Below, in pieces: positions 1 through 64,000 of a stretch of 64,000 nucleotides of DNA. Both the position numbers and the translations under genes were made by a program. The DNA is from an uncultured Acidobacteriota bacterium (GTDB taxonomy: Bacteria; Acidobacteriota; Vicinamibacteria; Vicinamibacterales; 2-12-FULL-66-21), in assembly GCA_963774855.1 (NCBI GenBank), contig CAVZGT010000014.1, positions 508,892 to 572,891 on the forward strand. The letters run 5' to 3'. Under the pieces are notes generated by a model, which saw nothing but the letters and a program-made list of their open reading frames with translations, had not been told where the DNA came from and did no database searches. Positions within the stretch are counted from its first letter, which is position 1; each line of letters starts with the position of its first letter.

Positions 1-2
1 AG

Positions 3-1226
3 ATCACGAGCAACCCCGCGTCCGACCTGCAGCCGGTCTTTTCACCTGACGGCCGCACGCTGTTCGTGCGCGCGCAGCGGCGTGCGGGTTTCGAGGCCGA
101 TCGATGGTACCTGGACGCGTACGATCGATCGAGCGGCGCGAAGCGCACGGTGTTCACGTCGCCCGATATCTCGGTCGGAGACTATTCGGTGACCGCCGCC
201 GGGTCGATCTGGTTCACGGCCGGGCAGGCCGGACGCGAGAACCTGTTCGTCGTCCCCGCCGCGGGAGGCGAGCCGAAGGCCGCCGTGCAGGGCGGCGCGA
301 TCTCCGCGGCGCGGCCCGGACCGGGATTCGTGGTGTTCGCGAAATCGTCGCTCACCGCGCCGGCCGAGATCTTCCGCGCGGCCGAGGACGGCCGGGACGT
401 CAGGCCGCTCACGCGCGAGAACGCGTCGTGGCTGACCGGCGTGGGGTTTTCGCAGCCCGAGAGCCTCATCGCGGCGAACGCGGCAGGCGAGAAGATTCGG
501 TACTGGCTGCTCAAGCCGCCCGATTTCGACGCGGCGAAGAAGTATCCGGTGGTGTTTCTGATCCACGGCGGCCCTCAGGGCGCGTGGGAGGATGCGTGGT
601 CGTCGCGCTGGAACCCTTCGCTCTGGGCGGCGCAGGGTTGGGTCGTCGCCGCGCCGAACCCGCGAGGCTCCACCGGGTTCGGGCAGAAATTCGTGGACGA
701 GATCAGCGGTGACTGGGGCGGGAAAGTGATGGGCGATCTGGAGGCGGTGTTTGCCGCCGTCGCGAAGATGCCGTTCACCGACGCCGGGCGCATGGGCATC
801 GCCGGCGCGAGCTACGGAGGCTACGCGGTCAACTGGATCATCGGACACACCGACCGCTTCAAGGCCGCCGTCACGCACGACGGCGTGTTCAACCTCGAGT
901 CGATGAGCATGGCGACCGAAGAACTGTGGTTCCCCGAGTGGGAGTTCGGCGGCCGGCCCTGGGACGCAAAGGCGCGTGCGCAGTTGGCGAAATGGTCACC
1001 TCACCTCGTGGCGCACCGCATCAAGACGCCGACGCTCATCATCACGAACGAGCTGGATTTCCGCGTGCCCGTGGATCAGGGCCTGCAGATGTTCACGGTC
1101 CTGCGCCGCAACGGCGTGCCGAGCGAGGCGCTCGTGTTTCCGGACGAGGGGCACTGGGTCCTCAAGGCGCTCAATAGCCGGACCTGGCATGAGACGGTTT
1201 TCGGGTGGATGAAGAAGTATCTGTAG
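3..1226 (+). CDS. S9 family serine peptidase (prolyl oligopeptidase / acylaminoacyl-peptidase-like), 5' end outside window
   Basis: Frame is open from base 3 (ITSNPASDLQPVFSPDGRTLF, propeller part). C-terminal alpha/beta hydrolase domain has nucleophile motif GIAGASYGGY, acid in NELDFRVP and His in PDEGHW. Stop TAG at 1224-1226. Confidence 0.9.
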   Translation: MTSNPASDLQPVFSPDGRTLFVRAQRRAGFEADRWYLDAYDRSSGAKRTVFTSPDISVGDYSVTAAGSIWFTAGQAGRENLFVVPAAGGEPKAAVQGGAISAARPGPGFVVFAKSSLTAPAEIFRAAEDGRDVRPLTRENASWLTGVGFSQPESLIAANAAGEKIRYWLLKPPDFDAAKKYPVVFLIHGGPQGAWEDAWSSRWNPSLWAAQGWVVAAPNPRGSTGFGQKFVDEISGDWGGKVMGDLEAVFAAVAKMPFTDAGRMGIAGASYGGYAVNWIIGHTDRFKAAVTHDGVFNLESMSMATEELWFPEWEFGGRPWDAKARAQLAKWSPHLVAHRIKTPTLIITNELDFRVPVDQGLQMFTVLRRNGVPSEALVFPDEGHWVLKALNSRTWHETVFGWMKKYL

Positions 1227-1521
1227 AATCCCGGCGATCCGCCGGCGCCGGCGAGTAGTCCCCTTGCACCGGGGCTGCGCGTCGTAGCGCGTTCTCGAAG
1301 TACTCGACCGACAGCCGTCCTGCCCAGTAGTACAGCGCGCCGCGGCTCACCTGTGTCGTCAGTCGTTCGGTGGTCAGGATGCCTGCGCTCCCGGGCGGAT
1401 GAAACTCAATCCATCCCTGCCACGATCCATCGGCCTGCCGTTCGCCCAGGACCCACACGTGATACGCGATGCCGTCCAGCGATGTGAGGTGCGACGTCAA
1501 CTCGTGAATCAGTTCCGCCAT
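1171..1521 (-). CDS. hypothetical protein
   Basis: ATG at 1519-1521 with GGAGGGGG 6 nt upstream. 116 codons (MAELIHELTSHLTSLDGIAYHVWVLGERQADGSWQGWIEFHP...). No family recognised. The last 56 nt overlap the convergent peptidase gene, so the tail may be mis-framed. Confidence 0.4.
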   Translation of the reverse strand: MAELIHELTSHLTSLDGIAYHVWVLGERQADGSWQGWIEFHPPGSAGILTTERLTTQVSRGALYYWAGRLSVEYFENALRRAAPVQGDYSPAPADRRDSTDTSSSTRKPSHARSGY

Positions 1522-1550
1522 CAAGCCCCCTCCGGGACCTGACACAGTCA

Positions 1551-2096
1551 ATGGCAGTGCCAGGAGGCCGATTCGTGCAAATGCCCGCAGCCTCGTCGGT
1601 TGCCACGATACATAAAGGTATGGCCGCGTTCGGTCGCATTCGTGAGTGTAAGAACTATACGATCCGGCACGGCCAAGGCCTGCTATCATCGGAGCTCCCC
1701 TTGGAAGACCAGATTTCCCGCGCGCGCGTGCTCGTGGTCGACGACAGTCCCACGGTGCTGAGCCTTTTGCGGGCCGCTCTCGAGGCGCAGCAGTACCACG
1801 TGGCCACGGCGGCCGATGGCGCCGAAGCCCTGAATACGATCAGGCAGTCCGCCCCCGACCTCATCGTGACCGACAGCATCATGCCGGGGCTGGGGGGATT
1901 CGCTCTGCTCGCACAGCTGAAGGAGAACGCAGCGACACGGGGTATTCCCGTGATCCTGCTGACGTCCGATCCAGACGATGCCCCACCCTCGGGGGACGCC
2001 CAGCCGGACGCGATCATCACCAAGTCGGCACAGATGGAACCGCTGCTCGCGCAGATCCGCGGGCTGCTTCAGCGGTCGAGCAATGTCTCGTTGTGA
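1551..2096 (+). CDS. single-domain response regulator (CheY-like receiver)
   Basis: RVLVVDDSPTVLSLLRAALE...DLIVTDSIMPGLGGFALLAQLK...PVILLTS receiver motifs. The longest ATG start is 1551. A TTG at 1701 with GGAG 6 nt upstream would give a typical 131-aa receiver. Confidence 0.85.
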   Translation: MAVPGGRFVQMPAASSVATIHKGMAAFGRIRECKNYTIRHGQGLLSSELPLEDQISRARVLVVDDSPTVLSLLRAALEAQQYHVATAADGAEALNTIRQSAPDLIVTDSIMPGLGGFALLAQLKENAATRGIPVILLTSDPDDAPPSGDAQPDAIITKSAQMEPLLAQIRGLLQRSSNVSL

Positions 2097-2431
2097 CACG
2101 CGACCCGGCCGGTTAAATCGGGCTGTAAAACTATATATATCAGCTAGTTAGCGAGAAAGAAGACCCGGATTCGCGAAGCACGCCAAAATGCTCCATAACT
2201 GTACACTTCATAACATATTTAGCCATAACGACTTAACGTCAGTTTTGACTCATCTGACGGTTTAGGTAGTTCCAGAGTGGAACACACCGTCTTCATGGCA
2301 AGATTGGTAAGGCTCAGCTAAATAGCTCTACTCCAATCAGTTACGGGAAATGATGAGGCGGGCCCTGGCCTTGCGTACGAGGCCACTCCTCGCACCGTTA
2401 TTGCTCAGTTAAATAAAGGAGTCCTGATCTG

Positions 2432-3959
2432 ATGATGAGGAAGCTGATTGCCCTCACTGCGCTGGTATGGATTGGGGCTCTCGGATGGGTCTGGCCCGCG
2501 GCTGGTCCGGCCGATCCGGTTGCGTCCGTTGCCGCTCATTCCGACGACGGGCTGAATGCCCAGCTCGCCGCGGTTCTCGCCGCCAATCGATTTACCGGGA
2601 AAGTCCAGTTCTCGCTCGAGGATCGCCTCGGACGCGACATCAACCCGAAGCTGGCGGATCTTGGCCGGCTGCTGTGGTTCGACAACGCGCACTCGCTCCA
2701 CCAGGACAACACGTGCGCGCGGCTGTCACTCGCCGACCAACGGCTTCGGCGACACGCAGAGCATCGCCATCGGCGTGGACAACAACGGCATCGTCGGTCC
2801 GCGCCGCTCCGGCGCGCGCAATCAGCGCCGATCGCCGCTCGTCGTCAACACGGCGTTTCTGCGCGCGCTCATGTGGAACGGGCGGTTCAGCGCGCCCTCG
2901 CGCGATCCGTTCGACAATTCGGCAGGCTTCCTGTTCCCGGCGCCCGAGGGGGCCACGACGTTCCCGCCAAACGATCCCGTCGTGAAGCACCTGCTGCAGG
3001 CGCAGGCGCACATTCCGCCGACCGAGCTCGTCGAAGTGGCGGGGTTCAAGGGCACGCGCGGGACCATCGGGCCGCGCTTCGATCAGTTCGACAACCATCA
3101 GGGTCTTCGGGTGCCGCTGCCCGACGAGTCCGGGTTCCGCAACGAGCCGATCCGGCAGAAGGTGCTGCGGATTCTCAATGGGGTCCCCGAATACCGCAAG
3201 CTCTTCGGACGGATTTTCCCGAGCGTGCGGCGCGGCGATCCGATCGACTTCACCATGTTCGGCCTGGCGATCGCCGAGTTCGAGTTCACGCTGACGTTTG
3301 CCGACGCCCCCATCGATCAGTTCGCCCGCGGTCATCGGAATGCGATGAGCACGTCCGAAAAACGCGGCGCGCTGCTGTTCTTCGGCAAGGCCGGCTGCGT
3401 CAAGTGCCACGCCGTTTCCGGCGACGCGAACGAGATGTTCTCCGACTTCCAGAATCGCGTGATCGGCGTGCCGCAGATCGCGCCGTTCTTCGGCGTGGAC
3501 GAGAGCAACATGATCTTCGACGGCCCGGGGGAGGACGAGGACTTCGGCCTCGAGCAGATTAGCGGCAACCCGGCCGATCGCTACAAGTTCCGCACCGCGC
3601 CGCTGCGGAACATCGCGCTGGCGCCCGCGTTCTTCCACAACGGCGCGTTCACGCAGCTGGACGATGCCATCAAGCATCATCTCGACGTGTACGATTCCGC
3701 GCGCGGCTACGATCCGAGGCGGGCCGGCGTGGATCGGGATCTGAGGATGCGGCTCGGACCGATCGAGCCGGTGCTGGCCAGGCTCGATCCGCTGGTTCGC
3801 ACGCCGAAGAACCTGTCGAGGCAGGAGCTCGCCGATCTGGTCGAGTTCGTCGGGGACGGGTTGCTGGACAAACGAGCGAAGAAAGAGAATCTGTGCAGGC
3901 TGGTGCCCGACTCGGTGCCGAGCGGCTTCCCTGTGCTGAAGTTCCAGGGCTGTCAATAG
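2432..3959 (+). CDS. di-haem cytochrome c peroxidase (CCP/MauG family), frameshifted as assembled
   Basis: Signal peptide MMRKLIALTALVWIGALG. Second haem site CVKCH, then FRTAPLRNIALAPAFFHNGAF. The first haem site reads TCAR[+1 nt]CHSPTNGFGD, with the frame change at 2716-2723. AAGGAG lies upstream of ATG 2432. Confidence 0.85.
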
Positions 3960-4146
3960 CTTCAAGAATCCGGAACGCACCCCCGCCGGCGCCTGCCGGC
4001 GGAAGGTGCGGGTCCGGCTTTCCACCGCTTTCGTTTTTCCGCATACTCAGGGTTTCCCCCGGAGGTCCCAGACCCTGCATGCTGCCGGCAGTAATGGCGG
4101 CCTGCCGCGTGGCGGCCGGGTCGCCCGAATCAAGAGGAGTGAGTGC

Positions 4147-5404
4147 ATGAAGCGCAGTTTCTGGCTGGCCCTGGTGGCGTTGGTGGCCTTCAGCCAGCCG
4201 GCATGGGCCCAGCAGGACGACGTCACCCGGCTGAGGGCCGAGCTGCAGCGGCAGCAGGAGATCATCGGCCAGCTGCTCAAGCGGCTCGACGATCTCGAGA
4301 AGAAGCAGGCGCTGACGGCCACGAACGAAGAGCTCAAGCAGGAAGCGCAGACGCAGCAGGAAGCCGTCGAATCCGTGCGCGAGTCGCTGCTCAGCCGCGT
4401 GAACCTGAACGGCTATTACAACTTCCGCCTTGCCGCCGACGAGTCGCCGGAGCCGTTCGCCTTCCAGCAGCACCATCTCGGCCTGCTCCTCAGCAAGCAG
4501 CACAGGAAATTCAACTTCCACATGGAGCTCGAGCTCCAGAACGTGCCCCATCACCCCGAGATCCACGGCGAGGAAGAAGAGGGTGAGGGGGAAGAAGGCG
4601 AGCACGTCGAAGGCACCGACGTCAGCGGCGAAGGGACAGGTCGCGGTCGAGAACGCGTGGATGGAGTACGCCCACAACCGGTTCGTGAACGTCCGGGTCG
4701 GCAAGCAGCTCTCCCCGCAGTACTGGTGGCAGAATCACTATCCGAACCTGACGCTCTCGACCGATCAGCCGATCTACCTGCGCGAGCTGTTTCCACCGGA
4801 GCTCGTCGGCGTCACGGTGCACGGCGGCGCCGCGAGGCCGTCGGGGCAGTCGGAGCTGGCCCTCAACTACCGGGTCTACCTCTCGAACAACCAGTTCGAA
4901 GGCAACAGCCAGACGGACCTGCGCGATGCGAAGTCGTGGGGCGGACGCGTGCAGGTGCGGCTGCCGACCGGCGGCCGGCTGAAGCGGTTCGACGTGGCCG
5001 GGCGACCTCTACCGCGGCCGGATCGCGCTCGTGACCCAGGAGCTCGTCGACGATCACGTGTACGGCCTCGAGAGCCAGATCGAAGTCGACCGCTTCCTGC
5101 TCCAGGCGGAATACGCGCGCGGGCGGACGCTTGGCGAGACGCGCTCCGGCTACTACGTGCAGCCCGCCGTGCGCCTGCGCGAGAACTGGACGACGTTCTA
5201 CCGGATCGAGCAGCTCGACAGCCCGCGGATCCAGCGCGCCGAGCGCCGGCACCTGGCGGGGTTGAATTTCCGGCCGTACCGCGCAGATCGCGGTCAAGGC
5301 GGAGTACTACCGCGGGGTGCCGCTGGAGCGGTCGTTCATCTCATCGGAAGAGGACGCGCACGCCCTTCAATGGCTTCGCGGCGGCGGCCGTCTTCTTTTT
5401 CTAA
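4147..5404 (+). pseudogene. outer-membrane porin (OprO/P-like, N-terminal coiled coil), four frame breaks
   Basis: AGGAG then ATG 4147. Signal peptide MKRSFWLALVALVAFSQPAWAQQ, coiled coil, beta-barrel-like repeats, and terminal ...FNGFAAAAVFFF followed by a stop. Frame changes at about 4636, 5000, 5288 and 5362. Confidence 0.55.
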
Positions 5405-5414
5405 GAGGCTCTGG

Positions 5415-5875
5415 GTGTTCACTCGGGGGTCCGCGGCTTTTTGGTTCGTGGCGGCACTGGTGGTGCTGCCGCTCGGGCTCGATCGCTCCGCCGCCTGCGC
5501 CGCCGCCTGATTTCGTGGTCGTCGTGCACAAGGAGAACCCGGTCGCGTCGCTGCCGATCACGGAGCTGCAGCGCGTCTTCCGGAAGCAGACGCGGATGTG
5601 GCCGCACGGCGAGGCGGTCGTGCCGGTTGACTGGGACGCGACGAGCGTGATGCGCGCAGGAGTTCTCGCGGCGCGTGATGGGGCGCTCGGTGCGCGAGAT
5701 GGCGGAGTTCTGGGTGCAGCAGAACATCACCCAGGGGCTGACGCCGCCCTCGACGCTGAAATCGACGCGCGCGATTCTTCGCTTCGTGGTGAGCGTGCCG
5801 GGGGCGATCGCCTACGTGCCGGCCGGCGAGGAGGACGACACGGTGAAAGCGATCGGCATCAAAGGGCTTCGCTGA
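5415..5875 (+). pseudogene. small periplasmic substrate-binding (PBP-like, PstS-related) protein, two frame breaks
   Basis: AAGAGG then GTG 5415. Signal-like FWFVAALVVLPLGL, then DFVVVVHKENPVASLPITELQRVFRKQTRMWPHGEAVVPVDW... and ...MGRSVREMAEFWVQQNITQGLTPPSTLKSTRAILRFVVSVPGAIAYVPAG. Frame changes at about 5500 and 5655. Confidence 0.5.
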
Positions 5876-5930
5876 AGGTTCGTGATTATTGATTGAAACC
5901 AATGCTCGTGTTCGCCCGGAGAGTTCGCGC

Positions 5931-7877
5931 ATGCGGTTGAGCATCAGGTGGCAGTTGGCGCTCGTCTCGGTGGCGTTGTCGCTGCTGCCGATCGCGCTCG
6001 CCGGCGTCCTCGCGTACCGGAGCGCGCGCGGGGCCCTCGAGGAGCGGATTCAGTTCAACCTCGAAACGCTCGCGTCGCTCAGCGCGGAGAAGCTCCAGCG
6101 TCTGCTGCTCGATCGCCACCAGGCCCTTCGCGGGTGGTCGCAGCTCGGCTTCCTGCAGGACGACACGGTCACCGGAGACACCGACGGCCGCATCCAGCAG
6201 TTCCTCGGCGAGGCCAAGCGCAATTTCGATCTCTATCAGGAAATCTGGGTGGCGAACGCGGCCGGGACGGTCATCGCCTCGACGCGTCCGGAGCTTCGCG
6301 GCCGCGAAATCGGCGATCGCGAGTGGCAGCAGGCGGCGCGGCGCGGCGACCCGTGGGCCGGCCTCCCCGGGCCGCAGGAGCTGACCGGACGCGTGGGCAT
6401 GCCGCTCGCGTTTCCCATTCGCGCGAGCTTCGATCGCGGCCGGACCGTCGGCGTCATCGTCGCCGTACTCGACTGGCCTTCCGTCGTCGAGATTCTCAAC
6501 GGCGTGAAGGTCGTGCCCGAAGGACAGAGCGAGCGCGGCTATCTGGTGCTGGCCGACTCGAGCGGCGTGCTGCTCAGCGCCCCCCCGTTCTTCACCGGCT
6601 GGCAGCCCGGGAAGACGGGCCTCAACTCGGTCGGGCTCGAGGCGATCCAGCAGCTGCCGGCCAGCGCGGCGGCGGGCAGCGCGACGTTCGACGTGCGCGC
6701 CGCCCCGTTTCTGGCGGGCTACGCCACGACGGAGCGCCAGCCGTACGTGCCGGGCACGTGGCGCACGGTGCTGCTGATGCGCGCCGACGTCGCCTTCGCG
6801 CCGCTGCGGCGGTTGATGTGGACGATCATCGCCCTGTCGATCGTGCTCGCGACCGCGGCGGCCGCCGGCTCGGTGTACTGGGCGAACCAGTTCTCGCGCC
6901 CGATCGAATCGCTCGTGCCGTTTCTGCGCGGCGTCGCCGCCGGCGATCTCTCGCAGAGCTTCCAGGTGGCGCGCCACGACGAGCTCGGCATGCTCGCCCA
7001 GGCCGCCAACGACATGTCCGGGAAACTCCGCGGGCTCATCCAGGAGCTGCAGAAAGCCGGGCTCCAGATCACGTCGGCGTCCACGCAGATGCTGTCGGCC
7101 GCCGAAGATCACGCATCGGGCTCGGTCCAGCAGGCCGCCTCGATCGCCCAGGTCACCGCGACGATGGAGGAGCTGACCGACACGGCGAAGCAGATCGCGC
7201 AGAGCGCGACATCGGTCGAGAAGATCGCCGACGACAGCGCGAACGCGGCGCACGCCGGGTACGACTCGGTCAACGAAGCCCTCGGCGCGATGGAGAAGAT
7301 CCGCCGGCGCGTGGCGGACATCTCCGGCAAGACGCTGCTGCTCGGCGAGCGCTCGCAGCGCATCTCGGAAGTGCTCAACCTGATCAAGGAAATAGCCGGC
7401 GAGATTCACCTGCTCGCGGTCAACGCCGCGATCGAGTCTGCCGCCGCGGGCGAGCACGGCAAGCGCTTCGCCGTCGTCGCCGGCGAAGTCCGCCGGCTGG
7501 CCGAGCGGACCCGTGAATCCGCGGAAGAGATCAAGGGGATTGTCGGCGAGATCCAGTCGGCGACGAACACGTCGGTGCTGGCGACGGAGCAGGGCGTCAA
7601 GGAAGTGGAGAACGGCGTGTCGCTGGCGACGCGCGCGCGCGGCAGCCTCGAGGAGATCCTGCAGATGGTCGATCGGACGACGCAGGCGATCCGCCAGATC
7701 ACCTTCGCCACGCAGCAGCAGCGCAGCGCCAGCGAGCAGATCGTCCAGACCATGCGGGAGGTGGCCGAGGTCACCAAGCAGACCGCCGCCGGGATGAAGC
7801 AGTCGGCGAGCTCCGTCGCCGATCTGAACGGGCTGGCGGACCAGTTCAAGATGCGGATCCGGGAATTCAGACTGTAG
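5931..7877 (+). CDS. methyl-accepting chemotaxis protein with periplasmic Cache-like sensor and HAMP
   Basis: TM1 ([21 protein letters not shown]), a ~270-aa periplasmic domain, TM2, HAMP ([21 protein letters not shown]), and a signalling domain with [35 protein letters not shown]. Intact. Confidence 0.9.
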
Positions 7878-7887
7878 GCGTCAGGAC

Positions 7888-8448
7888 ATGGCCAGCGAGG
7901 AAACGGCGGCAGAATCCCCGGCGATCGGGCCGGAGGCGATTCTGGAGGCAATCGAGCGCCAGCGTGCAGACGACGGGGAGCCGGGCGTCCAGGCGGAGCG
8001 CGTCCCGTACCTCGGGTTCTTTCTCGGCGACGACGTGTACGGCCTGCCACTGCAGCAGTTGCGGGAGGTCGCGCGGCTCACGCGCCTGCGCCGCATCCCC
8101 GGCGCGCCGTCGCGCGTCGCGGGCCTGGTCAACCTGCGCGGCGAGATCATCTGCGCGCTGAGCGCCCACGCCATCCTCGGGCTGACCGCGTCCACGCCCG
8201 CCGCCGCCGCGTTCTTCGTCGCGTTGCGCGGCTTCACCGACCCGATCGGGCTGGTCGTCGACAACATCGCCGATATCTATTCGATCGATCCGGGCCAGAT
8301 CGAGCCGCCGCCGCCGACGTGGTCTGCCGAGCGCGCCGCCTTTTTCGTCGGGACGGCCCATGTGCCCGAGGGGCTGATGGGCCTGCTCGATCTCCAGCGG
8401 CTGGTGGCCGACGATGGCCAACGAACGTCGGGAGACGGGACACTCTAG
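7888..8448 (+). CDS. cheW: chemotaxis coupling protein CheW
   Basis: YLGFFLGDDVYGLPLQQLREVARLTRLRRIPGAPSRVAGLVNLRGEII CheW fold signature. Starts 10 nt after the MCP stop. Confidence 0.9.
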   Translation: MASEETAAESPAIGPEAILEAIERQRADDGEPGVQAERVPYLGFFLGDDVYGLPLQQLREVARLTRLRRIPGAPSRVAGLVNLRGEIICALSAHAILGLTASTPAAAAFFVALRGFTDPIGLVVDNIADIYSIDPGQIEPPPPTWSAERAAFFVGTAHVPEGLMGLLDLQRLVADDGQRTSGDGTL

Positions 8449-8467
8449 TGATCAGCGGAAGCGATGT

Positions 8468-8538
8468 AACAGGAGTTCAGGAGGTCAGGAGATTCATTCT
8501 TGAAAACAGGAAAACTCCTGATCTCCTGATCTCCTGTT
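8468..8538. repeat. word-repeat hairpin (ATCAGGAG / CTCCTGAT family)
   Basis: Left arm is AACAGGAGTTCAGGAGGTCAGGAGAT and right arm is AACTCCTGATCTCCTGATCTCCTGTT. Arms are 26 nt with 3 mismatches and a 19-nt loop. Period 8 nt. Confidence 0.8.
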
Positions 8539-8563
8539 TAAAGACAAGCGCTGGGTTGACGCC

Positions 8564-10796
8564 ATGAACACACTCGACACGACCGCATTCATCGGCAAGT
8601 TCGTCGAGGAGGCCCGGGATCGCCTGAAGGGGCTGACGGCCGCCGTGCTGCGCCTCGAGGAAGTGCCGGGCGCGCAGGATGCGATGGCCGAGGTGCTGAG
8701 GCAGGGACACAACCTGAAGGGCTCGGCGCGCATGCTCGGGCTCCTCGACATCGCGCAGGTCGTGCACCACCTCGAGGAAGTGTTCGTGGCCGCGCAGCAG
8801 GACGCGCGGCGGCTCGACGCCGTCGCCTTCGACGTCGTCCTCAGTACCGATTGACGCGCTGTCGATCCGCGTGGAGCAACTCGCGAGCGGGATCGGCACG
8901 CCCCCGGACGTCTCCGCGCTGTGCCGGACGCTCAGCGGCCTGGCGGCGGGCCCGGTGCGTGCCGCGCAGGACGGCGCAGCCCCTGCCACGCCGGCGGATG
9001 CGGCATCCGGGCCGGCGCCGCAGGCGCCCGGGTCCGTGCGGCAGTCGCTCCGCGTCCCGGTGGAAAAACTGGACGGCCTGACGCATCTCGCGGCGGAGCT
9101 GGTCATCCAGAGCCTCAAGGCCTCGCAGCGGCACGTCGAGCTGCGCCGTCTGGATACCGCGCTCGGCCGGCTGCGCGATCGCGCGCGTGAAGCGCGCCTC
9201 GCGCCCGCCGCCGCAGCCGGCGCCGGCCCCGCCTTCGGCGAGTACGCCGAAGCGCTGGAGCAACTCAGCCGGCGCCTCCGGCAGTTCTGCGGCGAGTTCA
9301 GCGACGATCGGGTGCGCCTCAACCTCATCACCGAGGAGTTCCGGCAGAACGTGATCAGCCTCACGATGCTGCCGCTGCACACGGTGTTCGACGCCTTCCC
9401 GCGCGCCGCGCGCGATCTCGCGCGGCAGTTCGACAAGGAAGTGGAGGTCACGATCAGCGGCCGTGAGACGGAGCTCGACAAGAAGATCATCGAGCAGATC
9501 TCGGATCCGCTGATTCACCTGGTGCGGAACGCGATCGATCACGGCATCGAGCGCCCGGCCGAGCGGCTTCGCAAGGTCAAGCCGGCCGCGGGCCAGCTCC
9601 TGATCTCGGCGGAGCAACAGGGAAACCGCATCCTCATTTCCGTCCGCGACGACGGCCGGGGCATCGATCCCGAGGAGCTGCGCGCCGCGGCGATCCGCCG
9701 CGCGCTCGCGCCCACCGCGGATCTGGAGCGCTGGAGCACGGCGGAGCTGCTCGAACTCGTCTTCCAGCCCGGCTTCAGCACGCGCGCGTCCACCACCGAC
9801 GTCTCGGGGCGCGGCGTCGGGATGGACGTCGTGAAAAACGTCGTCGTCCGGCTGGGCGGATCGGTGCGCATCCATTCCGAGCCGGAGCACGGGACCACGG
9901 TCGTCCTCGATCTGCCGTTGTCGCTGGCGCTCCTGCGAGTCGTGCTGGTCGAAACCGGTGACGAGCTGTTCGCGCTGCCGACGGCGTCGGTGCGCCGGCT
10001 GCTGCACGTCAAGCCCGAGGACATCCTCGCGGTGCCGGGCGGACACGCGATCGATCTGGCCGGCGAGACGATTCCGCTGACGTCCCTGAGCGTGCTGCTC
10101 AACGGATCGGCAGGGCCGGTCGCGGCGCGTCAGCCGGTGCTCGTCGCGCGTGCCGGCGAGGCGTCCTTCGGTCTGCTCGTCGAGGCGGTGCACGAGGAGC
10201 AGGAGCTCGTCTTCGAGGAGCTGCGCCACCCGCTGCGCGAGCACCGCACGTTTGCCGGCGCCGCCATCCTGGGCAACGGCGACATCGTGCCCATCCTCGA
10301 CGTCCACGCGCTCTTCGAGCTGGCCTCGCGGAAGCCGTCGATCCAGCCCGGTCCTCCGCCGGAGCGTCCCGCCGCCCCGCGCGTCGGACGCGTGCTCGTG
10401 GTCGAGGACTCGCTCGTGGCGGGCGAGCTCGAGAAGAGCATCCTGATCGCGGCGGGATACGAGGCCGAGATCGCGCACGACGGCGTGGAGGCGTTCGAGA
10501 TGCTCCTGCAGAAGCCGTGGGACCTGGTGGTCGCCGACGTGGACATGCCGCGGATGGACGGGCTGCAGCTCACGGCGCGGCTCCGGGCGGATGAGCGCTT
10601 CCGCAATCTGCCGGTCGTCATCGTCACCACGCGTGACTCGATCGAGGACCGCCGCCGCGGCTTCGACGTCGGGGCCGACGCCTACGTGCTCAAGCGCGAG
10701 TTCGATCAGAGCCACCTCCTCGACACGGTCAAGCGCCTCATCGGCCGCGCGCTGCCGGACGTCCCGGCCCCATTTCCCGGGCCGCCCGATGCTTGA
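8564..10796 (+). CDS. cheA: chemotaxis histidine kinase CheA with C-terminal receiver (CheA-REC), one frame break
   Basis: Hpt (HNLKGSARMLG), HATPase (HLVRNAIDHGIE...DDGRGID...SGRGVGMDVV), CheW-like domain, and REC (VLVVEDSLVAGE...VVADVDMPRMDG...AYVLK). One extra nt at about 8849: VVLST|IDALSIRVEQL. Confidence 0.9.
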
Positions 10797-11880
10797 GGCC
10801 GTTTCCGCCGCCCGCACGGAAGTTCGCGTCCTGATAGTGGACGACTCGGAAGTCGTGCGCCGGGTCCTCAAGACCCTGCTGGAGCTGGACCCCGAGATTC
10901 GCGTGATCGGGACGGCGGCCGACGGCGGGGAAGCCGTCGAGATGACGGCGCAGCTGCGGCCCGACGTCGTGACCATGGACCTCGTCATGCCGGGCATGGA
11001 CGGACTCGAGGCGACCTCGCGGATCATGGCGCACTACCCGACGCCCGTGCTGTTCTTCAGCTCGTACTTCGATCGCGAAGGCATGCACTCGCGGTTCGAT
11101 GCGCTCGCCGCCGGAGCGCTCGACGTCGTGGAAAAGCCCACGCTCACGCCCGACGATCAGTGGACGGCGCAGGCCGGCGCGCTCGCCCAGAAGGTGAAGG
11201 CGCTGGCGCGAGTGCCGGTCGTCGCCCACATCCGTGGCACGCACGTGCAGCCGCGGCAGCCCAATCAGGCTCGCCCGGGCCGCATGACCGGGACGCCGGT
11301 GGACGTCGTCGGGATCGGTGTCTCGTCGGGGGGGCCGCGCGTCCTCGAAGAGCTGCTGTCCGCGCTGCCGCCGGCGCTGACGTTGTCGGTTGTCGTCGTC
11401 CAGCACATGGCGGAGGGGTTCCTCGTCGGGCTGATCGAATGGCTGCAACAGCGGTGTCCCGTACCCGTGAAGATCGCTGAAGAGGGAGACCTCATCCTGC
11501 CGCGGCGGGTGCTCTTCGCGCCCGACGGCGCGCACCTGGTGGTGCGGTCCGGCGGACGCGTGCACCTCTCGGATGCGGCTCCCGTGATGGGCCATCGGCC
11601 GTCGGTGGACGTGACGCTGACGTCGCTGGCGAAGGTGTACGGCGCGCGGGCCGCCGGCATGCTGCTGACCGGCATGGGATCCGACGGCGCGCACGGGCTG
11701 CTGGCCATCCGGCAGGCCGGCGGCGTCACGATGGTGCAGAATGAAGAAACCTGCGTCGTCTTCGGCATGCCGCGCGCGGCGATCGAGATCGGGGCGGCGC
11801 AGCGCGTGCTGCCGACGACGGGCCTCATCGACAGCCTGAAGAGACTGCACACCGATCGTGTCCGGTCCATGGCGCCATGA
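10789..11880 (+). CDS. cheB: chemotaxis methylesterase CheB (REC + CheB_methylest)
   Basis: VRVLIVDDSEVVRRVLKTLLE receiver and the methylesterase core GIGVSSGGPRVLEELL...VVVQHM...GMGSDG. Its ATG overlaps the cheA stop (ATGCTTGA). Confidence 0.9.
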   Translation: MLEAVSAARTEVRVLIVDDSEVVRRVLKTLLELDPEIRVIGTAADGGEAVEMTAQLRPDVVTMDLVMPGMDGLEATSRIMAHYPTPVLFFSSYFDREGMHSRFDALAAGALDVVEKPTLTPDDQWTAQAGALAQKVKALARVPVVAHIRGTHVQPRQPNQARPGRMTGTPVDVVGIGVSSGGPRVLEELLSALPPALTLSVVVVQHMAEGFLVGLIEWLQQRCPVPVKIAEEGDLILPRRVLFAPDGAHLVVRSGGRVHLSDAAPVMGHRPSVDVTLTSLAKVYGARAAGMLLTGMGSDGAHGLLAIRQAGGVTMVQNEETCVVFGMPRAAIEIGAAQRVLPTTGLIDSLKRLHTDRVRSMAP

Positions 11881-13337
11881 TGAATCGAGCCCTCGCCTCG
11901 AGCGTCGCGCGTCCGGCACCTCTGGCCGTCGCGGACTTTGCACGCCTCCGCGACCTCATCGAGGACCGGTGCGGCTTGTTCTTCGGAGAGAGCCGGCAGA
12001 CCTCGCTGCAGGCGTCGGTCGGCGTCCGCATGCAGCAACTCGGACTCGACGACGCCGGCGCCTACTACGAGCGCCTGCGCGGCGAGGCGGCAGACGACGA
12101 ATTCCGGAAGCTGATCCACCTCGTCACCATTACCGAGACCTGCTTCCTCCGCGATCCGGCGCAGTTCCGGCTGCTGCGCCATCACGTGATCCCGGCCGTG
12201 CTGGCCGATCGCGAGCGCGACGGCACACGCGCGATTCGCGTCTGGAGCGCCGGCTGTTCGAGCGGCGAGGAGCCGTACTCGGTCGCGCTGACGTTGCACG
12301 ACATGGGCGTGCACCTCACGCGTCCGGACTGGACCTTCGACATCCTCGGCACCGACCTGAACACGGAACGTCTCGACGTGGCGCGGCGCGGCGAGTACGG
12401 CGCCCGCGCGGTCCGCAACGTCGAAGGGGCCTGGCTGCGGCGGTTCTTCGAGCCGTCGGGCGATCAGTTCCGCCTGAAAGACGAGATCAGGCGGTCCGTG
12501 CGATTCCGGGAGGGCAACCTCACGAGCGATCGCTCGACGGGCGCGCCGCCGGGCCGTGCCGACGTCATCCTGTGCAAGAACGTCGCAATCTACTTCCGTC
12601 CGGAGGTCACGCGGCGGCTCGTCGAGCGGCTGTACGACGCGCTCAACGACGGCGGCTATCTGCTGCTCGGACACTCGGAGTCGTTGTGGCAGATGGAGTC
12701 CGGGTTCACGCTCGTCGAGCACGACGGCGTCTTTTGCTATCGCAAGGACGCGCGACCCCACGCCGGCTTCTGCGGCGCCAGTCACGCGAAGACGTCCGCG
12801 CGCGTTCCCGCGGCGACGACAGGCGAGCCGGCGACCGGCCAGTACGAACGCTGTCTCGAGGCGTTTCGCAATGGTGAGTGGGACCAGGCGGAAAGAGATC
12901 TGCTCGAGCTGATTCGAGCGAGCTGGACGTTCGTGCCCGCGCACCTGCTGCTCGGGGGCCTCTTCGCCCAGCGGGGCCGCTACGCCGAGGCGCGCGCGCA
13001 GGCCGAGCAGGTCCTCGGCCTGGACGACATGGACGCCCGCGCCTATCTGCTGCTCGGCATGATCGACGCGCGCGCCGGCCGATCCGCCGAAGCGATCGTC
13101 TCGCTGCGCCGGGCGCTCTATCTCGACGACGCGCTGGCGCTGGCGTACTTCTGGCTCGGCCTCCTCTATCGCGATCGCGGAGACGTCGACCGGGCCTGCG
13201 GCGAGCACCTGGAGCTCGTCCGCCGGGACCGTCAGCACACGCTCGACTTCACCGAAGAGTTCGCGCCCGATCTGACGCCCGCGCAGATCGTGCACGCCTG
13301 CCTCCAGACGGTGCGCCGGTTGAGGGAGGGCGCATGA
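11877..13337 (+). CDS. cheR: chemotaxis methyltransferase CheR with C-terminal TPR repeats
   Basis: FFGESRQTSLQ...TITETCFLRDPAQF...IRVWSAGCSSGEEPYS...DVILCKNVAIYF, followed by TPR-like helices. ATGA overlap with cheB. Confidence 0.9.
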   Translation: MMNRALASSVARPAPLAVADFARLRDLIEDRCGLFFGESRQTSLQASVGVRMQQLGLDDAGAYYERLRGEAADDEFRKLIHLVTITETCFLRDPAQFRLLRHHVIPAVLADRERDGTRAIRVWSAGCSSGEEPYSVALTLHDMGVHLTRPDWTFDILGTDLNTERLDVARRGEYGARAVRNVEGAWLRRFFEPSGDQFRLKDEIRRSVRFREGNLTSDRSTGAPPGRADVILCKNVAIYFRPEVTRRLVERLYDALNDGGYLLLGHSESLWQMESGFTLVEHDGVFCYRKDARPHAGFCGASHAKTSARVPAATTGEPATGQYERCLEAFRNGEWDQAERDLLELIRASWTFVPAHLLLGGLFAQRGRYAEARAQAEQVLGLDDMDARAYLLLGMIDARAGRSAEAIVSLRRALYLDDALALAYFWLGLLYRDRGDVDRACGEHLELVRRDRQHTLDFTEEFAPDLTPAQIVHACLQTVRRLREGA

Positions 13338-15013
13338 TCTGGCTGACTGTGTCGCTGGCGGTTTTGACCGGAGCCGCCGCGGTTCTCGCGGTCGCCGTGT
13401 TCCGGCTCCGCCGGACGGTCGCCGCGCTCGAGACCCGCGCGGCGGAGGAGACGGCGAGACGCGCGGAGGCGGATGCGCAAGCCGCCGCGCGCACCACCCT
13501 CGAAGGCAGCCTGCTCCTCTGGATGCGCCACGAAATCCGGACGCCGATCAACGCCGTCGTCGGCATGGCGGATCTGCTGCTCGACCTCGAGCTCACGTCC
13601 AAGCAGCGCGAGTACCTCGGCATGCTCCGGGCGAGCGCCGAGGGGCTGTCGCGGACGGTCAACGAGGTCCTGGATCTCTGCCGGCTGGAGACCGGGCGGC
13701 TGGTGCTCGACCGTCAGCCCTTCGATCTGCGGAGCGAGGTCGACGTGTCGCTCGATCGCGTGGCCTCGATGGCAGCCGAGCGCGGGATCGATCTCTCGTA
13801 CCGCATCGACGGGCCCGCGCCGTCCACGCTGCTCGGCGACGCCGCCCGGCTCCGGCACGTGCTGGCGACGCTGCTGACCTACGCCGTGCGGCGGACGCAC
13901 GAAGGCGGAGTGACGCTGTCGGTGACGACCCGCGCGGTGCCGCCGGATCTGCACGAGGTGACCTTCGTCGTGCGCGATACCGGCATGGTCATCGCGCCGG
14001 AGCGCGCGGCGCGGCTGTTCCAGCCGCTCAGCCGCATCATCTCGTCGGATCGCGTGGCCGATGCGCAGGATCTCGGCCTCACGCTGTGCCACGGCATCGC
14101 CCGCCTGATGAGCGGCCACATCGCGCTCCGGTCCGAAGCGCGCGGCGGCTCGACGTTCGAGTTCATCATGCTGGCGGAGAACCCCGCGCGCGTCCTTCAG
14201 ACGCGGTTGCCCGTGGCGCCGCTCGAATCGGCCGCGCCGGAGTGGTCCGAGCCGCTACGGATCCTGCTGGCGGAAGACAGCATGGTCGCGCAGAAGGTGG
14301 CGATCGAGGTGCTCGAGCGGCTCGGACACACGGTCCACGTGGTCGGCGATGGACAGGACGCGCTGCACGCGCTCGAGGCCGAGCGCTACGATGTGATCCT
14401 GATGGACATGCACATGCCGGAGATGGACGGCCTGACGGCCACCCGTCGCATCTGCGAGCGCTGGCCGCGCGACCGCCGGCCGCGGATCGTCGCGCTGAGC
14501 GCGAGCGATCTGCCCGAAGACCGCGCCCGCTGGCTGGGTGCCGGCGCGGACGGCTGGGTCAGCAAGAGCCTCCCGATCGAGGAAGTGCGCCGCGTGTTGG
14601 CCGGCCTGGTTCCGGCCGGCATGGCGCTGTCGCAGGCGGCGCCCACGGGGCCCGGCGACGGCCGGCGGCCGCCGCAGCAGGGCGGCGCTCCGGGCGCGGC
14701 CGTCCACATCATCGAGATCTTCCTCCAGGACGCCGCCGCACAATTGTCGGCGCTCCGGGAGGCCGTCGACCGCCACGACGCCGCCACCGTCGAGCGCGTG
14801 GCCCATACGATGAAGGGAAGCGCCGCCATGCTCGGCGCCTCATCGGTCGCGCGCAGCTGCGCCGAACTGATCCACAATGCCCGGCATCGATCGTTTGACG
14901 GGGGCGCCGCGATCGTGTCGCAGCTCGAGGACGAGGTCGCCGCGATTCAGCGCAGCATCTCGCCGCGCCCCGCGCACTTGACCCAGACATCGGCGTCCGG
15001 ACCGCGCGAATGA
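13334..15013 (+). CDS. hybrid sensor histidine kinase (TM-HisKA-HATPase-REC-Hpt)
   Basis: H-box WMRHEIRTPINAVVGMADLL, ATPase G-boxes, receiver ILLAEDSMVAQK...VILMDMHMPEMDG, and Hpt HTMKGSAAMLGA. ATGA overlap with cheR. Confidence 0.9.
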   Translation: MIWLTVSLAVLTGAAAVLAVAVFRLRRTVAALETRAAEETARRAEADAQAAARTTLEGSLLLWMRHEIRTPINAVVGMADLLLDLELTSKQREYLGMLRASAEGLSRTVNEVLDLCRLETGRLVLDRQPFDLRSEVDVSLDRVASMAAERGIDLSYRIDGPAPSTLLGDAARLRHVLATLLTYAVRRTHEGGVTLSVTTRAVPPDLHEVTFVVRDTGMVIAPERAARLFQPLSRIISSDRVADAQDLGLTLCHGIARLMSGHIALRSEARGGSTFEFIMLAENPARVLQTRLPVAPLESAAPEWSEPLRILLAEDSMVAQKVAIEVLERLGHTVHVVGDGQDALHALEAERYDVILMDMHMPEMDGLTATRRICERWPRDRRPRIVALSASDLPEDRARWLGAGADGWVSKSLPIEEVRRVLAGLVPAGMALSQAAPTGPGDGRRPPQQGGAPGAAVHIIEIFLQDAAAQLSALREAVDRHDAATVERVAHTMKGSAAMLGASSVARSCAELIHNARHRSFDGGAAIVSQLEDEVAAIQRSISPRPAHLTQTSASGPRE

Positions 15014-16123
15014 CTGAGCCTGTCGCGAAATTCCCCAAACGGATTCTCGTCGTCGACGACGACGACGCGACCCGGTGCATCACGGAGGCGCTGGTCGAGG
15101 CTCTCGGGCACGAGGCGGAAGCGGCGCGCGACGGCATCGAAGCACTCGCGAAGCTGCGGCTCGGCCCCGACCTCGTGCTGCTCGACGTCGTCATGCCGGG
15201 CATGGACGGCTACGAGGTCTGCCGCCGCATCCGGCAGGATCCCCAGGCCGCCGGCGTGCCGGTGATCATGGTGACCTCGATGACGGGCCGCGAAGATCGG
15301 CTGCGCGCGGTCGAGGCGGGCGCCAACGACTTCATCGCCAAGCCGGTGGACAAGACGGAGCTTCGCGTCCGGTCCTTCTCGCTGCTGAAGATGAAAGAGG
15401 CGCAGGACGCGCTGAAGCGCCATCAGGCCCATCTCGAGGAGACGATCGAGCAGCGCACCGCCAGCCTGCGCGCCGCGCTCGAACAGATGGCCGAGGCGCA
15501 ACGGCTCGCGTATCGCGCCCAGCTCGACACGGTGGAGCGGCTCGCGATCGTCGCCGAGTACAAGGATCACGTCACCGCCAGCCATATCAGGCGGATGAGC
15601 GAGGTACTGCGCGGTGATCGCGCGCGGGCTGAACCTGCCGCCCGGCGAGGTCGAGCTGATCCTGCACGCCAGCCGGATGCACGACGTCGGCAAGATCGCG
15701 GTGCCCGACTCGATCCTGCGCAAGCCGTCCAGCCTGGACGGCGCCGAGTGGGTCGTGATGCGCCGGCACCCGATGATTGGCAGCCGCATCCTGGACAACT
15801 CCTCGTCGGAGCTCCTTCAGGCGGGACGCGTCATCGCGCTCTGCCACCACGAGCGCTGGGACGGATCGGGCTACCCCAACGGGATCGTCGGCACGAGCAT
15901 CCCGTTGTGGGGGCGTATCTGCGCCGTCGCCGACGTCTTCGACGCGGTGACGAGCGAACGTCCCTACAAGCCGGCGTACTCGATCGAAGAAGCGCTCCGG
16001 ATCCTGCGCGAAGGGCGCGGGACCCAGTTCGATCCTCAGGTGGTGGACGTGTTCTTCGATCAGCTCGACGAGATCCTGGCCGTGGTGGCCGAGTATCAGG
16101 ACAAGAACAACGCGCTCGACTGA
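15010..16123 (+). CDS. response regulator with HD-GYP domain (putative c-di-GMP phosphodiesterase), one frame break
   Basis: REC (ILVVDDDDATRC...LLDVVMPGMDG) then HD-GYP (HIRRMSE|YCAVIARGLNL, HDVGKIAVPD, HHERWDGSGYP). Extra G at 15604. ATGA overlap with the hybrid HK. Confidence 0.85.
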
Positions 16124-16126
16124 TCG

Positions 16127-16960
16127 CTACTTCCGCGTAATCTTCACCCCGCCGTTCGACGTGTTCACGCGCAGCGTCGGCCCGCCGCTCCCGAGGTCGG
16201 TCGAGAACGAGCGGCCGATTTTTCCCTGGACCATCACCGGGAAATCGATCTTGACCGATCCGTTCACGGTGCCGGTTTCGAGGTGCGCGGAGTAGTGGGC
16301 CGGAATGGACAGATGCACGCCGCCGTTCGACGTCTGCACGTCGAGTCCGGCTCCCTGCCAGGTGGCGCCGTCGAGGTCCACGTTGACGCCGCCGTTGGTC
16401 GTGCGCCCTTCGACGTCCCCGCCCATGCGCGACAGCTTGACCCCTCCGTTGACGGTCCGGAACTCGACGCGGCTGTTCACGTTGTCGATGGCAATGCCGC
16501 CGTTCGTGGTCCGCAGCGACAGCGGCGTCTGGGTCGGCACGTCGAGGCGGTAGCTGACGTGCCAGCCGTCGCGGCGTCCGAGGTTGCGAGGTCCGTCGGC
16601 CGTGACGCGGTCGGCCGTGGCGATGATCTGGACGCGCGAGGCGATTGCCCGGGCTTCCTCTTCGGTCGAGGCGGTGCCGACGACCCGGGCGCGGACGAGA
16701 ATGTCGCCGCGCGACTGGCCGTCGACGCTGATGCCGCCGTTCGGCGAGGCGTCCACCGTCATGGTGGCGCCGGCCGCGGGCACGGTGTATTCGCGGACTT
16801 CGCAGAAGCCCCGCCGGTCATCTCCCCAGCTCTCGTCGCCGCACCAGTCGTCCCCGCTCGAGTTCCGCTGCGCGGCAGCCCCGCCGCTGAGCGTCAGGGT
16901 CAGGCCGGCCAGGATCGCCACAGCCCAGACCGATCGCATTCTCATTGAAATTGCAGTCAT
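16127..16960 (-). CDS. DUF4097 family beta-strand repeat protein (putative adhesin), secreted
   Basis: Signal peptide MRSVWAVAILAGLTLTLSGGAAAQ. Repeated TNGG(I/V)x(I/V/L) strands (TTNGGIAIDN, TVNGGVKLSR, TTNGGVNVDL, TSNGGVHLSI, TSNGGVKITR). GGGAG lies upstream of ATG 16960. Confidence 0.75.
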   Translation of the reverse strand: MTAISMRMRSVWAVAILAGLTLTLSGGAAAQRNSSGDDWCGDESWGDDRRGFCEVREYTVPAAGATMTVDASPNGGISVDGQSRGDILVRARVVGTASTEEEARAIASRVQIIATADRVTADGPRNLGRRDGWHVSYRLDVPTQTPLSLRTTNGGIAIDNVNSRVEFRTVNGGVKLSRMGGDVEGRTTNGGVNVDLDGATWQGAGLDVQTSNGGVHLSIPAHYSAHLETGTVNGSVKIDFPVMVQGKIGRSFSTDLGSGGPTLRVNTSNGGVKITRK

Positions 16961-17189
16961 CGTTCGCTCCCGTGATTTCTGTAGCGTCCGGCCCTTCGAT
17001 GAACTCAGGGCCGCCTCGAGCTCCGTCGAGAGGCGGTTTCAGCCGGACGGCCGGTTCGCCGGATCCTCTGTCCCCCCGTTGGACGAGATCCCCGGCGTCC
17101 GGGTTGACCGCTTCCAGCCCGGCCTGGCGATTTCGTGCGGTTGAGCCATCGGCGTCCACCCGCTCACCTGCTATCATCCCGGCAGCTTC

Positions 17190-17973
17190 GTGCAGCTCGA
17201 TCTTCCATTCCTCCGTCCCTCGCCGGCCGGCACCATCCAGGAGGTGGCCCCCCCGACGGGGGCCCCGCAGCGTCCGGAATGTCCTGATCCGGCCGGCATT
17301 CCGTTGCCGGACCCTCCGGCGATCGACTTCGTCCGCATGCGACGCGCGAAGCGATACGTGCTCCGTGTGCGGCCCGACGGCAGCGTACGGGTCACCGTGC
17401 CTCGCGGCGGCTCGCGGGCCGAAGCGGTCCGATTTCTCGAACGGCACGCGGCCTGGATTCAGCGGGAGCGGGCGCGGCTCGGATCGGCGCGGGGCGCCTT
17501 TCAGTGGACCGACGGCGCGACGATCCTGTTGCGCGGGGAGCGCGTCACGCTACGCGTGGACCACGACGGCGCCGTCCGGTGGGCACGCTTCGGCGATCGA
17601 TCGGTCAGAGGTTCCGGCCGGGGCCGTGGATCTGCGTCCGTACATCGAGGCCGACCTGCGCGCGCTGGCGCGCGAGGAACTGGCGCCGAGAGTGAGCGCG
17701 TTTGCGGCCCTGCACGACCTGACCGTCGCCGGGGTCTCGATCCGCAACCAGAAATCGCGCTGGGGCTCGTGTTCCCCGAGCGGCCGGATCGCGTTGAACT
17801 TCCGGCTGGTGCAGATGCCCCGCGAGGTCTGCGACTACGTCCTGCTCCACGAGCTGATGCACCTCCGGCAACAGAACCACTCGCGGCGCTTCTGGCGCCT
17901 GGTCGAGGCGGTGTGTCCGGGCTTCCGCGCCGCCGAGCGATGGCTCAAGACGGAAGGGAGGGGGTTGTTCTGA
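17190..17973 (+). CDS. YgjP-like metallopeptidase (DUF45 / M48-related), one frame break
   Basis: [25 protein letters not shown]...FLERHAAWI in the N-terminal part and SRWGSCSPSGRIALNFRLVQMP...LLHELMHLRQQNHSRRFW (HExxH) in the C-terminal part. Frame change at about 17608. Confidence 0.75.
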
Positions 17974-17984
17974 TCGATCGTTAC

Positions 17985-18095
17985 TAGTCACGAATCACTA
18001 ATCGCGAATCCTTGGATCATCGAATCGGTCGCGACAAGTCCTGCAGTGCGCGATGCAAGGATTCGACGATTCAGGATTAGTGATGAGTGATTGAG
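17985..18095. repeat. word-repeat hairpin (AATCAC/AATCC family)
   Basis: The left arm CTAGTCACGAATCACTAATCGCGAATCCTTG faces CAAGGATTCGACGATTCAGGATTAGTGATGAGTGATTGAG. Imperfect, with a ~40-nt central region. Confidence 0.6.
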
Positions 18096-18100
18096 CTGAG

Positions 18101-18646
18101 ATGATCGTCATGGAGCTGCGAGGGACCCGGTGCACGCTTCGGCGGTGGCGTATGAGCGACGCCGAGGCGCTCGTGCGTCACGCCAACAACCTGAAGGTGG
18201 CGCAGCAGCTCCGCGATCGCTTCCCGCATCCGTACTCCCGCGCCAACGCGCAGGCTTTCTTGAGAGCCGCGGCGGCCTCCGGTGAGCCGTCCAATCTGGC
18301 GATCGACGTGAACGGTGAAGCGGCCGGCGGGATCGGTTTCGTGGCGGGGACCGATGTCGAGCGGTACTCCGCCGAAGTCGGGTACTGGCTTGGCGAGGCG
18401 CACTGGAATCGAGGCATCGTGACCGAGGCGCTCGTGCTCCTGACGGACCACCTCTTCGCGACCTCGATCCTCCTGCGGCTGTTCGCGCTGCCGTTTGCCG
18501 ACAATGCCGGCTCGATCCGCGTGCTCGAGAAGGCCGGCTACACGCGCGAGGCGATCCTGCGATCGAGCAGCGTGAAGAACGGGATCCCGCGCGACCAGGC
18601 GCTCTATGCGAAGGTCAATGCCGAGTGGCGCGGGGTCGCCCGGTGA
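18101..18646 (+). CDS. GNAT family N-acetyltransferase (RimJ/RimL-like)
   Basis: LRRWRMSDAEALVRHANN...GYWLGEAHWNRGIVTEAL...NAGSIRVLEKAGYTREAILR. Confidence 0.85.
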   Translation: MIVMELRGTRCTLRRWRMSDAEALVRHANNLKVAQQLRDRFPHPYSRANAQAFLRAAAASGEPSNLAIDVNGEAAGGIGFVAGTDVERYSAEVGYWLGEAHWNRGIVTEALVLLTDHLFATSILLRLFALPFADNAGSIRVLEKAGYTREAILRSSSVKNGIPRDQALYAKVNAEWRGVAR

Positions 18647-18680
18647 GGGGCCGCGCTCGCTTCGCTCGCGTACGGGCGCC

Positions 18681-19290
18681 TCAGCGCTGTCGCTCCGGCA
18701 CGATGGTCTCGCCGCGCGCCAGCATCGCCACGAGCGCCGCGATTTTCTTCGCGCGCCCGGCGGGCGTCTTCATGTTGTTGGTGCGAAACGCCAGCGCGAA
18801 GAGGTTCTGGCGTCCGAGGGTCCGGAACGTCTTTCGCGCCCGCGGGTTCGCCTCGATGGACGCGCGAAGGTCGTCGGGAACCGTGGCCGCGGTCGCGTTG
18901 CGCATGGGGGCGTAGGCGGCGTCCCAGCGGCCGTCTGCCTTCGCGGCGTCGACCTGACGTTGGCCGTGCGGGGTCATGCGCCCGGCGGCAGTCAGACGGG
19001 CCACGTTGTCCTTGTTGATCTGGCTCCAGACGCTCCGCGCCCTGCGAGGCGAGAACCGCTGCAGGAACGAGGCTTCGTCGAAGCGCCTTCCGGATGCCGT
19101 CGATCCACCCCCAACACAGCGCCACGTCCAGGGCCTGCGGGCAGGTCACTGTCGCCAGGCCCGAGGCTTTCTTGTGAATCTTCAGCCACACCTCCGTCTC
19201 GCGGGCGTGGTTCGCGGCCAGCCAGGCCTCGAATGCCGCCTCCGTACGGAAGCTCTTGATCTTTCGTGGATCGGGAACGATCGGCGCCAT
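18681..19290 (-). CDS. YdeI/OmpD-associated family protein, one frame break
   Basis: N-terminal part is FRTEAAFEAWLAANHARETEVWLKIHKKASG...ALCWGWIDGIRKA. C-terminal part is FDEASFLQRFSPRRARSVWSQINKDNVARLTAAGRMTPHG...FRTNNMKTPAGRAKKIAALVAML. Frame change at about 19085. Confidence 0.7.
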
Positions 19291-19333
19291 CGAAACGGTC
19301 CGGGTTGAGGGACGCCCAGGCGATGGCGTGGTG

Positions 19334-19612
19334 TCAGCCTTCGTACGGGCCTGCGCTGATCGAGATCGCGCGGTTCCGAGCCGGTCCATACGCGCGCACG
19401 GTTCTCCGCTCCTCCGGCTCGGCGAGCGCGACAGCCGCACTCTTGCCGCCCGGTCCGCGCTTCCGCGGTTCGCGGACCCCGACGTACGGATCCTCCGGGA
19501 GCGCGGGAGGCAACCCGTCAAAGCTCCGCCAACTGAGCCGCGCCGCCAGCGCCTTCAAGTACGACAGCATTTGCGTTCTCATGGCAATAGTCGTGACACG
19601 TGGATCGACCAT
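19334..19612 (-). CDS. hypothetical protein (weak call)
   Basis: 92-codon ORF with mostly G/C-ending codons after the first ~15 codons. No recognisable domain or clear SD. Confidence 0.25.
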   Translation of the reverse strand: MVDPRVTTIAMRTQMLSYLKALAARLSWRSFDGLPPALPEDPYVGVREPRKRGPGGKSAAVALAEPEERRTVRAYGPARNRAISISAGPYEG

Positions 19613-19686
19613 GATCGGATTCCCATCTCGGTATCGGAGCGACTGCCGGCGAACGAGCGCTTGATGCTAGCACGCCGGCGCGCCCA

Positions 19687-20274
19687 CTAGGCCCGTGCGA
19701 CCGGCGCGGGAAAGCCCGGCGCCATCCGCACCTGCTCCGCCTGCCAGAGATGGCGGCGGTCGTGGGCGGCCAGGATGAGGAGCGCGGTCGAGACCCGCAT
19801 GCGGATCACCGAGAGGAACGGGTTGGGGAACGTCGCCCGGTTGATGTCCACTTCCGCCGCGCTGGCGATTAACCGCCGGACGGATGTGTGCGCGTCGTGG
19901 TAGGCGCCGAGGATCTCCTCGCGGCTCCTGGAAGCCGGCGCAGGCTGCACGCGTCCCGGTGCGCGGAACCGGCGCTTCACCGGAGGCTCCTGCGACGCGA
20001 CGAAGCGGCGGCCGAAAAACCCCGGCGCCGCCGGTCCCTGCCGCGTCCACCCCCGCGCGCGCGCGACGTCCACGGCCTGCTGGACGGGCGTGCTGTAGAG
20101 CGCGTTGACCGTGGCCAGGTGATCGAGGCACTGCGCGATGCTCCAGCCTTGCCCCTCGCGGGGCCGCCAGTTGAACTGTTCGTCGGTCACCTGCCTGGCC
20201 ATCGTCTCCCCGGCGCGGTCGGCCGCATCGATGTCGTCGAGAATCCGCTGAAGGTCGGCTGGGAGTGTCGGCAT
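19687..20274 (-). CDS. DinB family protein
   Basis: WSIAQCLDHLATVN...AAHDRRHLWQAEQV four-helix DinB_2-type His pattern. ATG at 20272-20274. Confidence 0.8.
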   Translation of the reverse strand: MPTLPADLQRILDDIDAADRAGETMARQVTDEQFNWRPREGQGWSIAQCLDHLATVNALYSTPVQQAVDVARARGWTRQGPAAPGFFGRRFVASQEPPVKRRFRAPGRVQPAPASRSREEILGAYHDAHTSVRRLIASAAEVDINRATFPNPFLSVIRMRVSTALLILAAHDRRHLWQAEQVRMAPGFPAPVARA

Positions 20275-20376
20275 GGTGCCAATTCTCTCGCAAAAAGCCG
20301 CGGGCCGGCCCGCGTTTCGGGATCTCCGGCTACCGGCCGGCGTGCGCGCGAGGTGAGTGTGCCATCCTTGTCGTAG

Positions 20377-21657
20377 ATGGCCCTGCCGCTCGCGATTCGC
20401 GCCCTCCGGTCCCGTCCCTACCGCCTGTTCGTCGCCGGTCAACTGATTTCCCTCGTCGGCACCTGGATGCAGATGGTCGCGCAGTCGTGGCTCATTTACC
20501 GGATGACCGGATCGGCGGCGCTGCTCGGATTGCTCGGGTTCGCGGGGCAGATCCCGGTCTTCGTCCTGGCCCCGCTCGGCGGCGTCGTCGCGGATCGCGC
20601 GAGCCGCCACCGCGTCCTCGTGACGACGCAATCGACCATGATGGCGCTCGCCGCCACGCTCGCCGCGCTGACGCTGAGCGGCAACATCCGGGTCTCGCAC
20701 CTCTTCGTCCTCGCGACGCTGCTCGGCCTCGTGAACGCCTTCGACATTCCGGCGCGGCAGGCCTTCGTGATCGAGATGGTCGAACGCGAGGACCTGATGA
20801 ACGCGATCGCGCTGAATTCCTCGATGGTCAACGGCGCGCGCATCGCCGGGCCGGCGGTCGCCGGCGTCGTTGTCGCGGCCGTCGGGGAAGGCTGGTGCTT
20901 TCTGCTCAACGCCCTGAGCTACACGGCGGTCATCGGCGCGTTGCTGCTGATGCGCCTGCCGCGCCGGCCGCGCGCGGCGTCCCAGGTATCGGCCTGGGCG
21001 AGCATCGTCGAGGGGTTCGTGTTCTCGTGGCAGACGGCGCCCGTGCGCGCGTTGCTGCTGCTGCTCGGCCTCGTCAGCCTGATGGGGATGCCGTACAGCG
21101 TGCTCATGCCGATCTTCGCGGATCGCATCCTCGGCGGCGGGCCGGACGCGTACGGGTTGCTCATGTCGGCCTCCGGCGTCGGCGCGCTCGCCGGCGCCGC
21201 CACCCTGACCGTGCGGCGGCACATCCGCGGCCTCGGCCGATGGGTGGCGGTCTCGGCGACAGGTTTCGGCGTGAGCCTGATCGCGTTCGCGTCCTCGCGG
21301 TCGCTGTGGCTCTCCGCCTTGCTGCTCGTGCCGGCGGGCTTCTGCATGATGGTCGAGATGGCGGCGTCGAATACCCTGATCCAGGCGATGATTCCGGATC
21401 GACTGCGCGGCCGCGTGATGGCGGTCTATTCCATGATGTTCATGGGTATGGCGCCGCTTGGCGCCCTGATTGCCGGTGCCCTCGCGGCGCCGCTCGGCGC
21501 CCCGGCGACCGTCGCGATCGGCGGGGTGGTCTGTATCGCGGGCGGCCTCGTGTTCGGCGCGCGCCTGCCGGCGCTGCGCGGTCCGGCCCGCGAGCTGATC
21601 GTTGCGCAGCAGCCCTCCGCGGGCGGCCCTCCCGACGATGCCATTGGGGCCACGTAG
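20377..21657 (+). CDS. MFS transporter (EntS/MFS_3-like)
   Basis: About 12 predicted TM segments. FVAGQLISLVGTWMQMVAQSWLIY...GGVVADRASRHRVL loop motif. Intact, 426 aa. Confidence 0.85.
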   Translation: MALPLAIRALRSRPYRLFVAGQLISLVGTWMQMVAQSWLIYRMTGSAALLGLLGFAGQIPVFVLAPLGGVVADRASRHRVLVTTQSTMMALAATLAALTLSGNIRVSHLFVLATLLGLVNAFDIPARQAFVIEMVEREDLMNAIALNSSMVNGARIAGPAVAGVVVAAVGEGWCFLLNALSYTAVIGALLLMRLPRRPRAASQVSAWASIVEGFVFSWQTAPVRALLLLLGLVSLMGMPYSVLMPIFADRILGGGPDAYGLLMSASGVGALAGAATLTVRRHIRGLGRWVAVSATGFGVSLIAFASSRSLWLSALLLVPAGFCMMVEMAASNTLIQAMIPDRLRGRVMAVYSMMFMGMAPLGALIAGALAAPLGAPATVAIGGVVCIAGGLVFGARLPALRGPARELIVAQQPSAGGPPDDAIGAT

Positions 21658-21700
21658 CGGTACCTCGACTTTTCCCGCGGTCGGTTATAGTAGTGGACCC

Positions 21701-22297
21701 GTGGAATACCTTCTGAAACAGTACTCGCTCCAGCAGGGGGCGCTCGAGATCCAGTACATCGAGGAGTTCTTCCTCGATTTCCCCAGAAAAAAGACCGCCG
21801 CCGAAGTGATCAAGCGGCTGGACAGCCGGGACCATCAGATCCTGATGGCCGAGGCGCCTCTCCCCGACGATCCCGGGATGATCGTCCCGGTGTCGTTCAA
21901 GGTCGCGCACGAGCTGCGCGCCAACGAGAACGATCCGAAGCTGGCCGACCTCGTCGCGCAGCTCGAGGACTGCGTGCAGTTCGAGGGGCGGCGCGTCCTC
22001 TATCAGTGGATCGGCGGGACCCGCAGCGACTGGCGCGGCCAGGGACACTTCCGCGCGCTCACCGAGGAGCAGGAGGTCTGGGCGCTCGCCAACGGCTTCG
22101 ACGAGATCCTCGTCAAGACGAAGAACCGCTTCTACGAAATGCGCAGCACGCTCGCCCAGCTGCACTTCGACGTGATCCGCTTCGTGCAGCATCCGTACGA
22201 GAGCGGCGAGTCGAAGGTGTTCCTCAGCAAACGTCTCGGCCAGCACGTCATCGATCGGCACCGGAGCCGCCGGTCGGTGGTTCGAACCGGCGAGTGA
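21701..22297 (+). CDS. GNAT-like acetyltransferase
   Basis: WIGGTRSDWRGQGHFRALTEEQEVWALANGFDEILVKTKNRFYEMRSTL (an R-x-x-G-x-G acetyl-CoA loop). The GTG 21701 start is a guess; the ORF is open from 21602. Confidence 0.6.
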   Translation: MEYLLKQYSLQQGALEIQYIEEFFLDFPRKKTAAEVIKRLDSRDHQILMAEAPLPDDPGMIVPVSFKVAHELRANENDPKLADLVAQLEDCVQFEGRRVLYQWIGGTRSDWRGQGHFRALTEEQEVWALANGFDEILVKTKNRFYEMRSTLAQLHFDVIRFVQHPYESGESKVFLSKRLGQHVIDRHRSRRSVVRTGE

Positions 22298-23074
22298 TCC
22301 CAGCGGAGATTCTCGCGCAGTACGCGCACGTCGGCGACCCCGTGTGGCTGCGGGCGCACGGCCTCTTCGTCGCCGAAGGCCGGCTCGTCGTCCGGCGGCT
22401 CATCGAAGCCGGCCGCTACGAGCCTCTCTCTCGTCGTCACGCCGGCCGCGCTCGAAGGCCTCTCGGACCTCCGCGCGCGCGTACGGTGTCCCGTCCACGT
22501 CGTCGAGAAGTCCGAGCTCGCGTCGCTGACGGGGATCGATTTCCATCGGGGCTGCCTCGCGCTCGCGAGGCGCCCCGGCGTCCAGCCGCCGCTCGAGGCG
22601 TTCGCCGGCGCCCGCCGGCTGCTGGCGCTCGAGTCCGTGGCCAACCCGGACAACGTCGGCGGGCTCTTTCGCGTCGCCGCCGCGTTCGATGCGGGGGGCC
22701 TGCTCCTCGACCGCGCGACGGGCGATCCGTTCTACCGAAAAGCCATCCGGACGTCGATGGGCGCGTCGCTCCACCTGCCGTTCACACGCCTGGAGTCCTG
22801 GCCCTCGGACCTCGGCCTGCTTCGCCGCCGCGGGTTCCAGATCGCCGCGCTCACGCCCGATCGGATCGCGACGCCGCTCGCAGGATATGCCGCCACGGCC
22901 GGCCGGAACCGGCCGCTCGTCTTGATCCTCGGCGCGGAGGGGTCTGGCCTTACTGCGGAGGCCCTCGACGCCGCCGACGTCAGGCTGCGCATTCCAATTG
23001 CCGACGGCGTGGATTCCCTGAACGTCGTCGTCGCCGCCGGCATCGCGCTCGCGGCGCTGGACGGACGCATGTAG
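22294..23074 (+). CDS. SpoU/TrmH family RNA 2'-O-methyltransferase, one frame break
   Basis: ESVANPDNVGGLFRVAAAFDAGGLLL...LVLILGAEGSGLT...IPIADGVDSLNVVVAAGIAL. GTGA overlap with the upstream gene. The frame change lies in the (CT)4 run at about 22430. Confidence 0.8.
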
Positions 23075-23075
23075 C

Positions 23076-23127
23076 GCTGGCCTTCAGGCCAGCCCCAACG
23101 GCGGTTCAGCCCAACGGCCTTCAGGCC
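23076..23127. repeat. GC-stem / TTCA-loop hairpins
   Basis: GCTGGCC-TTCA-GGCCAGC at 23076-23093, and GGCC-TTCA-GGCC again at 23116-23127, immediately after the methyltransferase stop. Confidence 0.6.
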
Positions 23128-23208
23128 AGCCTTGGCGGACCCGCCTACCCGAACGCGGGATAATGAAGGCGACGGAGGCAGCGGAGCGTTCAGCCAACGT
23201 CTTTTCAA

Positions 23209-23349
23209 CACGGAGGAACGGAGGAACGGAGGAACGGAGGAACGAATCCTTGATGTTTCTTTATTGAAGAGCAATTCTCCGTTGCTCCGTTTCTCCGTTG
23301 CTCCGTGTTAGATACCTCCGCTTTCTCCGTACCCTCCGGTATCTCGGAG
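23209..23349. repeat. word-repeat hairpin (CGGAGGAA / CTCCGTT family)
   Basis: (CGGAGGAA)x4 at 23211-23242 faces TTCTCCGTTGCTCCGTTTCTCCGTTGCTCCGTG at 23276-23308, with further CTCCG words to 23349. Lies between convergent genes. Confidence 0.75.
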
Positions 23350-23372
23350 TCGCGGCTGCCTGAAGGTCGGCA

Positions 23373-24338
23373 CTACGCGACAGAACGTCCCAGGCACAGA
23401 TCGAGCACGCGCGATGCCCGGGCGCCGCTCTCGCCTGTCGATTCGCATCGGCCGCGGCCGTGCAGCTCGTCGACGATCGTCTGGATGAGCGGTTGATGGA
23501 CGTGGGGAGGGTTCCGGATCGGATACGCGACCTCCCCCTCCGCTGTCGAGACCACCGTGTCGGCCTCGTGAAAGAGCGGGGTGCGCAGTTCACCCAGGGA
23601 GCCGGTGAACACCATGCCGTCTCGCTTGCTGCCGGCATTGAAGTTCCAGATGCCCGTGCCCACGACGTCACCGGCGATCCTGAAGGACGCCGCGATCGCG
23701 TCCTCGACCTCGTACGTCCCGCCGGTGTTGACCGGGAAGCCGGCGGCCTCGACGATCTCCCCCACGAGATAGTCGAGCAGGTCGATGCCGTGCGAGCCCA
23801 CGTCGAGGAACAAGCCTCCGCCCGCGATCGCCGGGTCGAACCGCCAGGCGGCCGCCTGTTCCGGCGTGGCCAGCCGATCCATGACTTCCACTCGAACCGA
23901 CGTCACGCGACCGATCGCCCCGCCGGCGAGAAGATCGCGAACGGCGACGTACCGAGGGAGCGCGCGGCGGTAATACGCAACCCAGAGCGGCGCAGCGGCG
24001 GTGCGGAACGCCTCCACCATCCGGAGGCACTCCCCGTGGTCCATCGCCATCGGCTTTTCCACGAGACAGGGCTTGCCGGCCGCGGCCACGCGAAGCGACA
24101 GGTCGCAGTGCGTGGAGGGAGGCGTGGCCACGTACACCGCGTCCACATCGGCGTCGGCAATCAGATCGCCGGCGCTCGCGTGCACGCGCGGGACGTTGTG
24201 GCGGCGGGCGAAGTCCTCGGCCTTCGCGCGATCCCGCCGCATGACCGCCACGAGCGCGGATCCCGGCGTCTTCTGAAATCCGGGACCGCTCTTCACTTCC
24301 GTGACGTCCCCGCACCCGATGATGCCCCAGCGAATCAT
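23373..24338 (-). CDS. Gfo/Idh/MocA family oxidoreductase
   Basis: N-terminal Rossmann motif MIRWGIIGCGDVTEVKSGPGF and EKPMAMDHGECLRMVEAF. Intact, 321 aa. Confidence 0.9.
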   Translation of the reverse strand: MIRWGIIGCGDVTEVKSGPGFQKTPGSALVAVMRRDRAKAEDFARRHNVPRVHASAGDLIADADVDAVYVATPPSTHCDLSLRVAAAGKPCLVEKPMAMDHGECLRMVEAFRTAAAPLWVAYYRRALPRYVAVRDLLAGGAIGRVTSVRVEVMDRLATPEQAAAWRFDPAIAGGGLFLDVGSHGIDLLDYLVGEIVEAAGFPVNTGGTYEVEDAIAASFRIAGDVVGTGIWNFNAGSKRDGMVFTGSLGELRTPLFHEADTVVSTAEGEVAYPIRNPPHVHQPLIQTIVDELHGRGRCESTGESGARASRVLDLCLGRSVA

Positions 24339-24345
24339 GCGGAAT

Positions 24346-24422
24346 CTCCAGCTTCCAGCTTCCAGCTTCCCGCTCCCCGCTTCCGAATCCCGAGTCCCGA
24401 ATCCCGAGTCCCGAGTCCCGAG
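24346..24422. repeat. two abutting heptamer arrays (CTTCCAG then GAATCCC/GAGTCCC)
   Basis: CTCCAG CTTCCAG CTTCCAG CTTCCCG CTCCCCG CTTCC, followed by GAATCCC GAGTCCC GAATCCC GAGTCCC GAGTCCC GAG. Lies in a divergent spacer. Confidence 0.8.
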
Positions 24423-24525
24423 CGTTCGAGAATACTTGGATTCGGTCCGAATTGGTGCGACGCTATCGGCTCGTCGCCAGGAACACCGCCCCGGCGAGGC
24501 GGTAGAGGACTCCAGGAGCTGACAG

Positions 24526-25221
24526 GTGAACGCAACCAGACTCTATCTCGTGCGTCACGGCGCGACCCAGCTCACGGCAGAGGACAAGTTCTCGGGCGCC
24601 ATCGGCGTCGAGTTGTCGGACGAAGGGCGGGGGCAGGCGGCCCGGCTCGGCGAGCGACTGCACGACGAGGGGATCAGCGCGGTCTACGCCAGCCCCCTGT
24701 CGCGGACGATGGAGACGGCGCGCATTGTCGGCGGCCACTGCGGGCTGGAGATCGAAGAGCGGGAGGGCCTGCGCGAGATCAGCCACGGCCGGTGGGAGGG
24801 GCTGACGCGCCGCGAGGTCGAGGCCCGGTATGGCGCCGAGTATGCGTCGTGGGAAGAGGATCCGTTCACCTTCGCGCCGGAGGGAGGAGAGTCCGGCGTG
24901 GCGGTGCTCGCGCGTGCGCTGCCGGTCGTCCGCGAGATCGTGACGAAGCACCCGGGTGAGCGCGTGCTCGTCGTCTCGCACAAGGCCACGCTCCGCCTCG
25001 TGATCAGCAGCCTGCTGGGATTCGACCCGCGCGGCTACCGGGACCGCCTCGATCAGGCGCCGGCCTGCGTGAACGTGCTCGACTTCCGCGATCCCGTGCG
25101 CGTGCGTCTCATGCTCTTCAACGATACGTCGCATTACGCGCATGAGCCCCGCGCGGCGAGCGGGAATCTCTCCAGGTGGTGGGACGGAGCGGCAGGGCAG
25201 TCGAAGATCTCGAAACCTTAG
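24526..25221 (+). CDS. histidine phosphatase family protein (phosphoglycerate mutase-like)
   Basis: LYLVRHGATQLTAEDKFSG (RHG motif), SPLSRTMETA and VVSHKATLRL. GTG start with AGGAG 8 nt upstream. Confidence 0.85.
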   Translation: MNATRLYLVRHGATQLTAEDKFSGAIGVELSDEGRGQAARLGERLHDEGISAVYASPLSRTMETARIVGGHCGLEIEEREGLREISHGRWEGLTRREVEARYGAEYASWEEDPFTFAPEGGESGVAVLARALPVVREIVTKHPGERVLVVSHKATLRLVISSLLGFDPRGYRDRLDQAPACVNVLDFRDPVRVRLMLFNDTSHYAHEPRAASGNLSRWWDGAAGQSKISKP

Positions 25222-25223
25222 CT

Positions 25224-25243
25224 CCAGAACTTTCAGAACTTTC
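25224..25243. repeat. short AGAACTTT word pair
   Basis: CAGAACTTT CAGAACTTT directly after the stop at 25221. The same word occurs at 41185-41231, and its complement at 59470-59519. Confidence 0.4.
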
Positions 25244-25262
25244 ACAAACCGGAGTGACATCC

Positions 25263-26219
25263 ATGCGCCCGATCATCGTCGTCATCGCGGCCGCCGCGGC
25301 GCTCGCCGCCGGTACATCCACCGTCCACGCACAGTCCTGGCAGCCGCCCGCCGATATTGAACGCTGCCCCTCGAAGTGGGGGGCAGGTGACGAGCGGGGC
25401 GCGGGCAACCACATGAAGCCCGAAACGGTCCTGCGCGCGGCCCGGCTGATCCGCACGGGCGAGACCTTCGAGCTCGGCCAGGTGCTGTCCTCGACGATGC
25501 CCTTCTTCGGAACCCGCCGGTTGGACATCTATACCAAGCGTACCGTCATGAATGCGGGGACGAACAGCCGCGGCAGCAACGAGGAGATCGTCGTCGGCGA
25601 GATCGGGCAGATCGGGACGCAGTTCGACGGCTTCAGCCACCAGACCATCGGCAACAGCATGTACAACTGCTTCAAGCTGGACGAAACGTCAACCCGCACC
25701 GGTTTCACCAAGCTGGGAGTCGAACGCGTCGGCGGCCTCATGACCCGTGGGGTCGTGATCGACGTCGCCGCCTTGAAGGGGACCGAGATGCTTCCCGATA
25801 CGTACGAGATCACCGTGGCCGATCTGCAGGAGGCGCTGAAGCGGCAGAGCCTCACGCTGCAGCCGGGGGACGCCGTCATCATCCACACAGGCTGGGGCCG
25901 GCTGTGGGGCAAGGACAACGCCCGCTACACGAAGAGCTGTCCCGGCATCGGCGTCGCCGCGGCCGAATGGCTGGCGCGCCAGGATCCGATGCTCGTCGGA
26001 TCCGATAACTGGGGCATCGGCGTGAGCCCCGACGTCGATCCGCAGGTGAACAACCCGATCCATCAGATCACGCTGGTGGTCAACGGCATTCACCTGCTGG
26101 AGAACCTGAAGCTCGACGAGGTGGTGGCCAGGCGGGCCTACGAGTTCGCGCTGATTGTACAGCCGCTCAAGATCCAGGGAGGCACGGGCTCGACCGTCGC
26201 GCCGATCGCGGCGCGCTGA
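25263..26219 (+). CDS. cyclase family protein (kynurenine formamidase-like), secreted
   Basis: Signal peptide MRPIIVVIAAAAALAAGTSTVHAQ. GQIGTQFDGFSH metal-site-like motif, DAVIIHTGW and GSDNWG. GGAG lies upstream of ATG 25263. Confidence 0.8.
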   Translation: MRPIIVVIAAAAALAAGTSTVHAQSWQPPADIERCPSKWGAGDERGAGNHMKPETVLRAARLIRTGETFELGQVLSSTMPFFGTRRLDIYTKRTVMNAGTNSRGSNEEIVVGEIGQIGTQFDGFSHQTIGNSMYNCFKLDETSTRTGFTKLGVERVGGLMTRGVVIDVAALKGTEMLPDTYEITVADLQEALKRQSLTLQPGDAVIIHTGWGRLWGKDNARYTKSCPGIGVAAAEWLARQDPMLVGSDNWGIGVSPDVDPQVNNPIHQITLVVNGIHLLENLKLDEVVARRAYEFALIVQPLKIQGGTGSTVAPIAAR

Positions 26220-26228
26220 GACGGCCTT

Positions 26229-26334
26229 AACAGGAGGTCAGAAGGTCAGGAGGACATCCTTAACCCAAAGATCAAAACCTCCTGATCTCCTGATCTCCTG
26301 ATCTCCTGTTTAGGTTTTAGTCTCCTGATCTCTC
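26229..26334. repeat. word-repeat hairpin (ATCAGGAG / CTCCTGAT family)
   Basis: AACAGGAGGTCAGAAGGTCAGGAGGA faces CCTCCTGA TCTCCTGA TCTCCTGA TCTCCTGT (26276-26310). An extra TCTCCTGATCTCTC unit runs into the tldD stop. Confidence 0.8.
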
Positions 26335-28012
26335 TACGCGAAGGCGGCGCCGACCATGATCTTCCGGATGCGCAGCCACGGCGACCCGTGCGAGATGCTG
26401 TTGGTCTGCGTCGGCTGGCCCTTGGCGTCTCCGCCCGTGCCGAACATCTGCCACGACTCCTTGCCGGAGAGCGCGTCGAGGTTCCCCCAGAAGTCGGTCG
26501 TGATGGCGTTGTAGGTGACGTTGGTCACCATCCGGGTGCGCTTGCCGTTCTTGATTTCCCAGAACGCGTTCCCGCCGAACTGCCCGTTGTAGCGCTGCTG
26601 ATCGATTGAGTAGCTGCCGCGGCCGTCGATCATCACGCCGTCCTTCGTGTCGGCGATGATCTGCTCGGGCGTGGGCGATCCCGCGGGGCCCGGCTCGACG
26701 TGCACGTTGGGCATGCGCAGGAACGGGTAGTCGCGCCACGAGTTGGCGGACGTGCAGCCCCGGCTCGCCTTCTCGCCGATGAAGTGCGCCGATTCCCGGT
26801 TGGTCTGCAGCCCGACCAGGATGCCCTCCCGCACGAGCGGCCACTGCTGCGTCTTCACCCCGTCGTCGTCGTAGCCAATCGTGGCGACGCCGGTCGGGAT
26901 GGTCCGGTCGGCCGTCACGTTGAACAGCTTCGATCCGTATTTCAGCTTCCCGACGTCCGAGACCTTGACGAAGCTCGTGCCGGCGTAGTTCGCCTCGTAG
27001 CCCATGATGCGATCGAGCTCGGTGGCGTGCGCGACGATCTCGTGAATGGTGAGCATCGCGTGCGACGGCGTGAGCACGAGGTCCTTGATGCCCATGTCGA
27101 TGGGCTTGGCCGTGCAGTACCTCGACCGCTTCGGCGGCGATGCGCTCGGCGTTCTCGACCAGGCCGGCGGCCTCGGCGATTTCCCATCCGCCCGTGCCCG
27201 GCACGCCGGTGAACTGACGCGAGCGCGTCTGGCCGTCCTTGCGCGCCGTCACGCTGAACCCCGGGGTCGTCGTGAACACCTCCTGCTCGATGTAGGACCC
27301 TTCGCTCGACGCGAAGTACTTCCATTCCGCTTCGAGCTGTATCGACGCGTTGACGGACAGCACGTCCGGGACCTTCACGGCGAGGTCGACGACTTTCTGG
27401 ACGAGCGCCTGCTTCTCCTCTTGTGACACCGACGCGGGATCCTTCTGCATCGGCGTCGCCCAGTACCTCGGTGTACGCCGGAACCGGCGCGAGCCTCACG
27501 TCGACCTTCTTCGCGATGGCGCTGGCCTTTGCGACCTCGGTCGCCACGCGCGTGATGCGGCGGATCTCGTCCTCGGTGACGATCGGGCTGCTCGCGAAGC
27601 CCCAGACGCCGCTGTGGATCACACGGACGCCGAACCCTGCGGCGTCGTTGCTGCCGGCGCCGGCGCCGGCATTGTCGCTGCCGAATCCACCGAACCCGCC
27701 CCGGCCTCCGCCGCGTCCGCCGCGCCCGCCACGCCCGCCGCGGCCGCCGCCGAACCCGCCGAGATCGTCGTCTGCATCACGGTTGCCGCCGTTTGCGTTC
27801 ACCCCGCGGCTCGTGCTGCGCGTGAACCGGATGTCGGCATACGTGCACCCGCCGCGGCGGGCCTCCATCAGCGCGACGTCCGATAGACCCTTGAACTTCG
27901 ACTCGAGCACGCGCCCGGACGGCGACTGCGCGATCAGATCGGCAATCACATCGCTCGCGGCGACCGCCATCCCGGACAGCGCCATGGTTTTGACGAAGTG
28001 TCGACGCTTCAT
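26334..28012 (-). CDS. tldD: TldD family metalloprotease with twin-arginine signal, two frame breaks
   Basis: MKRRHFVKTMALSGMAVAA (Tat-type RR). GFGVRVIHSGVWGFASS; HEIVAHATELDRIMGYEANYAGTSF (HExxxH); ...GQPTQTNSISHGSPWLRIRKIMVG. Frame changes at 27463 and 27114. AAGGA lies 8 nt upstream of ATG 28012. Confidence 0.85.
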
Positions 28013-28040
28013 GAAGTTGATCCTTGAATTCACAAATATG

Positions 28041-28113
28041 TCTCACCACAGAGTCAACGGAGACAGCAGAGAAAATCTTTTTGTCTCCGTTTACTCCGCT
28101 ATCTCCGTGGTGG
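28041..28113. repeat. word-repeat hairpin (CGGAG / CTCCGT family)
   Basis: TCTCACCACAGAGTCAACGGAGACAGCAGAG faces TTGTCTCCGTTTACTCCGCTATCTCCGTGGTGG. Fills the pmbA-tldD spacer. Confidence 0.6.
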
Positions 28114-28138
28114 ATACGCCATCCTCAAAGCGGGCCGC

Positions 28139-29497
28139 TCAAACCGCCGGGGACACCGACGTCATCAGAAAGTCCTCGATGCGCACCGGCGGCACGAGCG
28201 CCGTGCCGGGGCCGTCGTACGATTCCCCGGTGTGGATCGGCACGGATCGACCAATCGCGGTGACGTTGTTGTAGCCGACAATCGGCGACATGTTCCAGCG
28301 GAAGTTCTGCACCGGGCCGGTGACTTCGCCGTTCTCGATCAGGAACAGCCCGTCGCGGGTCATGCCGGTGTTGAGGAGCGTCTGCTGGTCGACGCCGCGG
28401 ATGTACCAGAAGAACGTGACGATGAGGCCGCGGCGCGTGGACTTGATCATCTGGTCCATCGTCATGTCGGTCCCTTCCATCACGAGGTTCGAGTTGACCG
28501 GGGTGGCCGTGAGCGGCTTCTTCTGCCGGGCCGCCCACTGGCGATCGTACGAGAGGTTCTTCAGCACGCCCTTCTCGACCCAGGTCACCGGCCGGGCAGG
28601 CAGGCCGTCGACGCCGATCGGCGACTGCCTCAGTATGGGATTGCCGACGTCACTCTTGATCGTGATGGCGTCGCTGAACACCTTTTCGCCGAGCTTCGTC
28701 GTGCCCGTCTCCTTGCCGGTAAAGTACGTGCGCGCAAACGGTCCCTCGGCCGATCGCGCGTTGAAGAGGCCCGTCATCAACGACAGGAAGCGCGCGTTGG
28801 CGCGCGGCTCCAGGATGACGGTGTAGCGGCCAGGCTCCAGCGCGCGCGCCTTCCGGCTCTTCAGCGCCTTCTCGGACGCCGTCCGCGTGAGCTGCACCGC
28901 GTCAATCAGGCTGGTGTCCTTGACGCCGGTGATCCCGGCCCAGCCCGAGCCGGTCGCATCCGGCGTCCGGCACGTCAGGATGAAGCCGGCCTCCGCATAC
29001 TGGTAGTACGCGAACAACCCCTTCGAGTTCGCGTTGCACGTCGTCTGATGCGTCTTCGGGATGTAGCCGGAGCCGACGACGCCGAGCTTGTCGGCGAGGT
29101 CGATGCTCTGGCGCGCGAGTTTGGCCCGCTCGGCCGGGCCGAAGTTGACGCCGCTCGGCAGCGCCGCGTCGACCGCGATGTAGTCCTGCGGCCCTTCGGT
29201 GAGCGGCTGCTGGTCCGGATTCTCGCGGGCCTTCTCCGCGGCGCCCTGCGCCTCGTCCACGGTTCGCTGCAGCGACGCGTCGTCGAACTGCCGCGTCGAC
29301 GCCGAGCCGGATCGGGCGCCCTTGTAGACGGTCACGCTCACCTGACGATCGAACTGGACCATGTTGGCGGTGATCGTCGAGTTGGCGAAGCGTGTGGCGG
29401 ATCGCTCGCCGCCGGAAAAGTCCACTTCGACGGCGTCGGCCTTGGCCATGTTGATGAGCTTGTCGGTGACCGCTTTGACTTCGTCGCGTGAGTACAT
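28139..29497 (-). CDS. pmbA: PmbA/TldE family metalloprotease partner (no signal peptide)
   Basis: MYSRDEVKAVTDKLINMAKADAVEVDFSGGERSATRFANSTI...GLIVTFFWYIRGVDQQTLLNTGMTRDGLFLIENGEV. Intact, 452 aa. Confidence 0.85.
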   Translation of the reverse strand: MYSRDEVKAVTDKLINMAKADAVEVDFSGGERSATRFANSTITANMVQFDRQVSVTVYKGARSGSASTRQFDDASLQRTVDEAQGAAEKARENPDQQPLTEGPQDYIAVDAALPSGVNFGPAERAKLARQSIDLADKLGVVGSGYIPKTHQTTCNANSKGLFAYYQYAEAGFILTCRTPDATGSGWAGITGVKDTSLIDAVQLTRTASEKALKSRKARALEPGRYTVILEPRANARFLSLMTGLFNARSAEGPFARTYFTGKETGTTKLGEKVFSDAITIKSDVGNPILRQSPIGVDGLPARPVTWVEKGVLKNLSYDRQWAARQKKPLTATPVNSNLVMEGTDMTMDQMIKSTRRGLIVTFFWYIRGVDQQTLLNTGMTRDGLFLIENGEVTGPVQNFRWNMSPIVGYNNVTAIGRSVPIHTGESYDGPGTALVPPVRIEDFLMTSVSPAV

Positions 29498-29931
29498 ATT
29501 GGAGTGTCCGAACTGGCCCCTGCCGCGCCGAAGCTCCGTCAGTGTGTTCGGAGCGAAGGCGGGTCGAGGTGGGCAAAGGCTACTACGTCAGTCAGGTGAC
29601 AGCAAGCGAGCCGCGGCCCTTGGTACCTCGATTGCTGGGCATCGTACCAGGGTCCGGGTCGCCGGACCTGGACCCGGAGGGATCGATGGCCAAAGCAACT
29701 GCGGGGGGACGGCAGAGCTCGAACAAGTCGGGCGTGCGATCGCTTGGAAAGAAGATGGACAACACGCCGCTACGGCTTCCAGTCGCAGCCCGCATCGCAC
29801 CAGAAGCCCGGGGCGTTCGGACAGGAAAGTCGATCGACGGCCGGCCGGACGAAGGCGGGGACGAGCACGACACACGAGGGGAAGGCGGCGGCCCTGCGCC
29901 GCGTAAAAGTGCCCTAACCTTTATTACTCGC

Positions 29932-30150
29932 TTAGTTGGCGCACCCGCACCGGCCGGCGCCGCACGCCGGAGCGGCCGGCATGGCGCAGCCTTCACTGCG
30001 GCTCGAGGCCACGCCGACCATCCCGGGACTGGACAGGCGCTTCGCGAGATTCACGCCCCGGCACGCGGGACAGGCTGCGGGACGGTCTGCCGTCACGAAA
30101 GCTTCGAAGGGCTTCTCGCAGTCGCGGCACTCGTATTCGTAAAGCGGCAT
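29932..30150 (-). CDS. FmdB-family zinc-ribbon protein
   Basis: MPLYEYECRDCEKPFEAFV...CPACRG (CxxC...CxxC) with a Cys/Gly tail. Confidence 0.75.
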   Translation of the reverse strand: MPLYEYECRDCEKPFEAFVTADRPAACPACRGVNLAKRLSSPGMVGVASSRSEGCAMPAAPACGAGRCGCAN

Positions 30151-30189
30151 ACCCACATTCTATCAAGGTCGCGCTAAAATCTCCGCTTG

Positions 30190-30236
30190 CCAACCGTAGC
30201 TCGCGCTCTGCGATAGCGCAAGCGAGCGAAGGTTGG
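30190..30236. other. three-tier perfect-stem hairpin in divergent promoter region
   Basis: The sequence is CCAACC gta GCTCGCGCT ctgcgat AGCGC aa GCGAGC gaa GGTTGG. Confidence 0.4.
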
Positions 30237-30266
30237 TTCTCCAGGCCGAGGAGAGGGAGCAGAACG

Positions 30267-30956
30267 ATGATCACGCGCGCGATCGCGATACTGACGCTTG
30301 CGTTGCTGGCGGCCCCGGCGGCGCGGGCGCAGGAGCAGAAGCTCACGACGTACTACCTCGTCGTGCTGCTCAAGGGGAAGGCCTGGACCGCGCAGGAATC
30401 GCCGGAGCGGACCAAGCTCCAGGAACAGCACATCGCGCACCTCACGAAGCTCGGCGACGAGGGCGCCGGGCTGGCGGCGGGCCCGTTCGGCGACGGCGGC
30501 GACATCCGCGGACTCCTCATCGTCGCCGCGAAGTCAGAACAGCACGCGCGCGAGCTCGAGGCCGCCGATCCGGCGGTGAAGGCCGGGCGGCTGGCGATCG
30601 ACGTGCTGCCGTTCATGGCCCCCGAAGGATGGTTCCACAAACCCGCGACCCCCTTCGCGATGGAGACGGTGTACTTCGTGTTCCTGAACGGCGGCCCCAA
30701 CCGCGCGCCGGATCCGGAGAGCGCGAAGCGCCTGCAGTCCGAGCACCTCGCCTACATGGACGCCCAGCACAAAGCCGGCCGCCTGATTCTCGCCGGCCCG
30801 TTCGTCGGCGGCGGGAGCCGCGCCGGCCTCGTGGTGTATCGCGCCGCCTCCGCCGACGAGGCGCGAGGTTGGGCGGCCGCCGACCCGATGGTGAAATTCG
30901 GCCGCCTCGAGGCCGAGATCCACGAGTGGTATCTCGCGAAGGGCGTGCTCAAATAA
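30267..30956 (+). CDS. tandem YciI-like (YCII) domain protein with signal peptide
   Basis: MITRAIAILTLALLAAPAARAQ, then two YCII units (HIAHLTKLGDEGAGLAAGPFGDGGDIRGLLIV...DPAVKAGRL and HLAYMDAQHKAGRLILAGPFVGGGSRAGLVVY...DPMVKFGRL). Confidence 0.75.
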   Translation: MITRAIAILTLALLAAPAARAQEQKLTTYYLVVLLKGKAWTAQESPERTKLQEQHIAHLTKLGDEGAGLAAGPFGDGGDIRGLLIVAAKSEQHARELEAADPAVKAGRLAIDVLPFMAPEGWFHKPATPFAMETVYFVFLNGGPNRAPDPESAKRLQSEHLAYMDAQHKAGRLILAGPFVGGGSRAGLVVYRAASADEARGWAAADPMVKFGRLEAEIHEWYLAKGVLK

Positions 30957-31024
30957 TCCCTAATCGCTAATCCCTGATCCCGCATCCCGCATCCCGAATC
31001 CCGAATCCCGAGTCCCGAGTCCCG
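30955..31024. repeat. perfectly phased 10 x 7-nt array (AATCCCT to AGTCCCG gradient)
   Basis: The units are AATCCCT AATCGCT AATCCCT GATCCCG CATCCCG CATCCCG AATCCCG AATCCCG AGTCCCG AGTCCCG. The array starts inside the TAA stop of the YciI-like gene. Confidence 0.9.
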
Positions 31025-31040
31025 GCCCTGCCAACCGTTC

Positions 31041-31077
31041 TTGACATGCGTCCGTCATACATGTTGCAATCATACAT
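31041..31077 (+). promoter_or_regulatory. candidate sigma70-type promoter and PadR operator; possibly leaderless padR mRNA
   Basis: TTGACA at 31041-31046, then an 18-nt spacer and TGCAAT at 31065-31070. ATG 31078 follows 7 nt later with no SD. ATGT-N9-ACAT (31061-31077) and a direct repeat TCATACAT at 31055 and 31070. Confidence 0.35.
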
Positions 31078-31422
31078 ATGGCGAACGATCCTGTCAGAGC
31101 GGATGTCAAGAAGGGGAGTGCCGAGGTCCTCGTCCTCGCGCTCGTGGAGGACCGCGCCCGCCACGGCTACGAGATCGCAAAGCTCATCGAGGAGCGGTCC
31201 GGCGGGGTCCTGAAGTTTCACATCGCCTCGCTCTACCCGATGCTCTACCGCCTGGAGCGCCGCGGCCTGATCGTGGGGCGATGGGTCGAAAAGGCCGGGC
31301 AGCGCCGCCGCCGCTTCTATCGCATCACCGCCGAAGGGCGACGCCAGCTGGCCAGCCACCGGACGCGGTGGGAAGAGTTCATCCTCGCGCTCACCCGCGT
31401 GGCAGGGATCCGTCATGCCTGA
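31078..31422 (+). CDS. PadR family transcriptional regulator (acidobacterial type)
   Basis: KKGSAEVLVLALVEDRARHGYEIAKLIEERSGGVLKFHIASLYPMLYRLERRGLIVGRWVEKAGQRRRRFYRITAEG, a winged-helix PadR signature. Confidence 0.9.
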   Translation: MANDPVRADVKKGSAEVLVLALVEDRARHGYEIAKLIEERSGGVLKFHIASLYPMLYRLERRGLIVGRWVEKAGQRRRRFYRITAEGRRQLASHRTRWEEFILALTRVAGIRHA

Positions 31423-34120
31423 TGAAACCGCTCGACGCCCGGCGCATTTCTGGCGGACGCTGGTGCGCTCCCGCCTCGCGACGCGACCGTGGACGCCGAC
31501 GTCATCGAGGAAGTCGCGCAGCACGCCGAGGACGTGTACCGATCCTCGCGCGCGGCGGGACAGGACGACGAGGCGTCGCTGAGAGCCGTCGAGGCCGAGC
31601 TGGCAGATGTCCCGGCCTCGATCCGGGCGGCCCACGCGACCCGCCGCCGCCGCATTGTCCCGTGTCTGCCGGAACCCGCGGCCGGGCGGTTGCGCCTCCT
31701 TTCAGCCTTCGGCCGCGATCTGGCCCATGGGGTCCGGCTGCTGGCCGCGCGTCCCGCCTTCACGGCAGTCGCCGTCCTCACGCTCGCGCTCGGCATCGGC
31801 GCCAACACGGCCATCTTCAGCGTCGTCCACTCGATGCTGCTCGCGCCGTTGCCGTTTCCAGAACCCGGCCGCCTCGTGATGCTGTGGGAAACGGATGCCG
31901 ACGACGAGGCCGCGCGCTTCATTGTCGCGGCACCGAATTTTCAGGACTGGTCCGCGCAGAGCACGTCGTTCGCGCACACCGCCATCTGGGAGGATCTGCG
32001 CTTCAACATCGCGGGGGGCGCCGACCCGGAGCAGGTCCTGGGGCTGCGGGTCTCGTCCACGGTCTTCCCGATGCTCGGCGTGGCTCCGCAGCTCGGACGC
32101 ACCTTCACGGCGGAAGAGGATGCGCCGGGTCATTTCGTGGCCGTCATCAGCGACGCGTTGTGGCGCCGCCGATTCGGTGCGCGCCAGGACGTCATCGGCC
32201 AGATGACAAGGCTCAACGGCCAGCCGTACGAGATCATCGGCGTCATGCCGCCGTCGTTCGCGTTCGTGCAACAGGCCCATGCCGTCTGGGTGCCGATCGC
32301 CTTCACGGAGCAGGATGGGGCGCGCGGTGCGCACTCGTTCTACGCCGCGGCGCGCCTCGAGCCGGGCGTCGCGTTCGAGACGGCCAGATCTGAAATGCGG
32401 ACGATCGGCAGCCGTCTCGAGAAACAGTACCGAGTGGAACAAGGGAGAGGGCGCGACGATCACGCCCATGATCGATCTCGGCGTCACGCAGGTCCGGGGG
32501 ACCCTGTATGCGCTCGCCGGCGCCGTCGGACTGGTCCTGCTCATTGCGTGCGTGAACGTGGCGAACCTGCTCCTCGCGCAGGCCGTCGCGAGGCACCGCG
32601 AATTCGCCATTCGGGCGGCGCTCGGCGCGGGCCGTGGGCGGCTCGCGGCGCAAATGCTCGCGGAGGGCCTTCTGATCGCCGGGCTCGGGGGAATGGCCGG
32701 CGTCGCCCTCGCATGGGCCGGCACGGCCGCGCTTGCCGGGACGCTCCCCGCGAGCATTCGTCTCGCGCCGTTCCGTGAGGCTCGCACCGCGCCGCTGGAT
32801 CCGGCGGTCCTGGCGTTCACCTTCGGCCTCGCCGCGGTCACCGGCATCCTGTTCAGCCTGGCGCCCATGCTCGGCGCGCGCGGACACGCGGGCGCGGCGC
32901 TGAAAGCCTCCGGGGACCGCGGCGCCACCGCGCGCTTCACCGTCCTGCGAAACGCGCTGGTCGCGACCGAAGTCGCCCTCGCGGTGATCGTGCTCGCCGC
33001 TGCCGGCCTCATGATCAAGAGCGTCGCGAGGCTGAACGGCGTCAATCCCGGCCTGACGCCGCACTACGTGCTCACGATGGGGATCGCGCTGCCCCAGACC
33101 GACACGTACGGACCGCCGGTCCGGACGACGTTCTGCGACGACGTGCAGCGCGAGGTCGGAGCGCTGCCGGGCGTGACCTCGGTCGCGGCTATCAGTCACC
33201 TGCCGCTCAGCGGCGCGAACGCCGGCCGCGGCTTCACGATCGAAGGCCGCGCCGCGGCCTCCGCGACCGACTTGCCGAGCGCCTCGTACCGCCTGACTTG
33301 TCCCGGGTACTTCAAGACCCTGGGTATTCCGATCGTCAAGGGAAGGGATTTCACTCCCGCCGATTCCATCACGGCCGCGGGCGCCGTCATCATCAACGAA
33401 ACGGCGGCGTCGCGCTACTGGCCGAATCAGGATCCCGTCGGTCAGCGGCTGAAGATCGGGCCGCCCGCTTCCGAGAACCCGTGGATGACCGTCGTGGGGG
33501 TGACGAAGGACGTGCGCCACTTCGGGCTCGACGCCGACGCGCGCCGCGAGATGTTCAGGCCCTACAGCCAGGCGGCCTGGCCCACGATGACGATTACCGT
33601 GAAGACCGCGATCGAACCTCTGGCGATCGCCGGCAGCGTCCGGTCGGCGCTGGCGCGCATCGATCCGGATCAGCCGGTGTCGCGCATCAGGACCATGGAC
33701 CAGGTGATTGAAGAGTCCGTGGGGTCGCGGCGATTCCCGATGCTGCTGCTCGCGTTGTTCTCCACCGTCGCGCTGGTGCTTGCCGCGATCGGCGTCTACG
33801 GCGTCGTCAGCTACGTCGTCTCGCAGCGGACGCGCGAGATCGGGATCCGGATGGCGCTCGGCGCCCGTGCCGGGGAGGTGATTCGGCTCGTGCTGCAGCG
33901 ATCGCTCGTGCCGATTGGCGCCGGGATCGTCGCGGGCGTGGCCGGATCGCTGGCGGCGTCGCGGCTGCTGACGGCGCTGCTCTATCGCGTCGAGCCCGGC
34001 GACCCCGTCGTGCTCGGCGCGATTGTCATGCTGCTCGGCGCCAGCGCCGTCGCCGCGTGCCTGATTCCGGCGCGCCGCGCGGCGTCAGTGGATCCACTCG
34101 TGGTGCTGAGGGACGAGTAG
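31415..34120 (+). CDS. ADOP-type duplicated FtsX/MacB-like permease, at least one frame break
   Basis: The ATG overlaps the padR stop. [28 protein letters not shown]; two FtsX modules ([31 protein letters not shown]... and [18 protein letters not shown]...[18 protein letters not shown]). Frame change at 32431 (LEKQY|EWNKGEG). The N-terminus (31415 versus GTG 31489) is uncertain. Confidence 0.8.
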
Positions 34121-34172
34121 ACGAGGACGATCTTGGATCTAGAACCACGAACCATTCGATCGCCGAACGTCT

Positions 34173-34745
34173 TCAACTCTTCGCCACCGCCACGGATGCC
34201 GGCCGCAGCACGTCGTCACCGATCGTGTAGCCGTGCCGCACGACGCCCACGACCCGGCCGTCCTGATCCGGCGAGGCGGCGGGGACGGTGCTGATCGCTT
34301 CGTGGACGAGCGGATCGAATGCGACGTCCGCGGTTTCGATTCGCTTCACGCCGAGTCCTTCGAGCTTCGAGAGAAACTGACGCCGCACCAGCTCGACCCC
34401 CTGCAGCAGGGCCTCGGGCGAGGTCGCCTGCCTGGCCGACTCGATGGCGCGATCGAGATTGTCCACGACGTCGAGCAGGTCCGCGAGAATCTCCCGGCGG
34501 CCGCGTTCGATGTCCTTCGAAATCTCGCGCCGCAGCCGCAGCCGCGACTCTTCGAACTCGCCCGCGGCCTGCCGGTACTTGGCGATGTACTCCGTCGCGA
34601 TCCGATCCTTTTCGGCCAGCTGCCGTTCGAGCTCTTCCACGTAGGTCGGCTTCGACGAGCTGGCCGGGGCCTCGCCGTCGTCGCCGCGCGCCCACCAGCG
34701 GCGGTCCACTACCTTCACCGGTATCTCGTGCTCTTTGTCGGTCAT
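34173..34745 (-). CDS. grpE: nucleotide exchange factor GrpE
   Basis: Coiled-coil N-terminus, RREISKDIERGRREILADLLDVVDNLDRA, and a C-terminal beta domain FDPLVHEAIS...GYTIGDDVLRPASVAV. Confidence 0.9.
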   Translation of the reverse strand: MTDKEHEIPVKVVDRRWWARGDDGEAPASSSKPTYVEELERQLAEKDRIATEYIAKYRQAAGEFEESRLRLRREISKDIERGRREILADLLDVVDNLDRAIESARQATSPEALLQGVELVRRQFLSKLEGLGVKRIETADVAFDPLVHEAISTVPAASPDQDGRVVGVVRHGYTIGDDVLRPASVAVAKS

Positions 34746-34792
34746 TTGATGTGTCTTTTATGAAATCTGTGCGCGCTCGGGGCGCGCCGGGT

Positions 34793-37162
<2,370 letters not shown>

Positions 37163-37164
37163 CC

Positions 37165-37267
37165 TGGAACCCTTAGAACCTGGCGGAACCCTGACGAACC
37201 AAATCACCCGCGAACTGTAGAACCCAGCGGAACCCTGTGGAACCCCGCGGAACCCCGTGGAACCCTT
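37165..37267. repeat. unidirectional GGAACCC word array filling the clpS-clpA spacer
   Basis: The words run CTGGAACCC TTAGAACC TGGCGGAACCC TGACGAACC ... TGTAGAACCC AGCGGAACCC TGTGGAACCCC GCGGAACCCC GTGGAACCC. There is no complementary arm. Confidence 0.8.
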
Positions 37268-37581
37268 TATTCGGGCTCCATCGCCGCCCGCAGCGGGAAC
37301 CCGTTCTCCCTCGCGCGTTCCATGACGGCATCGACTTTCGTCTCCGCCACTTCGTGCGTATAGACCCCGCAGAGGCCCTTGCCCTGCGTGTGGACCGCCA
37401 TCATGATGCGGAAGGCCTCTTCCGTCTGCTTGTGGAAGATCGACTCGAGCACCTCCACGACGAAGTCCATGGTCGTGTAGTCGTCGTTCAGCAGGAGGAC
37501 CTTGTACAGATCCGGTTTCTTCGTCTCCTGCTTTGACCGCTCGAGAATTTCACCGTCCGTTTGACGGTCGCTGCCGGCCAT
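37267..37581 (-). CDS. clpS: ATP-dependent Clp protease adaptor ClpS
   Basis: [31 protein letters not shown]...[32 protein letters not shown] lies 5 nt upstream of ATG 37581. The ORF is open to 37593. Confidence 0.9.
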
Positions 37582-37680
37582 GGCTATCCTCATGATTCTA
37601 ACAGCTTGGATGGGTTCCGACTAAGGGCGCCCACGGGCTCGACGCGGAGACTGCACAGCGGACTCATCCGGCCGACATTC

Positions 37681-38684
37681 ATGTCCACACTTGCGTCAGG
37701 GATCGACTACGTCGACCTCAACTTTCTTGGAAATGCCGAGATCATCGCGACCGCCGTCCTGCAGGGCGCGGGCGGGGTGGCGCTCATCGACCCGGGGCCG
37801 TCGACCACGCTCGACACCTTGCGAGCCGCGCTCCGGCGCAAGGGAATCGGCATCGCCGACGTCCGCCAGCTGCTCCTGACCCACATCCATCTCGACCACG
37901 CGGGCGTCACCGGGACGCTCGTGCGTGAGAACCCGGCGATCGAGGTGTTCGTGCACGAGCGCGGCGCGCCGCACATGGTCGATCCCTCGAAGCTGCTCGC
38001 GAGCGCCGGCCGGCTCTATGGCCAGGACATGGAGCCCTTCTGGGGAGAGTTCCTGGCCGTCCCGGCCGATCGGGTGCGCGTGCTCAAAGGCGAGGAGCGC
38101 ATCATGGCCGGCGGCCGCGGAGCTGCAGGTGACGTATACGCCCGGCCACGCCTCCCATCACGTCAGCTACTTCGACCCGTCGAGCCGCATCGCGTTCGTC
38201 GGCGACACGGCCGGGATCCGCCGCGGCGCGAGTCAGCTACATTATGCCGCCCACGCCGCCGCCGGACATCGACCTCGAGGCGTGGCGGACGAGCGCCGAT
38301 CGAATCCTCGCCTGGGATCCGGACACGCTGTTCCTCACGCACTTTGGCCCCTTCCACGGCGCCCGCCTGCACTTCCAGGAGCTGATGGATCGGCTCGACG
38401 CGTGGAGCCGGAGCGCACGGCGGCTGCTCGGCGACCAGACACTGGACGACTCCCAACGCGAGCGCGCGTTCGTCGAGGAGGCGCTGCTCGAGCTCAGACG
38501 CAAGATCGGGGAACAGAACGCGGAGCGATACAACCGCGCCGGCCGGCTCGACTATTCGTGGCAGGGACTCGCACGGTCCTGGAAGAGACGTGCGAATCCC
38601 AATCCTAATCCACTAATCCCTAACCCTAATCCTCAATCCGTGAATCGAGGGCTCGGATTCAGCGATTCAAGGATTCGTGATTAG
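37681..38684 (+). CDS. MBL-fold metallo-hydrolase, two frame breaks; C-terminal tail read from a repeat
   Basis: LLLTHIHLDHAGVTG (HxHxDH), TYTPGHASHHVSY and PPTPPPDIDLEAW. Frame changes at about 38118 and 38220. The last ~30 codons (NPNPNPLIPNPNPQSV...) are the AATCC repeat. Confidence 0.75.
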
Positions 38685-38692
38685 GGATTCTC
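38592..38692. repeat. word-repeat hairpin (AATCC / GGATT family)
   Basis: GCGAATCCCAATCCTAATCCACTAATCCCTAACCCTAATCCTCAATCCGTGAATCGAGG faces CTCGGATTCAGCGATTCAAGGATTCGTGATTAGGGATTCTC. Confidence 0.7.
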
Positions 38693-38735
38693 CCTTGGCA
38701 CGCCGCTGGTATAGATCCGACCAGGAGCGTGTGCG

Positions 38736-39538
38736 ATGAACGGACCAGCTCGAATCGGAATTCTTTCTGCGATCGTGTTTTGCGCCGCCGGCGTGGCGCA
38801 GGCGCAGCCGACGGTTCAGCCAGCGCACGCGCCGTTCGTTACTGCTGAGACCGAACATTGGTATCAGACCGGCGAACCGTTGGAATATGCCGGCAACCTT
38901 TACTACCGGGCGGGTGCACCACTCTATTTCAACGGGATCGAAATGGTCCGGACCGGCTACTACAAGGGCGTACCGCTTTATTCGAGATCGACATCGGCCA
39001 TCGAGCCGTCCAACGCCGTGTTCGTGCCGTTGTCGGGCGGCTTCGTGCAGCCGTACGAACGCCTTACAGGGGAAATGAACGCTGTGACCGGCACGCCGCC
39101 GTTCCCGGTCGCGTTCCTCGTCGACACAGGCCGCGGCCTGGTCACCGCCTACCCGGTCGTGCAGACTGCGCCGCCTCCCGCCATGGTTGTGTCCCCGATG
39201 GCATTGGAGCTGACGTCGCGATCCCGGCGCCGCACCCGCGGCTCCTGTCATGGTCCCGTCTCAGGCTGTGGGCTCGTCGGGTAGCATCTCCCCCGCGCGC
39301 GCTCTGAGGCCCGCAGCCCCGCCGGCCGCAGGCGGCAAACGGCGTCTTCGTCGAGTTCGACGGCGCCCGCTGGTTCAGCAGCGGCCCGGCGATGAACTTC
39401 GACCCGAAGGCCTTCACGCGGATCGGCGATCTGCGTGGTCTCCCCGTCTACACGGCGGGCGGCCGCGAAGCGACGATTTTTGTCCTCGTGGCCCAAGGGC
39501 TCGAGCTCGTCGCGCCGTACTCGAAACGCTCCAGATAG
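38736..39538 (+). CDS. hypothetical secreted protein with two related domains, frame breaks
   Basis: Signal peptide MNGPARIGILSAIVFCAAGVAQAQ. The segments YAGNLYYRAGAPLYFNGIEMVRTGYYKGVPLY...AVFVPLSGGFVQPYER and VFVEFDGARWFSSGPAMNFDPKAFTRIGDLRGLPVY...TIFVLVAQGLELVAPYSKR lie in different frames, with breaks between about 39230 and 39310. Confidence 0.4.
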
Positions 39539-39688
39539 ACGCGTCTGCCCGCCGCCAGAACGTCGAACGCCGGTACGCAACGTCCGTCCAACAGCGGGCG
39601 CTGTCCGCCTTCAGTCCCTCCGCAGCTCAGATGCCTCTGGCTCCGCCGAATCTGCTAATCTGAAGTCCCCAGAGAAGCGGATGCACGA

Positions 39689-40177
39689 GTGAACCTACGG
39701 CGCTTTGTCTTCGGTTCGCATCCCCGGCGCACGCTGGTGCGCGTGCTGGTCCTCGGGGCGTTGAGCTTCGCGATGTTCCGGTGGGTCCTGATGCCAATCC
39801 GCGCCGAAGGCATCAGCATGATGCCCACGTACCGCTCCGGATCGCTCAACCTCGTCAATCGCCTGGCCTTCGCGTCCAGCAAGCCGTCCCGCGGAGACGT
39901 CGTGGCGATCCGGCTCGCGGGACCCCACGTGCTGTACGTCAAACGCATCGTGGCGCTGCCGGGTGAGCGATTCTCGATGTCCCAGGGCCAGGCCTACGTC
40001 AACGGCGCTCCGCTCAGCGAGCCGTACGTGCAGGACCGCCGGCCGTGGGACGTGCCGGAAGTGACCTTGACACCACGCGAGTACTACGTCATCGGCGACA
40101 ACCGCGGAATGAGCGCCAGCGACCATGATTTCGGCCGCGTCGATGTCTCGCGCATCGTCGGCAAGGTCGTCTTTTGA
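39689..40177 (+). CDS. lepB: signal peptidase I
   Basis: GISMMPTY (catalytic Ser box), [17 protein letters not shown] (Lys box) and [19 protein letters not shown] start. Confidence 0.85.
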
Positions 40178-40659
40178 CGAGACGCCGCGGGCTGCAGGTC
40201 GGAGGCGTCGTCGCGCTGGCCGCCGTCGCGTTGTTCGTGTGGAGCCGCTGGGGGTCGGACGACGAGCGCGTCATTCGCGAGCGGATTGAAGCGCTGCGCA
40301 GCGAGGTGAACCGCTCCGCCGACGGCCTCGCCGCCATCTCCCGCGCGAACAATATCGGAAGCTACTTCACCGAGGACGTCGTGGTCGATCTCGGGCAAGG
40401 CGCCACGCCCATCCGGGGCCGCATGACGCTCATGGGGATGGCCGAGCGGCTTCAGCCGCGAACCGCCGCATTCCGCATGGAGTTCGACGACGTCGGCGTC
40501 GAGATGACGTCCGGCGCCGCAACCGCCGACGTCACGCTGACCGCGAGCTTCATACGGGGAAGCCAGACCGGAGAGGAATCGCGCGACGCCCGCGAGTTCG
40601 CGCTGGGCTTCACCAAGGCCGGCGGGACCTGGCGCATCGCGCACGTGACGGCGATAGAT
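40174..40659 (+). CDS. membrane-anchored SnoaL/NTF2-like (DUF4440-like) domain; no stop codon, reads through a repeat into the peroxiredoxin
   Basis: TTGA overlap with lepB. TM segment [14 protein letters not shown], then ...[17 protein letters not shown], a typical NTF2-fold end. The ORF stays open to 41187. Confidence 0.5.
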
Positions 40660-40660
40660 G

Positions 40661-40715
40661 TGTCTGAGATAGTCTCGGGTCTCGGGTCTTCGGTCTTGTC
40701 TTTGGTCTTTGGTGG
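40661..40715. repeat. GGTCTC/GGTCTT word array (complement of the GAGACC family), in frame
   Basis: The words are GTCTGAG ATAGTCTC GGGTCTC GGGTCTT CGGTCTT GTCTTT GGTCTTT GGTGG. They translate as [18 protein letters not shown]. Confidence 0.75.
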
Positions 40716-40722
40716 TGGACGA

Positions 40723-41187
40723 ATGTCTATACGCGTCGGCGACGAGGCCCCTGATTTCGAGTTGCGCAGCCATCGCGGCGGCACGGTCAAGCTGTCGGAT
40801 TTTCGCGGCCGGCAGAACGTGGTCATCGCGTTCCACCCGCTGGCGTTCACGCCCGTGTGCGAGGCCCAGATGTGCGGGTACGAATCCAATCTCGAGCGGT
40901 TCGCACGCGAGGGGGCGGCCGTCCTCGGCATCAGCATCGACGCGCAGCCGGCCAAGGCGGCCTGGGCGAAAGCCATCGGGCCGATCTCGTACGACCTGCT
41001 GAGCGACTTCCATCCTCACGGTGAGGTCGCGCAGCAATACGGCGTCTTCAGGCCAAAAGAAGGCTTCTCCGAGCGCGCGATCTTCGTCGTCGACAAGCAG
41101 GGGCGAATCGCCTGGTCGAAGGTCTACCAGATCCCCGAGCAGCCGAAGAACGACGAGGTGTTCGAGGCGCTCTCGAACCTGAGCTAG
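40723..41187 (+). CDS. peroxiredoxin (AhpE-like AhpC/TSA family)
   Basis: [51 protein letters not shown]... (peroxidatic Cys in FTPVC) and [15 protein letters not shown]. Confidence 0.85.
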
Positions 41188-41231
41188 AACTTCGAGCTCT
41201 AAACCTTTAGAACTTTAGAACTTTGAGAAGG
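41185..41231. repeat. AGAACTT word array
   Basis: TAGAACTTCGAGCTCTAAACCTTTAGAACTTTAGAACTTTGAGAAGG starts in the TAG stop. A GAAGGC..GCCTTC / GGCTGAAGGCC hairpin follows at 41240-41275. Confidence 0.5.
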
Positions 41232-41375
41232 ATGTGATGTCGAAGGCTGAAGGCCGAAGCCTTCAACCTCCGACAAACCTGGCCGCGGGCGCTTTCGCCC
41301 GGGAGCGAGGATGCGAGCCGGCAAATATTGCTGACGAGGCAGGTAGTCAGCATGCCGGCACCGGCGGGCAGAACC

Positions 41376-41624
41376 TTAAGCCACAGCTATTCGATCGTGG
41401 CGACGAACCGTCGAAAACTGACTCGGCCGGGCCCCATCCAAGCGGATGAACGCGCCTTCACGAGTCTGTGCGAGAAACTTCGCGTCAACGAGCGCCCCGA
41501 GCAACGCATCGCAAACGTCGCGCTCGAGACCCCACAGACGTTGTGCCTGTGCCGGCGTCAGCCGAAGTCCGGGCATTTCCACGAACTCGCCCTGAATCCG
41601 TTGAAGCACATCGTCGAAGCGCAT
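41376..41624 (-). CDS. hypothetical small protein
   Basis: 82 codons with high GC3 (MRFDDVLQRIQGEFVEMPGLRLTPAQAQRLWGLERDVCDALLGALVDAKFL...). No family recognised. Confidence 0.4.
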   Translation of the reverse strand: MRFDDVLQRIQGEFVEMPGLRLTPAQAQRLWGLERDVCDALLGALVDAKFLAQTREGAFIRLDGARPSQFSTVRRHDRIAVA

Positions 41625-41884
41625 CGGGCTCGCCTCCGCGGCTTCCCTGACATTTCGTCTTACAAGTGCCAGAGCAAAAGCAAGGTTTGTACCGGCCCTG
41701 TTGAGCTATGCGGCCGCGCTCGACAAGTCGATGTAAGTTTTTGACAGTAACGTAACTTATTTAGATGGGCCGATCGTACCGGCACCAATCCGCAGTGCGC
41801 GATTGAGTGTAGTGATCGTGCATTCGGGCAGCGGGCAGCTGTTTGGAAATGCTACTGCACGGAAGAGCTCGACGAACGGGCGCT

Positions 41885-43075
41885 TTTAGAGCTCTCGAAG
41901 GGCCGTCACAACCGGGAGCCTGGCGGCCCGGATTGCCGGAAGCATCCCGCCCAACAGGCCCATGGCCACGGCGTAGACGAGCCCGCGGACGAGCAGCGAC
42001 GGCGTGACGCGCGAAGGCAAACGCGACCTGGCTGAACGACTGCCAGTTCATCGTGGCAGTCTGGTATCCGTCAAAGGCGAGCCAGGCCAGCCCGCCACCG
42101 ATCACCCCGCCGATCAGGCTCAGCAGCAACGCCTCGATGAGCACCGAGATCACCACCGGGCTCCTGCCGAATCCCAGCGCCCGCAGCGTCGCGATCTCGC
42201 GGGTCCGGGACGAGACCGCCGAATACATGGTGTTGACCGCGCCGAATATCGCCCCGAGCCCCATCAGCCCGGCGATGCCGAACCCGATCGTCCGGACGAT
42301 CGTCTGCAGCACGATCGACTGCTGGGCGTAGTAATCCGGCTCGCGGATCGCGGTGACGTTCAGCCGCCGATCGGTGGTGAGTGCGTCCTTCACCGTCTGG
42401 ATATGCGTCAGCGGACGGCAATCGCAGGAGCACGGACTGATAGCTGTTCCCGCGCCGGTAGGCCGGCTGCAGCACTCGCGCGTCGCACCACAACTCGGAC
42501 TCGGCGACGCTGCCTCCCGCTTCGAAGATCCCGACGACCTGCCAGGATCCTTCACCCCACCGCACCGTCGATCCGACGTTGAGCCCGCTGAACTGCCTCG
42601 ACGCGGCGCGTCCGACCACGATCTCGCTCGTGCCCGGCGTGAACATCCGCCCCTCGGCAATCTTGACCTCCGGCCGCGCCAGCAGCGCCGCCGCCGACAG
42701 TCCGCGAAGGGGAACGTTCGCATCGGCCCCCGTGCGCTTCAGCGGATGACCGACGATGACGAAGAGCTCCGGCGAGGCGATCGGACCGTCGGGGCCCCGC
42801 GCGATGCCGGGCGCTTCCATGATCAGCTTCGCGTCGTCGCCCGACAGGCCGCTCGTCATCTCGGTGTCGCTGCCGGACCGCAAGACGATCACGCGCAGCG
42901 GGTCTCCCGCGTCGGTCATCGCGGCGCGGAACCCCTCGGCAATCGATAACACCGCCGTAAAGACAATGACCACGCCGGCGATGCCGATCACCGCCACGGT
43001 GGACGAGCCAAGCCGCTGCCCGATGGAACGAAGGGTGACGCCGGTGACGGCGATGGTTTGTGAGAGCCAGTTCAT
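41885..43075 (-). CDS. ABC transporter permease (FtsX/MacB-type), two frame breaks
   Basis: N-terminal TM segment plus a periplasmic domain, then TREIATLRALGFGRSPVVISVLIEALLLSLIGGVIGG and a terminal ...LPAIRAARLPVVTALREL. Frame changes at about 42402 and 42010. Confidence 0.75.
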
Positions 43076-43076
43076 G

Positions 43077-44237
43077 TCAGGTCTTCCTCAATGCGTCGAC
43101 GATCTTGAGCCGGCGTGCCTGGAGCGCCGGCAGGAGACCGGTGCCGATTCCCAGGAGAAGGACCAGCCCGACGCCGGCGATCAGGTTGCGAATCGGAAAG
43201 TAGAACGCGGGCAGCATGCCGTTGGTCGGGTCTCCCTGCGCGATGAGCACCCAGCCGACCAGGAGCCCGAGGCCGCCGCCGATGACCGCGATCGTGACCG
43301 ATTCCATCAACACGAGCGCCAGGATGCGTCCTTCGCCGAACCCGAGCGTCTTCAACACCGCCAGCTCGTTGGTGCGTTCACGGATCGACTGCGCCATGGC
43401 GTTCCCCGCCACGAAGAGGATGAAGGACATCACGATCGCGGCAATCGCCGTCATGATGCTGCCGATGTCGCCGATCTGGCCGGCGAAGTCAGAGACGAAC
43501 TTCTTCTCGGTCGCCGTCTTGGTCTCGGCCGGCGAGTTGGCGAAGAGCGCGTCGATCCCCTTGGCGAGGCGGTCGGAGCTGGCGGGATCTTTCACCCGGA
43601 CGACGTACCAGCCGACCTGATCCGCCAGACCTTCCTGCTTGCGGAACGTCTCGTTGATGTAGTCCCAGTGGAAGAAGAACTGCGTCTTGTCGGTCCCCTT
43701 GACGGGGGAGTCGTAGATGCCGTCGATCGTGAATTCCCAGGGGGAGCCGTCGGGCTTCCGGTAGATGGGGGAAATCAACGGCACGCGGTCGCCGAGCTTC
43801 CACTTGTACTTCTTCGCCGTGTCGATCCCGACGATCGCGCCGGTGCGGTGGGCAATCCACGCCTTGGCCTGATCCTCCGGCAGCTTGAACTCGGGGTACA
43901 TCCGCAGCCAGCTCGCGGGCTCGACTGCCATGTTCGCGAGGAAATTGCTCGGCTCCTGGTAGTACGCGCCGAACCAGTTGGCGTGCGAGACGTCGGTGAC
44001 TCCCTCGAACGTCCGGATCCGCTCGGCATAGCTCTTCGGCAGCAGCTGGATGAGCGAGACCTTGTGGATGGTCATCAGCCGGTCCGCCCCGGCGACTTCC
44101 ACGCCGAGCGTGAACGCGGCGCGGATCGCCATCAGCACGCCGAACAGGACGAACGCGATGAAGATCGACAGGACCGTGAAGATGGTGCGGACCTTCCGCC
44201 TGAGGAGGTTGCGCAGGACGAGCGGAAGATACTTCAT
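43077..44237 (-). CDS. ABC transporter permease (FtsX/MacB-type)
   Basis: [29 protein letters not shown]...RTNELAVLKTLGFGEGRILALVLMESV...LPALQARRLKIVDALRKT. Intact. Confidence 0.85.
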   Translation of the reverse strand: MKYLPLVLRNLLRRKVRTIFTVLSIFIAFVLFGVLMAIRAAFTLGVEVAGADRLMTIHKVSLIQLLPKSYAERIRTFEGVTDVSHANWFGAYYQEPSNFLANMAVEPASWLRMYPEFKLPEDQAKAWIAHRTGAIVGIDTAKKYKWKLGDRVPLISPIYRKPDGSPWEFTIDGIYDSPVKGTDKTQFFFHWDYINETFRKQEGLADQVGWYVVRVKDPASSDRLAKGIDALFANSPAETKTATEKKFVSDFAGQIGDIGSIMTAIAAIVMSFILFVAGNAMAQSIRERTNELAVLKTLGFGEGRILALVLMESVTIAVIGGGLGLLVGWVLIAQGDPTNGMLPAFYFPIRNLIAGVGLVLLLGIGTGLLPALQARRLKIVDALRKT

Positions 44238-44920
44238 GCCACGGCCTCCGTGACCAGGATGCCCTTGTCGAGATGCAGCGTCCGTTTCGCACGGGCCGCC
44301 GCGTGCGGGTCGTGGGTCACCATCACGATCGTCTTGCCGTGATCGCGGTTGAGCGCCTGGAGAAGGTCCAGGACCTCATCGCCCGACCGGCGATCGAGAT
44401 CCCCGGTCGGCTCGTCGCACAGCAGCAGCGTCGGATCGGTGACGATGGCGCGCGCGATGCCGACCCGCTGTTCCTGTCCGCCCGACAGCTGGCGGGGATA
44501 GTGCTTCGCCCGTTCGCCCAGCCCGACGACGCCGAGAGCCGTCTGGACGCGGCGCTTGCGATCGGCGGAGCCGAGCTTGGTCAGGAGCAGCGGCAGCTCG
44601 ACGTTCTTCGCCGCCGTCAGGACCGGGAGCAGGTTGTACATCTGAAACACGAACCCGATGTGCCGGGCGCGCCAGGCCGACAGCTTGCTCCCCGACATCT
44701 TGTCGATGCGGTCTCCGGCCACGTCGATCGAGCCCTGGGTCGGCGTGTCGAGACCGCCCATCAGGTTGAGCAGCGTCGTCTTGCCGGAGCCCGACGGCCC
44801 CATCAGCGCGAGGAAGTCGCCCGAGGGGATGTCCAGCGTCACGCCCTGGAGCACGTCGATGCGCTCGTTCGCGCGGCGGTAGATCTTGTGCAGATCCCTG
44901 ATCTTGACCAGCGTATCCAT
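44234..44920 (-). CDS. ABC transporter ATP-binding protein (MacB/LolD-like)
   Basis: Walker [10 protein letters not shown], signature LSGGQQ-like LSGGQEQR and Walker [17 protein letters not shown] overlap with the downstream permease. Confidence 0.9.
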
Positions 44921-46149
44921 TCAACGCTCCTTGACCGTCACCTTGTCGCCGTCCTTCATCGTCGCCGGGGCGTCGAGCACGACCTTCTCCCCCGCGGTCA
45001 CTCCGGCGTCGATCTCGACCTGGTCCCCGTCGGCGGCGCCAGCCGTCACCGCCCGGCGTTCCACCCGGTCGTCGTGGAGGACGAACACGACATCACGCCC
45101 GTCATCCTTTCGCACCGCCGTCTTGGGCACGAGCAGCCTGGCACGGGTCTCGGTGGTCTCGACCGTCCTCCGCTCCGTGAGGAAGGCCACCTTGACCCCC
45201 ATGTCGGGGAGTATCCGCGGGTCGAGCTTGTCGAACCCGATCCGCACCTTCATCGTGGCCTTCTGCCGATCGGCCGTCGGGACCGTCGTGATGACGTGGG
45301 CCGGAATGCGCCAGTCCTTGTAGGCGTCGAGCACCGCCTCGATCGGCTGGCCCGGTCGCACGCTGGAGATGTACTGCTCGGCCACGTCCACTTCGATCTC
45401 GAGCGACGACATGTCGACGATCGTCCCGATGCCGGAGCGCGTGAAGCCGCCGCCGGCGGACACGGGCGAGATCATCTCCCCGGGCTGCGCGTCTTTCGAG
45501 ATCGCCACGCCGTCGAACGGCGCGCGCACGGTCATGTCCGCCAGATCGGTGCGGTGCTGGCTCACCAGGCTCTCCGACACCTTGACCTGTTGCTGGGACA
45601 GCGAGATCCGCGCCTTGATGGACTCCACTTCCGCCCGCGCCGAGTCCAGCTCGGCCTTCCCGATGATCTTGTCCTTGATGAGCTGCTCACGGCGGCCAAG
45701 GGTCAGCTCCGCTTCACGCAGCCGGGCCTCGTCCTCGGCCGCGCCGCGCCGCGAGGCCTCGAGCTGCGCTTCGGCGACCGCCAGCGCCGCCCGCACCTGC
45801 GAGTCGTCGAGCCGCGCGAGCACCTGGCCTTTCCGGACCGCCGTGCCTTCCTCGACAAACACTTCGAGGACCTTGCCGGTCACCTTCGACGACACGGTCG
45901 CGCGGCGCCGGGCGGTCACGTAGCCGGAAGCGTCCAGAATCTGCCGGGGGCAGCGCCGACCCCGGTCCGCGCGGTCACGGTTGCGATCGTCACGGGCGCC
46001 GCATCGACCCGTGTGGTCCAGAGCCAGCCGCCGGCCGCAACCGCAACCGCCACGAGCGCGAGCGCAATCCAGACCCCGCGGCGGCTTCCGCCCGCCCGGG
46101 AGGTCTGTTCGATACGGAGTGAAGCGAGGTCGTCCTTGAGATTGGCCAC
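44921..46149 (-). CDS. efflux transporter periplasmic adaptor (HlyD/MFP family), one frame break
   Basis: TM anchor VWIALALVAVAVAAGGW, lipoyl/hairpin regions (VSSKVTGKVLEVFVEEGTAVRKGQVLARLD...) and a beta-barrel C-terminus. 1-nt loss near the G5 run at 45946-45950. Confidence 0.8.
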
Positions 46150-46290
46150 AGGAATTGCTTCTCTGAGTGCTGTGAGTGGTTCGGGTGGCGGACAGCTCGT
46201 GCCGCCCGACTCAAGTATAGCCAGAATTTACGGCGGCCTTCCGGAAGAGGATCACATTGCCCGGCGAGTGGCGGGTTTTCGGCGGCGAAC

Positions 46291-46413
46291 GCCCCTACCG
46301 CGAGCGCAGCGAGCGGCCTTTACCGGCGAGCGTAAGCGAGCCGGCCCCTACCGAGGCGCGCAGCGCCGAGGCCCTTACCGCGTCAGCGAAGTCAGCGCGG
46401 CCCTACCGCAGCG
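46291..46413. repeat. 4.5 tandem copies of a 25-29 nt unit derived from the coxD 3' end
   Basis: Units start GCCC(C/T)TACCG and contain (N)AGCG...AGCG: 46291, 46316, 46344, 46371 and 46400. The last unit contains the coxD stop codon. Confidence 0.65.
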
Positions 46414-46705
46414 TCCCCGGGATCCAGCCGCGGCTCATGTAGTCGCTCATGCCCAGGCTGAAGAGGATGAGCAGCCAGAAGAACCCGGACATCGCGACGA
46501 CCCACGTCAGCCGGCTGCTCCAGCGGACGTGCATGAAGAAGAGGATGACGAGCGTGGCCTTCGTGCACGCGATCGTGAGCATGACGATGTTGTTGAACGG
46601 GCCCAGGTCCACCAGGGCGGCGAGGTAGGTCACAATCGTGCCTACGACCAGGGCCGCGAACACCCAGTAATACATGCTCTTCGGAGCGACGTGACCAGCT
46701 GACAT
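46403..46705 (-). CDS. cytochrome c oxidase subunit IV (prokaryotic small subunit)
   Basis: Three TM helices: YYWVFAALVVGTIVTYLAA...ATLVILFFMHVRWS...GFFWLLILFSLGMSDY. Confidence 0.8.
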   Translation of the reverse strand: MSAGHVAPKSMYYWVFAALVVGTIVTYLAALVDLGPFNNIVMLTIACTKATLVILFFMHVRWSSRLTWVVAMSGFFWLLILFSLGMSDYMSRGWIPGTLR

Positions 46706-46717
46706 ATATGCGAACCC

Positions 46718-47486
46718 TCAGGCGACGTGTCCGCCGATCAAGTAGAGCAGCGGAAACAGGAAGATCCAGACGATGTCGACGAAGTGCCAGTACAGGCCGG
46801 ACACCTCGACGGGCGTGTAGTAGTCGGCGTCGAACTGCCGCCGCCACGCCATGATCGCGATGACGGTCATGATCCCGAGCCCGATGACCATGTGCAGCGC
46901 GTGCAGCCCCGTCATGCAGAAGTACAGCGAGTAGAACATCTCCGCCGCGGCCGGATGGTTGCCTTCCCACACGAAGTTGGGGCCGGGGACGAGATGATGC
47001 TCGAACTTGTCGGCGTACTCGATGGCCTTGACGCCCAGGAACGCGATCCCGAAAAACATCGTCGCCGCGAGCCAGAACACCTGCGTCTTCGGCGGCGCGC
47101 TCGTCTGCGCGGCGCGCACCGCGAGCGCCATCGTCAGCGAGCTGACAATCAGGACGATCGTGTTGACGGCGCCCCAGACCACGTTGAGGTGATGGCTGGC
47201 CTCCGCGAAGCCCTCCGGCTCCGCCGTCCGGTAGACCAGGTAGCACATGAACAGGCCGCCGAAGAACATGATTTCGGTGACCAGGAACACCCACATGCCG
47301 AGCGTCGACGCCTCGGCCTGCTGCGCCATGTCGTCGAAATGGTGCTGCAGCTTCGGATGGTGCGCGACGTGTACCTCGACATGCCGCTCCCGGTGCACCG
47401 GCGGCTGGTGCATCGGGCCGGGATAGTGCTCGGAGGGGTGGCCCTCCGAAACTCCCGACCTGCGGTAGTGGTCGGACGGGCGGCCC

Positions 47487-47494
<8 letters not shown>
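46718..47494 (-). CDS. ctaE: cytochrome c oxidase subunit III
   Basis: [32 protein letters not shown]...[23 protein letters not shown] 47494 overlaps the ctaD end. An alternative ATG is at 47413. Confidence 0.85.
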
Positions 47495-49089
<1,595 letters not shown>

Positions 49090-49139
49090 AGTGTCCGTTC
49101 AGCCGCGAAGCCGGTGCCCCGCGCAACGCATTGTTCGAT

Positions 49140-50108
49140 CTATTTCGCCGGCGCCGGCGCCCCTGCGGGCGCACCGCCAGGCGTGCTCAGCGACTTGATG
49201 TAGGCGATGAGCTGCATCAACTGCTCTTCCGAAACCAGCCCCTGGAACGTCGGCATGAGCGGCTGGAAGCCGGCGACGATCTTGGCCTGGGGATTGACGA
49301 TCGACTCGCGGAGGTACGCCTCGTCGGCGACGACCGTGGCCCCGCCCTGCAGCGGCACGGTGGACCGAAGACGTTCGTGAGCAACGGCCCCTGAATCGTG
49401 GCGCCCTCGACGATGGCAGGCGACGCACCCCTGGCTCTGGAACAGCTTTTCCCCGGCGGCCGCCGGCGTGTCCGAGGATCGGCCGCCCCCCAGCCACGCC
49501 TGGAACTCGGCCGGCTCCATCGCGATGATCGTCCCGATCATCCCCGAGTGGTTCGTCCCGCAATACTCGGCGCAGAACAGGTGATACCGGCCGGGCTTCG
49601 ACGCGGTGAACCAGAGCATGTTGTAGCGGCCCGGGATGACGTCGGCCTTCACCCGGAACGCCGGAATGAAATAGCTGTGCAGCACGTCCTCGGATCCCAT
49701 GATCAGCTTCACCGGCCGGCCGAGCGGGACGTGCAGCTCGTTGATCTCGCGCTGCCCGTCCATGTGCTGCACCTTCCACATCCACTGCTTCCCGACGACG
49801 TAGACCTCCATCGCGCCGGCCGGAGCGCGGTAGAGCTCGAAGAAGACCTTCGCGCCCCAGCCGAACATCACCAGCGTGATGAGGAACGGGATGATCGTCC
49901 ACAGCAGCTCGAGCGCGAGCGACCCGTGGATGGGCACGCCGACCTCGTCTTCGTGGCGCCGCCGGAACTTCACCGCGAAGAACACGACGAGCCCCGCGAT
50001 CAGCAGGGAGAAGAACGCGGTGACGGCCAGCATGAAGAAATAGATGCCGTCGACCTGCGAGGCCTGGACCGAAGCCTGTTGCGGAAACAGTGGAAAGTTC
50101 GTGAACAT
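49140..50108 (-). CDS. ctaC: cytochrome c oxidase subunit II with C-terminal cytochrome c domain (caa3 type); internal compensated frame excursion
   Basis: CuA site HSYFIPAFRVKADV...CAEYCGTNHSGM and haem c site GCVACH...ADEAYLRESI. Codons between about 49418 and 49365 read better in another frame (IVEGATIQGPLLTNVFG). Confidence 0.9.
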   Translation of the reverse strand: MFTNFPLFPQQASVQASQVDGIYFFMLAVTAFFSLLIAGLVVFFAVKFRRRHEDEVGVPIHGSLALELLWTIIPFLITLVMFGWGAKVFFELYRAPAGAMEVYVVGKQWMWKVQHMDGQREINELHVPLGRPVKLIMGSEDVLHSYFIPAFRVKADVIPGRYNMLWFTASKPGRYHLFCAEYCGTNHSGMIGTIIAMEPAEFQAWLGGGRSSDTPAAAGEKLFQSQGCVACHRRGRHDSGAVAHERLRSTVPLQGGATVVADEAYLRESIVNPQAKIVAGFQPLMPTFQGLVSEEQLMQLIAYIKSLSTPGGAPAGAPAPAK

Positions 50109-50120
50109 CGTCAGGTTCGA

Positions 50121-50979
50121 TTAACCGTCACAGTGCCGCGTCGCGTTCGCCGCCCGCTCTCGTTTGAGGCTGATGTACAGAAACGACAGAAACGCCAGCA
50201 CGGTCGCCACCGCCCCGATGCGGACGGCGGCGATCGCGGACGCGCCGTACTTTCCGGTCGTCGGGTCGTAGTGGTAGCAGAGCAGCAGGGCGCTGTCGAC
50301 GGCCGTGCCGATCCGCTCCTCGGACGCTTCCATCAGGCCGAACTTGAGATCGCGCGCCGAGAACTCGATCCCGTAGAAGTATTTCGAGATGACCCCGCGG
50401 GGCGTGAGCACCTCGATGACGGCGGCGTGCGCGTACTGCTGGATCTCTTCGTCGTACGCGTAGCGGAAGCCGACCGACGCGGCGAGGCGTTTGATGGAGG
50501 CTTCCGTGCCCGTCAGGAAGTGCCATCCCTCGACCGTGTGCGGCCGGTCGTAGCGCTCCATGTAGGACTGCTTCTTCTGCGCGGCCAGGGCCGGGGTCTC
50601 CTTCGGGTTGATGCTGACCGCCACGACGTCGAACTCGCGTCCGGCGTCGAAGGCCAGCAGGCTGAGCGCGCTGACGGCGGCCGTTGAGCACCTGCGTGCA
50701 GAGCATCGGGCACTCGTAGTAGCCGAGCACGAGGATGACCGGCCGCTTGCCGAAGTAGTCCCCGAGCCGCACGTCGCGGCCGGCTTCGTCCTTGAAGGCG
50801 AGATCGAGCGGGACCTGCTCCTGCAGCCGCTGATCGATGCCGATCTGCTTCAGCAGCCCGGGCTTCGCCGTGGCCGCGTCGCCCGGCTCGGGCGACACGG
50901 GCTGCGCGCGCGCAGGGGCCGGCGCGGCCAGCACGATGGCCGTCATCCCGATTGCCCCTATCGCTCTTCTCAACGTCAC
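50121..50979 (-). CDS. SCO1/SenC family copper chaperone with C-terminal TM segment, one frame break
   Basis: Signal peptide, thioredoxin-fold motif [16 protein letters not shown], then ...[17 protein letters not shown]...WHFLTG. Frame change at about 50680. Confidence 0.75.
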
Positions 50980-51016
50980 GGTCTTTTTTGTCCTGTCCCG
51001 TGGGCCCTTAGGTAGC

Positions 51017-51073
51017 GCCGGCCTTCAGGCCGGCATTTCGAGGCCGTTGCCGTCTGCCGGCCTGAAGGCCGGC
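51017..51073. repeat. pair of GC-stem tetraloop hairpins (GCCGGCC-TTCA-GGCCGGC and its complement)
   Basis: 51017-51034 is GCCGGCCTTCAGGCCGGC and 51056-51073 is GCCGGCCTGAAGGCCGGC. Confidence 0.7.
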
Positions 51074-51074
51074 T

Positions 51075-51660
51075 CTACTTGTGTCCACCGCCATGCGGTT
51101 CGGGCGAAGCGGGCGGAGCAGGCGCCGGCGGCGTCCCGCTCGCGGGCGCCGGCACTCCGATCGTTCGTCCACCCGACGACTCGCCCATCGCGGGAGCGTG
51201 CGTGCCCGTCCGCGGATCGAGAACAGGGGCGGCCCGGACCGGCAGCCCGCGCTGCACGATCAGCTTTTTCGCCTCGGCGATCGGTATGTGCGCGACGCCC
51301 GTGGCCTGATTGACCCACCCGTAACCCTCGAAGCTCCTTCGCCTCCGTCATCCGGAATCTTCGCGAGGGCCTCGGGTTCGTTGGTCTGCAGGTGCGGCCC
51401 CGCCGGAAGCAGCTCGGGGCACTTCGTCGAGGTCGGCAAATGGGCACGTCGGCCGGGCGAGCGGCGACAGCTGCGGGTCGTTCGTGGCCGCCTGGTGGGT
51501 GAGGACGCGGAACAGCCCCCACATCAGCAGGAACGCAGTCGGCCACCACCGCCACTATCCCCACGCCGAACCGGAGAATCGTCCGGACGTCGACATCGGA
51601 CTGCTCGTGCGCAACGTCCTCGTTGTCCAGCTCCGGCGAGGAATGATCAGTGGACGTCAT
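51075..51660 (-). CDS. conserved single-TM membrane protein at the ActG position of the ACIII cluster, three or more frame breaks
   Basis: MTSTDHSSPELDNEDVAHEQSDVDVRTILRFGVGIVAVVA|TAFLLMWGLFRVLTHQAATNDPQLSPL...PELLPAGPHLQTNEPEALAKI|RMTEAKEL|EGYGWVNQATGVAHIPIAEAKKLIVQRGLPV. The start overlaps the actF end by 14 nt. Confidence 0.5.
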
Positions 51661-52840
51661 GCGCGAACGCCTCCTTGAAGAACGGATCGTTGAGAGGCAG
51701 CAGCGCCCGGCCCCTGAGCGTGCGCGCGAACAGGAAGAGCCAGACGCCGATGAGGCCCATCGGCAGCGCGACGTCCATCCAGTGAATGGGGAACCCGCTG
51801 CGCTCGAACATCGGCCCGACGAGCCACACCAGGTCGACCAGCCGCATGACAAGGACCAGGGCGGCGACCTTGGCGAGCAGCAAGGGCCGCTTCTTCAGAT
51901 CCCGCGACAGCAGCAGCACGAACGGGAGCACGAAGTGGCCGAGGAGCACCACCAGCGACACGTACTGCCAGCCGTGATTCAGGCGGTTCACGAAGAACGG
52001 AATCTCCTCCGGCAGGTTGCCCGCCCAGATGATCAGGAACTGCGAGAACGCGAAGTAGGCCCACAGCATCACGAAGGCCAGAAGCAGCTTGCCCAGATCG
52101 AGAAAGTGCCCCGGCCTGAGGTACCTGGCATAGGGCTCGGTCCCGCTGAGCATGGACAGCACGATGATGACGAGCGAAAGGCCCGAGAGCCCCTGGCCGG
52201 CCACGAAAATCAGTCCGAAAATCGTCGAGTACCAGGTCGGGTCGAGCGACATCACCCAGTCGACGGACGCGAACGTCATCGTCAGGACGTAGACGAGGAG
52301 CCCCGGCGCGCTCACCTGGCGGAACCGCAGCGTGTCGCTCGGCTTGACCGCCACCTCGCCGCGATCCTGGCCCGCCGACCATTTGTTCAGCAGCCAGGAA
52401 CACAGCATCCAGACGGCGAAGTAGAACACCGCCCGGCCGACGAAGAACGGCACGTTCAGGTACGGCGCCTTGAACTGCAGGATGCCGTCGGTGCTGACGA
52501 GCTCCGGCCGCGCCCATTTGTAGACGCTCGGCAGCCCGAAACACAGCGGCACGAACGCCAGCGCCACGAGCGGGAGGGTCCGCGACCCCGCCTCGAAGAT
52601 GCGGCGCCCGACGAGCCCCCATTGGCCGCCCGACATGTGCTGCAGCATCAGGAGCGCGAGCGATCCCAGCGACAGCCCGAGGCAGAAGAGGACCCCGATG
52701 AGCCAGGACCTGAAGAACTGAGCGGGGGAAAAGACCCCGCCGATCCCCCCGGCCACCAGCCCCCAGAATCCGACGACAAGCGCCCTCTGCTGCAGTCGCG
52801 CCAGGGCGGGCACGTCGGTGTTCACAGCGTGTGTTTCCAT
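51647..52840 (-). CDS. actF: Alternative Complex III subunit ActF (NrfD-like membrane subunit)
   Basis: About 10 TM helices and NrfD/PsrC-like. GAGGA lies upstream of ATG 52840. Sits in the ActF position after actE. Intact, 397 aa. Confidence 0.8.
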   Translation of the reverse strand: METHAVNTDVPALARLQQRALVVGFWGLVAGGIGGVFSPAQFFRSWLIGVLFCLGLSLGSLALLMLQHMSGGQWGLVGRRIFEAGSRTLPLVALAFVPLCFGLPSVYKWARPELVSTDGILQFKAPYLNVPFFVGRAVFYFAVWMLCSWLLNKWSAGQDRGEVAVKPSDTLRFRQVSAPGLLVYVLTMTFASVDWVMSLDPTWYSTIFGLIFVAGQGLSGLSLVIIVLSMLSGTEPYARYLRPGHFLDLGKLLLAFVMLWAYFAFSQFLIIWAGNLPEEIPFFVNRLNHGWQYVSLVVLLGHFVLPFVLLLSRDLKKRPLLLAKVAALVLVMRLVDLVWLVGPMFERSGFPIHWMDVALPMGLIGVWLFLFARTLRGRALLPLNDPFFKEAFAHDVH

Positions 52841-52842
52841 CC

Positions 52843-53451
52843 TCAATGCTTCTCGGGCGCGCGCGCGCCACCGCCGGGTTGGGGCGGCTTCGTCGGATCG
52901 CCGCCCTCGATGTCGGACGCCGCCGCGTGCTGGCTCAGTTGCAGCGCGCGGAGGTAGGCGACAATCGCCCACCGGTCGCGGGGCGCGATCTGCGCCTTGT
53001 AGTCCGGCATCACGCCGAACCCGTTCGTGATCACGTCGAAGATGTATCCGGCGTCGGCCTGCAGCAGCCGGTCGCTGTGGAACGACGGCGGCTCGCGATA
53101 CCCGCGCCGCACCACCAGGCCGTCGCCCTTGCCCGTCTGGCCATGGCACGGCGAGCAGTAGATGTTGAACCGCTCCTGGCCGCGATCGAGGACGTGCTCG
53201 TCGATCGCAAACGGCAGCTCCTTCACGGTCGCGTTGCTGACCTTGCCGGTGAAGAACGCGTCGTCTTCCTGCAGCGTCCCGCGCGCCACCGTCCCCTCGA
53301 CCCGCGGCCGCGCGCTCGCGCCGTCGGTGAAGAACACGCTCGGGCGCAGCCCGCGGTACTTGGGTTGATTGTGCATGTCCTGGCGGCAGCCCGACGCCAG
53401 CACTAGACAGATCGCCCCCAGCACGAAGCCCGTGGCGCTACGCTTCGACAT
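52843..53451 (-). CDS. actE: Alternative Complex III subunit ActE (mono-haem cytochrome c lipoprotein)
   Basis: Lipobox LVLASGC, a single CSPCH haem site and FGVMPDYKAQIAPRDRWAIVAYLRALQ. Confidence 0.8.
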   Translation of the reverse strand: MSKRSATGFVLGAICLVLASGCRQDMHNQPKYRGLRPSVFFTDGASARPRVEGTVARGTLQEDDAFFTGKVSNATVKELPFAIDEHVLDRGQERFNIYCSPCHGQTGKGDGLVVRRGYREPPSFHSDRLLQADAGYIFDVITNGFGVMPDYKAQIAPRDRWAIVAYLRALQLSQHAAASDIEGGDPTKPPQPGGGARAPEKH

Positions 53452-53989
53452 CGTTCACTTCCTTCGCCCCGAGGCCCTGCAGGAACGTCCGCGTCGCCTG
53501 CCGATCGAACTTCGGATCGACGGCCTCGATCGCCAGGAAGAAGCTGTCCTGGCTGGCGTGCGCGGTGAACCGCTCCACGTTGAACACCGGGTGATACGGC
53601 ATCGGCAGCCCGTTCAGGATGAACATCCCGAACACCGCCGCGAAGGCCGCAAAGAGAATCGTCAGCTCGAAGGCGATCGGCACGAACATCGGCCAGCTCA
53701 GATTCGGCCGGCCGCCGATGTTCATCGGATACGCGTAGGCCGACACCCACACCTGGAGCCCGAGCCCCGTCAGCAGGCCCGTGATCCCGCCGCCGAGGAC
53801 CAGCCACGGCACCCGCCGATCCTCGAGGTGCATCGCGCTGAAGATGTCGTGGATCGGAAACGGCGAGAACGAGTCGAACCGCCGATAGCCCTCGTCGTAG
53901 GTGCGGCGCGCCGCCTCGACGAGCGCCGTCGGATCCTCGAACTCGGCCATCACGCCGTAGAGCGTCGACCCGGCTGGTGTGTGATCCAT
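53438..53989 (-). CDS. actD: Alternative Complex III subunit ActD (DUF3341)
   Basis: LYGVMAEFEDPTALVEAARRTYDEGYRRFDSFSPFPIH..., two TM helices, and ...SFFLAIEAVDPKFD. Confidence 0.8.
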   Translation of the reverse strand: MDHTPAGSTLYGVMAEFEDPTALVEAARRTYDEGYRRFDSFSPFPIHDIFSAMHLEDRRVPWLVLGGGITGLLTGLGLQVWVSAYAYPMNIGGRPNLSWPMFVPIAFELTILFAAFAAVFGMFILNGLPMPYHPVFNVERFTAHASQDSFFLAIEAVDPKFDRQATRTFLQGLGAKEVNDVEA

Positions 53990-54000
53990 GGCTCACGCGC

Positions 54001-55403
54001 TCAGTGCGCCTTGCCTCCCCTCACCTTGGCGGCGGGCACGACCGTGCGCATCTCGAAGATCGAGATCATCGGCAGCACCCGGATGAACAGGAAGAAGAGC
54101 GTGACGAACAGCCCGATGCTCCCGAAAAACGTCATCCAGGTCCCACCGCGTCGGCCAGTACATGCCCCACGACGAGGGCAGGAAGTCGCGGTGCAGGCTC
54201 GTGACGACGATGACGAAGCGCTCGAGCCACATCCCGACGTTGACGACCATCGAGATGAGGAACAGCTTGATCGGCGAGGTCCGCACCGACTTGATCCAGA
54301 GGAACTGCGGCGTGACGATGTTGCACAGGATCAGCGTCCAGTAGAACGGCCAGTACGGGCCGGTCATCCGGTTCAGGATCATGTACTCCTCGTAGCGGTT
54401 GGCGCTGTACCAGCCGAAGAACGCCTCCATCACGTAGCCGTAGCCCACCATCAGGCCGGTGACGAGCATGACCTTGCCCATGTTCTCCAGGTGCCGCATC
54501 GTCAGGAAATCCTGGAGGTTGTACAGGACCCGCAGCGGAATCGCGAGCGTCAGCACCATCGCGAACCCGGCGTAGATCGCGCCGGCGACGAAGTAGGGCG
54601 GGAAGATCGTCGCGTGCCAGCCGGGGATGATGCCGATCGTGAAGTCGAAGCTCATGACCGTGTGGACCGACAGGACCAGCGGCGTCGAGAGGCCGGCGAG
54701 CAGCAGGTAGGCCGATTCATAGCGCTCCCAGTGCCGGGCCGATCCGCGCCACCCGAGCGCGAGCATGCCGAAGAGCCGGCGGATGTGCAGGCTCTTCGCG
54801 CGATCGCGCAGCGTCGCGAGATCGGGCACGAGCCCGACGTACCAGAACAGGAGCGAGACCGTCAGGTACGTGGAGACCGCGAAGAGGTCCCAGATGAGCG
54901 GGCTGCGGAACTGCGGCCAGATCCCCATCGTGTTGGGGTACGGCACCAGCCAGTAGGCCGCGAGCCACGGACGGCCGGTGTGAATCAGCGGGAAGATGCC
55001 GGCGCAGGCGACCGCGAAGAGCGTCATCGCCTCGGCGAACCGGTTGATCGACGTGCGCCAGTCCTGTTTGAGGAGCAGCAGGATCGCCGAGATCAGCGTC
55101 CCGGCATGGCCGATGCCGATCCACCAGACGAAATTGATGATCGCGAAGCCCCAGCCGATCGGGACGTTCACGCCCCAGATGCCGGTGCCCTTGATGAGCA
55201 GCCAGGTGATCGACATCAACAGGACCATGCACAGGTTGAAGCCGATGAACAGCCCGAAGACCCAGCTCCACGGATGGCGCCGGGTGAGGACGATCGCGGC
55301 GATCTGCTCGGTGACCGAGGCGAACGTGTGCCCCGGCTCGATCACGCGGCGGCGGGTTGTAGTCGTCGTCCCGCCTCGGGTCGTTGTCGTCGCGGTTGGC
55401 CAT
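54001..55403 (-). CDS. actC: Alternative Complex III subunit ActC (NrfD-like quinol-interacting membrane subunit), two frame breaks
   Basis: The ATG overlaps the actB stop (TGATG). [60 protein letters not shown]... Frame changes at about 55345 and 54137. Confidence 0.8.
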
Positions 55404-58400
55404 CAGTGTTCTGTCGTCGAAGCGGCCGGTGCCGGTTCCAGCTCGGGGTTCGGGTTCCGCAGCGCCGCGAGATACGTGGTCCGCGGGCGCGTGTTCAGGT
55501 CCTCGAGCACGCCGTAGTTGCGCTGTTGCGCCTTGAGCTTCACCACCTGGCTCGATCGGATCGTTCAGATCGCCGAAGACGATCGCGTCGGAGGGGCAGA
55601 CGGCCTGGCACGCCGTGACGACCTCGCCGTCGCGGATCTTCCGGTCCTCGCGCTTGGCGTCGATGCGCCCCTGGTTGATGCGCTGCACGCAGTACGTGCA
55701 CTTCTCCATCACGCCGCGGCTCCGCACCGTGACGTCAGGGTTGCGCAGCGGCTCGAGGCTCGGCGTGGTCCAGTCCTGATACAGCAGGAAATTGAAGCGG
55801 CGCACCTTGTACGGACAGTTGTTCGAGCAGTACCGGGTGCCGACGCACCGGTTGTAGACCATGTCGTTCAGGCCTTCCGAGCTGTGCGTCGTCGCGGCCA
55901 CTGGACAGACGGGCTCGCACGGCGCGTTCTCGCACTGCATGCAGGGCACGGGCTGGTGGTACGCCGCGACAGGCTGGCCGCTCTCGAGGTCCGACTCCTC
56001 CCCCGCGAAGTAATGATCGACGCGAATCCAGTGCATCTCGCGTCCGGCCGCGACCTGCTCCTTGCCGACGACCGGGATGTTGTTCTCGGCCGTGCACGCC
56101 ATCGTGCACGCGCCGCAGCCCGTGCACGAGGAGAGGTCGATCGCCATGCCCCACTTGTATCCCTCGTAGGGACGGTCGGGGTACATCGTGAGCGTCCGTG
56201 GAAAGTTGTGCACCTGATGCTGGATGACGGCCGGCTCGTGCGTGTACTGCTCGAGCGTCGCGACCCGGATGGGCACGCGTCCTTCCATCAGATGGTGCTC
56301 CTGCGTCGTCGCGAGCAGGTAGCGATCGCCGGTCTTCGAGATCTCGAGGCCGCTGCCGAACCACGGGGCGTCGGAGGTGCGAAGGAGGTAGGCGTTGAAC
56401 GCCTCGGCGCCGGCCGTGGCAGTGCCGACCCGGCCGGCCATGACGCCTGCCGTAGCCGAGAAACACCGTGACGGACTGCGCGGGATGGCCGGGGACCCGG
56501 AACACGGGCATGCGCGCGGTGTTGCCGCGATAGCGCAGCTCGATCACGTCGCCGTCGCTCAGGCCGCGTTCCCTGGCGAGCTGCGGGCTGATCCACGCCG
56601 ACGGGTCCCACGTGATCTTCGTCAGCGGCTTGGGCAGCTCCTGGAGCCAGCCGTTGTTCGCGAAGCGGCCGTCCCAGATCGTCGGATCGGGCCGGAAGAT
56701 GATCTCGAGCGCTCCCTGCGCGGCCGCGGACGGCGGCGCGGCGGCGCGGCGGCCGGGGCGGCGCCGCGGCGGCAGCGGCCGGCGCGGCCGCGGACGGCGC
56801 CGTGAACGGCGTGGCCTGTCCGCCGTCGGCGATCGCGGTGCCGCCGATGAACCCGTCGTGCAGGGCCCGGCGCCAGAACGTGTCGGCGTCCTTGAACGGT
56901 AGACCGTCCGCGCCGCGGATGGACCAACCGCTGGCCCCTCCGAACGCGCGGGTCCAGTAGTCCTTGACGATCTGGGAGCCGTGGCGATCCGGCTGCGCGG
57001 TGAACACGCCGAGCAGCTCGTGCGCCGATCGGCCCTCGTACAGCGGCGCAATCAGCGGCTGAATGATCGTGACCGTGCCGTCGTACGCGCGCGCATCGCC
57101 CCAGCTCTCGAGCGGATGGGCCTCGGCGACGTTCCATTGGCACAGGTTCGCCGTTTCGTCGACGTGCAGTCCGTGATAGACCGTCATGCCGACCTTCACG
57201 AGCTTCTCTGAGAATTTCAGGTCGGCGGGCGCGGTGTAGACGGGATTGCCGCCGAGGATGACGAGCAGCTCCACCTGTCCCGCGTCGATCGACCGCACGA
57301 GCTCGTTGAGCGATGCCGCCTGATCGGCCGGCGCCGCTTCGATAGCCGCCCCGTACGTGACCGTTGCGCCGACGTTGCCGAGCGCCTGGTTCATGGCGTG
57401 CGCGGCCGCGTGCACTGCCGCCGGCTGATAATCTCCCGCAACCACCAGGGATGTGCCCCGGTGCGCCTGAAGGTCTTTGGCGAGCGCCGCGACCCACTTC
57501 GCCGCGTCGGCGTTGGCCGGCTCGGGACTCGGGACTCGGGACCCGGGACTCGGAGAGCTTCCCGACCCTGCTCCGAGGCTGCCGGACAACTGGCGCGCAA
57601 ACCCCTCGATCTCTCCGGCCTTGAGCACGAGGCGGTGATCCGCCTTGGCGCCGGTCAGCGAGGGCGTGCTCTCGATCGCATAGAAGCGGTTCATCTCCTT
57701 GCGGTCGTCGGTGATCCGCCGGCGGGACGCAAAGTCCTTCTGGTACCGCACGCAGCCGGGGCCGCTGGCCAGGAAATCGGCGTCGAGCGACACGACGACG
57801 TCGGCCTTGTCGAAGTGATAGATGACGTTGGTCGGCGAGCCGCCGTCGCGAGCCGTGCGCCGTCGCGGGTGACCGGATCGTACTGATGCCACCGCGCCTG
57901 CGGGTTTTCCGTCAGGATTGTCGACAGCAAATCGGCGAGCGACGGGGAGGTGATCGGGCCGGTCAGGAACCGGAGCCCCGCTCCCTGCCGGGCCTTCTGG
58001 CTCTTCGCCGCCACCACCATGTCGCTGAGAAACTTGCCCCAGGGCCTGATCTCACTGCGGAAGGTAGTCGTCTGGGCGCGATCCGGATCGTACAGATCGA
58101 GGATGGCGGCCTGGGTGATCGCGTCGGTCGCGCCGAGGCTGGCCGGATGCTGGGGGTTGCCCTCAATTTTGGTCGGACGCCCCATATGGCTCTCGACCAG
58201 GACGGGCTGGGCGATGCCGGACAGCGGAATGGCGCTGGCGAAAAACAGGGGACGGCCGGGGACGATGTCCTCGGGCTGCTTTATATAAGGAACGATCTCT
58301 TCGGCCGGCTGTTTCGTGCACGCGCCGACCCCGGCGAGCGCGAGCGAGGCGCTCATGAGCTTGAGGAACTGCCGGCGGCCCTTCGGGTCGTTCCACTCGG

Positions 58401-58530
58401 ACGCCTGCTCGGGGAATTCCCGGTGCAGGTACTCGCGGAACTCCAGCGTGTCGGCCAGTTCGCCGAGGCTGCGCCAGTACATGCGGCCCTCGGCGCCGGC
58501 AAGACGGGATCGGATGACAGAAGGATCCAT
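55403..58530 (-). CDS. actB: Alternative Complex III subunit ActB (Tat signal, molybdopterin-oxidoreductase-like domain fused to 4Fe-4S domain), four frame breaks
   Basis: [20 protein letters not shown] Tat signal. [11 protein letters not shown]...[33 protein letters not shown], and Fe-S motifs [25 protein letters not shown] and [12 protein letters not shown]. Frame changes at about 57848, 56715-56790, 56445 and 55555. Confidence 0.85.
57519..57558. repeat. GGGACTC heptamer array inside the actB coding sequence
   Basis: GGCTCGGGACTCGGGACTCGGGACCCGGGACTCGGAGAGC is the complement of the GAGTCCC word found in intergenic arrays. It translates in frame as [15 protein letters not shown]. Confidence 0.7.
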
Positions 58531-58538
58531 GCTCAATT

Positions 58539-58639
58539 CAGCTACCAGCTACCAGCTACCAGCTACCAGCTTCCCGCAATCCGCTCCCGGCTTTTCGAGC
58601 TCCATGCTGGAAGCTGGAAGCTGGAAGCCGGAAGCTACC
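58539..58639. repeat. word-repeat hairpin (CAGCTAC/CAGCTTC versus GGAAGCT) filling the actA-actB spacer
   Basis: (CAGCTAC)x4 plus CAGCTTC faces GCTGGAAGCTGGAAGCTGGAAGCCGGAAGCTACC, with a regular A-A mismatch every 7 nt. The right arm includes the actA stop. Confidence 0.85.
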
Positions 58640-59294
58640 TATGGCATGTCGAGCAGCTTGTCAGCTGTTCGACGCTCGCGACCTTGTACGCCTCGACGAG
58701 ACGCTTGCCGAAGTCCCGGTCGCCGGCCGGGCGCTCCCACGCCATGTTGAACACCTGATCGCGCGGGCGGATGTACTTCGCGGGATCGCGGTGGCAGTCC
58801 AGGCACCAGGACATCGTGAGCGGGGATTCCTGGTACATGAGGGGCATCCGATCCACCGGCCCGTGGCACGTGGCGCAGCCGACCCCTTGTTTCACGTGAA
58901 TACTGTGGTTGAAATACACGAAATCCGGCAGATCGTGGACCCTCGTCCAGCGCAGCGGCGTGTTGTCGCGGAAGCTGGCCCTGACCGGCTCGAGGATGGG
59001 CGCGGTGGCCCAGATCTGCGAGTGGCAGTTCATGCAGGTTTTCGTGGGCGGGATATTGGCGAAAGCCGACTCTTCCACGGACGTGTGGCAGTAGCGGCAG
59101 TCGATCCCCATGCCGCCGACGTGGTGGGCATGGCTGAACTGGACCGGCTGCTCGACGAACCGGTTCTGGCCGGTGTTGTAGCCGGACAGATGGAGCAGAC
59201 CGACCGAGGTGCCGAGGACGGCCACGAACCCTACCGCCGCCAGAATGCTGAGCCGGGAGTAGATGTTCGCGTAGCGATGGAAGATCTGACTCAT
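58635..59294 (-). CDS. actA: Alternative Complex III subunit ActA (penta-haem cytochrome c)
   Basis: N-terminal TM anchor and five CxxCH sites (CRYCH, CMNCH, CATCH, CLDCH, CSTCH). ATG at 59292-59294. Confidence 0.85.
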   Translation of the reverse strand: MSQIFHRYANIYSRLSILAAVGFVAVLGTSVGLLHLSGYNTGQNRFVEQPVQFSHAHHVGGMGIDCRYCHTSVEESAFANIPPTKTCMNCHSQIWATAPILEPVRASFRDNTPLRWTRVHDLPDFVYFNHSIHVKQGVGCATCHGPVDRMPLMYQESPLTMSWCLDCHRDPAKYIRPRDQVFNMAWERPAGDRDFGKRLVEAYKVASVEQLTSCSTCHR

Positions 59295-59429
59295 CGTGTC
59301 GACGTCCGCGCCAAGTTCCCAAGAGCCTACTCGAAACCGGGGTATTGCAGAAGCGGACAGCGCCGCCGCGCAGGCCGGCGGGCAGGGCCGGCGCCGACCC
59401 CGGGACCGTTCATCGCTCGTCACTCATAA

Positions 59430-59445
59430 TGTGAAACTATTCACA
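59430..59445. promoter_or_regulatory. perfect Crp/Fnr-family palindrome TGTGA-N6-TCACA
   Basis: TGTGAAACTATTCACA lies in an AT-rich patch of the divergent spacer, about 136 nt upstream of actA and about 85 nt upstream of the ABC-2 ATPase gene. Confidence 0.45.
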
Positions 59446-59469
59446 AAGTGTCAAATGCGCGGAGCGTTG

Positions 59470-59519
59470 GCTAAAGTTCTAAAGTTCTGAAAGTTCGAAT
59501 GTTCTACAGTCTCTAATCG
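59470..59519. repeat. AAAGTTCT word array (complement of AGAACTTT)
   Basis: The sequence is GCTAAAGTTCTAAAGTTCTGAAAGTTCGAATGTTCTACAGTCTCTAATCG. Confidence 0.5.
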
Positions 59520-59529
59520 AATTGGAGCG

Positions 59530-60419
59530 ATGACCGAGCCATCGTCCTGCGCGGCGTCACCAAGCGGTTCGACGGGACCGTGGCCGTGAACGATCTCTCG
59601 CTCACCGTCCCCACGGGCTCGATCTACGGCTTCATCGGCCCGAACGGCTCCGGCAAGACGACGACGCTCAGGATGATCATGCACATCCTGCTGCCCGACG
59701 AAGGGCAGATCGAGGTCCTCGGGTCGAGCGACACCGCCGCGGCGCGCGATCGCGTGAGCTACCTTCCCGAGGAGCGCGGGCTCTACAAGAAGATGACGAT
59801 TCGCCGTCTGCTGCGGTACTACGCCCGCCTCAAAGGCGGATCGCGCAGCCGCATCGACGCGGCGATCGACGAGTGGATGGCGCGGATGGAGCTGCCGGGG
59901 CTGCTCGATCGGCAGATCGAGACGCTCTCGAAGGGGATGTCGCAGAAGGTCCAGTTCATCGCCGCGGTCGTCTCGGACCCGGCGCTGCTGATCCTGGACG
60001 AGCCGTTCTCCGGCCTCGACCCCGTCAACGCCCAGGTGCTGAAAGACGCGGTGCTCGAAATGCGGCGCCGCGGCGCCACGGTCGTCTTCAGCACGCACGA
60101 CATGGCGACCGCCGAGCGCATGTGCGATCGCATCTTCATGATCTTCCGCGGCCGGAAAGTGCTCGACGGGTCGCTCGAGAGCATCCAGGACCAGTACGGC
60201 GCCGACACCGTCCGGATCCGCACGTCGGCCGGCGCCGCCGCGCTCGCCGGCATGCCGGACGTGGAATCGGTCAACGACTTCGGCCAGCTCCAGGAAGTGC
60301 GTCTCAAGGGGGATCCGCAGGCGTTTCTCTCGCGCCTCGCCGCGCGCACGGCGATCTATCACTTCGAGGTCACGCGCCCGTCGCTGCAGGACATCTTCGT
60401 GCGGATTGCCAAGCCGTAG
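59530..60419 (+). CDS. ABC transporter ATP-binding protein (ABC-2/NatA-like), frame break at codon 4
   Basis: GGAG then ATG 59530 (MTE), with 1 nt missing at about 59540. Then IVLRGVTKRFDGTVAVNDLSLTVPTGSIYGFIGPNGSGKTTT, LSKGMSQK and LLILDEPFSGLD. Confidence 0.85.
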
Positions 60420-60597
60420 GAGACAGGAGTCAGGAGACAGAATTCAGGAGACAGGAGGCAGGGGTGGCAAACCGTACCTAGCGTCCGGCTTCAGCCGGAC
60501 CAAGGCGGTTGGAAGATTGCACGAGACAGGAGACCGAAGACCGGAGACCGAAGACCTGAGACCGAGACCGAAGACCTGAGACCTGAGACCTGAGACC
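60419..60597. repeat. purine-rich GAGACAGG/GAGACC word arrays flanking a TTCA-loop hairpin
   Basis: 60419-60462 is GGAGACAGGAGTCAGGAGACAGAATTCAGGAGACAGGAGGCAGG. 60483-60500 is GTCCGGC-TTCA-GCCGGAC. 60523-60597 is GAGACAGGAGACCGAAGACCGGAGACCGAAGACCTGAGACCGAGACCGAAGACCTGAGACCTGAGACCTGAGACC. Confidence 0.75.
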
Positions 60598-60617
60598 CCT
60601 GGCGCTCTGGAGCACCC

Positions 60618-61928
60618 ATGCGCAAGATCCTGATCGTCGCCCAGTCGGAATTCGCCACGCTCGTCCGCAGCAAGGCCTTCATGGTCAGCATCGTGCTGAT
60701 GCCGGTGATCATGGTGCTGTCGGTGGTGCTCATGCGCGCGACGAAGAACGCCACCGACGGCAAGGACCGGACGTTCGCGTTCGTGGACTACACCGGCGTC
60801 CTCGGCGAGCAGCTCGTCGCCGTGGCCCAGGTCCTGAACGCGGGCTCCGGCGATCTCGCCGATCCACAGGCGCTGCGGACCACGCCGCGCTTCATCCCGG
60901 TCGAAGTCAAGCCGGACGGCCGGCCGCCCGAAGCCCTGCGCCTCGAGCTCTCCGATCGCGTCCGCCGCCAGGAGCTGTTCGCGTTCGTCGAGCTGCCCGA
61001 GAACCTCCTGGATCCCGCCGGCAAGGCGCAGATCCGTTACTACTCCGACCATCCGTCCTACAACGCGCTGTCGATGTGGCTGCGGGTGACCGTGAACGGG
61101 CTCGTCCTGAACGAGCGGTTCCGGCGGGCCTCGATCGATCGCGCGCTCGTGGCGCGGCTCACGCGGCAGGCGCCGGTCGAGAACCTCGGCCTGTTCGAGC
61201 GCGACGCGGCAGGGACGGTGAAGCAGGCCGAGGAAGTCGACCAGGTCCGCGCCCAGGGCGTGCCGCTGGCGATGCTCGTCCTGATGTACATCACCGTGAT
61301 GTCGAGCGCCCCGCAGCTCCTCAACAGCGTCATCGAGGAGAAGATGAGCCGCATCAGCGAGGTCCTGATGGGCGCGATCACGCCGTTCCAGCTGATGATG
61401 GGGAAGCTCATCGGCAGCGTCGGCGTCTCGGTGCTGCTGGCCGCCATCTACATCGCCGGCGGACTCGTCGTCGCGCAGTACTGGGGCGGCTACGCGAGCG
61501 CCGTGACGCCGGGCGCGCTCGCCTGGTTCACGTTGTTCCTCGTGATGGCCGGGCTGATCTTCGGCTCGATCTTCATCGCGATCGGCGCAGCGTGCAACGA
61601 CCTCAAGGACACCCAGAGCATGGCCACCCCGGCGATGGTGCTCGTCATGCTGCCGATGTTCACGTGGATGTCCGTGCTGCGCGCGCCGGACGGCATGACC
61701 GCGGCAGTGCTGTCGATCATCCCGACCGCGGCGCCGTTTCTGATGATGCTGCGCATCTCGCTGCGGCCCGGCCCGCCGGCGTGGCAGATCGCGCTCTCGA
61801 TCGCGCTCATGGCCGGCACCGTCGTCCTCGCCATCTGGGCCGCGGGGAAGGTTTTCCGGACGGGACTGCTGATGCAGGGGAAGTCGGCCACGATGGCGGA
61901 GATGTTGCGGTGGGTGAAGGCCAAATAA
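60618..61928 (+). CDS. ABC-2 type transporter permease (NatB-like, large extracytoplasmic loop)
   Basis: N-terminal TM segment, a ~170-aa loop, then 5 TM segments with EEKMSRISEVLMGAITPFQLMMGKLIG. Intact, 436 aa. Confidence 0.8.
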   Translation: MRKILIVAQSEFATLVRSKAFMVSIVLMPVIMVLSVVLMRATKNATDGKDRTFAFVDYTGVLGEQLVAVAQVLNAGSGDLADPQALRTTPRFIPVEVKPDGRPPEALRLELSDRVRRQELFAFVELPENLLDPAGKAQIRYYSDHPSYNALSMWLRVTVNGLVLNERFRRASIDRALVARLTRQAPVENLGLFERDAAGTVKQAEEVDQVRAQGVPLAMLVLMYITVMSSAPQLLNSVIEEKMSRISEVLMGAITPFQLMMGKLIGSVGVSVLLAAIYIAGGLVVAQYWGGYASAVTPGALAWFTLFLVMAGLIFGSIFIAIGAACNDLKDTQSMATPAMVLVMLPMFTWMSVLRAPDGMTAAVLSIIPTAAPFLMMLRISLRPGPPAWQIALSIALMAGTVVLAIWAAGKVFRTGLLMQGKSATMAEMLRWVKAK

Positions 61929-62118
61929 GGGGTTCTACAGGGTTCCGCTGGGTTCTACAGGGTTCCGCAGGGTTCTGTTCCACGGGGTTCGGTTCCACGG
62001 GGTTCTGCACCTCGAACCTCGACGAACCTTGAACCTGGAACCTTGCGGAACCTAGTGGAACCCCGCCGAACAGAACCGAGCGGAACCCTGTAGAACCCCG
62101 TGGAACCTTGAGGAACCT
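61929..62118. repeat. ~190-nt word-repeat hairpin (GGGTTCY arm versus GGAACCY arm)
   Basis: The left half carries GGGGTTCTACAGGGTTCCGCTGGGTTCTACAGGGTTCCGCAGGGTTCTGTTCCACGGGGTTCGGTTCCACGGGGTTCTG. The right half carries ...GAACCTGGAACCTTGCGGAACCTAGTGGAACCCCGCCGAACAGAACCGAGCGGAACCCTGTAGAACCCCGTGGAACCTTGAGGAACC. Confidence 0.85.
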
Positions 62119-62126
62119 TTTCCGGG

Positions 62127-62669
62127 ATGGACACGTTGTCGCATGGCGCGTGGGGCTACGTGGCGCTCCATCGTATTCCGGGGCTGGCGTGGTGGGGTGT
62201 GCTGGCCGGCGCCGCACCCGATCTGCTGTGGTTCGTGCCCAGCAAGATCGAGCAGGTTTCCGAAAAAGGATGGACCGCGCTCACGATCGGTCGCGAGCCG
62301 GGAATCTGGCGCGCCGACGGACCGCCGCTGCCCCCGGAGCTGGTCGAGGCGTACTTCCGCTACTACGTCTGGACGCACAGCCTCGTCATGCTCGCGATCG
62401 TCACCGCCGTCGTGCTCATGACTCGATGGCGGCGGCTGGCGTGGCTCGCCGCGCCGTACGCGCTGCACATCCTCATGGACATGCCGACCCACGAGCGCTA
62501 CCAGACCCAGCCGCTCTATCCGCTGTCGTCGTGGAGCGTTCGCGGCGTGTCGTGGGCCGATCCCCGCATTTTCTGGCCGCACGCGGTGATGCTGGTGGTC
62601 GCACTGGGCTTCGTGTGGTGGAGGCGGAGAACCCCGCGGAACCGAACCTGGCGAACCCCGCGGAACTGA
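62127..62669 (+). CDS. membrane-bound metal-dependent hydrolase (YdjM/DUF457-like); C-terminal tail read from a repeat
   Basis: MDTLSHGAWGY...APDLLWF...YYVWTHSLVMLAIV...HILMDMPTH. The last 14 codons (RRTPRNRTWRTPRN) are GGAACCC words. Confidence 0.7.
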   Translation: MDTLSHGAWGYVALHRIPGLAWWGVLAGAAPDLLWFVPSKIEQVSEKGWTALTIGREPGIWRADGPPLPPELVEAYFRYYVWTHSLVMLAIVTAVVLMTRWRRLAWLAAPYALHILMDMPTHERYQTQPLYPLSSWSVRGVSWADPRIFWPHAVMLVVALGFVWWRRRTPRNRTWRTPRN

Positions 62670-62716
62670 ACCCTGCGGAACCCAGTGGAACCCCGCGGAA
62701 CCCCGTTGAACCCTCA
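62627..62716. repeat. unidirectional GGAACCC word array
   Basis: The sequence is GAGAACCCCGCGGAACCGAACCTGGCGAACCCCGCGGAACTGAACCCTGCGGAACCCAGTGGAACCCCGCGGAACCCCGTTGAACCCTC. It lies between convergent gene ends. Confidence 0.8.
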
Positions 62717-62718
62717 AT

Positions 62719-63699
62719 TCACAGCCCCAGCAACCGCACCGCGTTCTCCCCGTAGATCTTCCTCTTCACGTCGTCGCCCACGTCGAGCGCCGCGATGGTG
62801 TCGATCATCAGCGGGATGCTGCCGATCTGGTGGGGATAGTCGCTGCCTGCCAGGATGCGATCCGCGCCGGCGAAGCTCACCGCGAACTTCACCGCATCCG
62901 GGTTGAAGTTGACCGTGTCGTAATACAGCGTCTTCAGGTACTCGCTCGGCGGACGGTTGATGTGCCGGCGGCAATCGGCGAACGCCCGGTAGCCCCGATC
63001 CAGCCGCTCCGCCAGGTACGGGATCGCGCCGCCCATGTGCGTCAGCACCCAGCGGATCCCGGGGTGGCGTTCGATCACGCCGCTGAAGACCAGCTTCGAC
63101 GCCGCCAGCGTCGTGTCCATGAGGAAGCCGACGAGCGGCATCAGCCAGTACTCCAGCATGGCCTCGACGCCCAGCGGGTCGGTCGGATGGATGTAAATCA
63201 CCGCACCGAGCTCGTCGGCCTTCTTCCAGAGCGGCGCGAACCGCGCGTCGGCGAGCGCCACGTGGTTGACGTTGCTGAAGACCATCGCGCCCGGGAGGCC
63301 GAGCTCCTGCATCGCGCGCTGCAGCTCCCGGACCGAGGCGGCGGGGTCGTTGAGCGGCAGCGTCGCGAGCGCGGCGAACCGTCCGCTGCCGTCCCGGCAC
63401 ACGCGTGCGAACGCGTCGTTGATCTGGGTCGCCAGGCGCGCCGCAACGGCGGGCGCCTCGACGTGGACGCCCGGCGTCGTGAACGATAGGACCTGCGTCT
63501 CGACGTGGTGCTCGTCGAGCACCACCCGCCGGTACTGGATGTCGCGATGTCCGGGCACGAGAACGTTGTAGTCCCCCGGGTAGTGCACGCACGGGTTCCC
63601 ATCGGTGTCGTAGGTGACCTTGACGGCGGACGTCGAGCTCATCAGCGCCTCGACGTAGACCGGCGGATAGTAGTGGTTGTGAAAATCAACGATACGCAT
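62719..63699 (-). CDS. amidohydrolase family protein (amidohydrolase_2 / ACMSD-like)
   Basis: MRIVDFHNHYYPP (HxH metal site), IYIHPTDP, VLTHMGGAIPY and LAGSDYPH. Intact, 326 aa. Confidence 0.85.
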   Translation of the reverse strand: MRIVDFHNHYYPPVYVEALMSSTSAVKVTYDTDGNPCVHYPGDYNVLVPGHRDIQYRRVVLDEHHVETQVLSFTTPGVHVEAPAVAARLATQINDAFARVCRDGSGRFAALATLPLNDPAASVRELQRAMQELGLPGAMVFSNVNHVALADARFAPLWKKADELGAVIYIHPTDPLGVEAMLEYWLMPLVGFLMDTTLAASKLVFSGVIERHPGIRWVLTHMGGAIPYLAERLDRGYRAFADCRRHINRPPSEYLKTLYYDTVNFNPDAVKFAVSFAGADRILAGSDYPHQIGSIPLMIDTIAALDVGDDVKRKIYGENAVRLLGL

Positions 63700-64000
63700 G
63701 CCGCAGATAGTAGATCGGCGCTCCAGCCGCGACCAGCCCGAGCCCGATGGCCGCTTCGGCCGGGGTGCTGATGAACTGGTTGATCACGATGGCGAGCGAC
63801 GCGACGATGAAGATCAGCGGGACCGCCGGATAGCCCCACGTGCGGTACGACGGGTTGTAGTCCGGCCGGCGCCTGAGCACGAACAGGCCCGCGGCCATCA
63901 ACGCGAAGAACAGCCACTCCGTGTAGATCACGCGGGTGAAGAGCTCGCGATAGGCGCCGGTCGCGGCCAGGACGCTGGACCAGACCGCCTGCGCGATGAT
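63686..64000 (-). CDS. amino acid permease (APC family), C-terminal part only; start outside window
   Basis: The frame is open to the window edge. IIAQAVWSSVLAATGAYRELFTRVIYTEWLFFALMAAGLFVLRRRPDYNPSYRTWGYPAVPLIFIVASLAIV is typical of the last two APC TM helices. The stop overlaps the amidohydrolase start by 14 nt. Confidence 0.6.
   Translation of the reverse strand: MIAQAVWSSVLAATGAYRELFTRVIYTEWLFFALMAAGLFVLRRRPDYNPSYRTWGYPAVPLIFIVASLAIVINQFISTPAEAAIGLGLVAAGAPIYYLRHAYR

Follow-up and report, generated by a model that had tools for sequence, protein, structure and literature searches.

Where does the phosphate signal originate in a Che-like operon whose last two genes encode a hybrid histidine kinase and a REC-HD-GYP protein? 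This question is raised by the operon at 5931-16123 of the window, the whole 64 kb stretch of DNA that was analysed. An initial annotation described a Che-like operon without a motor-type output, in which an additional kinase forms a nested phosphorelay to the terminal REC-HD-GYP protein. The operon and its output gene, which keeps every catalytic HD-GYP motif, are supported by our analysis, which points to an Hpt relay step in place of the independent, nested kinase. We think it reasonably probable that the locus encodes an ACF-type (alternative cellular function; class assigned by architecture, not by MiST class models) Che pathway of uncultured soil Acidobacteriota, with a predicted cyclic-dinucleotide-hydrolysing output and a CheA-driven Hpt relay.

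Layout of the operon and its conserved block

Pfam confirms all seven genes of the operon on the + strand, and positions and domains match exactly those first assigned. The conserved block is larger than first described and adds a stand-alone receiver and three periplasmic or outer-membrane genes, in the order listed here.

1551..2096, + strand: stand-alone CheY-like receiver (Pfam Response_reg, E 9e-22)
2556..3959, + strand: di-haem cytochrome c peroxidase (CCP)/MauG-like gene (Pfam CCP_MauG, E 6e-20)
4147..5400, + strand: porin-like outer-membrane protein gene, with signal peptide, coiled coil and barrel-like C-terminal part
5476..5875, + strand: gene for a small secreted, periplasmic PstS-like (PBP_like_2) protein (weak Pfam PBP_like_2 matches, E 0.002 and 5e-6)
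5931..7877, + strand: transmembrane chemoreceptor (MCP) with dCache_1 periplasmic domain, HAMP and MCP signalling domain (Pfam; dCache_1 44.5 bits at a cut-off of 45, MCPsignal E 2e-38)
7888..8448, + strand: CheW coupling protein (Pfam CheW, E 5e-25)
8470..8536, no strand: palindromic REP-like element in the cheW-cheA gap (hairpin -58.7 kcal/mol, z = -8.1)
8564..10796, + strand: CheA with C-terminal receiver: Hpt, linker, dimerisation, HATPase_c, CheW-like and REC domains (Pfam)
10789..11880, + strand: CheB methylesterase with receiver (Pfam REC and methylesterase)
11877..13337, + strand: CheR methyltransferase-TPR fusion (Pfam CheR, E 1e-51; CheR_N; several TPR families)
13334..15013, + strand: membrane-anchored, sensor-less hybrid 'kinase' with one TM helix, HisKA, HATPase_c, REC and Hpt (Pfam)
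15010..16123, + strand: REC-HD-GYP response regulator, predicted cyclic-dinucleotide phosphodiesterase (Pfam REC, E 9e-28; HD_5, E 4e-30)

Within the block, conservation is highest in the MCP (85% identity to locus L004, 78% to L013; related loci carry L numbers). In CheA, the Hpt domain at 8564-8854 is followed by H-kinase_dim, HATPase_c, CheW and REC up to 10796; a P2 domain is absent. CheB reaches 350 bits against the NCBIfam CheB subfamily model, whose cut-off is 342. All phospho-acceptor residues are in place: CheA His49, the REC aspartates, Hpt His491 and Asp59 of the HD-GYP protein. The four start/stop overlaps lie where they had been placed, as ATGCTTGA at 10789 (cheA/cheB junction) and ATGA at 11877, 13334 and 15010. 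They would allow the translational coupling that had been proposed, but stop/start overlaps do not show fixed stoichiometry.

The whole 64 kb contain only five REC domains (tblastn with receiver queries), four inside the operon and one at 1725-2024, in the ORF 1551-2096. The latter is indeed the sole receiver outside the operon, but rather than an unrelated gene 4 kb upstream it is a conserved member of the larger block. Its REC domain (about aa 60-169) has the full DD, Asp, Thr and Lys signature; translation probably starts downstream of 1551, and the gene sits directly before the CCP gene in L009, L010, L011, L012, L016 and L017. The CCP gene itself precedes the che genes in all loci. Homologs align to its ORF from aa 56 onward only, and a single CxxCH motif is found inside the ORF; in this assembly a frameshift probably affects its N-terminal part. 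The porin-like protein has no match in Pfam or NCBIfam. For the PstS-like protein there are 405 homologs, the 120 listed spanning 117-157 aa; its AF2 model (pLDDT 70) finds PstS proteins as best Foldseek matches (E 0.02, TM 0.44).

The REP-like element does not belong to the signalling system. It has a second copy at 26231-26308, and the cheW-cheA gap does not align to L001.

The hybrid protein and the proposed Hpt relay

The pathway that follows, with all its phosphotransfers, its direction of regulation and its substrate, is our inference from the genes present, their motifs, the conserved gene order and the variants found in nature. The dCache chemoreceptor would sense a periplasmic cue, perhaps helped by the porin-like and small PstS-like proteins conserved with it. 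CheA, which has its own receiver and no P2 docking domain, would be controlled by the receptor via CheW, with methylation-based adaptation by CheB and CheR-TPR, and would be the sole ATP-driven kinase. Phosphate would pass from the CheA histidine to a REC aspartate, on to an Hpt histidine and finally to Asp59 of the REC-HD-GYP protein; the intermediate aspartate could belong to the receiver of CheA, to that of the hybrid protein or to the conserved stand-alone receiver. In the lineage of the window the relay Hpt would be the C-terminal domain of the membrane-anchored hybrid protein, whose HisKA-HATPase core probably has no autokinase activity and would act instead in relay, as a phosphatase or as a modulator. 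By analogy with RpfG, phosphorylation of REC-HD-GYP would relieve inhibition of the phosphodiesterase and lower the messenger.

The hybrid protein has a single TM helix and no sensor domain; family alignment places its phospho-acceptor residues at HisKA His66, REC Asp358 and Hpt His491. The H-box HEIRTP is invariant. In the ATP-binding domain, the second Gly of G1 is replaced by Val, Pro or Ala, the second Phe of the F box by Leu, and G-T-G of G2 by A-Q-D. These three boxes are non-canonical in all family members. At the N-box Asn position the window has Tyr, and N, Y, D, S or G occur among family members; about half of the family retains the Asn, and the subclade to which the window belongs has substitutions there. 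Among 84 further hybrid kinases retrieved alongside the family, 81-83 are canonical at these positions. Judged by these motifs and the missing sensor domain, the hybrid protein is thus probably not an independent kinase. Nevertheless, the core is not decaying, since its domains are conserved (compared with members of about 50% and 60% identity: DHp 70-76%, REC 68-78%, ATP-binding domain 55-63%) and the sequence ADAQDLGL, in place of G2, is almost invariant across the family. It therefore has a selected function, which could be an unusual ATP-dependent autophosphorylation.

RetS works without autophosphorylating, and c-di-GMP controls ShkA. In PDB alignments these two atypical kinases (RetS, 6dk7 and 6dk8; ShkA, 6qrj) come out as the nearest relatives of known structure for the kinase core, but neither is encoded in a che operon, and ADAQDLGL in place of G2 is specific to the family of the window.

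Three kinds of natural variant lack the kinase core and retain Hpt alone. In L013 and L014 the block is the same, the kinase gene is absent and Hpt is fused to REC-HD-GYP. L015 has the same block without kinase gene, with Hpt and HD-GYP genes called separately. In L016 a 169-aa membrane-anchored Hpt protein occupies the kinase position (a 522-nt slot); its N-terminal membrane helix is of the same type, and its Hpt is 45% identical to the C-terminus of the window kinase. The fused Hpt is homologous to that of the hybrid kinase (36% identity, E 9e-17). Among the best 120 HD-GYP homologs (71-94% identical), 63 have 470 aa or more, and 61 of these 63 carry an N-terminal Hpt signature. Hpt alone is invariant; the kinase core is replaced in sister lineages, which in this unrooted comparison may reflect either its loss there or its gain in the lineage of the window. 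The conserved feature is therefore the Hpt relay step, not a nested kinase, and the core is not essential for signalling to the HD-GYP protein.

This bears on the main alternative, a two-kinase circuit in which the hybrid protein autophosphorylates and drives a strictly nested His-Asp-His-Asp relay of its own to HD-GYP while the Che array only modulates it, for instance by CheA phosphorylating the hybrid's receiver as CheA3 does with CheS3 in Rhodospirillum centenum. The invariant H-box, the N-box Asn in half of the family and purifying selection on the DHp, ATP-binding and REC domains are consistent with it. Moreover, about 40% of regulators in CheR-TPR clusters have a kinase module (PMC3447774), and R. 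centenum Che3 (CheA3, CheS3, CheY3) is a biochemically tested precedent, a Che-like cluster encoding a second hybrid kinase whose receiver is phosphorylated by the CheA-REC protein (PMC3868531). In CheS3, however, the receivers are N-terminal, a PAS domain is present and the kinase is active, with the single-domain CheY3 as its target, whereas the receiver of the window's hybrid follows a non-canonical ATP-binding domain, an Hpt is included and the output is an enzyme. Given the altered boxes, the missing sensor and the core-less variants, we regard the two-kinase circuit as unlikely, though of the alternatives it is the one to be taken most seriously.

The predicted HD-GYP output and characterised systems

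Concerning the output of the proposed CheA-driven relay, the repaired REC-HD-GYP protein (370 aa) aligns to PmGH of Persephonella marina (4mcw, E 1e-51) with all motifs retained. PmGH, an HD-GYP c-di-GMP phosphodiesterase and the best solved relative, shares the HD, HHERWDGxGYP and DVFDA motifs; its N-terminal region (before residue ~160) is unmatched, and the window protein has a phospho-receiver. By homology, the predicted output is cyclic-dinucleotide hydrolysis, with c-di-GMP as the most probable substrate. A different output, i.e. hydrolysis of 3'3'-cGAMP or another dinucleotide, or mainly protein-protein contacts as RpfG also makes, is suggested by the second-best solved relative, the cGAMP-specific V-cGAP3 (5z7c, E 7e-40), by the dependence of some RpfG effects on interaction with GGDEF proteins and by the lack of GGDEF or PilZ genes among the window genes sampled. 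We consider it distinctly improbable, as PmGH is followed by the PA4781-type 4r8z, the best NCBIfam match is a c-di-GMP phosphodiesterase regulator family (below that family's cut-off), and L016 and L017 carry a PAS-GGDEF-EAL gene about 5 kb upstream.

The wiring had not been recognised as a characterised system, and the literature searched yielded no characterised equivalent. It is nonetheless less unheard-of than this suggests: ACF clusters are marked by CheR-TPR and multidomain regulators, and kinase, Hpt and one REC-HD are among the outputs recorded for CheR-TPR clusters in a 2012 census (PMC3447774). The pathway is thus an uncharacterised variant of ACF Che clusters whose kinase, Hpt and HD outputs are already found in genome censuses. 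In a 2022 review, Wsp-type ACF and TFP are the only Che systems named as modulating c-di-GMP. Wsp of Pseudomonas (WspA-F, WspR) is likewise an ACF-type cluster with membrane MCP, CheW, CheA-REC hybrid, CheB and CheR-TPR, and its output alters c-di-GMP via a receiver-fused enzyme. In Wsp, however, this enzyme is a GGDEF cyclase instead of an HD-GYP phosphodiesterase; the window has an Hpt step between CheA and output, one CheW instead of two, a dCache sensor and an unlike gene order.

RpfC/RpfG of Xanthomonas campestris shares the pair of HisKA-HATPase-REC-Hpt and REC-HD-GYP proteins, and phosphotransfer from the sensor RpfC activates c-di-GMP hydrolysis by RpfG (PMC3749722). RpfC is an autokinase with a multi-helix sensory input for DSF, whereas the window pair is sensor-less, has non-canonical ATP-binding motifs and is embedded in a che operon. 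Myxococcus xanthus Che3 is a CheY-less Che system that cooperates with a separate kinase-regulator pair, CrdS/CrdA (PMC3147164); there the output is an NtrC-type transcription factor, and neither an Hpt nor a cyclic-dinucleotide enzyme is part of the system as described. Its CheA is reported to act as a phosphatase on CrdA (PMC3868531).

Integrity and conservation of the locus

As the sequence stands, neither cheA nor the HD-GYP gene is a single ORF. One extra C at 8847, between the Hpt and the dimerisation domain, splits cheA into two frames (compared with L001 and L011), and in the HD-GYP gene an additional G at 15603 causes a frameshift. The initial annotation, which spoke of a repaired HD-GYP protein, implied the latter; the frame change in cheA went unmentioned. 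Repaired CheA reads through (743 aa) with canonical N, G1, F and G2 boxes. Upstream, tblastn with an intact 416-aa homolog traces the porin-like gene through frames 1, 2, 3 and 1, with +1 insertions at ~4631, 4998 and 5279; its repaired translation reads through with 76% identity to L004. The PstS-like gene switches frame at a +1 insertion at ~5655.

If these frameshifts were real, the operon would be decaying and the pathway non-functional in this organism. Interruption of two of the seven operon genes and three upstream genes, and an independent +1 insertion in the L012 HD-GYP gene only 4 nt from that of the window, would fit such decay. However, seven +1 insertions, six of them frame-disrupting, lie between ~4.6 and 15.6 kb, and 41 one-base indels in both directions separate 17.9 kb of the window from a 97%-identical MAG. 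The genes broken differ between related long-read contigs (CheA, HK and CCP in L011, MCP in L012, nearly all in L017), and the HD-GYP gene is intact in L001, L002, L004, L005, L007 and L011. This pattern argues for assembly error, not selective decay, which we hold to be very unlikely. Because one-base indels occur throughout the window and its 97%-identical relatives and both genes are intact in relatives, the extra bases at 8847 and 15603 most likely arose as errors of long-read assembly, and the operon is therefore probably intact.

The order MCP, CheW, CheA-REC, CheB, CheR-TPR, hybrid kinase and REC-HD-GYP is kept at 98, 84, 60 and about 50% kinase identity and is unchanged in every related contig examined, with downstream genes that vary; the overlapping junctions are maintained in nearly all loci over this range. 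Such synteny in more than 10 independent contigs puts the arrangement far beyond chance, and the last two genes belong to the operon. That they form an independent two-component pair merely adjoining it, as their exact RpfC/RpfG domain layout might suggest, is already contradicted by the conserved cheR adjacency and 4-nt overlaps, by Hpt or Hpt-REC-HD-GYP genes directly after cheR-TPR in sister lineages and by a kinase without input domain of its own, and is hardly tenable. Four Acidobacteriota MAG species representatives carry the same seven-gene arrangement.

The operon and the enlarged block

The Pfam assignments agree with the seven genes of a Che-like operon listed in the initial annotation (5931-16123), all of which lie on the + strand. 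The G+C content of the window is ~69%.

Genes of the operon, with their Pfam assignments
5931-7877, + strand, chemoreceptor (dCache_1, HAMP, MCPsignal)
7888-8448, + strand, CheW
8564-10796, + strand, CheA (Hpt, dimerisation, HATPase_c, CheW-like and receiver domains)
10789-11880, + strand, CheB
11877-13337, + strand, CheR with TPR repeats (CheR, CheR_N, several TPR families)
13334-15013, + strand, hybrid protein (HisKA-HATPase_c-REC-Hpt)
15010-16123, + strand, REC-HD_5 (HD-GYP) protein (HD_5, E 4e-30)

The gene junctions read in the sequence, ATGCTTGA at 10789 and ATGA at 11877, 13334 and 15010, are those described before, and tblastn finds only five receivers in the 64 kb, four inside the operon and one at 1725-2024. 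CheA has a fused receiver and canonical nucleotide-binding boxes and lacks a P2 domain. The window encodes one CheW. No flagellar or pilus genes were found among the Pfam-assigned called genes of the related loci L001-L017 or, in the window, among the ten largest of the remaining ORFs. No NCBIfam equivalog was matched by any of these proteins, and CheA, CheB and CheR had generic matches only. An Rfam search of the window returned no riboswitch and no other RNA family, and promoter and terminator scans stayed at chance level. The gap between cheW and cheA holds a hairpin repeat only, a palindromic element of CAGGAGNT repeats at 8470-8536 (-58.7 kcal/mol, z = -8.1), of which a second copy lies in another intergenic region at 26231-26308. 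It looks like a mobile REP-like repeat, since this gap cannot be aligned with the 97% identical relative L001.

The synteny search in related genomes that the initial annotation had suggested shows the operon to be real and conserved. Homologs of the hybrid protein form one family ranging from 98% down to about 50% identity. The same seven genes occur in the same order at 98, 84, 60 and about 50% hybrid-protein identity, and the overlapping junctions are kept in nearly all loci of this series. Genes downstream of the HD-GYP gene vary between loci. In the window, a DUF4097 ('toastrack') gene on the - strand (16127-16960) adjoins the HD-GYP gene convergently; it is kept only in the closest relatives (L001, L002) and is therefore placed outside the conserved block.

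Moreover, the conserved block is larger than first described. Ahead of the seven genes it contains, in this order, genes for a stand-alone receiver, a CCP/MauG-like di-haem protein, a porin-like protein (about 416 aa) and a secreted PstS-like protein (about 141 aa). The receiver lying 4 kb upstream is thus a conserved member and no bystander. In a scan of one genome per species, four MAGs contained the block; all of them are labelled Acidobacteriota, a dominant and little-studied soil phylum; the family is abundant in soil metagenomes. The CCP/MauG-like, the porin-like (with an N-terminal coiled coil) and the half-size PstS-like proteins are encoded upstream of the chemoreceptor in all loci (window 2556-5875) and may deliver or generate the signal. 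For the porin-like protein no family match was found in Pfam or NCBIfam. The predicted structure of the PstS-like protein is of moderate quality (pLDDT 70) with weak fold matches; as a marker the protein is specific to the family, with about 400 clusters at 90% identity.

Conservation is highest in the chemoreceptor and the HD-GYP protein. Across the family, the chemoreceptor (5931-7877) shows 78-85% and the HD-GYP protein (15010-16123) 75-82% identity, as against 50-68% for the transmission proteins between them (7888-15013). Compared with locus L004, the values are 85% for the chemoreceptor, 82% for the HD-GYP protein and 50-58% for CheW, CheR and the hybrid protein. On the upstream side of the stand-alone receiver, the window carries an S9 peptidase gene (66-1226), and distant relatives have two genes for PQQ-type beta-propeller dehydrogenase-like proteins before this receiver (L012 2274-5994, L009 15-2846).

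Frameshifts and assembly quality

Two of the seven genes, cheA and the HD-GYP gene, are not single ORFs in the window. In cheA, a stop at 8852-8854 closes the Hpt domain and the remainder lies in a different frame; in the HD-GYP gene the frame changes at about 15603. Compared with close relatives, the window has an extra C at 8847 and an extra G at 15603, and deletion of both bases in silico yields full-length proteins of 743 aa (CheA) and 370 aa (HD-GYP). Genes upstream are also hit, with three +1 insertions in the porin-like gene and one in the PstS-like gene, and the N-terminus of the CCP-like gene is out of frame too. Altogether, seven single-base insertions relative to close relatives were located (4631, 4998, 5279, 5352, 5655, 8847, 15603), six of which break frames.

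Over 17.9 kb, the window differs from the 97% identical MAG contig L011 by 41 one-base indels, which go in both directions. The genes broken differ between the long-read relatives: CheA, kinase and CCP in L011, MCP and HD-GYP in L012, and nearly all in L017. Several relatives have both cheA and the HD-GYP gene intact. Because the indels are bidirectional, different genes are broken in each contig and intact relatives exist, the frameshifts in cheA and the HD-GYP gene are most likely assembly errors; real pseudogenisation is improbable on the same evidence. The window has the look of a long-read assembly that was not polished, and any ORF-based reading of it therefore needs care.

In the HD-GYP gene, the window (15603) and L012 (19478-19480), from MAGs ~80% identical, carry independent +1 insertions 4 nt apart (GAG[G]TAC[C]TG), and an error hot-spot may exist here, around an AGTACT/GTAC site. 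Methylation-linked basecalling error, with insertions clustering at GTAC, was considered and dropped, as 3 of 25 insertions near GTAC against a background of ~4% is an enrichment too weak for such a claim.

The hybrid protein and its natural variants

The hybrid protein starts with a single hydrophobic helix and about 35 linker residues before the HisKA domain; a sensor domain is absent. Invariant are His66 in the H box (HEIRTP), present in every full-length family member, Asp358 of the receiver and His491 of the Hpt domain. Measured against canonical HisKA autokinases, the protein has the phospho-acceptor histidine and departs in the N, G1, F and G2 boxes. The N-box Asn is Tyr in the window (Y183) and N, Y, D, S or G across the family; in G1, Val, Pro or Ala takes the place of the second Gly (DTGMV in the window); in the F box, Leu stands for the second Phe (FQPL); and the G-T-G of G2 is replaced by A-Q-D (A-Q-D-L-G-L). 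The corresponding positions are canonical in 81-83 of 84 other hybrid kinases taken from the same search. The non-canonical boxes are also seen in alignments to solved kinases (ShkA, 7z8n). On balance we slightly favour the view that the hybrid protein is not an autokinase, which makes it a candidate pseudokinase within a chemosensory pathway. Compared with family members of ~50% and ~60% identity, the DHp domain is 70-76%, the receiver 68-78% and the ATP-binding domain 55-63% identical, and since the atypical core is still conserved, it is functional in some way. One variant of 719 aa (P0028) has an extra receiver-like domain after the ATP-binding domain and before the true receiver; this domain lacks the phospho-acceptor Asp and recalls the pseudo-receiver of ShkA. 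The contig listed for P0028 is 7412 nt long, as is that of the HD-GYP homolog P0139.

Concerning the region between CheR-TPR and the output, some related loci dispense with the kinase core. The 120 best clusters in a search with the repaired HD-GYP protein show 71-94% identity; 63 of them reach a length of 470 aa or more, and an N-terminal Hpt signature is present in 61 of these 63. In the sister loci L013 and L014, the order is CCP, porin-like, PstS-like, MCP, CheW, a 127-aa protein, CheA-REC, CheB, CheR-TPR and Hpt-REC-HD-GYP, the last directly after CheR-TPR, and the kinase gene is absent. L015 is organised likewise except that Hpt and REC-HD-GYP are called as separate genes, probably owing to a frameshift. 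The fused Hpt and the Hpt at the C-terminus of the window's hybrid protein are homologs (36% identity, E 9e-17). In L016, a slot of 522 nt between cheR and the HD-GYP gene encodes a 169-aa protein with an N-terminal helix like that of the hybrid protein and an Hpt 45% identical to residues 419-542 of the latter; by its sequence it looks like the hybrid protein minus the DHp, ATP-binding and REC domains. The helix and the Hpt kept in L016 tentatively favour loss of the kinase core.

Between CheR-TPR and the REC-HD-GYP output, nothing but the Hpt domain is shared by all variants. The interpretation in the initial annotation is right in part: the kinase core of the hybrid protein is atypical and dispensable in nature, and the sequences point to Hpt as the conserved relay element. 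The full hybrid, the hybrid with a pseudo-receiver, the membrane-anchored Hpt alone and the Hpt fused to the output make up a natural series, a ready-made experiment on how phosphorelays get built and simplified, in which lineages without the kinase core would serve as natural controls.

The loci with fused Hpt have an additional protein of about 127 aa encoded between cheW and cheA (L013 4746-5126, L014 4771-5154, L015 4336-4728). It has no family match in Pfam and by eye resembles a divergent CheW.

Output, proposed relay and known systems

All HD-GYP motifs (H, HD, H, HHExxDGxGYP, D) align with, and are kept relative to, the active enzyme PmGH (4mcw). The second-best structural match is a cGAMP-specific relative, and the best NCBIfam match, to the NosR family, lies far below cut-off. 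From its motifs, the output protein is predicted to be a receiver-controlled cyclic-di-GMP phosphodiesterase.

Judged by domain content, a complete core of receptor, CheW and CheA with adaptation enzymes, an Hpt and a receiver-controlled HD-GYP protein are present, and all relay acceptors are co-encoded: CheA His49, the receiver aspartates of CheA and of the hybrid protein (D358), Hpt His491 and Asp59 of the HD-GYP protein. We propose that CheA would act under receptor control and that His49 would pass phosphate to a receiver Asp, which may be located in CheA, in the hybrid protein or in the stand-alone receiver. From there it would reach His491 of the membrane-anchored Hpt and then Asp59, the phosphorylation of which would activate the output as in RpfG. 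The kinase core in the window's lineage would act in the relay, as a phosphatase or through a second input. This is the scheme we favour. In a bolder form of it, the array itself would drive the relay and switch on the phosphodiesterase, and the conserved core would be catalytically dead and repurposed, either for phosphatase activity or for sensing a second signal, perhaps the dinucleotide itself, which would give feedback. We consider this bolder form possible but doubtful. The main alternative is a true two-kinase circuit of the kind of Rhodospirillum centenum Che3, which resembles the present system in having a second hybrid kinase in the cluster. However, the second kinase of Che3 has an N-terminal regulatory receiver and its output is a single-domain CheY, whereas here the receiver comes after the ATP-binding domain and is itself followed by Hpt, and the output is an enzyme.

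By its architecture the system would be classified as ACF-type (alternative cellular function): MCP, CheW and a CheA core are encoded with CheB and CheR in one cluster, the CheR carries TPR repeats and the output is a multidomain REC-HD-GYP protein. CheR-TPR and multidomain regulators are published markers of ACF clusters, and a census of 2012 recorded kinase, Hpt and, once, REC-HD outputs (Desulfatibacillum alkenivorans) in CheR-TPR clusters (PMC3447774). The classes named in a review on c-di-GMP sensing (2022) are limited to ACF, for which Wsp is the characterised example, and TFP. In the literature searched we found no characterised Che pathway with an HD-GYP terminal protein, and a Geobacter review contributed nothing on the subject.

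The pairing of a HisKA-HATPase-REC-Hpt protein with a REC-HD-GYP protein is shared with RpfC/RpfG. RpfC, however, has a membrane sensory input and a link to DSF synthase, whereas the hybrid protein has no sensor and its kinase motifs are non-canonical; no rpfF-like gene occurs in the block. With Wsp, the system shares the coupling of a Che array to a cyclic-dinucleotide enzyme. It differs from it in the opposite enzymatic sign and the additional Hpt step, in its output (REC-GGDEF, WspR, in Wsp; REC-HD_5 in the present block, which lacks GGDEF) and in having one CheW in the window instead of two (WspB, WspD).

To our knowledge, no Che pathway other than Wsp is known to set the level of c-di-GMP directly, and Wsp makes the messenger. 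Activation of HD-GYP by an array, if true, would be the mirror image of Wsp, and a widespread messenger-destroying Che pathway with adaptation through receptor methylation would mean that arrays can control the second messenger in both directions. Among the window ORFs sampled no PAS-GGDEF-EAL gene was seen; L016 (1-857) and L017 (1-840) carry one on the strand opposite to the stand-alone receiver, about 5 kb upstream of it.

Follow-up and report, generated by a model that had tools for sequence, protein, structure and literature searches.

The window, a stretch of 64,000 nt from an uncultured soil acidobacterium of the order Vicinamibacterales, carries tandem arrays of short words at the loci given below. 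Pfam places them among CheW/Hpt-CheA, ClpS/ClpA, PmbA/TldD-pair and multihaem cytochrome genes, as had been read before from the letters alone, and also beside an ABC ATPase/ABC-2 permease pair. Copy numbers follow each word, and folds are given in kcal/mol with their z scores.

8468-8538, unstranded: hairpin element in the gap between cheW and Hpt/cheA, (CAGGAGNT)x3, loop, (CTCCTGAT)x3; RNA fold -45.1 kcal/mol, z = -8.6
17985-18095, unstranded: imperfect hairpin of GAATC/GATTC-type words, with a YgjP-like gene on one side and, judged by its translation, a probable acetyltransferase gene on the other; fold -46.4 kcal/mol, z = -3.8 (moderate)
23209-23349, unstranded: hairpin element made up of (ACGGAGGA)x4.4, an AT-rich loop and (CTCCGTTG)x3.8, with additional degenerate CTCCG units, flanked by convergent genes; fold -64.5 kcal/mol, z = -8.8
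24346-24384, unstranded: (CAGCTTC)x5.4, a solo array flanked by divergent genes; 8 nt separate its end from the minus-strand gene's start codon
24385-24422, unstranded: (GAATCCC/GAGTCCC)x5.7, a solo array; it has a superperiod of 14 nt and, on the minus strand, a G-quadruplex motif
25224-25243, unstranded: weak array (CAGAACTTT)x2.2, filling the 32-nt spacer of two same-strand genes
26229-26334, unstranded: the CAGGAG...CTCCTGAT hairpin element in a second copy, flanked by convergent genes; fold -44.3 kcal/mol, z = -6.3
28041-28113, unstranded: hairpin of ACGGAG/CTCCGT words in the spacer of two PmbA/TldD-family genes; fold -37.0 kcal/mol, z = -6.6
30955-31024, unstranded: solo array of 10 heptamers (AATCCCT...AGTCCCG) beginning on the YCII stop codon; sense strand C-rich and unstructured (fold -4.2 kcal/mol, z = +1.7)
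37165-37267, unstranded: solo decamer array (GGAACCCNNN) occupying the entire clpS-clpA spacer; no structure by fold (z = +1.0)
38592-38692, unstranded: AATCC(C)/GGATT words forming a weak hairpin; the 3′ end of a metallo-beta-lactamase-fold gene lies here; fold -28.7 kcal/mol, z = -1.8 (weak)
40661-40715, unstranded: solo array (GGTCTCG/GGTCTTT) flanked by two same-strand genes; since it has no in-frame stop codon, the mechanical open reading frame continues straight across it
[quoted passage not shown]
57519-57558, unstranded: heptamer array (CTCGGGA)x4.7, located in frame within the Ser/Pro/Gly-rich low-complexity linker encoded by an ActB-like gene
58539-58639, unstranded: hairpin element (CAGCTAC)x4.7, loop, (GCTGGAA)x4.4, flanked by a multihaem cytochrome (ActA-like) gene and the ActB-like gene; fold -58.5 kcal/mol, z = -5.3
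59470-59519, unstranded: (CTAAAGTT)x5.5, a solo array flanked by divergent genes
60419-60597, unstranded: composite spacer of (AGGAGAC)x6.4, a REP-like hairpin (GTCCGGCTTCAGCCGGAC) and (GAGACCG)x10.9, flanked by ABC ATPase and ABC-2 permease genes; the 3′ array has a 34-nt superperiod and no structure by fold (z = +0.1)
61929-62118, unstranded: longest hairpin, an (GGGTTCNNNN) array opposite an (GGAACCNNN) array, beginning 1 nt past a stop codon; fold of the central 150 nt -97 kcal/mol, z = -10.4
62627-62716, unstranded: solo decamer array (GGAACCCNNN) between convergent genes, with a G-quadruplex motif on the minus strand

Abundance of the arrays

Direct reading and Tandem Repeats Finder found a short-period array at every locus named in the first-pass annotation, although the one at 25224-25243 amounts to only 2.2 copies and the one at 57519-57558, which had been called intergenic, lies inside a gene. 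The annotation's count of 18 arrays in 30 spacers compares well with the approximately 17 that we find among approximately 32 true spacers of at least 25 nt. On a curated gene map of the window, with periods divisible by 3 set aside, arrays occupy 838 of 3,886 spacer bases (21.6%) versus 139 of 57,860 coding bases (0.24%). Array periods in the window are 7, 8 or 10 nt: in a self-match scan requiring at least 80% identity over 28 nt, period 7 was found in 9 segments, period 8 in 2 and period 10 in 3, with none at periods 1-6, 11 or 12, and 20 second-order Markov simulations yielded no array segment of any period. In 564 kb of related contigs there were 90 arrays of period 7, 24 of period 8 and 6 of period 6, and none of period 5 or 11. 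The phenomenon is real. Because the same kind of array is present in dozens of independently assembled soil-metagenome contigs from related Vicinamibacterales, it is not an artefact of assembly. Nor are these CRISPR arrays, as had also been recognized, since there are no unique spacers between the repeats.

Hairpin pairs and solo arrays

Two architectures can be distinguished. In the first, an array is accompanied by an inverted copy of itself, giving a hairpin of 70-190 nt; the second is a solo, unstructured array. The pairing of arrays with their complements, which had been suggested from the sequence, was seen at 8 loci in the window, 6 of which fold strongly (-37 to -97 kcal/mol, z -5.3 to -10.4). 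Considering all pairs of arrays with the same word no more than 400 nt apart, 20 of 22 are inverted. The arms change in concert: of two related contigs, L098 and L100, one has GGCTT with AAGCC and the other GGCTC with GAGCC. Moreover, G exceeds C in the 5′ arm of 17 of 21 hairpins (p = 0.007), a polarity that our best model does not predict, since hairpin stability is equal in either arm order.

The commonest position for an array is at a 3′ end or between cistrons. In the window and in L100, L125, L136, L141, L151 and L153 the hairpin elements begin no more than 10 nt from a stop codon. The number of canonical U-tailed terminators in 15 kb, 5 against an expectation of 7.1, is no higher than chance, and not one of the 5 lies inside an array. 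Classic REP/REPIN-like hairpins with GTAG do coexist in the window, but the word arrays have no such conserved head in the copies compared, in keeping with the earlier judgment that they are not classic REP elements. Word arrays also account for 6 of the 8 G3N1-7 quadruplex motifs in the whole window.

Orthologous spacers and copies within a genome

The pmbA-tldD spacer is the most instructive across relatives. In some it is approximately 10-25 nt long and has no array, and in others it is 60-260 nt and filled with arrays. The alignment of orthologous spacers proposed earlier gives a divided answer: the hairpin at 28041-28113 is retained in L081/L082 (94% amino-acid identity), whereas other relatives have many different words or no array. 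Two of these words, ATCGAGG in L145 and AAGGATCT in L157, are duplications of the ribosome-binding-site sequence conserved in this spacer (GAGGAT / AAGGATCA). In the L083 ortholog of 30955-31024 the gene-proximal units are conserved and the distal ones are lineage-specific, and within the window's own array adjacent units are more alike than distant ones; over all arrays, the adjacent-unit similarity test was not significant (p = 0.26). Other arrays show superperiods of 14, 20 and 34 nt. In L001 the equivalent of the 58539-58639 spacer is only approximately 20 nt, with no array, and the equivalent of 57519-57558 is a non-repetitive stretch of similar length. No unit was gained or lost between contigs that are 99.5-99.9% identical (L103/L104, L125/L126, L081/L082), so slippage is not fast.

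The claim of a small vocabulary holds inside the window, where, as described, unlinked loci and both strands use the same word families, but it fails for the lineage, in which 98 arrays use 66 distinct heptamers. When two arrays lie on one contig but over 400 nt apart, they use the same canonical word in 9.3% of cases; for two arrays on different contigs the figure is 0.9%, which makes recurrence approximately 10-fold higher within a genome than between genomes. In an 87-word vocabulary the most over-represented tetramers are the Shine-Dalgarno pieces AGGA and GGAG (z approximately 4); enrichment is also seen for stop-codon contexts, among them CTGA, TGAA and CTAA. Distant copies have ends, loops and linker bases in common. 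Complete elements with these ends and loops are repeated kilobases apart at 8468/26229 in the window (end-to-end homology, 74% overall, with arms and ends near-identical), at 2471/8745 in L151, and in the GGAACCC family, where the array at 37165-37267 aligns in register with 62615-62725 and with both arms of 61929-62118, variable linker bases included. Some copies share higher-order structure in this way and must therefore have been copied rather than grown independently. Single words are also found at several places: AAGCTGG, the canonical word of 24346-24384, recurs at 58606-58636 and in L001, L136, L141 and L150, and that of 41185-41231 recurs in opposite orientation at 59471-59516. As first noted, no target-site duplications are visible at the word-array copies that were compared.

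Origin of the arrays and comparison with known repeats

The data favour a local slippage origin and REP-like hairpin behaviour over sequence-specific binding platforms, and the earlier interpretation as a whole is partly supported. The full scheme, to which we give about even credence, is that arrays are born by local slippage, duplicated in blocks, doubled in inverted form and occasionally dispersed, with the hairpins REP-like and mostly passengers. Birth would be the duplication in place of a 7-8 nt piece of the local spacer, often from the neighbourhood of a ribosome-binding site or stop codon, as the pmbA-tldD words indicate. Growth, whose pattern is visible in the arrays, would continue as blocks of one, two or more units are duplicated in turn, presumably because slipped-strand loops of at least 5 nt evade mismatch repair, an argument taken from Huang and Mrazek (2014). 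Doubling would account for the observed pairing, usually inverted around an AT-rich loop, which allows transcripts or single-stranded DNA of either strand to form a hairpin whose arms change together. Dispersal of some families into other spacers of the same genome is shown by the shared copies and gives each genome a vocabulary of its own. The limits are shown as well: arrays expand up to the point of constraint, so that they reach from a stop codon as far as the ribosome-binding site or promoter that follows, and they are almost absent from coding DNA. The hairpins form stem-loops of great stability in 3′-end and intercistronic positions; they probably act like REP/BIME/REPIN elements and could obstruct 3′ exonucleases or partly halt transcription; solo arrays may be unstructured filler, and most elements are perhaps tolerated passengers rather than sequence-specific regulatory sites.

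Several other explanations must be weighed against this scheme. The hairpins might be non-autonomous, REPIN- or MITE-like mobile elements moved by a dedicated enzyme encoded elsewhere, such as a single-strand transposase of the RAYT/IS200-IS605 type or some other recombinase; the periodic arms would then serve as repeated binding sites. [quoted passage not shown] We nevertheless consider it unlikely: the word arrays have neither target-site duplications nor a conserved head, the words at a site visibly derive from its own local sequence, orthologous arrays differ by lineage-specific units that were added in place, and the unrelated words are far too numerous for the recognition site of a single enzyme. 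No transposase was found among the tested window ORFs, though 64 kb is too little to judge a genome. Somewhat harder to credit is the idea that the arrays are multivalent, sequence-specific binding platforms, each word family marking a regulon, bound on DNA by a nucleoid or global regulator protein (the IHF/HU idea from Geobacter) or on RNA by CsrA, cold-shock or S1 proteins, or by 30S subunits on Shine-Dalgarno-like AGGAG units. Genome-specific vocabularies, the CTCCTGA, TCTCCGT and GTTGCTYN words and paired inverted layout common to Geobacter metallireducens, the enrichment of AGGA and GGAG, and the change in recO promoter output on deletion of heptamer repeats in Nostoc are consistent with it. 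Against this, the 98 arrays use 66 different heptamers, one orthologous spacer has many words or none across related genomes, the putative sites would be base-paired within the hairpins, no functional theme unites the flanking genes, and the Shine-Dalgarno and stop-codon fragments are equally explained by local seeding.

It is distinctly improbable that the GGG-containing families, GAGTCCC/GAATCCC (GGGACTC/GGGATTC on the other strand) and GGAACCC (GGGTTCC), are regulatory repeats that form G-quadruplexes, comparable to Xanthomonas GGGAATC and Nostoc GGGGATT. The quadruplex motifs do fall largely in word arrays, and Rehm et al. described very similar G-rich intergenic heptamers, inverted pairs included, but only 2 of approximately 7 families are capable, the G-rich strand is inconsistently the sense strand, and in the hairpins the G-rich arm pairs with a C-rich partner. 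It is very improbable that the arrays are contingency loci in which frequent gain or loss of units switches or tunes neighbouring genes, a role ascribed to heptamer repeats of some pathogens in the literature: some arrays do adjoin start codons or promoters (24346-24422, 59470-59519), but unit number is identical in every array between near-identical contigs, 3′-end or intercistronic positions account for most arrays, and the flanking genes are housekeeping. As for an assembly or polishing artefact, the assembly has systematic, frame-breaking single-base errors (an extra G in GAG[G]TACT); these are 1-nt indels, not 7-nt periodic sequence, and with the same architecture in contigs assembled independently in other projects and homologous arrays at two loci, the notion is scarcely credible.

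The first-pass annotation knew of no described family with this architecture, but there are precedents. Tandem heptamers are reported to be the most abundant periodic repeat in prokaryotic intergenic DNA, with no function assigned to them (Mori et al. 2019; Mrazek 2007, as cited by Rehm et al.). Cyanobacterial STRR and Xanthomonas GGGAATC are documented instances, and the latter and Nostoc GGGGATT resemble GGGACTC/GGGATTC and GGGTTCC of the window. The G. metallireducens genome paper reports multicopy intergenic sites, each of 3-5 tandem hepta- or octanucleotides and mostly paired on opposite strands at variable distance, with consensus words MTYCTGA, TCTCCGTS[Y] and GTTGCTYN, for which IHF/HU binding was proposed. 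Its layout is like that of the window, though in a different phylum, and the cores of the window's CTCCTGAT and CTCCGTTG arrays are near-identical to its CTCCTGA and TCTCCGT; the 3′ arm of 23209-23349 matches the class-1 plus class-2 consensus GTTGCTYN / TCTCCGT. This sharing of cores counts against the scheme above, since it hints at sequence-specific selection or horizontal spread. The window arrays are a Vicinamibacterales (Acidobacteriota) case of the known intergenic tandem-heptamer or STRR-type repeats, and this soil acidobacterium provides a dense new example of a repeat type on record in many bacteria.

Periodicity and confinement to spacers

Head-to-tail units with a period of 7, 8 or 10 nt form 14 strong segments in the window, while 20 second-order Markov simulations produced no array at any period. 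With the cut-off set at a minimum of 80% identity across 28 nt, the self-match scan put 9 segments at period 7, 2 at period 8 and 3 at period 10; there was also one period-9 segment inside coding DNA, and zero segments for periods 1-6, 11 and 12. Counting only arrays with a period that is not a multiple of 3, and using a curated gene map, arrays cover 21.6% of spacer bases versus 0.24% of coding bases; an equal density in coding DNA, which the first-pass annotation had named as one of the outcomes that would count against it, is not what is seen. About 17 of the ~32 genuine spacers of at least 25 nt carry arrays, and the usual extent is from the stop codon (or a few bases off it) to the ribosome-binding site of the next gene. 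The window has a G+C content of 63-70% and no tRNA gene. At the gathering score, Rfam gave no match either for the window or for 131 kb of sequence from relatives, and a permissive search (E up to 1) added nothing beyond hairpins that match microRNA precursor models by chance.

Every locus for which the first-pass annotation proposed words of 7-8 nt does carry a short-period array, by direct reading and by Tandem Repeats Finder. Its gene contexts are borne out by Pfam: CheW next to Hpt-CheA, ClpS next to ClpA, two PmbA/TldD-family genes, a multihaem cytochrome beside an ActB-like gene, and an ABC ATPase beside an ABC-2 permease. One locus had been misread as intergenic, since 57519-57558 lies in frame within the Ser/Pro/Gly linker of the ActB-like gene, the sole in-frame exception to spacer confinement. 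Two of the other items are weak, namely 25224-25243, with just 2.2 copies, and the 38592-38692 hairpin, with z = -1.8. The annotation was right to set aside CRISPR, where repeats of 23-50 nt alternate with unique spacers, the units here being 7-10 nt and contiguous. It was also right about MITEs and classic REP elements: neither the two CAGGAG copies nor the two copies of an element in the related contig L151 have a direct duplication at their ends, and the arms consist of periodic 7-10 nt units with no GTAG head.

Several window genes are split across frames by frame breaks in the assembly, and are not missing. The octamer GAGGTACT occurs 5 times (13611-13618, 15601-15608, 27116-27123, 27462-27469 and 36977-36984) against 0.45 expected in the window, and 3 of these sites coincide with frame breaks, one of them in a response-regulator/HD-GYP gene and two in the TldD-like gene; at both of the latter, 5 of 5 relatives are one G shorter (GAG-TACT). 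The pattern resembles an error of basecalling or assembly that recurs systematically at one specific motif, which may be methylated. Other frame-split genes encode a metallo-beta-lactamase-fold protein (37561-38608), MacB/FtsX proteins (31489-34120 and 41761-43075) and the ActB-like protein (55403-58536), and a frame split may also account for the Hpt ORF being apart from the CheA core (8854/8871). The arrays themselves also disturb ORF calling: those without in-frame stop codons (37163-37266 and 40661-40719) let mechanical ORFs cross spacers, hence the clpS-clpA read-through frame and the fused ORF 40174-41187, which is really two genes. The ORF 62127-62669 ends within a GGAACCC array. Automatic annotators could mis-call gene fusions or extended C-termini at stop-free arrays.

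Three further features of the window are of a different kind. The spacer 2097-2555, upstream of a probable cytochrome-c-peroxidase-like gene (read from translation), is 459 nt long and unusually AT-rich (52% G+C, against 67% for the genome); arrays and ORFs with a Pfam match are both lacking, and it may harbour a small RNA or else a region with promoter or regulatory function. A 42-nt unit present 1.9 times at 47424-47503 (TRF score 111), unrelated to the 7-10 nt word arrays, reaches across the spacer that separates two genes for cytochrome oxidase subunits and into the beginning of the downstream ORF. Finally, 46403-59294 is an apparently ordinary respiratory gene cluster, with cytochrome oxidase subunits, an SCO1-like protein and alternative-complex-III-like genes (an NrfD-like membrane subunit, the ActB-like gene and a multihaem ActA-like cytochrome), and word arrays lie at two of its internal junctions; Pfam was checked for the cytochrome and, with a weak match, the ActB-like gene, the rest being read from translations.

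Arrays in relatives and at orthologous spacers

Among species representatives, the nearest genome is a Vicinamibacterales MAG (67% identity for one protein); its neighbourhood is syntenic with the window and contains arrays of the same kind. Scanning metagenomes with the PmbA-like protein gave 80 soil contigs at 94-62% identity. In 564 kb of related contigs there are 90 arrays of period 7, 24 of period 8, 16 of period 9, 6 of period 6 and 4 of period 10, and none of period 5 or 11. Control loci, fetched in the same first scan, differ: 150 kb of Planctomycetota and Verrucomicrobiota loci contain no period-7 or period-8 array, and 1.13 Mb of mostly Bacteroidota loci contain 43, which appear concentrated in few genomes. 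In one of these (L020, a Tidjanibacter sp. MAG), ATTTTGA/TCAAAAT recurs at 140-170, 11822-11854, 17204-17240 and 17518-17549, and heptamer arrays are also present in the Bacteroidota control loci L026, L032 and L034. With one genome-specific word at four loci of L020, genome-specific heptamer vocabularies evidently extend beyond Acidobacteriota. Taken together, relatives and controls show that the word arrays are real and typical of this lineage, and not unique to it.

The vocabulary of the lineage is large, with 66 canonical heptamers in 98 non-redundant arrays; the first-pass idea of a small vocabulary holds for the window, where families recur at 2-5 loci each, and fails lineage-wide. Identical canonical words are found in 12 of 129 pairs of arrays (9.3%) on the same contig more than 400 nt apart, versus 43 of 4,823 pairs (0.9%) on different contigs, and with one mismatch allowed these shares rise to 21.7% and 4.2%. 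Same-word pairs at most 400 nt apart are inverted in 20 of 22 cases, and distant ones are 16 direct and 12 inverted. The two CAGGAG...CTCCTGAT elements have ends and arms in common, the four GGAACCC arrays align in register with variable linker bases included, and L151 has one element in two copies 6 kb apart with the same loop. Such distant copies are truly homologous, and so some families have been copied from spacer to spacer. The most enriched tetramers of the vocabulary are AGGA and GGAG, which are Shine-Dalgarno pieces, and CTGA, TGAA and CTAA, which are stop-codon contexts, are likewise enriched; this is consistent with seeding from gene-boundary sequence. Neighbouring units are not significantly more alike than distant ones over all arrays (p = 0.26), some arrays grading by neighbour and others alternating with period 14.

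The orthologous comparison at the spacer between pmbA and tldD (28041-28113 in the window) shows how quickly words turn over. This spacer varies in length between about 10 and about 260 nt, the short forms being a ribosome-binding site alone and the long ones being filled with arrays, REP-like GTAG hairpins or another GC-rich element. The ACGGAG hairpin of the window is kept only in 94%-identical contigs, and has diverged even there. Elsewhere the words are CTTGAGC, GACGTGC, GAAGAGT, CACGAAG, GGCTCAG, CGCGAAG, GGTTCAG, GAATCTGA and more, many of them again as an array plus an inverted array. Seeding from local sequence is directly visible in two contigs, where the units AAGGATCT (L157) and ATCGAGG (L145) plainly duplicate the ribosome-binding site conserved at this place (AAGGATCA and GAGGAT). 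The window and L083, at about 81% nucleotide identity, have an orthologous GGGATT-type array in common, in which the units near the gene are conserved and the distal units are lineage-specific. The GC-rich element that fills some of these spacers is a separate matter. It is ~120 nt long, lies at about 2650-2770 in L092 and about 2470-2600 in L115, with two partial copies at about 11360-11530 in L109, and reads ACGAGCGGAACGGAGCGGGGCGC..GGGGCCCCCGCGAGTG.AGCGAGT..GGGGGTCCGGGGG.AGCGCCCC..ATCGAGGGGCGATAT.CCCCCGGAGA; it has no Rfam match and could be a structured RNA or some other dispersed element.

Folding, origin and rival readings

Folding splits the arrays into two classes. In the hairpin class, an array stands opposite its inverted copy with an AT-rich loop between them (8468, 23209, 26229, 28041, 58539 and 61929), and for these six the folding energies lie between -37 and -97 kcal/mol (z from -5.3 to -10.4); weaker hairpins are seen at 17985 and 38592. 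Solo arrays have no more structure than shuffled sequence, and some have less:

30955-31024: solo array, -4.2 kcal/mol over 81 nt, z = +1.7
Further solo arrays: the clpS-clpA array; the GAGACC array

No hairpin has a U tail, there being at most 2-3 T past the stem, and a consensus terminator scan of 15 kb (17-32 kb) gave 5 sites against 7.1 expected from shuffles, none of them in an array. Between the arms of nearby same-word pairs the gap is 1-105 nt. Of 21 hairpins, 17 have a 5' arm with G in excess of C (p = 0.007); with duplicate families removed the ratio is 15 to 4, and this G-first property is identical on both strands. Avoidance of Rho loading sites was rejected as the rule of orientation: among 30 spacers between same-strand genes, the first sense-strand array is richer in G than in C in 14 and richer in C than in G in 14.

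The explanation that we prefer, and to which we would give about an even chance, is an origin in five steps combined with hairpin behaviour of the REP/BIME/REPIN type. An array would be born in place, when a 7-8 nt piece of a spacer is duplicated, probably by slippage, since larger slipped loops are argued to escape mismatch repair (Huang and Mrazek 2014). It would then grow through block duplication and would usually be doubled to an inverted pair, the arms of which would change together, as the matched changes in L098 and L100 illustrate (the pair GGCTT/AAGCC in one contig, GGCTC/GAGCC in the other). Some families have been copied to other spacers, and expansion would continue up to functional boundaries. 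The comparisons themselves show the spacer enrichment, the seeding from local sequence, the preference for inverted pairs, the dispersal among spacers and the turnover at orthologous sites; slippage and escape from mismatch repair, the way in which the inverted copy is made, the movement of copies and any RNA-level effect are inferred. The hairpins would most likely behave as REP/BIME/REPIN-like stable 3' or intercistronic stem-loops, and the solo arrays would be unstructured filler. The very stable predicted hairpins within operons could shift the expression ratios of flanking genes.

Several other readings have to be weighed. That the arrays are an artefact has next to no probability, the same kind of array being present in the syntenic Vicinamibacterales MAG and in related soil contigs. 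Hypermutable contingency loci were rejected as well, and we regard them as very improbable: unit number is constant between contigs that are 99.5-99.9% identical, with no gain or loss in any array, and the apparent 7-nt gaps of one cluster broke down into a 6-nt indel within a glycine-rich coding repeat and, separately, a single-base gap. A G-quadruplex function, proposed for two families, draws on the fact that 6 of the 8 quadruplex motifs of the window are arrays; these six, which have at least four G3 tracts with loops of 1-7 nt, belong to two families only and the other word families have no G tracts, and such a function is improbable even for the two.

It is unlikely, though less so, that the arrays are sequence-specific binding platforms, a role of the kind hypothesized for the Geobacter metallireducens sites, for which the genome paper proposed binding by IHF/HU-type global regulators (Aklujkar et al. 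2009). A dedicated mobile-element system is doubtful, if the least so of these. Whole-element copies exist and the inverted-doublet geometry of REPINs is matched; no RAYT (Y1 transposase) gene was found among the scanned ORFs of the window, which is 64 kb of the genome. There is also some small likelihood, slightly below that of binding platforms, that the arrays did not arise by passive slippage but serve a dedicated system as substrate, or are its footprint, with the words CTCCTGA and CTCCGT shared with Geobacter through the same machinery or selection. Candidates would be a single-strand-specific copying enzyme, or a multivalent single-stranded nucleic-acid binder that reads hairpins with a G-rich 5' arm. 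If true, this would be the first mechanistic handle on the dominance of heptamers among prokaryotic intergenic repeats.

Comparison with known repeat systems

The first-pass view that this architecture matches no described family is incorrect, since heptamer repeats and the paired sites of Geobacter metallireducens were already published. Cyanobacterial STRR elements, whose words are reportedly CCCCAGT, TTGGTCA and CAACAGT, also place a few heptamer words in tandem at many intergenic loci per genome and on both strands, and the excess of word sharing within contigs (9.3% versus 0.9%) is of that kind; a hairpin layout is not a defining feature of STRR, and none of the three words occurs in tandem in the 564 kb. 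TAACTGA, GGGAATC and GGACCGG, words of other phyla, are likewise absent as tandem copies.

Tandem heptamers are the commonest periodic repeat of prokaryotic intergenic DNA, reported without a known reason (Mori et al., SPADE), and a heptamer excess in bacteria is attributed to Mrazek 2007 by Rehm et al. 2015. The predominance of period 7 in the related contigs (90 arrays versus 24 of period 8 and 6 of period 6) agrees with this. The literature on 5-11 nt simple-sequence repeats (Mrazek 2007, cited in Rehm et al. 2015; Huang and Mrazek 2014; Mori et al.) describes head-to-tail units of 7 nt (also 8-11 nt), strongly enriched in intergenic DNA of free-living hosts and with no assigned function, as here; what we found of it has no mention of Vicinamibacterales. 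The window differs in being unusually dense, at a fifth of spacer bases, in its mostly inverted pairs that give long hairpins, and in word families that are dispersed and genome-specific. Rehm et al. 2015 reported intergenic GGGAATC repeats in Xanthomonas and GGGGATT in Nostoc, at the same gene pairs across related species, variable in length and sequence and sometimes in inverted pairs. Those G-rich repeats (GGGGA(T/C)T in Nostoc) resemble the quadruplex-capable GGGATTC and GGGACTC words of the window as G3-containing intergenic heptamers with a constant gene position, wide variation in length and sequence, and some inverted pairs between convergent genes, but the word here is GGGATTC, not GGGAATC, and most families here are unable to form quadruplexes. 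According to a Nostoc preprint, deletion of heptamer repeats has modest promoter effects. The TAACTGA direct repeats of Beggiatoaceae, cyanobacteria and Bacteroidetes (MacGregor 2015) are again heptamers in spacers, across unrelated phyla; they consist of a single word, just upstream of start codons and almost never inverted, whereas here there are many words, mostly at 3' ends and mostly in inverted pairs.

The hairpins themselves are most like REP, BIME and REPIN elements, which are also extragenic imperfect palindromes at 3' ends and between operon genes, form inverted doublets that fold into hairpins of about 100 nt, and belong to genome-specific families that vary among relatives at orthologous sites. 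The arms differ, being tandem 7-10 nt words rather than one 20-40 nt palindrome, and the conserved 5' GTAG head is absent from them. Genuine GTAG-headed REP/REPIN-like elements are also found in the window, at 51010-51078 (an inverted doublet), 23075-23145, 30195-30235 and 60476-60500, with the consensus GTAG(C/A)GCCGGCCTTCAGGCCGGC, and GTAG-headed hairpins with TTCAG or TTTAG loops fill the pmbA-tldD spacer in seven relatives (L085, L089, L093, L101, L111, L118 and L153). Their presence suggests that a RAYT-type system coexists with the word arrays.

Judged by sequence and layout, the closest analogue of the window arrays is the set of paired sites of Geobacter metallireducens. The genome paper (Aklujkar et al. 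2009) describes sites (Gmet_I1xx-I3xx, Gmet_H4xx) that are multicopy and intergenic, each with 3-5 hepta- or octanucleotides in tandem, mostly paired on opposite strands at variable distance, with one pair between proB and proA, and gives the consensus words GTTGCTYN, TCTCCGTS[Y] and MTYCTGA. Tandem 7-8 nt units in opposite-strand pairs at variable distance are what is seen here, in the 20 of 22 pairs that are inverted. The MTYCTGA core appears near-identical to CTCCTGAT, and TCTCCGTS and GTTGCTYN to CTCCGTTG; the TCAGGAG arm comes first in both, and both sets are multicopy, intergenic and present between operon genes. In the window, CTCCTGAN occurs 2-3 times at 8515 and at 26279, and a GTTGCTCC-type core 3 times at 23281, the comparison for Geobacter classes 1 and 2 being with their captions; about 0.07 such core matches would be expected by chance, on a rough, post hoc estimate. 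CTCCTGA has period 7 there and period 8 in the window, the phylum is another one, and a few classes there stand against dozens of words in this lineage.

The tandem-heptamer phenomenon was thus already known, and the paired architecture too; new are several quantitative regularities, namely the origin from local ribosome-binding-site and stop-codon sequence, the inversion of nearly all close pairs, the G-rich 5' arm, a vocabulary of its own for each genome with copying between spacers, the word cores apparently shared with Geobacter, and fast word turnover at orthologous sites together with array stability between near-identical strains. With arrays in a fifth of spacer DNA and hundreds of related soil contigs, Vicinamibacterales offer an extreme, studiable case of the open heptamer question. 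Cultured relatives exist (Vicinamibacter and Luteitalea). The arrays of the window are a genuine, very dense and lineage-wide case of an already known class of repeats, with the hairpin organisation of REPINs.

Follow-up and report, generated by a model that had tools for sequence, protein, structure and literature searches.

A heptanucleotide tandem array in a variable loop of the alternative complex III subunit ActB

Phase-variable contingency loci are represented by the tetranucleotide repeats of Haemophilus and the CTCTT pentamer of Neisseria opa. Here we analysed a 64-kb stretch of DNA (the window) from a Vicinamibacteria-like Acidobacteriota lineage, in which a tandem array is located within actB, the gene for subunit B of alternative complex III (ACIII). 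As in phase-variable loci, a unit not divisible by three resides in an open reading frame (ORF), and the gain or loss of one unit would shift the frame. Unlike them, the actB array sits mid-gene in a housekeeping gene of a free-living organism; it is not close to a 5'-end, and its gene is not of the surface, antigen or restriction-modification kind.

Closer in sequence type are the long simple sequence repeats (SSRs) with units of 5-11 nt. Heptamers are reported to be their commonest class in large high-GC genomes, with slippage of the polymerase as the proposed cause (Mrazek et al., 2007, via PMC4679880 and PMC4692102). Few-copy 7-nt tandems in an array-rich, high-GC, free-living host are found in both cases, an origin by slippage is proposed for both, and relatives are unlike each other in copy number and word (Mrazek, Guo and Shah, 2007, via the same sources). 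According to these sources long SSRs are overwhelmingly intergenic, and those within genes are expected to have units divisible by three. The actB array differs in that a 7-nt unit is carried in frame in the middle of a gene whose product is a conserved respiratory subunit, and in that several species have such an array at this one site. The GGGNATC and GGGGA(C/T)T repeats of Xanthomonas and Nostoc are heptamers with a G3 tract (PMC4692102), as are GGGACTC and GGGATTC when the word is read on the complementary strand. In actB the G-rich strand is the non-coding one. The Xanthomonas and Nostoc repeats are under-represented in ORFs (PMC4692102), unlike the array described here.

Genic tandem repeats of Borgs create intrinsically disordered regions (PMC9879509). 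The host lineage can be likened to Borgs in its genome-specific burst of tandem repeats, intergenic as well as genic. Borg genic repeats encode fast-evolving, disordered P/S/T-rich segments, often in exported proteins; their units measure a multiple of three nucleotides and yield perfect amino-acid repeats (PMC9879509), which a 7-nt unit does not. Further, the actB array overwrites an existing loop whereas Borg repeats make a new region.

The array and its host gene

At 57517-57553 on the minus strand about 4.7 tandem 7-nt units with the coding-strand word GAGTCCC are in the actB reading frame. From 57551 to 57517 the coding-strand units are GAGTCCC, GGGTCCC, GAGTCCC, GAGTCCC and GAGCCGG, preceded by a partial unit; the plus strand has CTCGGGA three times, followed by CCCGGGA and CTCGGAG. 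TRF called the array at 57521-57553 (period 7, 4.7 copies, 92% matches, score 59). Eight arrays of period 7 with a score of at least 50 were present in the window versus none in 60 dinucleotide-preserving shuffles. The array qualifies as a microsatellite: its unit is within the 5-11-nt range, at least three copies follow each other head to tail, and chance does not produce as many. The encoded peptide is not a perfect repeat; the unit being 7 nt, the peptide period is 7 amino acids per three units. The exact copy number is uncertain, the assembly being noisy.

The host gene, actB (55403-58536, minus strand), was identified by tblastn and by PDB and Foldseek matches. In the window assembly it is not a single intact ORF. 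An intact orthologue, from the related locus L017, retrieved five pieces in tblastn, 58530-57838, 57901-56801, 56718-56443, 56507-55557 and 55552-55406, in frames -2, -1, -2, -3 and -1, i.e. with four frameshifts. They cover residues 1-572 and 631-1063 of the 1063 residues of the query, and the gap is an Ala/Pro linker. At the first frameshift site (57838-57853, minus strand) the window needs one additional nucleotide; the relative L016 also changes frame in these ~20 nt, and in L011 the difference is +1/-2. The second is in the GCG-rich DNA encoding the Ala/Pro linker (56720-56800, minus strand; TRF period 3, 27 copies), where many homologues on long contigs likewise change frame. The third and fourth (56441-56447 and 55553-55560, both minus strand) consist of an extra base in AGGCGTCATGG and CCGATCGAGCC, respectively. 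In the window cheA is split as well, by one frameshift.

We judge the actB frameshifts to be assembly errors because substitutions are biased to third codon positions and because related long-read assemblies carry different frameshifts. At codon positions 1/2/3 the differences were 2.8/2.8/12.8% versus L011 and 4.4/3.3/19.4% versus L016. The gene is thus under purifying selection. Pseudogenisation was considered and rejected on the substitution pattern and the differing frameshifts.

ActB comprises a TAT signal, a molybdopterin-like B1 domain, the Ala/Pro linker and an Fe-S domain, B2. The window itself encodes the TAT-signal segment and the Cys-rich B2 segment, as expected of a polypeptide that has both a TAT-variant signal and a C-terminal B2 domain with four Fe-S clusters. 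In the intact L017 orthologue the TAT-variant signal TIGR04519 scored 52.5 bits (cut-off 20.6), and the PDB ActB chains 8k9e_B, 6lod_B and 6f0k_B matched it with E = 0 or 1.5e-263. The neighbours are those of an act operon. Upstream is actA (58635-59423, minus strand), a multihaem cytochrome c with Pfam Cytochrome_C7 and Cytochrom_c3_2 matches; downstream is an intact actC (53993-55402, minus strand), an NrfD-type membrane subunit (Pfam NrfD, 1.5e-18). ActD is next in the operon according to the L016 gene calls.

The array is contained in the ORF piece 56288-57892. A first-pass annotation of this DNA had reported a heptamer array in frame in actB, with its translation and both flanks. This proved correct: the frame is continuous across the array, although actB is in five pieces.

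The loop in the B1 domain and its counterparts in relatives

In an AF2 model of the window sequence a helix (model residues 70-83) is followed by a coil (84-105) and a second helix (106-121), and the array encodes the coil. Together with the orthologue alignment this defines 57512-57577 (minus strand) as the DNA of a variable loop between two B1 helices. Confidence is lower in the coil than in the two helices, which are predicted with confidence (pLDDT ~65 versus a model mean of 88.3; 82/65/77 for successive 10-residue blocks). The top Foldseek matches of the model were 8k9e_B, 9ilt_B, 6lod_B, 6f0k_B and 6btm_B with E-values from 2.5e-28 to 7e-15, i.e. the fold is that of a molybdopterin-oxidoreductase-like B1 domain, in agreement with the domain named in the first-pass annotation. 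In the solved ActB chains the loop is shorter than in the window. The site, at about residue 330 of ~1060, is mid-gene. The model places the array in a predicted flexible surface loop of the B1 domain, which is cofactor-less and has no known function (PMC7439408).

The loop is G/A/S/P-rich and hypervariable in every orthologue. The distance from ADHRL to DLQAHRG, which bracket it, is 63 amino acids in the window, 62 in L016, L002 and L003, 59 in L017 and L098 and 58 in L097. Other members of the clade have 57-62, and most of the distant Acidobacteria 46-55, with a few at 69. Thus, compared with orthologues lacking a repeat the array brings no net extra sequence. It had been proposed that the segment is an inserted Ser/Pro linker. 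The linker was borne out, the model showing two helices joined by a Pro/Ser/Gly coil; the insert was not, since loop length is nearly equal within the clade. Upon alignment, orthologues without word repeats were seen to have a corresponding, equally long G/A/S/P segment at this site, an outcome that the annotation itself had named as speaking against its proposal.

Arrays at the same site were found in several relatives. In L011 (94-97.5% nucleotide identity) it is a perfect GAGTCCC array of 3.4 copies. This region is 8 nt shorter than that of the window and out of frame; elsewhere in that assembly, 5 kb of coding DNA show about 14 further 1-nt indels, each on its own, and 4 of the 36 gap events between window and L011 in 6 kb are inside the array. 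L017 (76% nucleotide identity) has a different word, (CCCGGCT)/(CGGCTCC), in 4.6 copies with 96% matches, within an intact ORF of 1063 amino acids on a short-read contig. Window and L017 share the codon phase CCC GGN TCC CGN NTC CCG NNT CCC. L098 carries (AGCGARG)/(AGCGAAG) in 2.7 copies, and L020 and L022 have two copies of CCCCGAR. TRF detected nothing in the L016 loop; by eye and phase a decayed relic was recognised in which CCCAGT, CCCGGCG, CGAACGT, CCCGGGA and CCCGGCG follow each other with the 7-nt phase retained. Period-7 autocorrelation was 25/28 for the loops of the window and L017 and at most 19, at any period, in the other 65 loops.

Units are more alike within arrays than between them. 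Identity was 0.83 within the window array, 0.93 within that of L017 and 0.66 between the two, while the flanking DNA of the two loci is 76% identical. Word and copy number change between close relatives and the units evolve together, exact lengths being uncertain from assembly noise. A metagenome scan contained no contigs of the same species; copy-number polymorphism was therefore judged against L011 alone. A neighbour-joining tree of the flanks grouped the loci as ((window, L016), (L017, L097)) with L098 outside. The suggestion that such repeats are a route to protein variation is supported in so far as repeat content and loop length differ between relatives at this site.

Intergenic arrays and the shared word

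Two single intergenic arrays, both called by TRF on the plus strand, share the word with actB. At 24383-24423 (GAATCCC/GAGTCCC)n runs on from a (TCCAGCT)n array at 24347-24384. At 30955-31024 the array begins at a stop codon and its word changes stepwise from TAATCCC to GCATCCC, GAATCCC and GAGTCCC. The first-pass annotation had connected these arrays to actB by the word, and exact matches of GAGTCCCGAGTCCC at 24406 (+), 31010 (+) and 57524 (-) substantiate the connection. Allowing up to two mismatches, 10 matches were obtained versus 1.44 expected. The first array and that of actB have an identical 18-mer (24406-24423, plus strand; 57520-57537, minus strand), which was absent from 100 shuffles. 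GAGTCCC occurs ten times in the window, and eight of these occurrences are within the three arrays. In total the 64 kb contain about a dozen arrays of heptamers, of which three use this word.

Most intergenic arrays are complementary pairs that form bulged hairpins of 30-40 bp. In the actA-actB spacer (58539-58636, minus strand) TRF and RNA folding identified the complementary heptamer arrays (CUUCCAG)n and (GCUGGUA)n, which fold into a long bulged hairpin (-61.6 kcal/mol, z -5.15); the z-scores of four intergenic pairs were -5.15, -9.49, -5.97 and -8.97. Between genomes of ~95% identity intergenic arrays are completely replaced. The actB array resembles the paired arrays in unit length and in its type of short word. 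In contrast to them it is unpaired and unstructured, and its word is kept between window and L011. No complementary partner that would give a stable hairpin is present near it, and the fold of 57500-57580 (minus strand) had a z-score of +0.35, i.e. no mRNA structure above the shuffled background, so that a role as an mRNA hairpin was discarded. An Rfam search of the whole window at gathering thresholds gave no match. The common word is the sole remaining link between the actB array and the intergenic ones.

Origin of the array

We consider the actB array to be a heptanucleotide microsatellite, or long simple sequence repeat, that formed in situ in an already variable and structurally permissive loop, and assign this reading a probability of roughly two thirds. 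The host lineage is rich in 7-10-nt tandem arrays and makes them very readily. Within genes they would last only where any peptide is tolerated and the frame is kept, and the helix-coil-helix loop of B1 would be such a place. Slippage during replication, perhaps aided by local template switching, may expand, contract and homogenise the units, with frame-breaking states purged by selection. From species to species the array would then keep its site, its word and copy number would drift, and loop length would remain about constant, changes by whole units being offset by other small indels. Unit-wise slippage is insufficient here and extra small indels are required, because the length differences between lineages (1-5 amino acids) are not multiples of three units. 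Slippage as the mechanism is our inference. The GAGTCCC word may be of local origin, from an ancestral proto-repeat encoding S-P-E-P (CCC GAG CCC CGA). The arrays may descend from a single ancestral one or have been re-expanded repeatedly; L016 is nearer to the window than is L017 and yet has only a decayed array, and for this reason a single, continuously homogenised ancestral array is not the only history that fits, repeated re-expansion doing so too.

Purely local slippage does not account for the exact shared 18-mer, nor for GAGTCCC being nearly confined to three arrays; either the arrays converged on a preferred word or sequence was transferred. The first-pass annotation had suggested that an intergenic array colonised actB. 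In such a scenario template switching, or short-patch recombination at microhomology (CCCGAG), would have brought copies of units from a GAGTCCC array between genes into the loop, and the process that builds the intergenic arrays would thus also write into coding DNA. The 18-mer, the recurrence of one otherwise rare word in three arrays, and the wholesale replacement of intergenic arrays at ~95% identity, which indicates a very active process, agree with it. However, there is no net insertion (63 versus 62, 59 and 58 amino acids), 18 bases are short for homologous recombination, and the actB array, unlike most intergenic ones, has no inverted partner. The same-site words of L017 and L098 are absent from their own nearby intergenic arrays, and CCCGAG(C) is already at the site in the more distant L020 and L022, so the word may be local. 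With other words at the same site in relatives, colonisation was not upheld, and we regard import as unlikely. Alternatively, selection may act on the tract itself, either as a contingency locus that switches ACIII by plus or minus one unit or as a G-quadruplex or i-motif that affects transcription or replication. The architecture, a 7-nt unit in an ORF, is that of phase-variable genes, and the L011 array lacks 8 nt and is out of frame. The template strand of the array has a canonical G4 motif, GGGACTCGGGACTCGGGACCCGGG (one of only nine in 64 kb), the L017 array also has four G3 tracts, and GGGNATC-type heptamers form G4 in Xanthomonas and Nostoc (PMC4692102). Yet phase-variation SSRs concentrate near the 5'-end (Lin and Kussell, as cited in an excerpt of PMC4692102) and this one is mid-gene in a housekeeping respiratory subunit. 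The out-of-frame state of L011 is probably an error, given its many other 1-nt indels, and mRNA structure is at background. Conserved loop length among the compared lineages argues for selection against frame-breaking states, not for their use. We rejected conserved G4 potential as accounting for the arrays in general: L011 has three C3 tracts only and L098 none. A selected function is, in our view, very improbable. A combination of both ideas, in which a word-specific process that builds intergenic arrays also writes GAGTCCC into the loop by template switching, the hypermutable tract switches ACIII off and on, and the 8-nt deficit of L011 is a genuine 'off' allele, is quite doubtful.

Long-read consensus errors might have generated the repeat as such or only its frame and copy number. 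Long reads evidently underlie the source, a metagenome-assembled genome (MAG) in which a called protein of 100% identity (P0001) is on a 1.93-Mb contig, with four frameshifts in actB, a split cheA, and gap events versus L011 that fall in the array. This is extremely unlikely as an explanation: an independent assembly, L011, has the same word, the heptamer array of L017 is on a short-read contig, where the ORF is intact, and in the window the frame runs unbroken through the array and conserved ActB sequence flanks it on either side. Finally, GC-rich Pro/Ser/Gly codons in a linker could by chance mimic a 7-nt repeat. The conserved (S/R)VPxPG motif (GTC CCG NNN CCC GGN) does space CCCG 7 nt apart. 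Since the period is out of phase with the codons, the shuffles lacked comparable arrays and the 65 other loops of similar composition are without such periodicity, this is scarcely credible.

On our reading the array is a modest curiosity that arose and turns over in place, not an inserted element. A lineage-wide mutational habit, the making of 7-nt tandem arrays, reaches an essential, conserved gene without adding sequence, a loop in which any peptide is tolerated being overwritten, and the array persists for long with turnover of word and copy number. It may naturally mark where ActB is permissive. With repeats and frameshifts side by side it is also a cautionary case for the annotation of long-read MAGs. 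Should the tract prove hypermutable in vivo, a free-living soil bacterium would be switching a respiratory complex in the manner of a contingency locus, which would be unusual. Arrays form easily in this lineage, and those within genes are rare. In 697 kb of loci, 2 of about 50 non-3n arrays were flagged as coding by a screen that combined six-frame ORFs with GC3, the actB array of the window and an 11-mer in L004. The L017 array was overlooked due to the GC3 threshold and was recognised as coding by inspection of its ORF by hand.

A heptamer array within the reading frame of actB

On the minus (coding) strand, positions 57551-57517 of actB consist of the units GAGTCCC GGGTCCC GAGTCCC GAGTCCC GAGCCGG (on the plus strand CTCGGGA CTCGGGA CTCGGGA CCCGGGA CTCGGAG). 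TRF delimited the array at 57521-57553 with a period of 7, 4.7 copies, 92% matches and a score of 59. The first-pass annotation had located an in-frame array at 57519-57558. Sequence and TRF agreed with this, and the reading frame is unbroken across the array, actB being split by frameshifts elsewhere. Period-7 arrays with a TRF score of at least 50 were found eight times in the window and not once in 60 dinucleotide-preserving shuffles. This ruled out a composition effect as the source of the actB array. The proposed kinship of its word with intergenic arrays was also confirmed: GAGTCCCGAGTCCC is present exactly at 24406(+), 31010(+) and 57524(-), an identical 18-mer is shared by 24406-24423 and 57520-57537, and GAGTCCC occurs ten times in the window, eight times inside the actB array or the two intergenic arrays at these sites.

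The host gene is part of a minus-strand act operon, together with actA, a multihaem cytochrome (58635-59423, minus), and the NrfD-type actC (53993-55402, minus). Its intact orthologue in L017, a short-read JGI contig, encodes 1063 aa with a TAT-variant signal (TIGR04519) and matches the ActB chains 8k9e_B, 6lod_B and 6f0k_B of solved ACIII structures (E = 0 or 1.5e-263). The same chains ranked first in a Foldseek search with the modelled B1 fragment of the window. The window's actB is not a single ORF; tblastn returned five pieces in frames -2, -1, -2, -3 and -1, and a GC3 frame plot tracked these switches. Similarly, cheA on the plus strand is split by a frameshift, with the Hpt domain in ORF 8522-8854 and the dimerisation, HATPase, CheW and receiver domains in the overlapping ORF 8718-10796(+) in another frame. 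The sole exact protein match, the 468-aa gene call P0001, sits on a 1.93-Mb contig, which points to a long-read MAG as the source. L016 and L011, contigs of related long-read assemblies, have frameshifts of their own, unlike those of the window. Substitutions at codon positions 1, 2 and 3 amounted to 2.8, 2.8 and 12.8% against L011 and to 4.4, 3.3 and 19.4% against L016. Since the differences are mostly in third positions and the relatives' frameshifts differ, the window's actB is, judged by sequence comparison, functional and its frameshifts are consensus errors. The assembled copy number of the array is uncertain.

In these three long-read assemblies indels occur within one stretch of about 20 nt of actB (GGCGCACGGCTCGCGACGG; 57838-57853 in the window, about 6010-6030 in L016, about 5981-5991 in L011), a pattern suggestive of systematic base-calling errors at this site, perhaps owing to a modified motif. 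Window and L016 both change frame there, in different ways, and the offset of L011 relative to the window is +1/-2. Another frameshift of the window lies within 56720-56800, the GCG-rich Ala/Pro linker that connects domains B1 and B2. Many homologue calls from long contigs lose the frame directly past this linker (P0005, P0008, P0010, P0014, P0018, P0019 and P0027); those from short contigs keep it (P0004, P0011, P0017 and P0029).

The B1 loop with and without repeats

The array had been interpreted as an intergenic word repeat which colonised coding DNA and was tolerated as a surface loop. The orthologue alignment refuted the insertion. All 26 aligned homologues possess a variable G/A/S/P-rich stretch between EIEGFAR.L and a second flanking segment. 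For 67 genomic loci and 120 proteins from databases, the distance between the anchors ADHRL and DLQAHRG was measured. It was 63 aa in the window, 62 in L016, 59 in L017 and L098, 58 in L097, 57 to 62 in further clade members and 72 in L001/L021; most of the distant Acidobacteria had 46-55 aa, a few 69. The loops of the repeat-free members L002, L003 and L097 are as long as those with repeats, the outcome which the first-pass annotation had named as contradicting its interpretation. Differences between lineages are 1-5 codons and are not multiples of three units; thus, other small indels must have compensated for whole-unit steps. Compared with L017, the loop DNA of the window has 12 additional nucleotides, six on either side of a common 27-nt core.

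The idea of a surface loop fared better. In an AlphaFold2 model of the window's B1 fragment (108-sequence alignment, mean pLDDT 88.3) helix 70-83 is followed by a 22-residue coil (84-105) and helix 106-121, and the array-encoded residues 92-103 are all inside the coil. Ten-residue blocks along the coil had pLDDT values of 82, 65 and 77. The predicted coil, its low model confidence and the hypervariability point to a probable location on the surface. The loop of L017 exceeds that of the solved ActB chains by 5-7 residues. No cofactor is bound by the B1 domain, to which no function has been assigned (PMC7439408).

Proposed birth and loss of arrays at one site

Relatives carry arrays at the same site. 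L011, which shares 94-97.5% identity with the window across 11 kb, has the window's word in 3.4 perfect copies (GCTCTCC GGCC GAGTCCC GAGTCCC GAGTCCC GCCG AAC). L017, with 76% DNA identity, reads GGA TCCCGGC TCCCGGC TCCCGGC TCCCGGC AAC (TRF, 4.6 copies, 96% matches) within its unbroken 1063-aa ORF and in the same codon phase. L098 has (AGCGARG)x2.7 directly 5' of the conserved AAC GCG GAC, and CCCCGAR is present twice in L020 and in L022. In L016 (88% identical) five degenerate units keep the 7-nt phase (CCCAGT CCCGGCG CGAACGT CCCGGGA CCCGGCG); L097 has about two degenerate units. The period-7 autocorrelation was 25/28 in the loops of window and L017 and at most 19 in other loops, whatever the period. 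Unit identity was 0.83 within the window array and 0.93 within that of L017 vs 0.66 between them, their flanks being 76% identical. The flanks gave the tree ((window, L016), (L017, L097)) with L098 outside. As far as sequences tell, the arrays behave like a microsatellite which arises, becomes homogenised, shrinks and disappears at its site. It may have started from one ancestral array or from several re-expansions of a proto-repeat, for which the conserved (S/R)VPxPG, coded GTC CCG NNN CCC GGN, and SPEP, coded CCC GAG CCC CGA, are candidates.

Copying of units from an intergenic array into the loop would account for the common 18-mer, which purely local slippage does not explain, but against repeat-free relatives the loop shows no net insert, and we consider such an import improbable. 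The 18-mer may have arisen by convergence on a favoured word or by short-patch copying. Assembly may have affected the exact copy number; as the source of the array itself an artefact is ruled out by the arrays in L011 and the short-read L017. A 7-nt unit formally permits phase variation, and the tract of L011 is 8 nt shorter than the window's and out of frame. However, the tract is in the middle of a gene for a housekeeping subunit. Over 6 kb, L011 and the window are separated by 36 gap events, of which about 14 are isolated 1-nt indels in coding DNA, and the out-of-frame state is therefore most likely an error. Going by motif, the actB template strand might form a G-quadruplex: it has a canonical motif, and L017 also has four G3 tracts, yet L011 has three and L098 none, i.e. 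the property is not conserved. The window (64 kb, 67% GC) contains only nine canonical motifs, seven of them within tandem arrays (24396, 30979, 31007, 37233, 57524, 61929 and 62681).

According to Mrazek et al. (2007), as summarised in PMC4679880 and PMC4692102, heptamers outnumber all other classes of long SSRs in free-living bacteria with large, high-GC genomes. They are put down to slippage of the polymerase, and for repeats inside genes 3n units are expected. The actB array is of this SSR kind. Unusual are its unit, which is not 3n, its in-frame position in the interior of a conserved respiratory gene, and the reuse of the same site across species with differing words. In Borg elements, by contrast, every genic tandem repeat has a unit divisible by three and creates a disordered region (PMC9879509).

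Arrays in intergenic DNA

By a six-frame-ORF and GC3 screen, the window's arrays with 7-, 8- or 10-nt units are intergenic except for that in actB and one at 40672-40713, inside an ORF in which a SnoaL-like gene runs on into a peroxiredoxin. The latter array (GTCTCGG/GGTCTTT) encodes the linker of ORF 40174-41184(+) between SnoaL_4 (aa 36-159) and AhpC/TSA (aa 188-314, with its own ATG at 40724); the ORF may be a real fusion, an intergenic array lacking an in-frame stop or an assembly indel. The same kind of screen over 697 kb of fetched loci marked only 2 arrays of this sort, out of about 50, as coding (that in actB of the window and an 11-mer in the locus L004) and missed the actB array of L017, which is coding by inspection.

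Most intergenic arrays are complementary pairs which fold into long bulged hairpins (z -5 to -9.5). Pairs with 7-8-nt units are at 58530-58645(-), 23200-23315(+), 26225-26315(+) and 8465-8540(+), e.g. (ACGGAGGA)n...(CUCCGUUG)n and (CUUCCAG)n...(GCUGGUA)n, with 30-40 bp, periodic bulges and dG of -44 to -65 kcal/mol (z -5.2 to -9.5). An Rfam search of the entire window gave no match. The actB array has neither a partner array nor RNA structure (fold z +0.35); unlike the paired arrays, it resembles the single intergenic arrays at 24347-24422 and 30955-31024. In these the word shifts stepwise, from TCCAGCT via TCCCGCT and CCGAATC to CCGAGTC in the former and, starting directly at a stop codon, from TAATCCC via TGATCCC, GCATCCC and GAATCCC to GAGTCCC in the latter.

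In L011, arrays of unrelated words and lengths (4200-4400 and 3215-3295) take the place of the window's intergenic arrays at 59445-59540 and 60440-60620, e.g. (AGAACTTT)n vs (GTTCTCG)n...(AAGAACC)n and (GGTCTCA)n vs (CAGGAGA)n/(CTCCTGT)n, while the flanking genes are 94-97.5% identical. These sequence comparisons imply an extremely fast turnover in intergenic DNA and a very active array-making process in this lineage. The actB array kept its word, therefore the coding copy is comparatively constrained. The intergenic arrays, with paired hairpins and wholesale replacement at about 95% identity, look more remarkable than the copy within the gene. In L017, (CAGTTNC)n upstream of actA (1088-1126) and (AACTGGA)n between actA and actB (2128-2160) are mutual reverse complements about 1 kb apart and bracket the whole of actA. 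At 47424-47503 of the window, 1.9 copies of a 42-nt unit lie just ahead of a cytochrome oxidase subunit III-like ORF; in the frame of that ORF the repeat reads as a duplicated peptide.

Follow-up and report, generated by a model that had tools for sequence, protein, structure and literature searches.

Between an ABC-2 type transporter permease gene and a ydjM-like gene of an uncultured soil Acidobacteriota bacterium, a run of GGGTTC words is followed by a run of GGAACC words, and the two runs can pair into a single hairpin. The locus raises the question of what such an element is, how it came to lie behind a gene, and whether it acts on the transcripts that pass through it. Our analysis covers a 64-kb window (the whole stretch of DNA under study, 64,000 nt, with positions counted from its first letter), contigs of close relatives, and metagenome loci. 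We find that two hypervariable arrays of short tandem repeats, inverted with respect to each other, make up the element; their unit is GGGTTCCNNN, with a 10-nt period, and the pair belongs to a known class, the inverted pairs of intergenic G-rich short tandem repeats. Taken alone, the hairpin at 61929-62118 is an extreme but ordinary member of that class; what is new is the 10-nt unit, the phylum, the many coexisting word families, a quantified strand rule, and the association with inversion and loss of ydjM.

The host is a Vicinamibacterales bacterium (Acidobacteriota). The best permease matches among GTDB species representatives are Vicinamibacterales MAGs, at 67%, 58% and 53% identity, and those MAGs also bear heptamer arrays.

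Anatomy of the locus

The features of the locus, together with the array of the same family in the clpS-clpA spacer, are as follows.

60618-61928, plus strand: ABC-2 type transporter permease gene, an open reading frame (ORF) whose TAA at 61926-61928 abuts the array
61929-62007, plus strand: left arm (L), about 8 units of GGGTTC(C/T)NNN by word positions
62008-62036, no strand: apical region of the hairpin, degenerate GAACCT units, delimited by minimum-free-energy (MFE) versus centroid folds
62014-62118, plus strand: right arm (R1), 11 GAACC units and 1 GAACA unit
62118-62126, plus strand: post-stem segment TTTTCCGGG, a short T-run plus the 8-9-nt spacer before the ydjM ATG
62127-62669, plus strand: gene for a YdjM-like inner-membrane protein (Pfam PF04307, 32.1 bits against a cut-off of 29)
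62627-62716, plus strand: distal array (R2), about 9 GGAACC units, overlapping the ydjM 3' end
62719-63699, minus strand: amidohydrolase (Amidohydro_2) gene (PF04909, E 5.7e-41), convergent with the permease and ydjM genes
37167-37265, minus strand: clpS-clpA spacer array of the GGAACC family, with GGGTTCC from 1 nt past the clpS stop (TAA)

Homologues of the permease contain PF12698/PF01061 and carry the JGI name ABC-2 permease. An earlier note on this DNA had the array starting one base past the permease stop, and the coordinates agree, with TAA at 61926-61928 and the array from 61929. The left arm has a 10-nt period with some 5- and 15-nt sub-units and is G-rich on the permease sense strand. 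Within 61929-62007 we count 6 GGGTTC[CT], 7 GGGTTC, 8 GGTTC or 9 GTTC words, and within 62014-62118 we count 6 exact GGAACC, 11 GAACC or 12 GAAC words, mostly at 10-nt spacing; the earlier figures of about 8 and about 10 words are fair when GGTTC/GAACC is taken as the core. Tandem Repeats Finder (TRF) recovered periods of 10, 15 and 20 in both arms. The final right-arm word ends at 62117, and the ydjM ATG stands at 62127.

The distal array R2 encodes the last ~13 codons of ydjM (TPRNRTWRTPRN). Read on the minus strand, it is a GGGTTC array immediately after the amidohydrolase TGA (TCA at 62719-62721 on the plus strand). R2 is a direct repeat of R1, the two flanking ydjM, and of all inverted partners it matches the left arm best (89% over 62 nt). 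The clpS-clpA array at 37167-37265, beside genes whose ClpS and ClpA identities were confirmed by Pfam, has neither a partner arm nor excess secondary structure (z +1.1). The same word thus recurs without an adjacent partner at 62627-62716 and 37167-37265, the latter in the clpS-clpA spacer, as had been noticed earlier. A CRISPR array was rejected as an identity for the repeats, given a 10-nt period and 3 variable nt per unit against 23-50-nt repeats with unique spacers of similar size; protein-coding and telomere-like readings were dropped on period and context.

Folding of the element

As plus-strand RNA, the element folds with an MFE of -129.9 kcal/mol (z -11.85), a value that 0 of 200 shuffles equalled (shuffles -76.1 +/- 4.5). 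Minus-strand RNA reaches -125.3 kcal/mol (z -10.7) and single-stranded DNA -66.8 kcal/mol (z -10.2). The locus is also the longest inverted repeat within the 64-kb window, with 60-nt arms that are 85% complementary; on this measure the ~190-nt hairpin is indeed the largest element of its kind here, as first described. The MFE stem comprises 78 pairs (41 GC, 27 AU and 10 GU) with the outermost pair at 61927-62121, and the 10 G-U wobbles arise in the plus-strand RNA because many R1 units read GAACCT.

The earlier note had suggested MFE and ensemble folding as a check and had foreseen many alternative registers. Folding gave the 78-pair stem and divided that expectation. Pairing in the apical region (62008-62036) is weak and variable across the ensemble, but the outer stem keeps one register; the ambiguity lies mostly at the apex, because the centroid equals the MFE structure in the outer stem. 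The apical sequence itself is identical in strain L081 by alignment, and a metagenome scan for the exact sequence TTCTGCACCTCGAACCTCGACGAACC found none.

The arms had also been described as complementary word by word rather than base by base. When the order of right-arm units was permuted, the fold retained -121.1 +/- 6.6 kcal/mol against -129.5 for the native order (z about -1.3). Chimeras of the window's left arm with foreign partners reached -132.1 kcal/mol with the L081 right arm, -128.8 with the clpS array, and -144.8 with the R2 array at 62627-62716. Since permuted and chimeric forms fold about as well as the native element, complementarity stems from the shared 10-nt unit and not from local co-adaptation of the arms. 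The word-by-word description therefore stands, with the qualification that the native register does retain 85% complementarity across 60 nt. We had expected the arms to co-evolve by compensatory change, and the permutation and chimera tests rejected this. A stem of this kind is thus generic to any pair of arrays of the 10-nt unit in opposite orientation. Taken singly, arrays show no structure in excess of chance (z -0.1 to +1.1), and two-arm hairpins reach z -6 to -12.6.

A very low folding energy might also be the mark of one particular non-coding RNA with a defined structure (an sRNA, riboswitch or miRNA-like precursor, for example), and the element does give a sub-threshold match to Rfam MIR820 (50.4 bits, E 4.6e-07). 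That family is from plants, however, and the match lies far under its gathering score of 196, reflecting only a generic long hairpin; no Rfam family reached its gathering threshold anywhere in the window. The fold also survives permutation of its units, and strains turn over whole units. We find a dedicated RNA of this sort barely credible.

Graded states of the spacer in relatives

Contigs of closer relatives, drawn from permease matches in a large protein database, form a graded series at the permease 3' spacer. Their nucleotide identity to the window is ~96% for L081, 88-91% for L082, L083, L084 and L089, and 83-88% for L092. The states are as follows.

L092-L099 and L222: 15-nt spacer, array absent, ydjM on the minus strand
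L082: one GGGTTC array (~9 units), ydjM on the minus strand
L084-L091: 76-nt spacer with 1.3 left units and 5 GGAACC units, ydjM on the plus strand
L081 (ENA ERZ25039469): 195-nt two-arm hairpin (198 nt in the window), ydjM on the plus strand
L221 (JGI 3300067513; permease 93% identical): 205-nt two-arm hairpin, ydjM absent
L220 (permease 94% identical): ACGGAG/CTCCGT hairpin in place, ydjM absent
L083: two small ordinary hairpins, ydjM absent

The hairpins of L081 (-131.6 kcal/mol, z -11.6) and L221 (-136.1 kcal/mol, z -12.6) fold like that of the window. In L221 the permease and amidohydrolase genes converge, and the hairpin lies directly between their stop codons, its stem preceded by an A-rich AAATAA and followed by T5. 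We conclude that the two-arm arrangement is conserved within roughly species-to-genus distance and that it is one of several interchangeable states. Arrays and hairpins had been proposed as two states of one repeat type, and the same spacer does hold no array, one arm, 1.3 + 5 units, or two arms. The suggested comparison of this spacer among relatives recovered the two-arm structure in L081 and L221, so that it is now seen in two other assemblies at the orthologous spacer, in addition to 8 unrelated soil-metagenome loci; the refuting condition set in the earlier note, lack of conservation of the two arms in related genomes, did not hold.

These occurrences bear on whether the element could be an assembly artefact, in which a long-read assembly had expanded a repeat or gained a chimeric fold-back. 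Assemblies are prone to errors at long palindromes and tandem repeats, but the same architecture fills the same spacer in the independent assemblies L081 (195 nt) and L221 (205 nt), and analogous hairpins occur in many JGI contigs. An artefact is in our estimate extremely improbable; the two-arm arrangement is real, because it is found in three independent assemblies.

The arrays change quickly. Two indels, of 7 nt and 10 nt, and ~20 substitutions separate the hairpin of the window from that of L081, and both fold at about -130 kcal/mol. Among contigs with identical permeases, neighbouring arrays differ in copy number, including AAGACC at 3, 4 or 5 copies, CAGGAG at 3-8 copies, and AGACC arrays. 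These data show that units are added to the arrays and lost from them within very short times.

Word arrays across the window

TRF and k-mer clustering identified ~19 bins with arrays of period 7-10 in the 64 kb, against 0-1 in shuffles, and throughout this one window and the related loci the arrays sit in spacers between ORFs. They comprise ~8 word families: GGAACC, CAGGAG, ACGGAG, AATCCC / TCCCGAG, CAGCT(A/T)C, GAGACC, CTTTAGAAC, and others. GGAACC itself occurs 52 times in the window where 32.6 +/- 5.9 are expected, an excess confined to three loci (61929-62118, 62627-62716 and 37167-37265). Six other inverted pairs can form hairpins.

8470-8536: inverted pair, hairpin-capable
17988-18090: inverted pair, hairpin-capable
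23172-23338: inverted pair, hairpin-capable
26231-26310: inverted pair, hairpin-capable
38595-38690: inverted pair, hairpin-capable
58539-58636: inverted pair, hairpin-capable

Gradients of unit variants link word families in the arrays at 24347-24422 and 30955-31024, and such gradients are a signature of growth by mutation plus amplification. The hairpin at 58539-58636 belongs to the CAGCTAC family; several strains carry it within an operon junction, and L084, L089 and L221 lack it precisely. ACGGAG hairpins at non-orthologous loci (23160-23350 in the window versus those of L081 and L220) consist of an outer arm, a spacer, an inner arm and an AT-rich loop, and they also have a similar tail, CCTCCGCTnTCTCCGTnCCCTCCG.

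Two side observations count against the slippage origin proposed below. A limited vocabulary of words recurs across loci and genera, which is not what purely random slippage predicts. Some hairpin families at non-orthologous loci have non-repeat architecture in common, which hints at dispersal.

Polarity and the stop-codon rule

A metagenome scan with the pattern GGAACC-N4-GGAACC-N4-GGAACC returned >120 matches of mixed origin. Among the two-arm cases, on high-GC contigs, the GGTTC arm precedes the GAACC arm in 8/9, and with the 61929-62118 locus included the polarity holds in 9/10 (binomial p 0.011). A coding-like ORF ends <=12 nt upstream of 21/77 arrays read as GGTTC and of 2/70 read as GAACC (Fisher odds ratio 12.8, p 2.6e-5). 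The same sense-strand rule at stop codons holds for three genes of the window, those for the permease, ClpS and the amidohydrolase. Fixed hairpin polarity appears to follow because arrays obey this strand rule at stop codons: where two convergent genes each carry a 3' array, GGTTC-then-GAACC polarity therefore results, and L221 is that case.

A fixed arm polarity would also fit a non-autonomous foldback or MITE-type mobile element, in which inverted repeats of short tandem units are moved by a transposase acting in trans. Word families do recur at unrelated loci and in different genera, the non-orthologous ACGGAG hairpins have a bipartite layout and the tail in common, the 58539-58636 hairpin is precisely missing from L084, L089 and L221, and strains at 96% identity have different cassettes in the spacers that flank the permease operon. 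Several observations oppose mobility, however. No target-site duplications or defined ends were seen, including in the filled/empty pair at 58539-58636; lengths vary continuously, with one-armed and graded intermediates at the same site; simple deletions from an L081-like state suffice to give both the L220 and the L221 state; and no transposase was identified among the part of the proteins in the 64-kb window that the search covered. The stop-codon and sense-strand rule would account for polarity more simply than a mobile element does, and we judge mobility to be improbable.

Another reading puts the function in each single G-rich array on the sense strand, which would act as a putative G-quadruplex of RNA or DNA (G4; for example (GGGUUCCNNN)4) or as an array of protein-binding sites in 3' UTRs, the hairpin being incidental to the meeting of two such arrays. 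Beyond the strong sense-strand and stop-codon bias, a (G3-4 N6-7)n motif lies on the sense strand of the left arm, R2 and the clpS array, the left arm carrying (G3N7)x4, and R1, which no longer stands behind a stop codon, is made up largely of AGGTTC units, in which the G-tracts are broken. In vitro, the GGGNATC repeats of Xanthomonas and Nostoc fold into G4, and they have the same positional bias (PMC4692102). Against this reading, the CAGGAG, ACGGAG, CAGCTAC, GAGACC and CTTTAGAA families behave in the same way without G-tracts, and 7-nt loops are at the limit for a stable G4; we consider it rather improbable.

Proposed origin and the rearrangement of ydjM

We propose that slippage drives the arrays of the element and that their inverted pairing arose where two 3' arrays met head-on, and we hold this to be probable. 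Arrays would grow by replication slippage or unequal recombination, and the 3' arrays of convergent genes would create a hairpin on meeting head-on, as in L221. With ydjM placed between the direct copies R1 and R2, an old hairpin of convergent genes would now stand upstream of ydjM.

The neighbouring gene varies with the arrays. It lies on the plus strand in the window, L081 and L084-L091, on the minus strand in L082, L092-L099 and L222, and is absent from L083, L220 and L221. The YdjM protein is 86-90% identical across both orientations, with a variable C-terminal tail, and ydjM is clearly under purifying selection. A sigma-70 scan of the spacer found no ydjM promoter. Recombination between R1 and R2 would delete ydjM and yield an L221-like state, and recombination between the left arm and R2 would invert it; we infer that the arrays may serve as substrates for such local deletions and inversions, which would fit a gene found forward, inverted and missing. 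Derivation of the minus-strand ydjM state of L082 by a single inversion between L and R2 was rejected, as the right-hand array of L082 is of the GAGACC family.

Possible role in the transcript

The 78-pair stem followed by UUUU in the permease transcript might act as a leaky terminator or as a structure protecting the 3' end, a role that we regard as possible, if on balance doubtful. It would be leaky rather than tight because ydjM downstream is conserved. Its position at gene 3' ends and the convergent setting in L221 support a role in termination or at RNA ends. T-runs follow the right arm in the orthologous hairpins of the window, L081 and L221 and in 2/7 other complete hairpins, and beyond the stem the run is kept as TTT in L081, TTTTT in L221 and TTT in L084; among independent two-arm hairpins, TTT follows the right arm in only 3/8. 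A consensus terminator scan made no call at 62118, where the tail TTTTCCGG has 4 T only. That the conserved ydjM starts 9 nt past the stem, with no promoter found for it in the spacer, counts against strong termination, as does the presence of the 58539-58636 hairpin within an operon junction. A canonical intrinsic terminator was rejected as an identity for the element, the 4-T tail falling short of the criterion of at least 5/8 U and the 78-pair stem being far beyond the usual size.

Termination could, alternatively, be what the element is selected for. The hairpin would then be an exchangeable bidirectional intrinsic-terminator cassette that insulates convergent transcription, with repeats as only the route by which it is built. 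The L221 hairpin, exactly between convergent stops with AAATAA before and T5 after, favours this reading, and T-runs past the right arm occur in the window, L081, L221, L084, L131 and L183. CAGGAG hairpins likewise have A-rich heads and T-rich tails (TAACAGGAG...CTCCTGTTTA), and the replacement of the hairpin at the same junction by an ACGGAG/CTCCGT hairpin in L220 and by small plain hairpins in L083 looks like a functional one. However, partnerless single arrays, which have no structure, are commoner than pairs; hairpins lie upstream of conserved genes (ydjM) and inside an operon junction; about half of the independent hairpins have no T-run; arm co-adaptation is nil beyond the shared vocabulary; and the terminator scan was negative. 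We regard a selected cassette as unlikely. Broader in reach is the idea that the word arrays of Vicinamibacterales might form a lineage-wide, strand-specific 3'-end or insulator system that replaces canonical terminators, every array being set behind a stop codon in one sense orientation and those of convergent genes pairing as giant hairpins, and that they would also be recombination substrates by which small genes such as ydjM are flipped, deleted or shuffled between strains; we think this distinctly unlikely.

Comparison with known repeat systems

As an inverted pair of 3' arrays, the element finds its closest precedent in the GGGAATC / GGGGA(C/T)T arrays of Xanthomonas and Nostoc, with their convergent inverted pairs (PMC4692102). 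Xanthomonas genomes hold ~185 arrays of the GGGAATC heptamer each, of which 70-75 form inverted pairs that are always convergent (Rehm 2015, PMC4692102). These arrays lie preferentially <=50 bp past stop codons on the sense strand and form G4 in vitro; the arrays of X. campestris and X. axonopodis differ in length but agree in type, single or paired, and the function of the arrays is reported as unknown (PMC4692102). More widely, many bacteria have an excess of heptamer simple sequence repeats (SSRs), and long SSRs occur more often in genomes that are large and rich in GC (relayed by PMC4692102).

The arrays described here, in the 64-kb window and related loci, resemble those of Xanthomonas in being numerous, non-coding, and built of short G-rich units placed head to tail. 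Unit number differs between close relatives at the same locus, one convergent polarity prevails among pairs (9/10 here) with stem-loop potential, and the G-rich sense strand, with its G4-capable motif, lies near the stop codon (21/77 versus 2/70 here). They differ in having a decamer (GGGTTCC plus 3 variable nt) of unrelated sequence in place of a heptamer, in their phylum, Acidobacteriota, and in the ~8 word families within one genome, most of them without G-tracts; the arms are far longer (~80-100 nt each), and the neighbouring gene is inverted or lost. A literature search for repeat arrays in Acidobacteria or Vicinamibacter, and for the words GGGTTCC/GGAACCC, found no prior description.

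The match between the stop-codon rule and the Xanthomonas report suggests that a common mechanism shapes arrays of this type in high-GC bacteria that are unrelated. Vicinamibacterales rank with the most abundant bacteria of soil and are, to our knowledge, almost uncharacterised genetically. If about one-third of their spacers bear a word array, the arrays would contribute heavily to variation between strains and to breaks in soil-metagenome assemblies, and they would be ready-made markers for strain typing (VNTR) and candidate determinants of transcript ends. The locus is a concrete example of arrays on both sides of a gene that near relatives carry forward, carry inverted or have lost, and the lineage would be a good one for testing the function of the whole array class.

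Other systems offer partial likenesses. The STRR of cyanobacteria are lineage-specific, abundant intergenic tandem repeats of ~7 nt with variable copy number. In Beggiatoaceae and cyanobacteria, most TAACTGA direct repeats are found just a few nucleotides before a start codon, and a single indirect (inverted) repeat was reported (MacGregor 2015, PMC4679880). Both belong to the same broad class as the arrays here. The arrays here likewise use lineage-specific intergenic words in variable copy number, but unlike TAACTGA they are tied to stop codons and often form inverted pairs. Foldback (FB) elements of Drosophila have long inverted arms of short tandem units with variable arm length, and are mobile and kilobase-sized. 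Our element has the same long inverted arms of tandem short units, whereas FB elements are eukaryotic, mobile and measured in kilobases. Bidirectional intrinsic terminators are similar in that a GC-rich stem stands at the 3' ends of genes, preceded by A-rich and followed by T-rich sequence, as in L221; the stem here is ~10 times longer and built of repeats, the T-run is short or absent in about half of the cases, and the hairpin is also found upstream of conserved co-directional genes.

REP, BIME and REPIN sequences are intergenic and hairpin-forming, are often arranged as inverted doublets, and have been proposed to affect termination or mRNA stability (PMC3333891, PMC3733652). The REP unit is a palindrome of 20-40 nt with a GTAG or CGTC head and a link to a RAYT transposase (Ton-Hoang 2012, PMC3333891; Di Nocera 2013, PMC3733652). 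The word arrays are likewise intergenic, highly repeated, able to form hairpins and often inverted doublets, but their units are non-palindromic 10-nt direct repeats, and a hairpin arises only from two arrays. GTAG-type REP-like palindromes are nonetheless present in the same window, at 23076-23093, at 60483-60500, and as a doublet at 51012-51078; these palindromes and the word arrays coexist there as two repeat systems.

Arrays and hairpins at gene junctions

Several junctions in the region of the ABC-2 permease and ydjM-like genes carry arrays or palindromes (window coordinates):

58539-58636, minus strand: CAGCTAC/GCTGGAA two-arm hairpin within an operon junction
59430-59445: perfect CRP/FNR-type palindrome TGTGAAACTATTCACA (TGTGA-N6-TCACA)
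59471-59516: short CTAAAGTT array 5' of the ABC ATPase gene
60418-60462: Shine-Dalgarno-like CAGGAG(A/G) heptamer array
60523-60597: GAGACC/AAGACC array
62627-62669: end of the ydjM-like gene, lying within a GGAACC array

The heptamer array begins at the ATPase stop codon; its word and location are conserved in every relative sharing 83-96% nucleotide identity, and its copy number ranges from 3 to 8. The second array at this junction, GAGACC/AAGACC, lies immediately 5' of the permease start and occurs in some strains; the relatives' contigs L081, L082, and L092 lack it. The CRP/FNR-type palindrome occupies the spacer that separates the divergent cytochrome c7 and ABC ATPase genes; the surrounding sequence ATAATGTGAAACTnTTCACAAAGTGTCAA is kept in all relatives fetched, and the adjoining repeat arrays vary. 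The CTAAAGTT array stands in place of a long GGTTCTT/AAGAACC two-arm hairpin found 5' of the ABC ATPase gene in L081-L089 and L221. Elsewhere, the strains are only ~4% divergent.

Presence of the CAGCTAC/GCTGGAA hairpin, which lies between the cytochrome c7 stop and the start of the next gene, differs among relatives. It is found in L081, L082, L092, and L220, with a variant unit in both arms of the L092 copy (CCAGTTT/AAACTGG), and is precisely missing from L084, L089, and L221, where the gene-to-gene gap is 4 nt. At the 3' end of the ydjM-like gene, the GGAACC array encodes the final ~13 codons (TPRNRTWRTPRN); in relatives, the C-terminal tails beyond the conserved VWWRR are unrelated.

Repeats at other loci

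Hairpins built from ACGGAG/CTCCGT occur at non-orthologous loci:

Window 23160-23350: ACGGAG/CTCCGT hairpin
L081 6040-6232: ACGGAG/CTCCGT hairpin
L220 4312-4510: ACGGAG/CTCCGT hairpin

All three share a bipartite layout of outer arm, spacer, inner arm, and AT-rich loop, and are also alike in their 3' tail, CCTCCGCTnTCTCCGTnCCCTCCG. This likeness between hairpins at non-orthologous loci suggests one of two origins: a defined element that was dispersed, or arrays that evolved in a strongly convergent way.

Two single arrays change unit gradually along their length, from TCCAGCT through TCCCGCT and CCGAATC to CCGAGTC (24347-24422) and from AATCCCT through CATCCCG and AATCCCG to AGTCCCG (30955-31024). 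These gradients connect word families seemingly distinct elsewhere. A GTCTCGG/GGTCTTT array (40672-40713) falls within a crudely called ORF (40174-41187). Two readings are possible: a coding array, or two genes called as one ORF.

Small GC-rich palindromes with a CTTCAG/CTGAAG center, some bearing a GTAG/CTAC tag, resemble elements of the REP/REPIN type, another repeat system separate from the word arrays:

23076-23093: palindrome
23116-23127: palindrome
23352-23375: palindrome
60483-60500: palindrome
51012-51035/51055-51078: palindromes forming an inverted doublet (51012-51078), 96% complementary

Of a different kind, and outside the 7-10-nt word arrays, is a repeat of ~37-nt period at 46264-46413, with ~4 copies comprising GGCCCCTACCG and GCGAGCG-type short palindromes.
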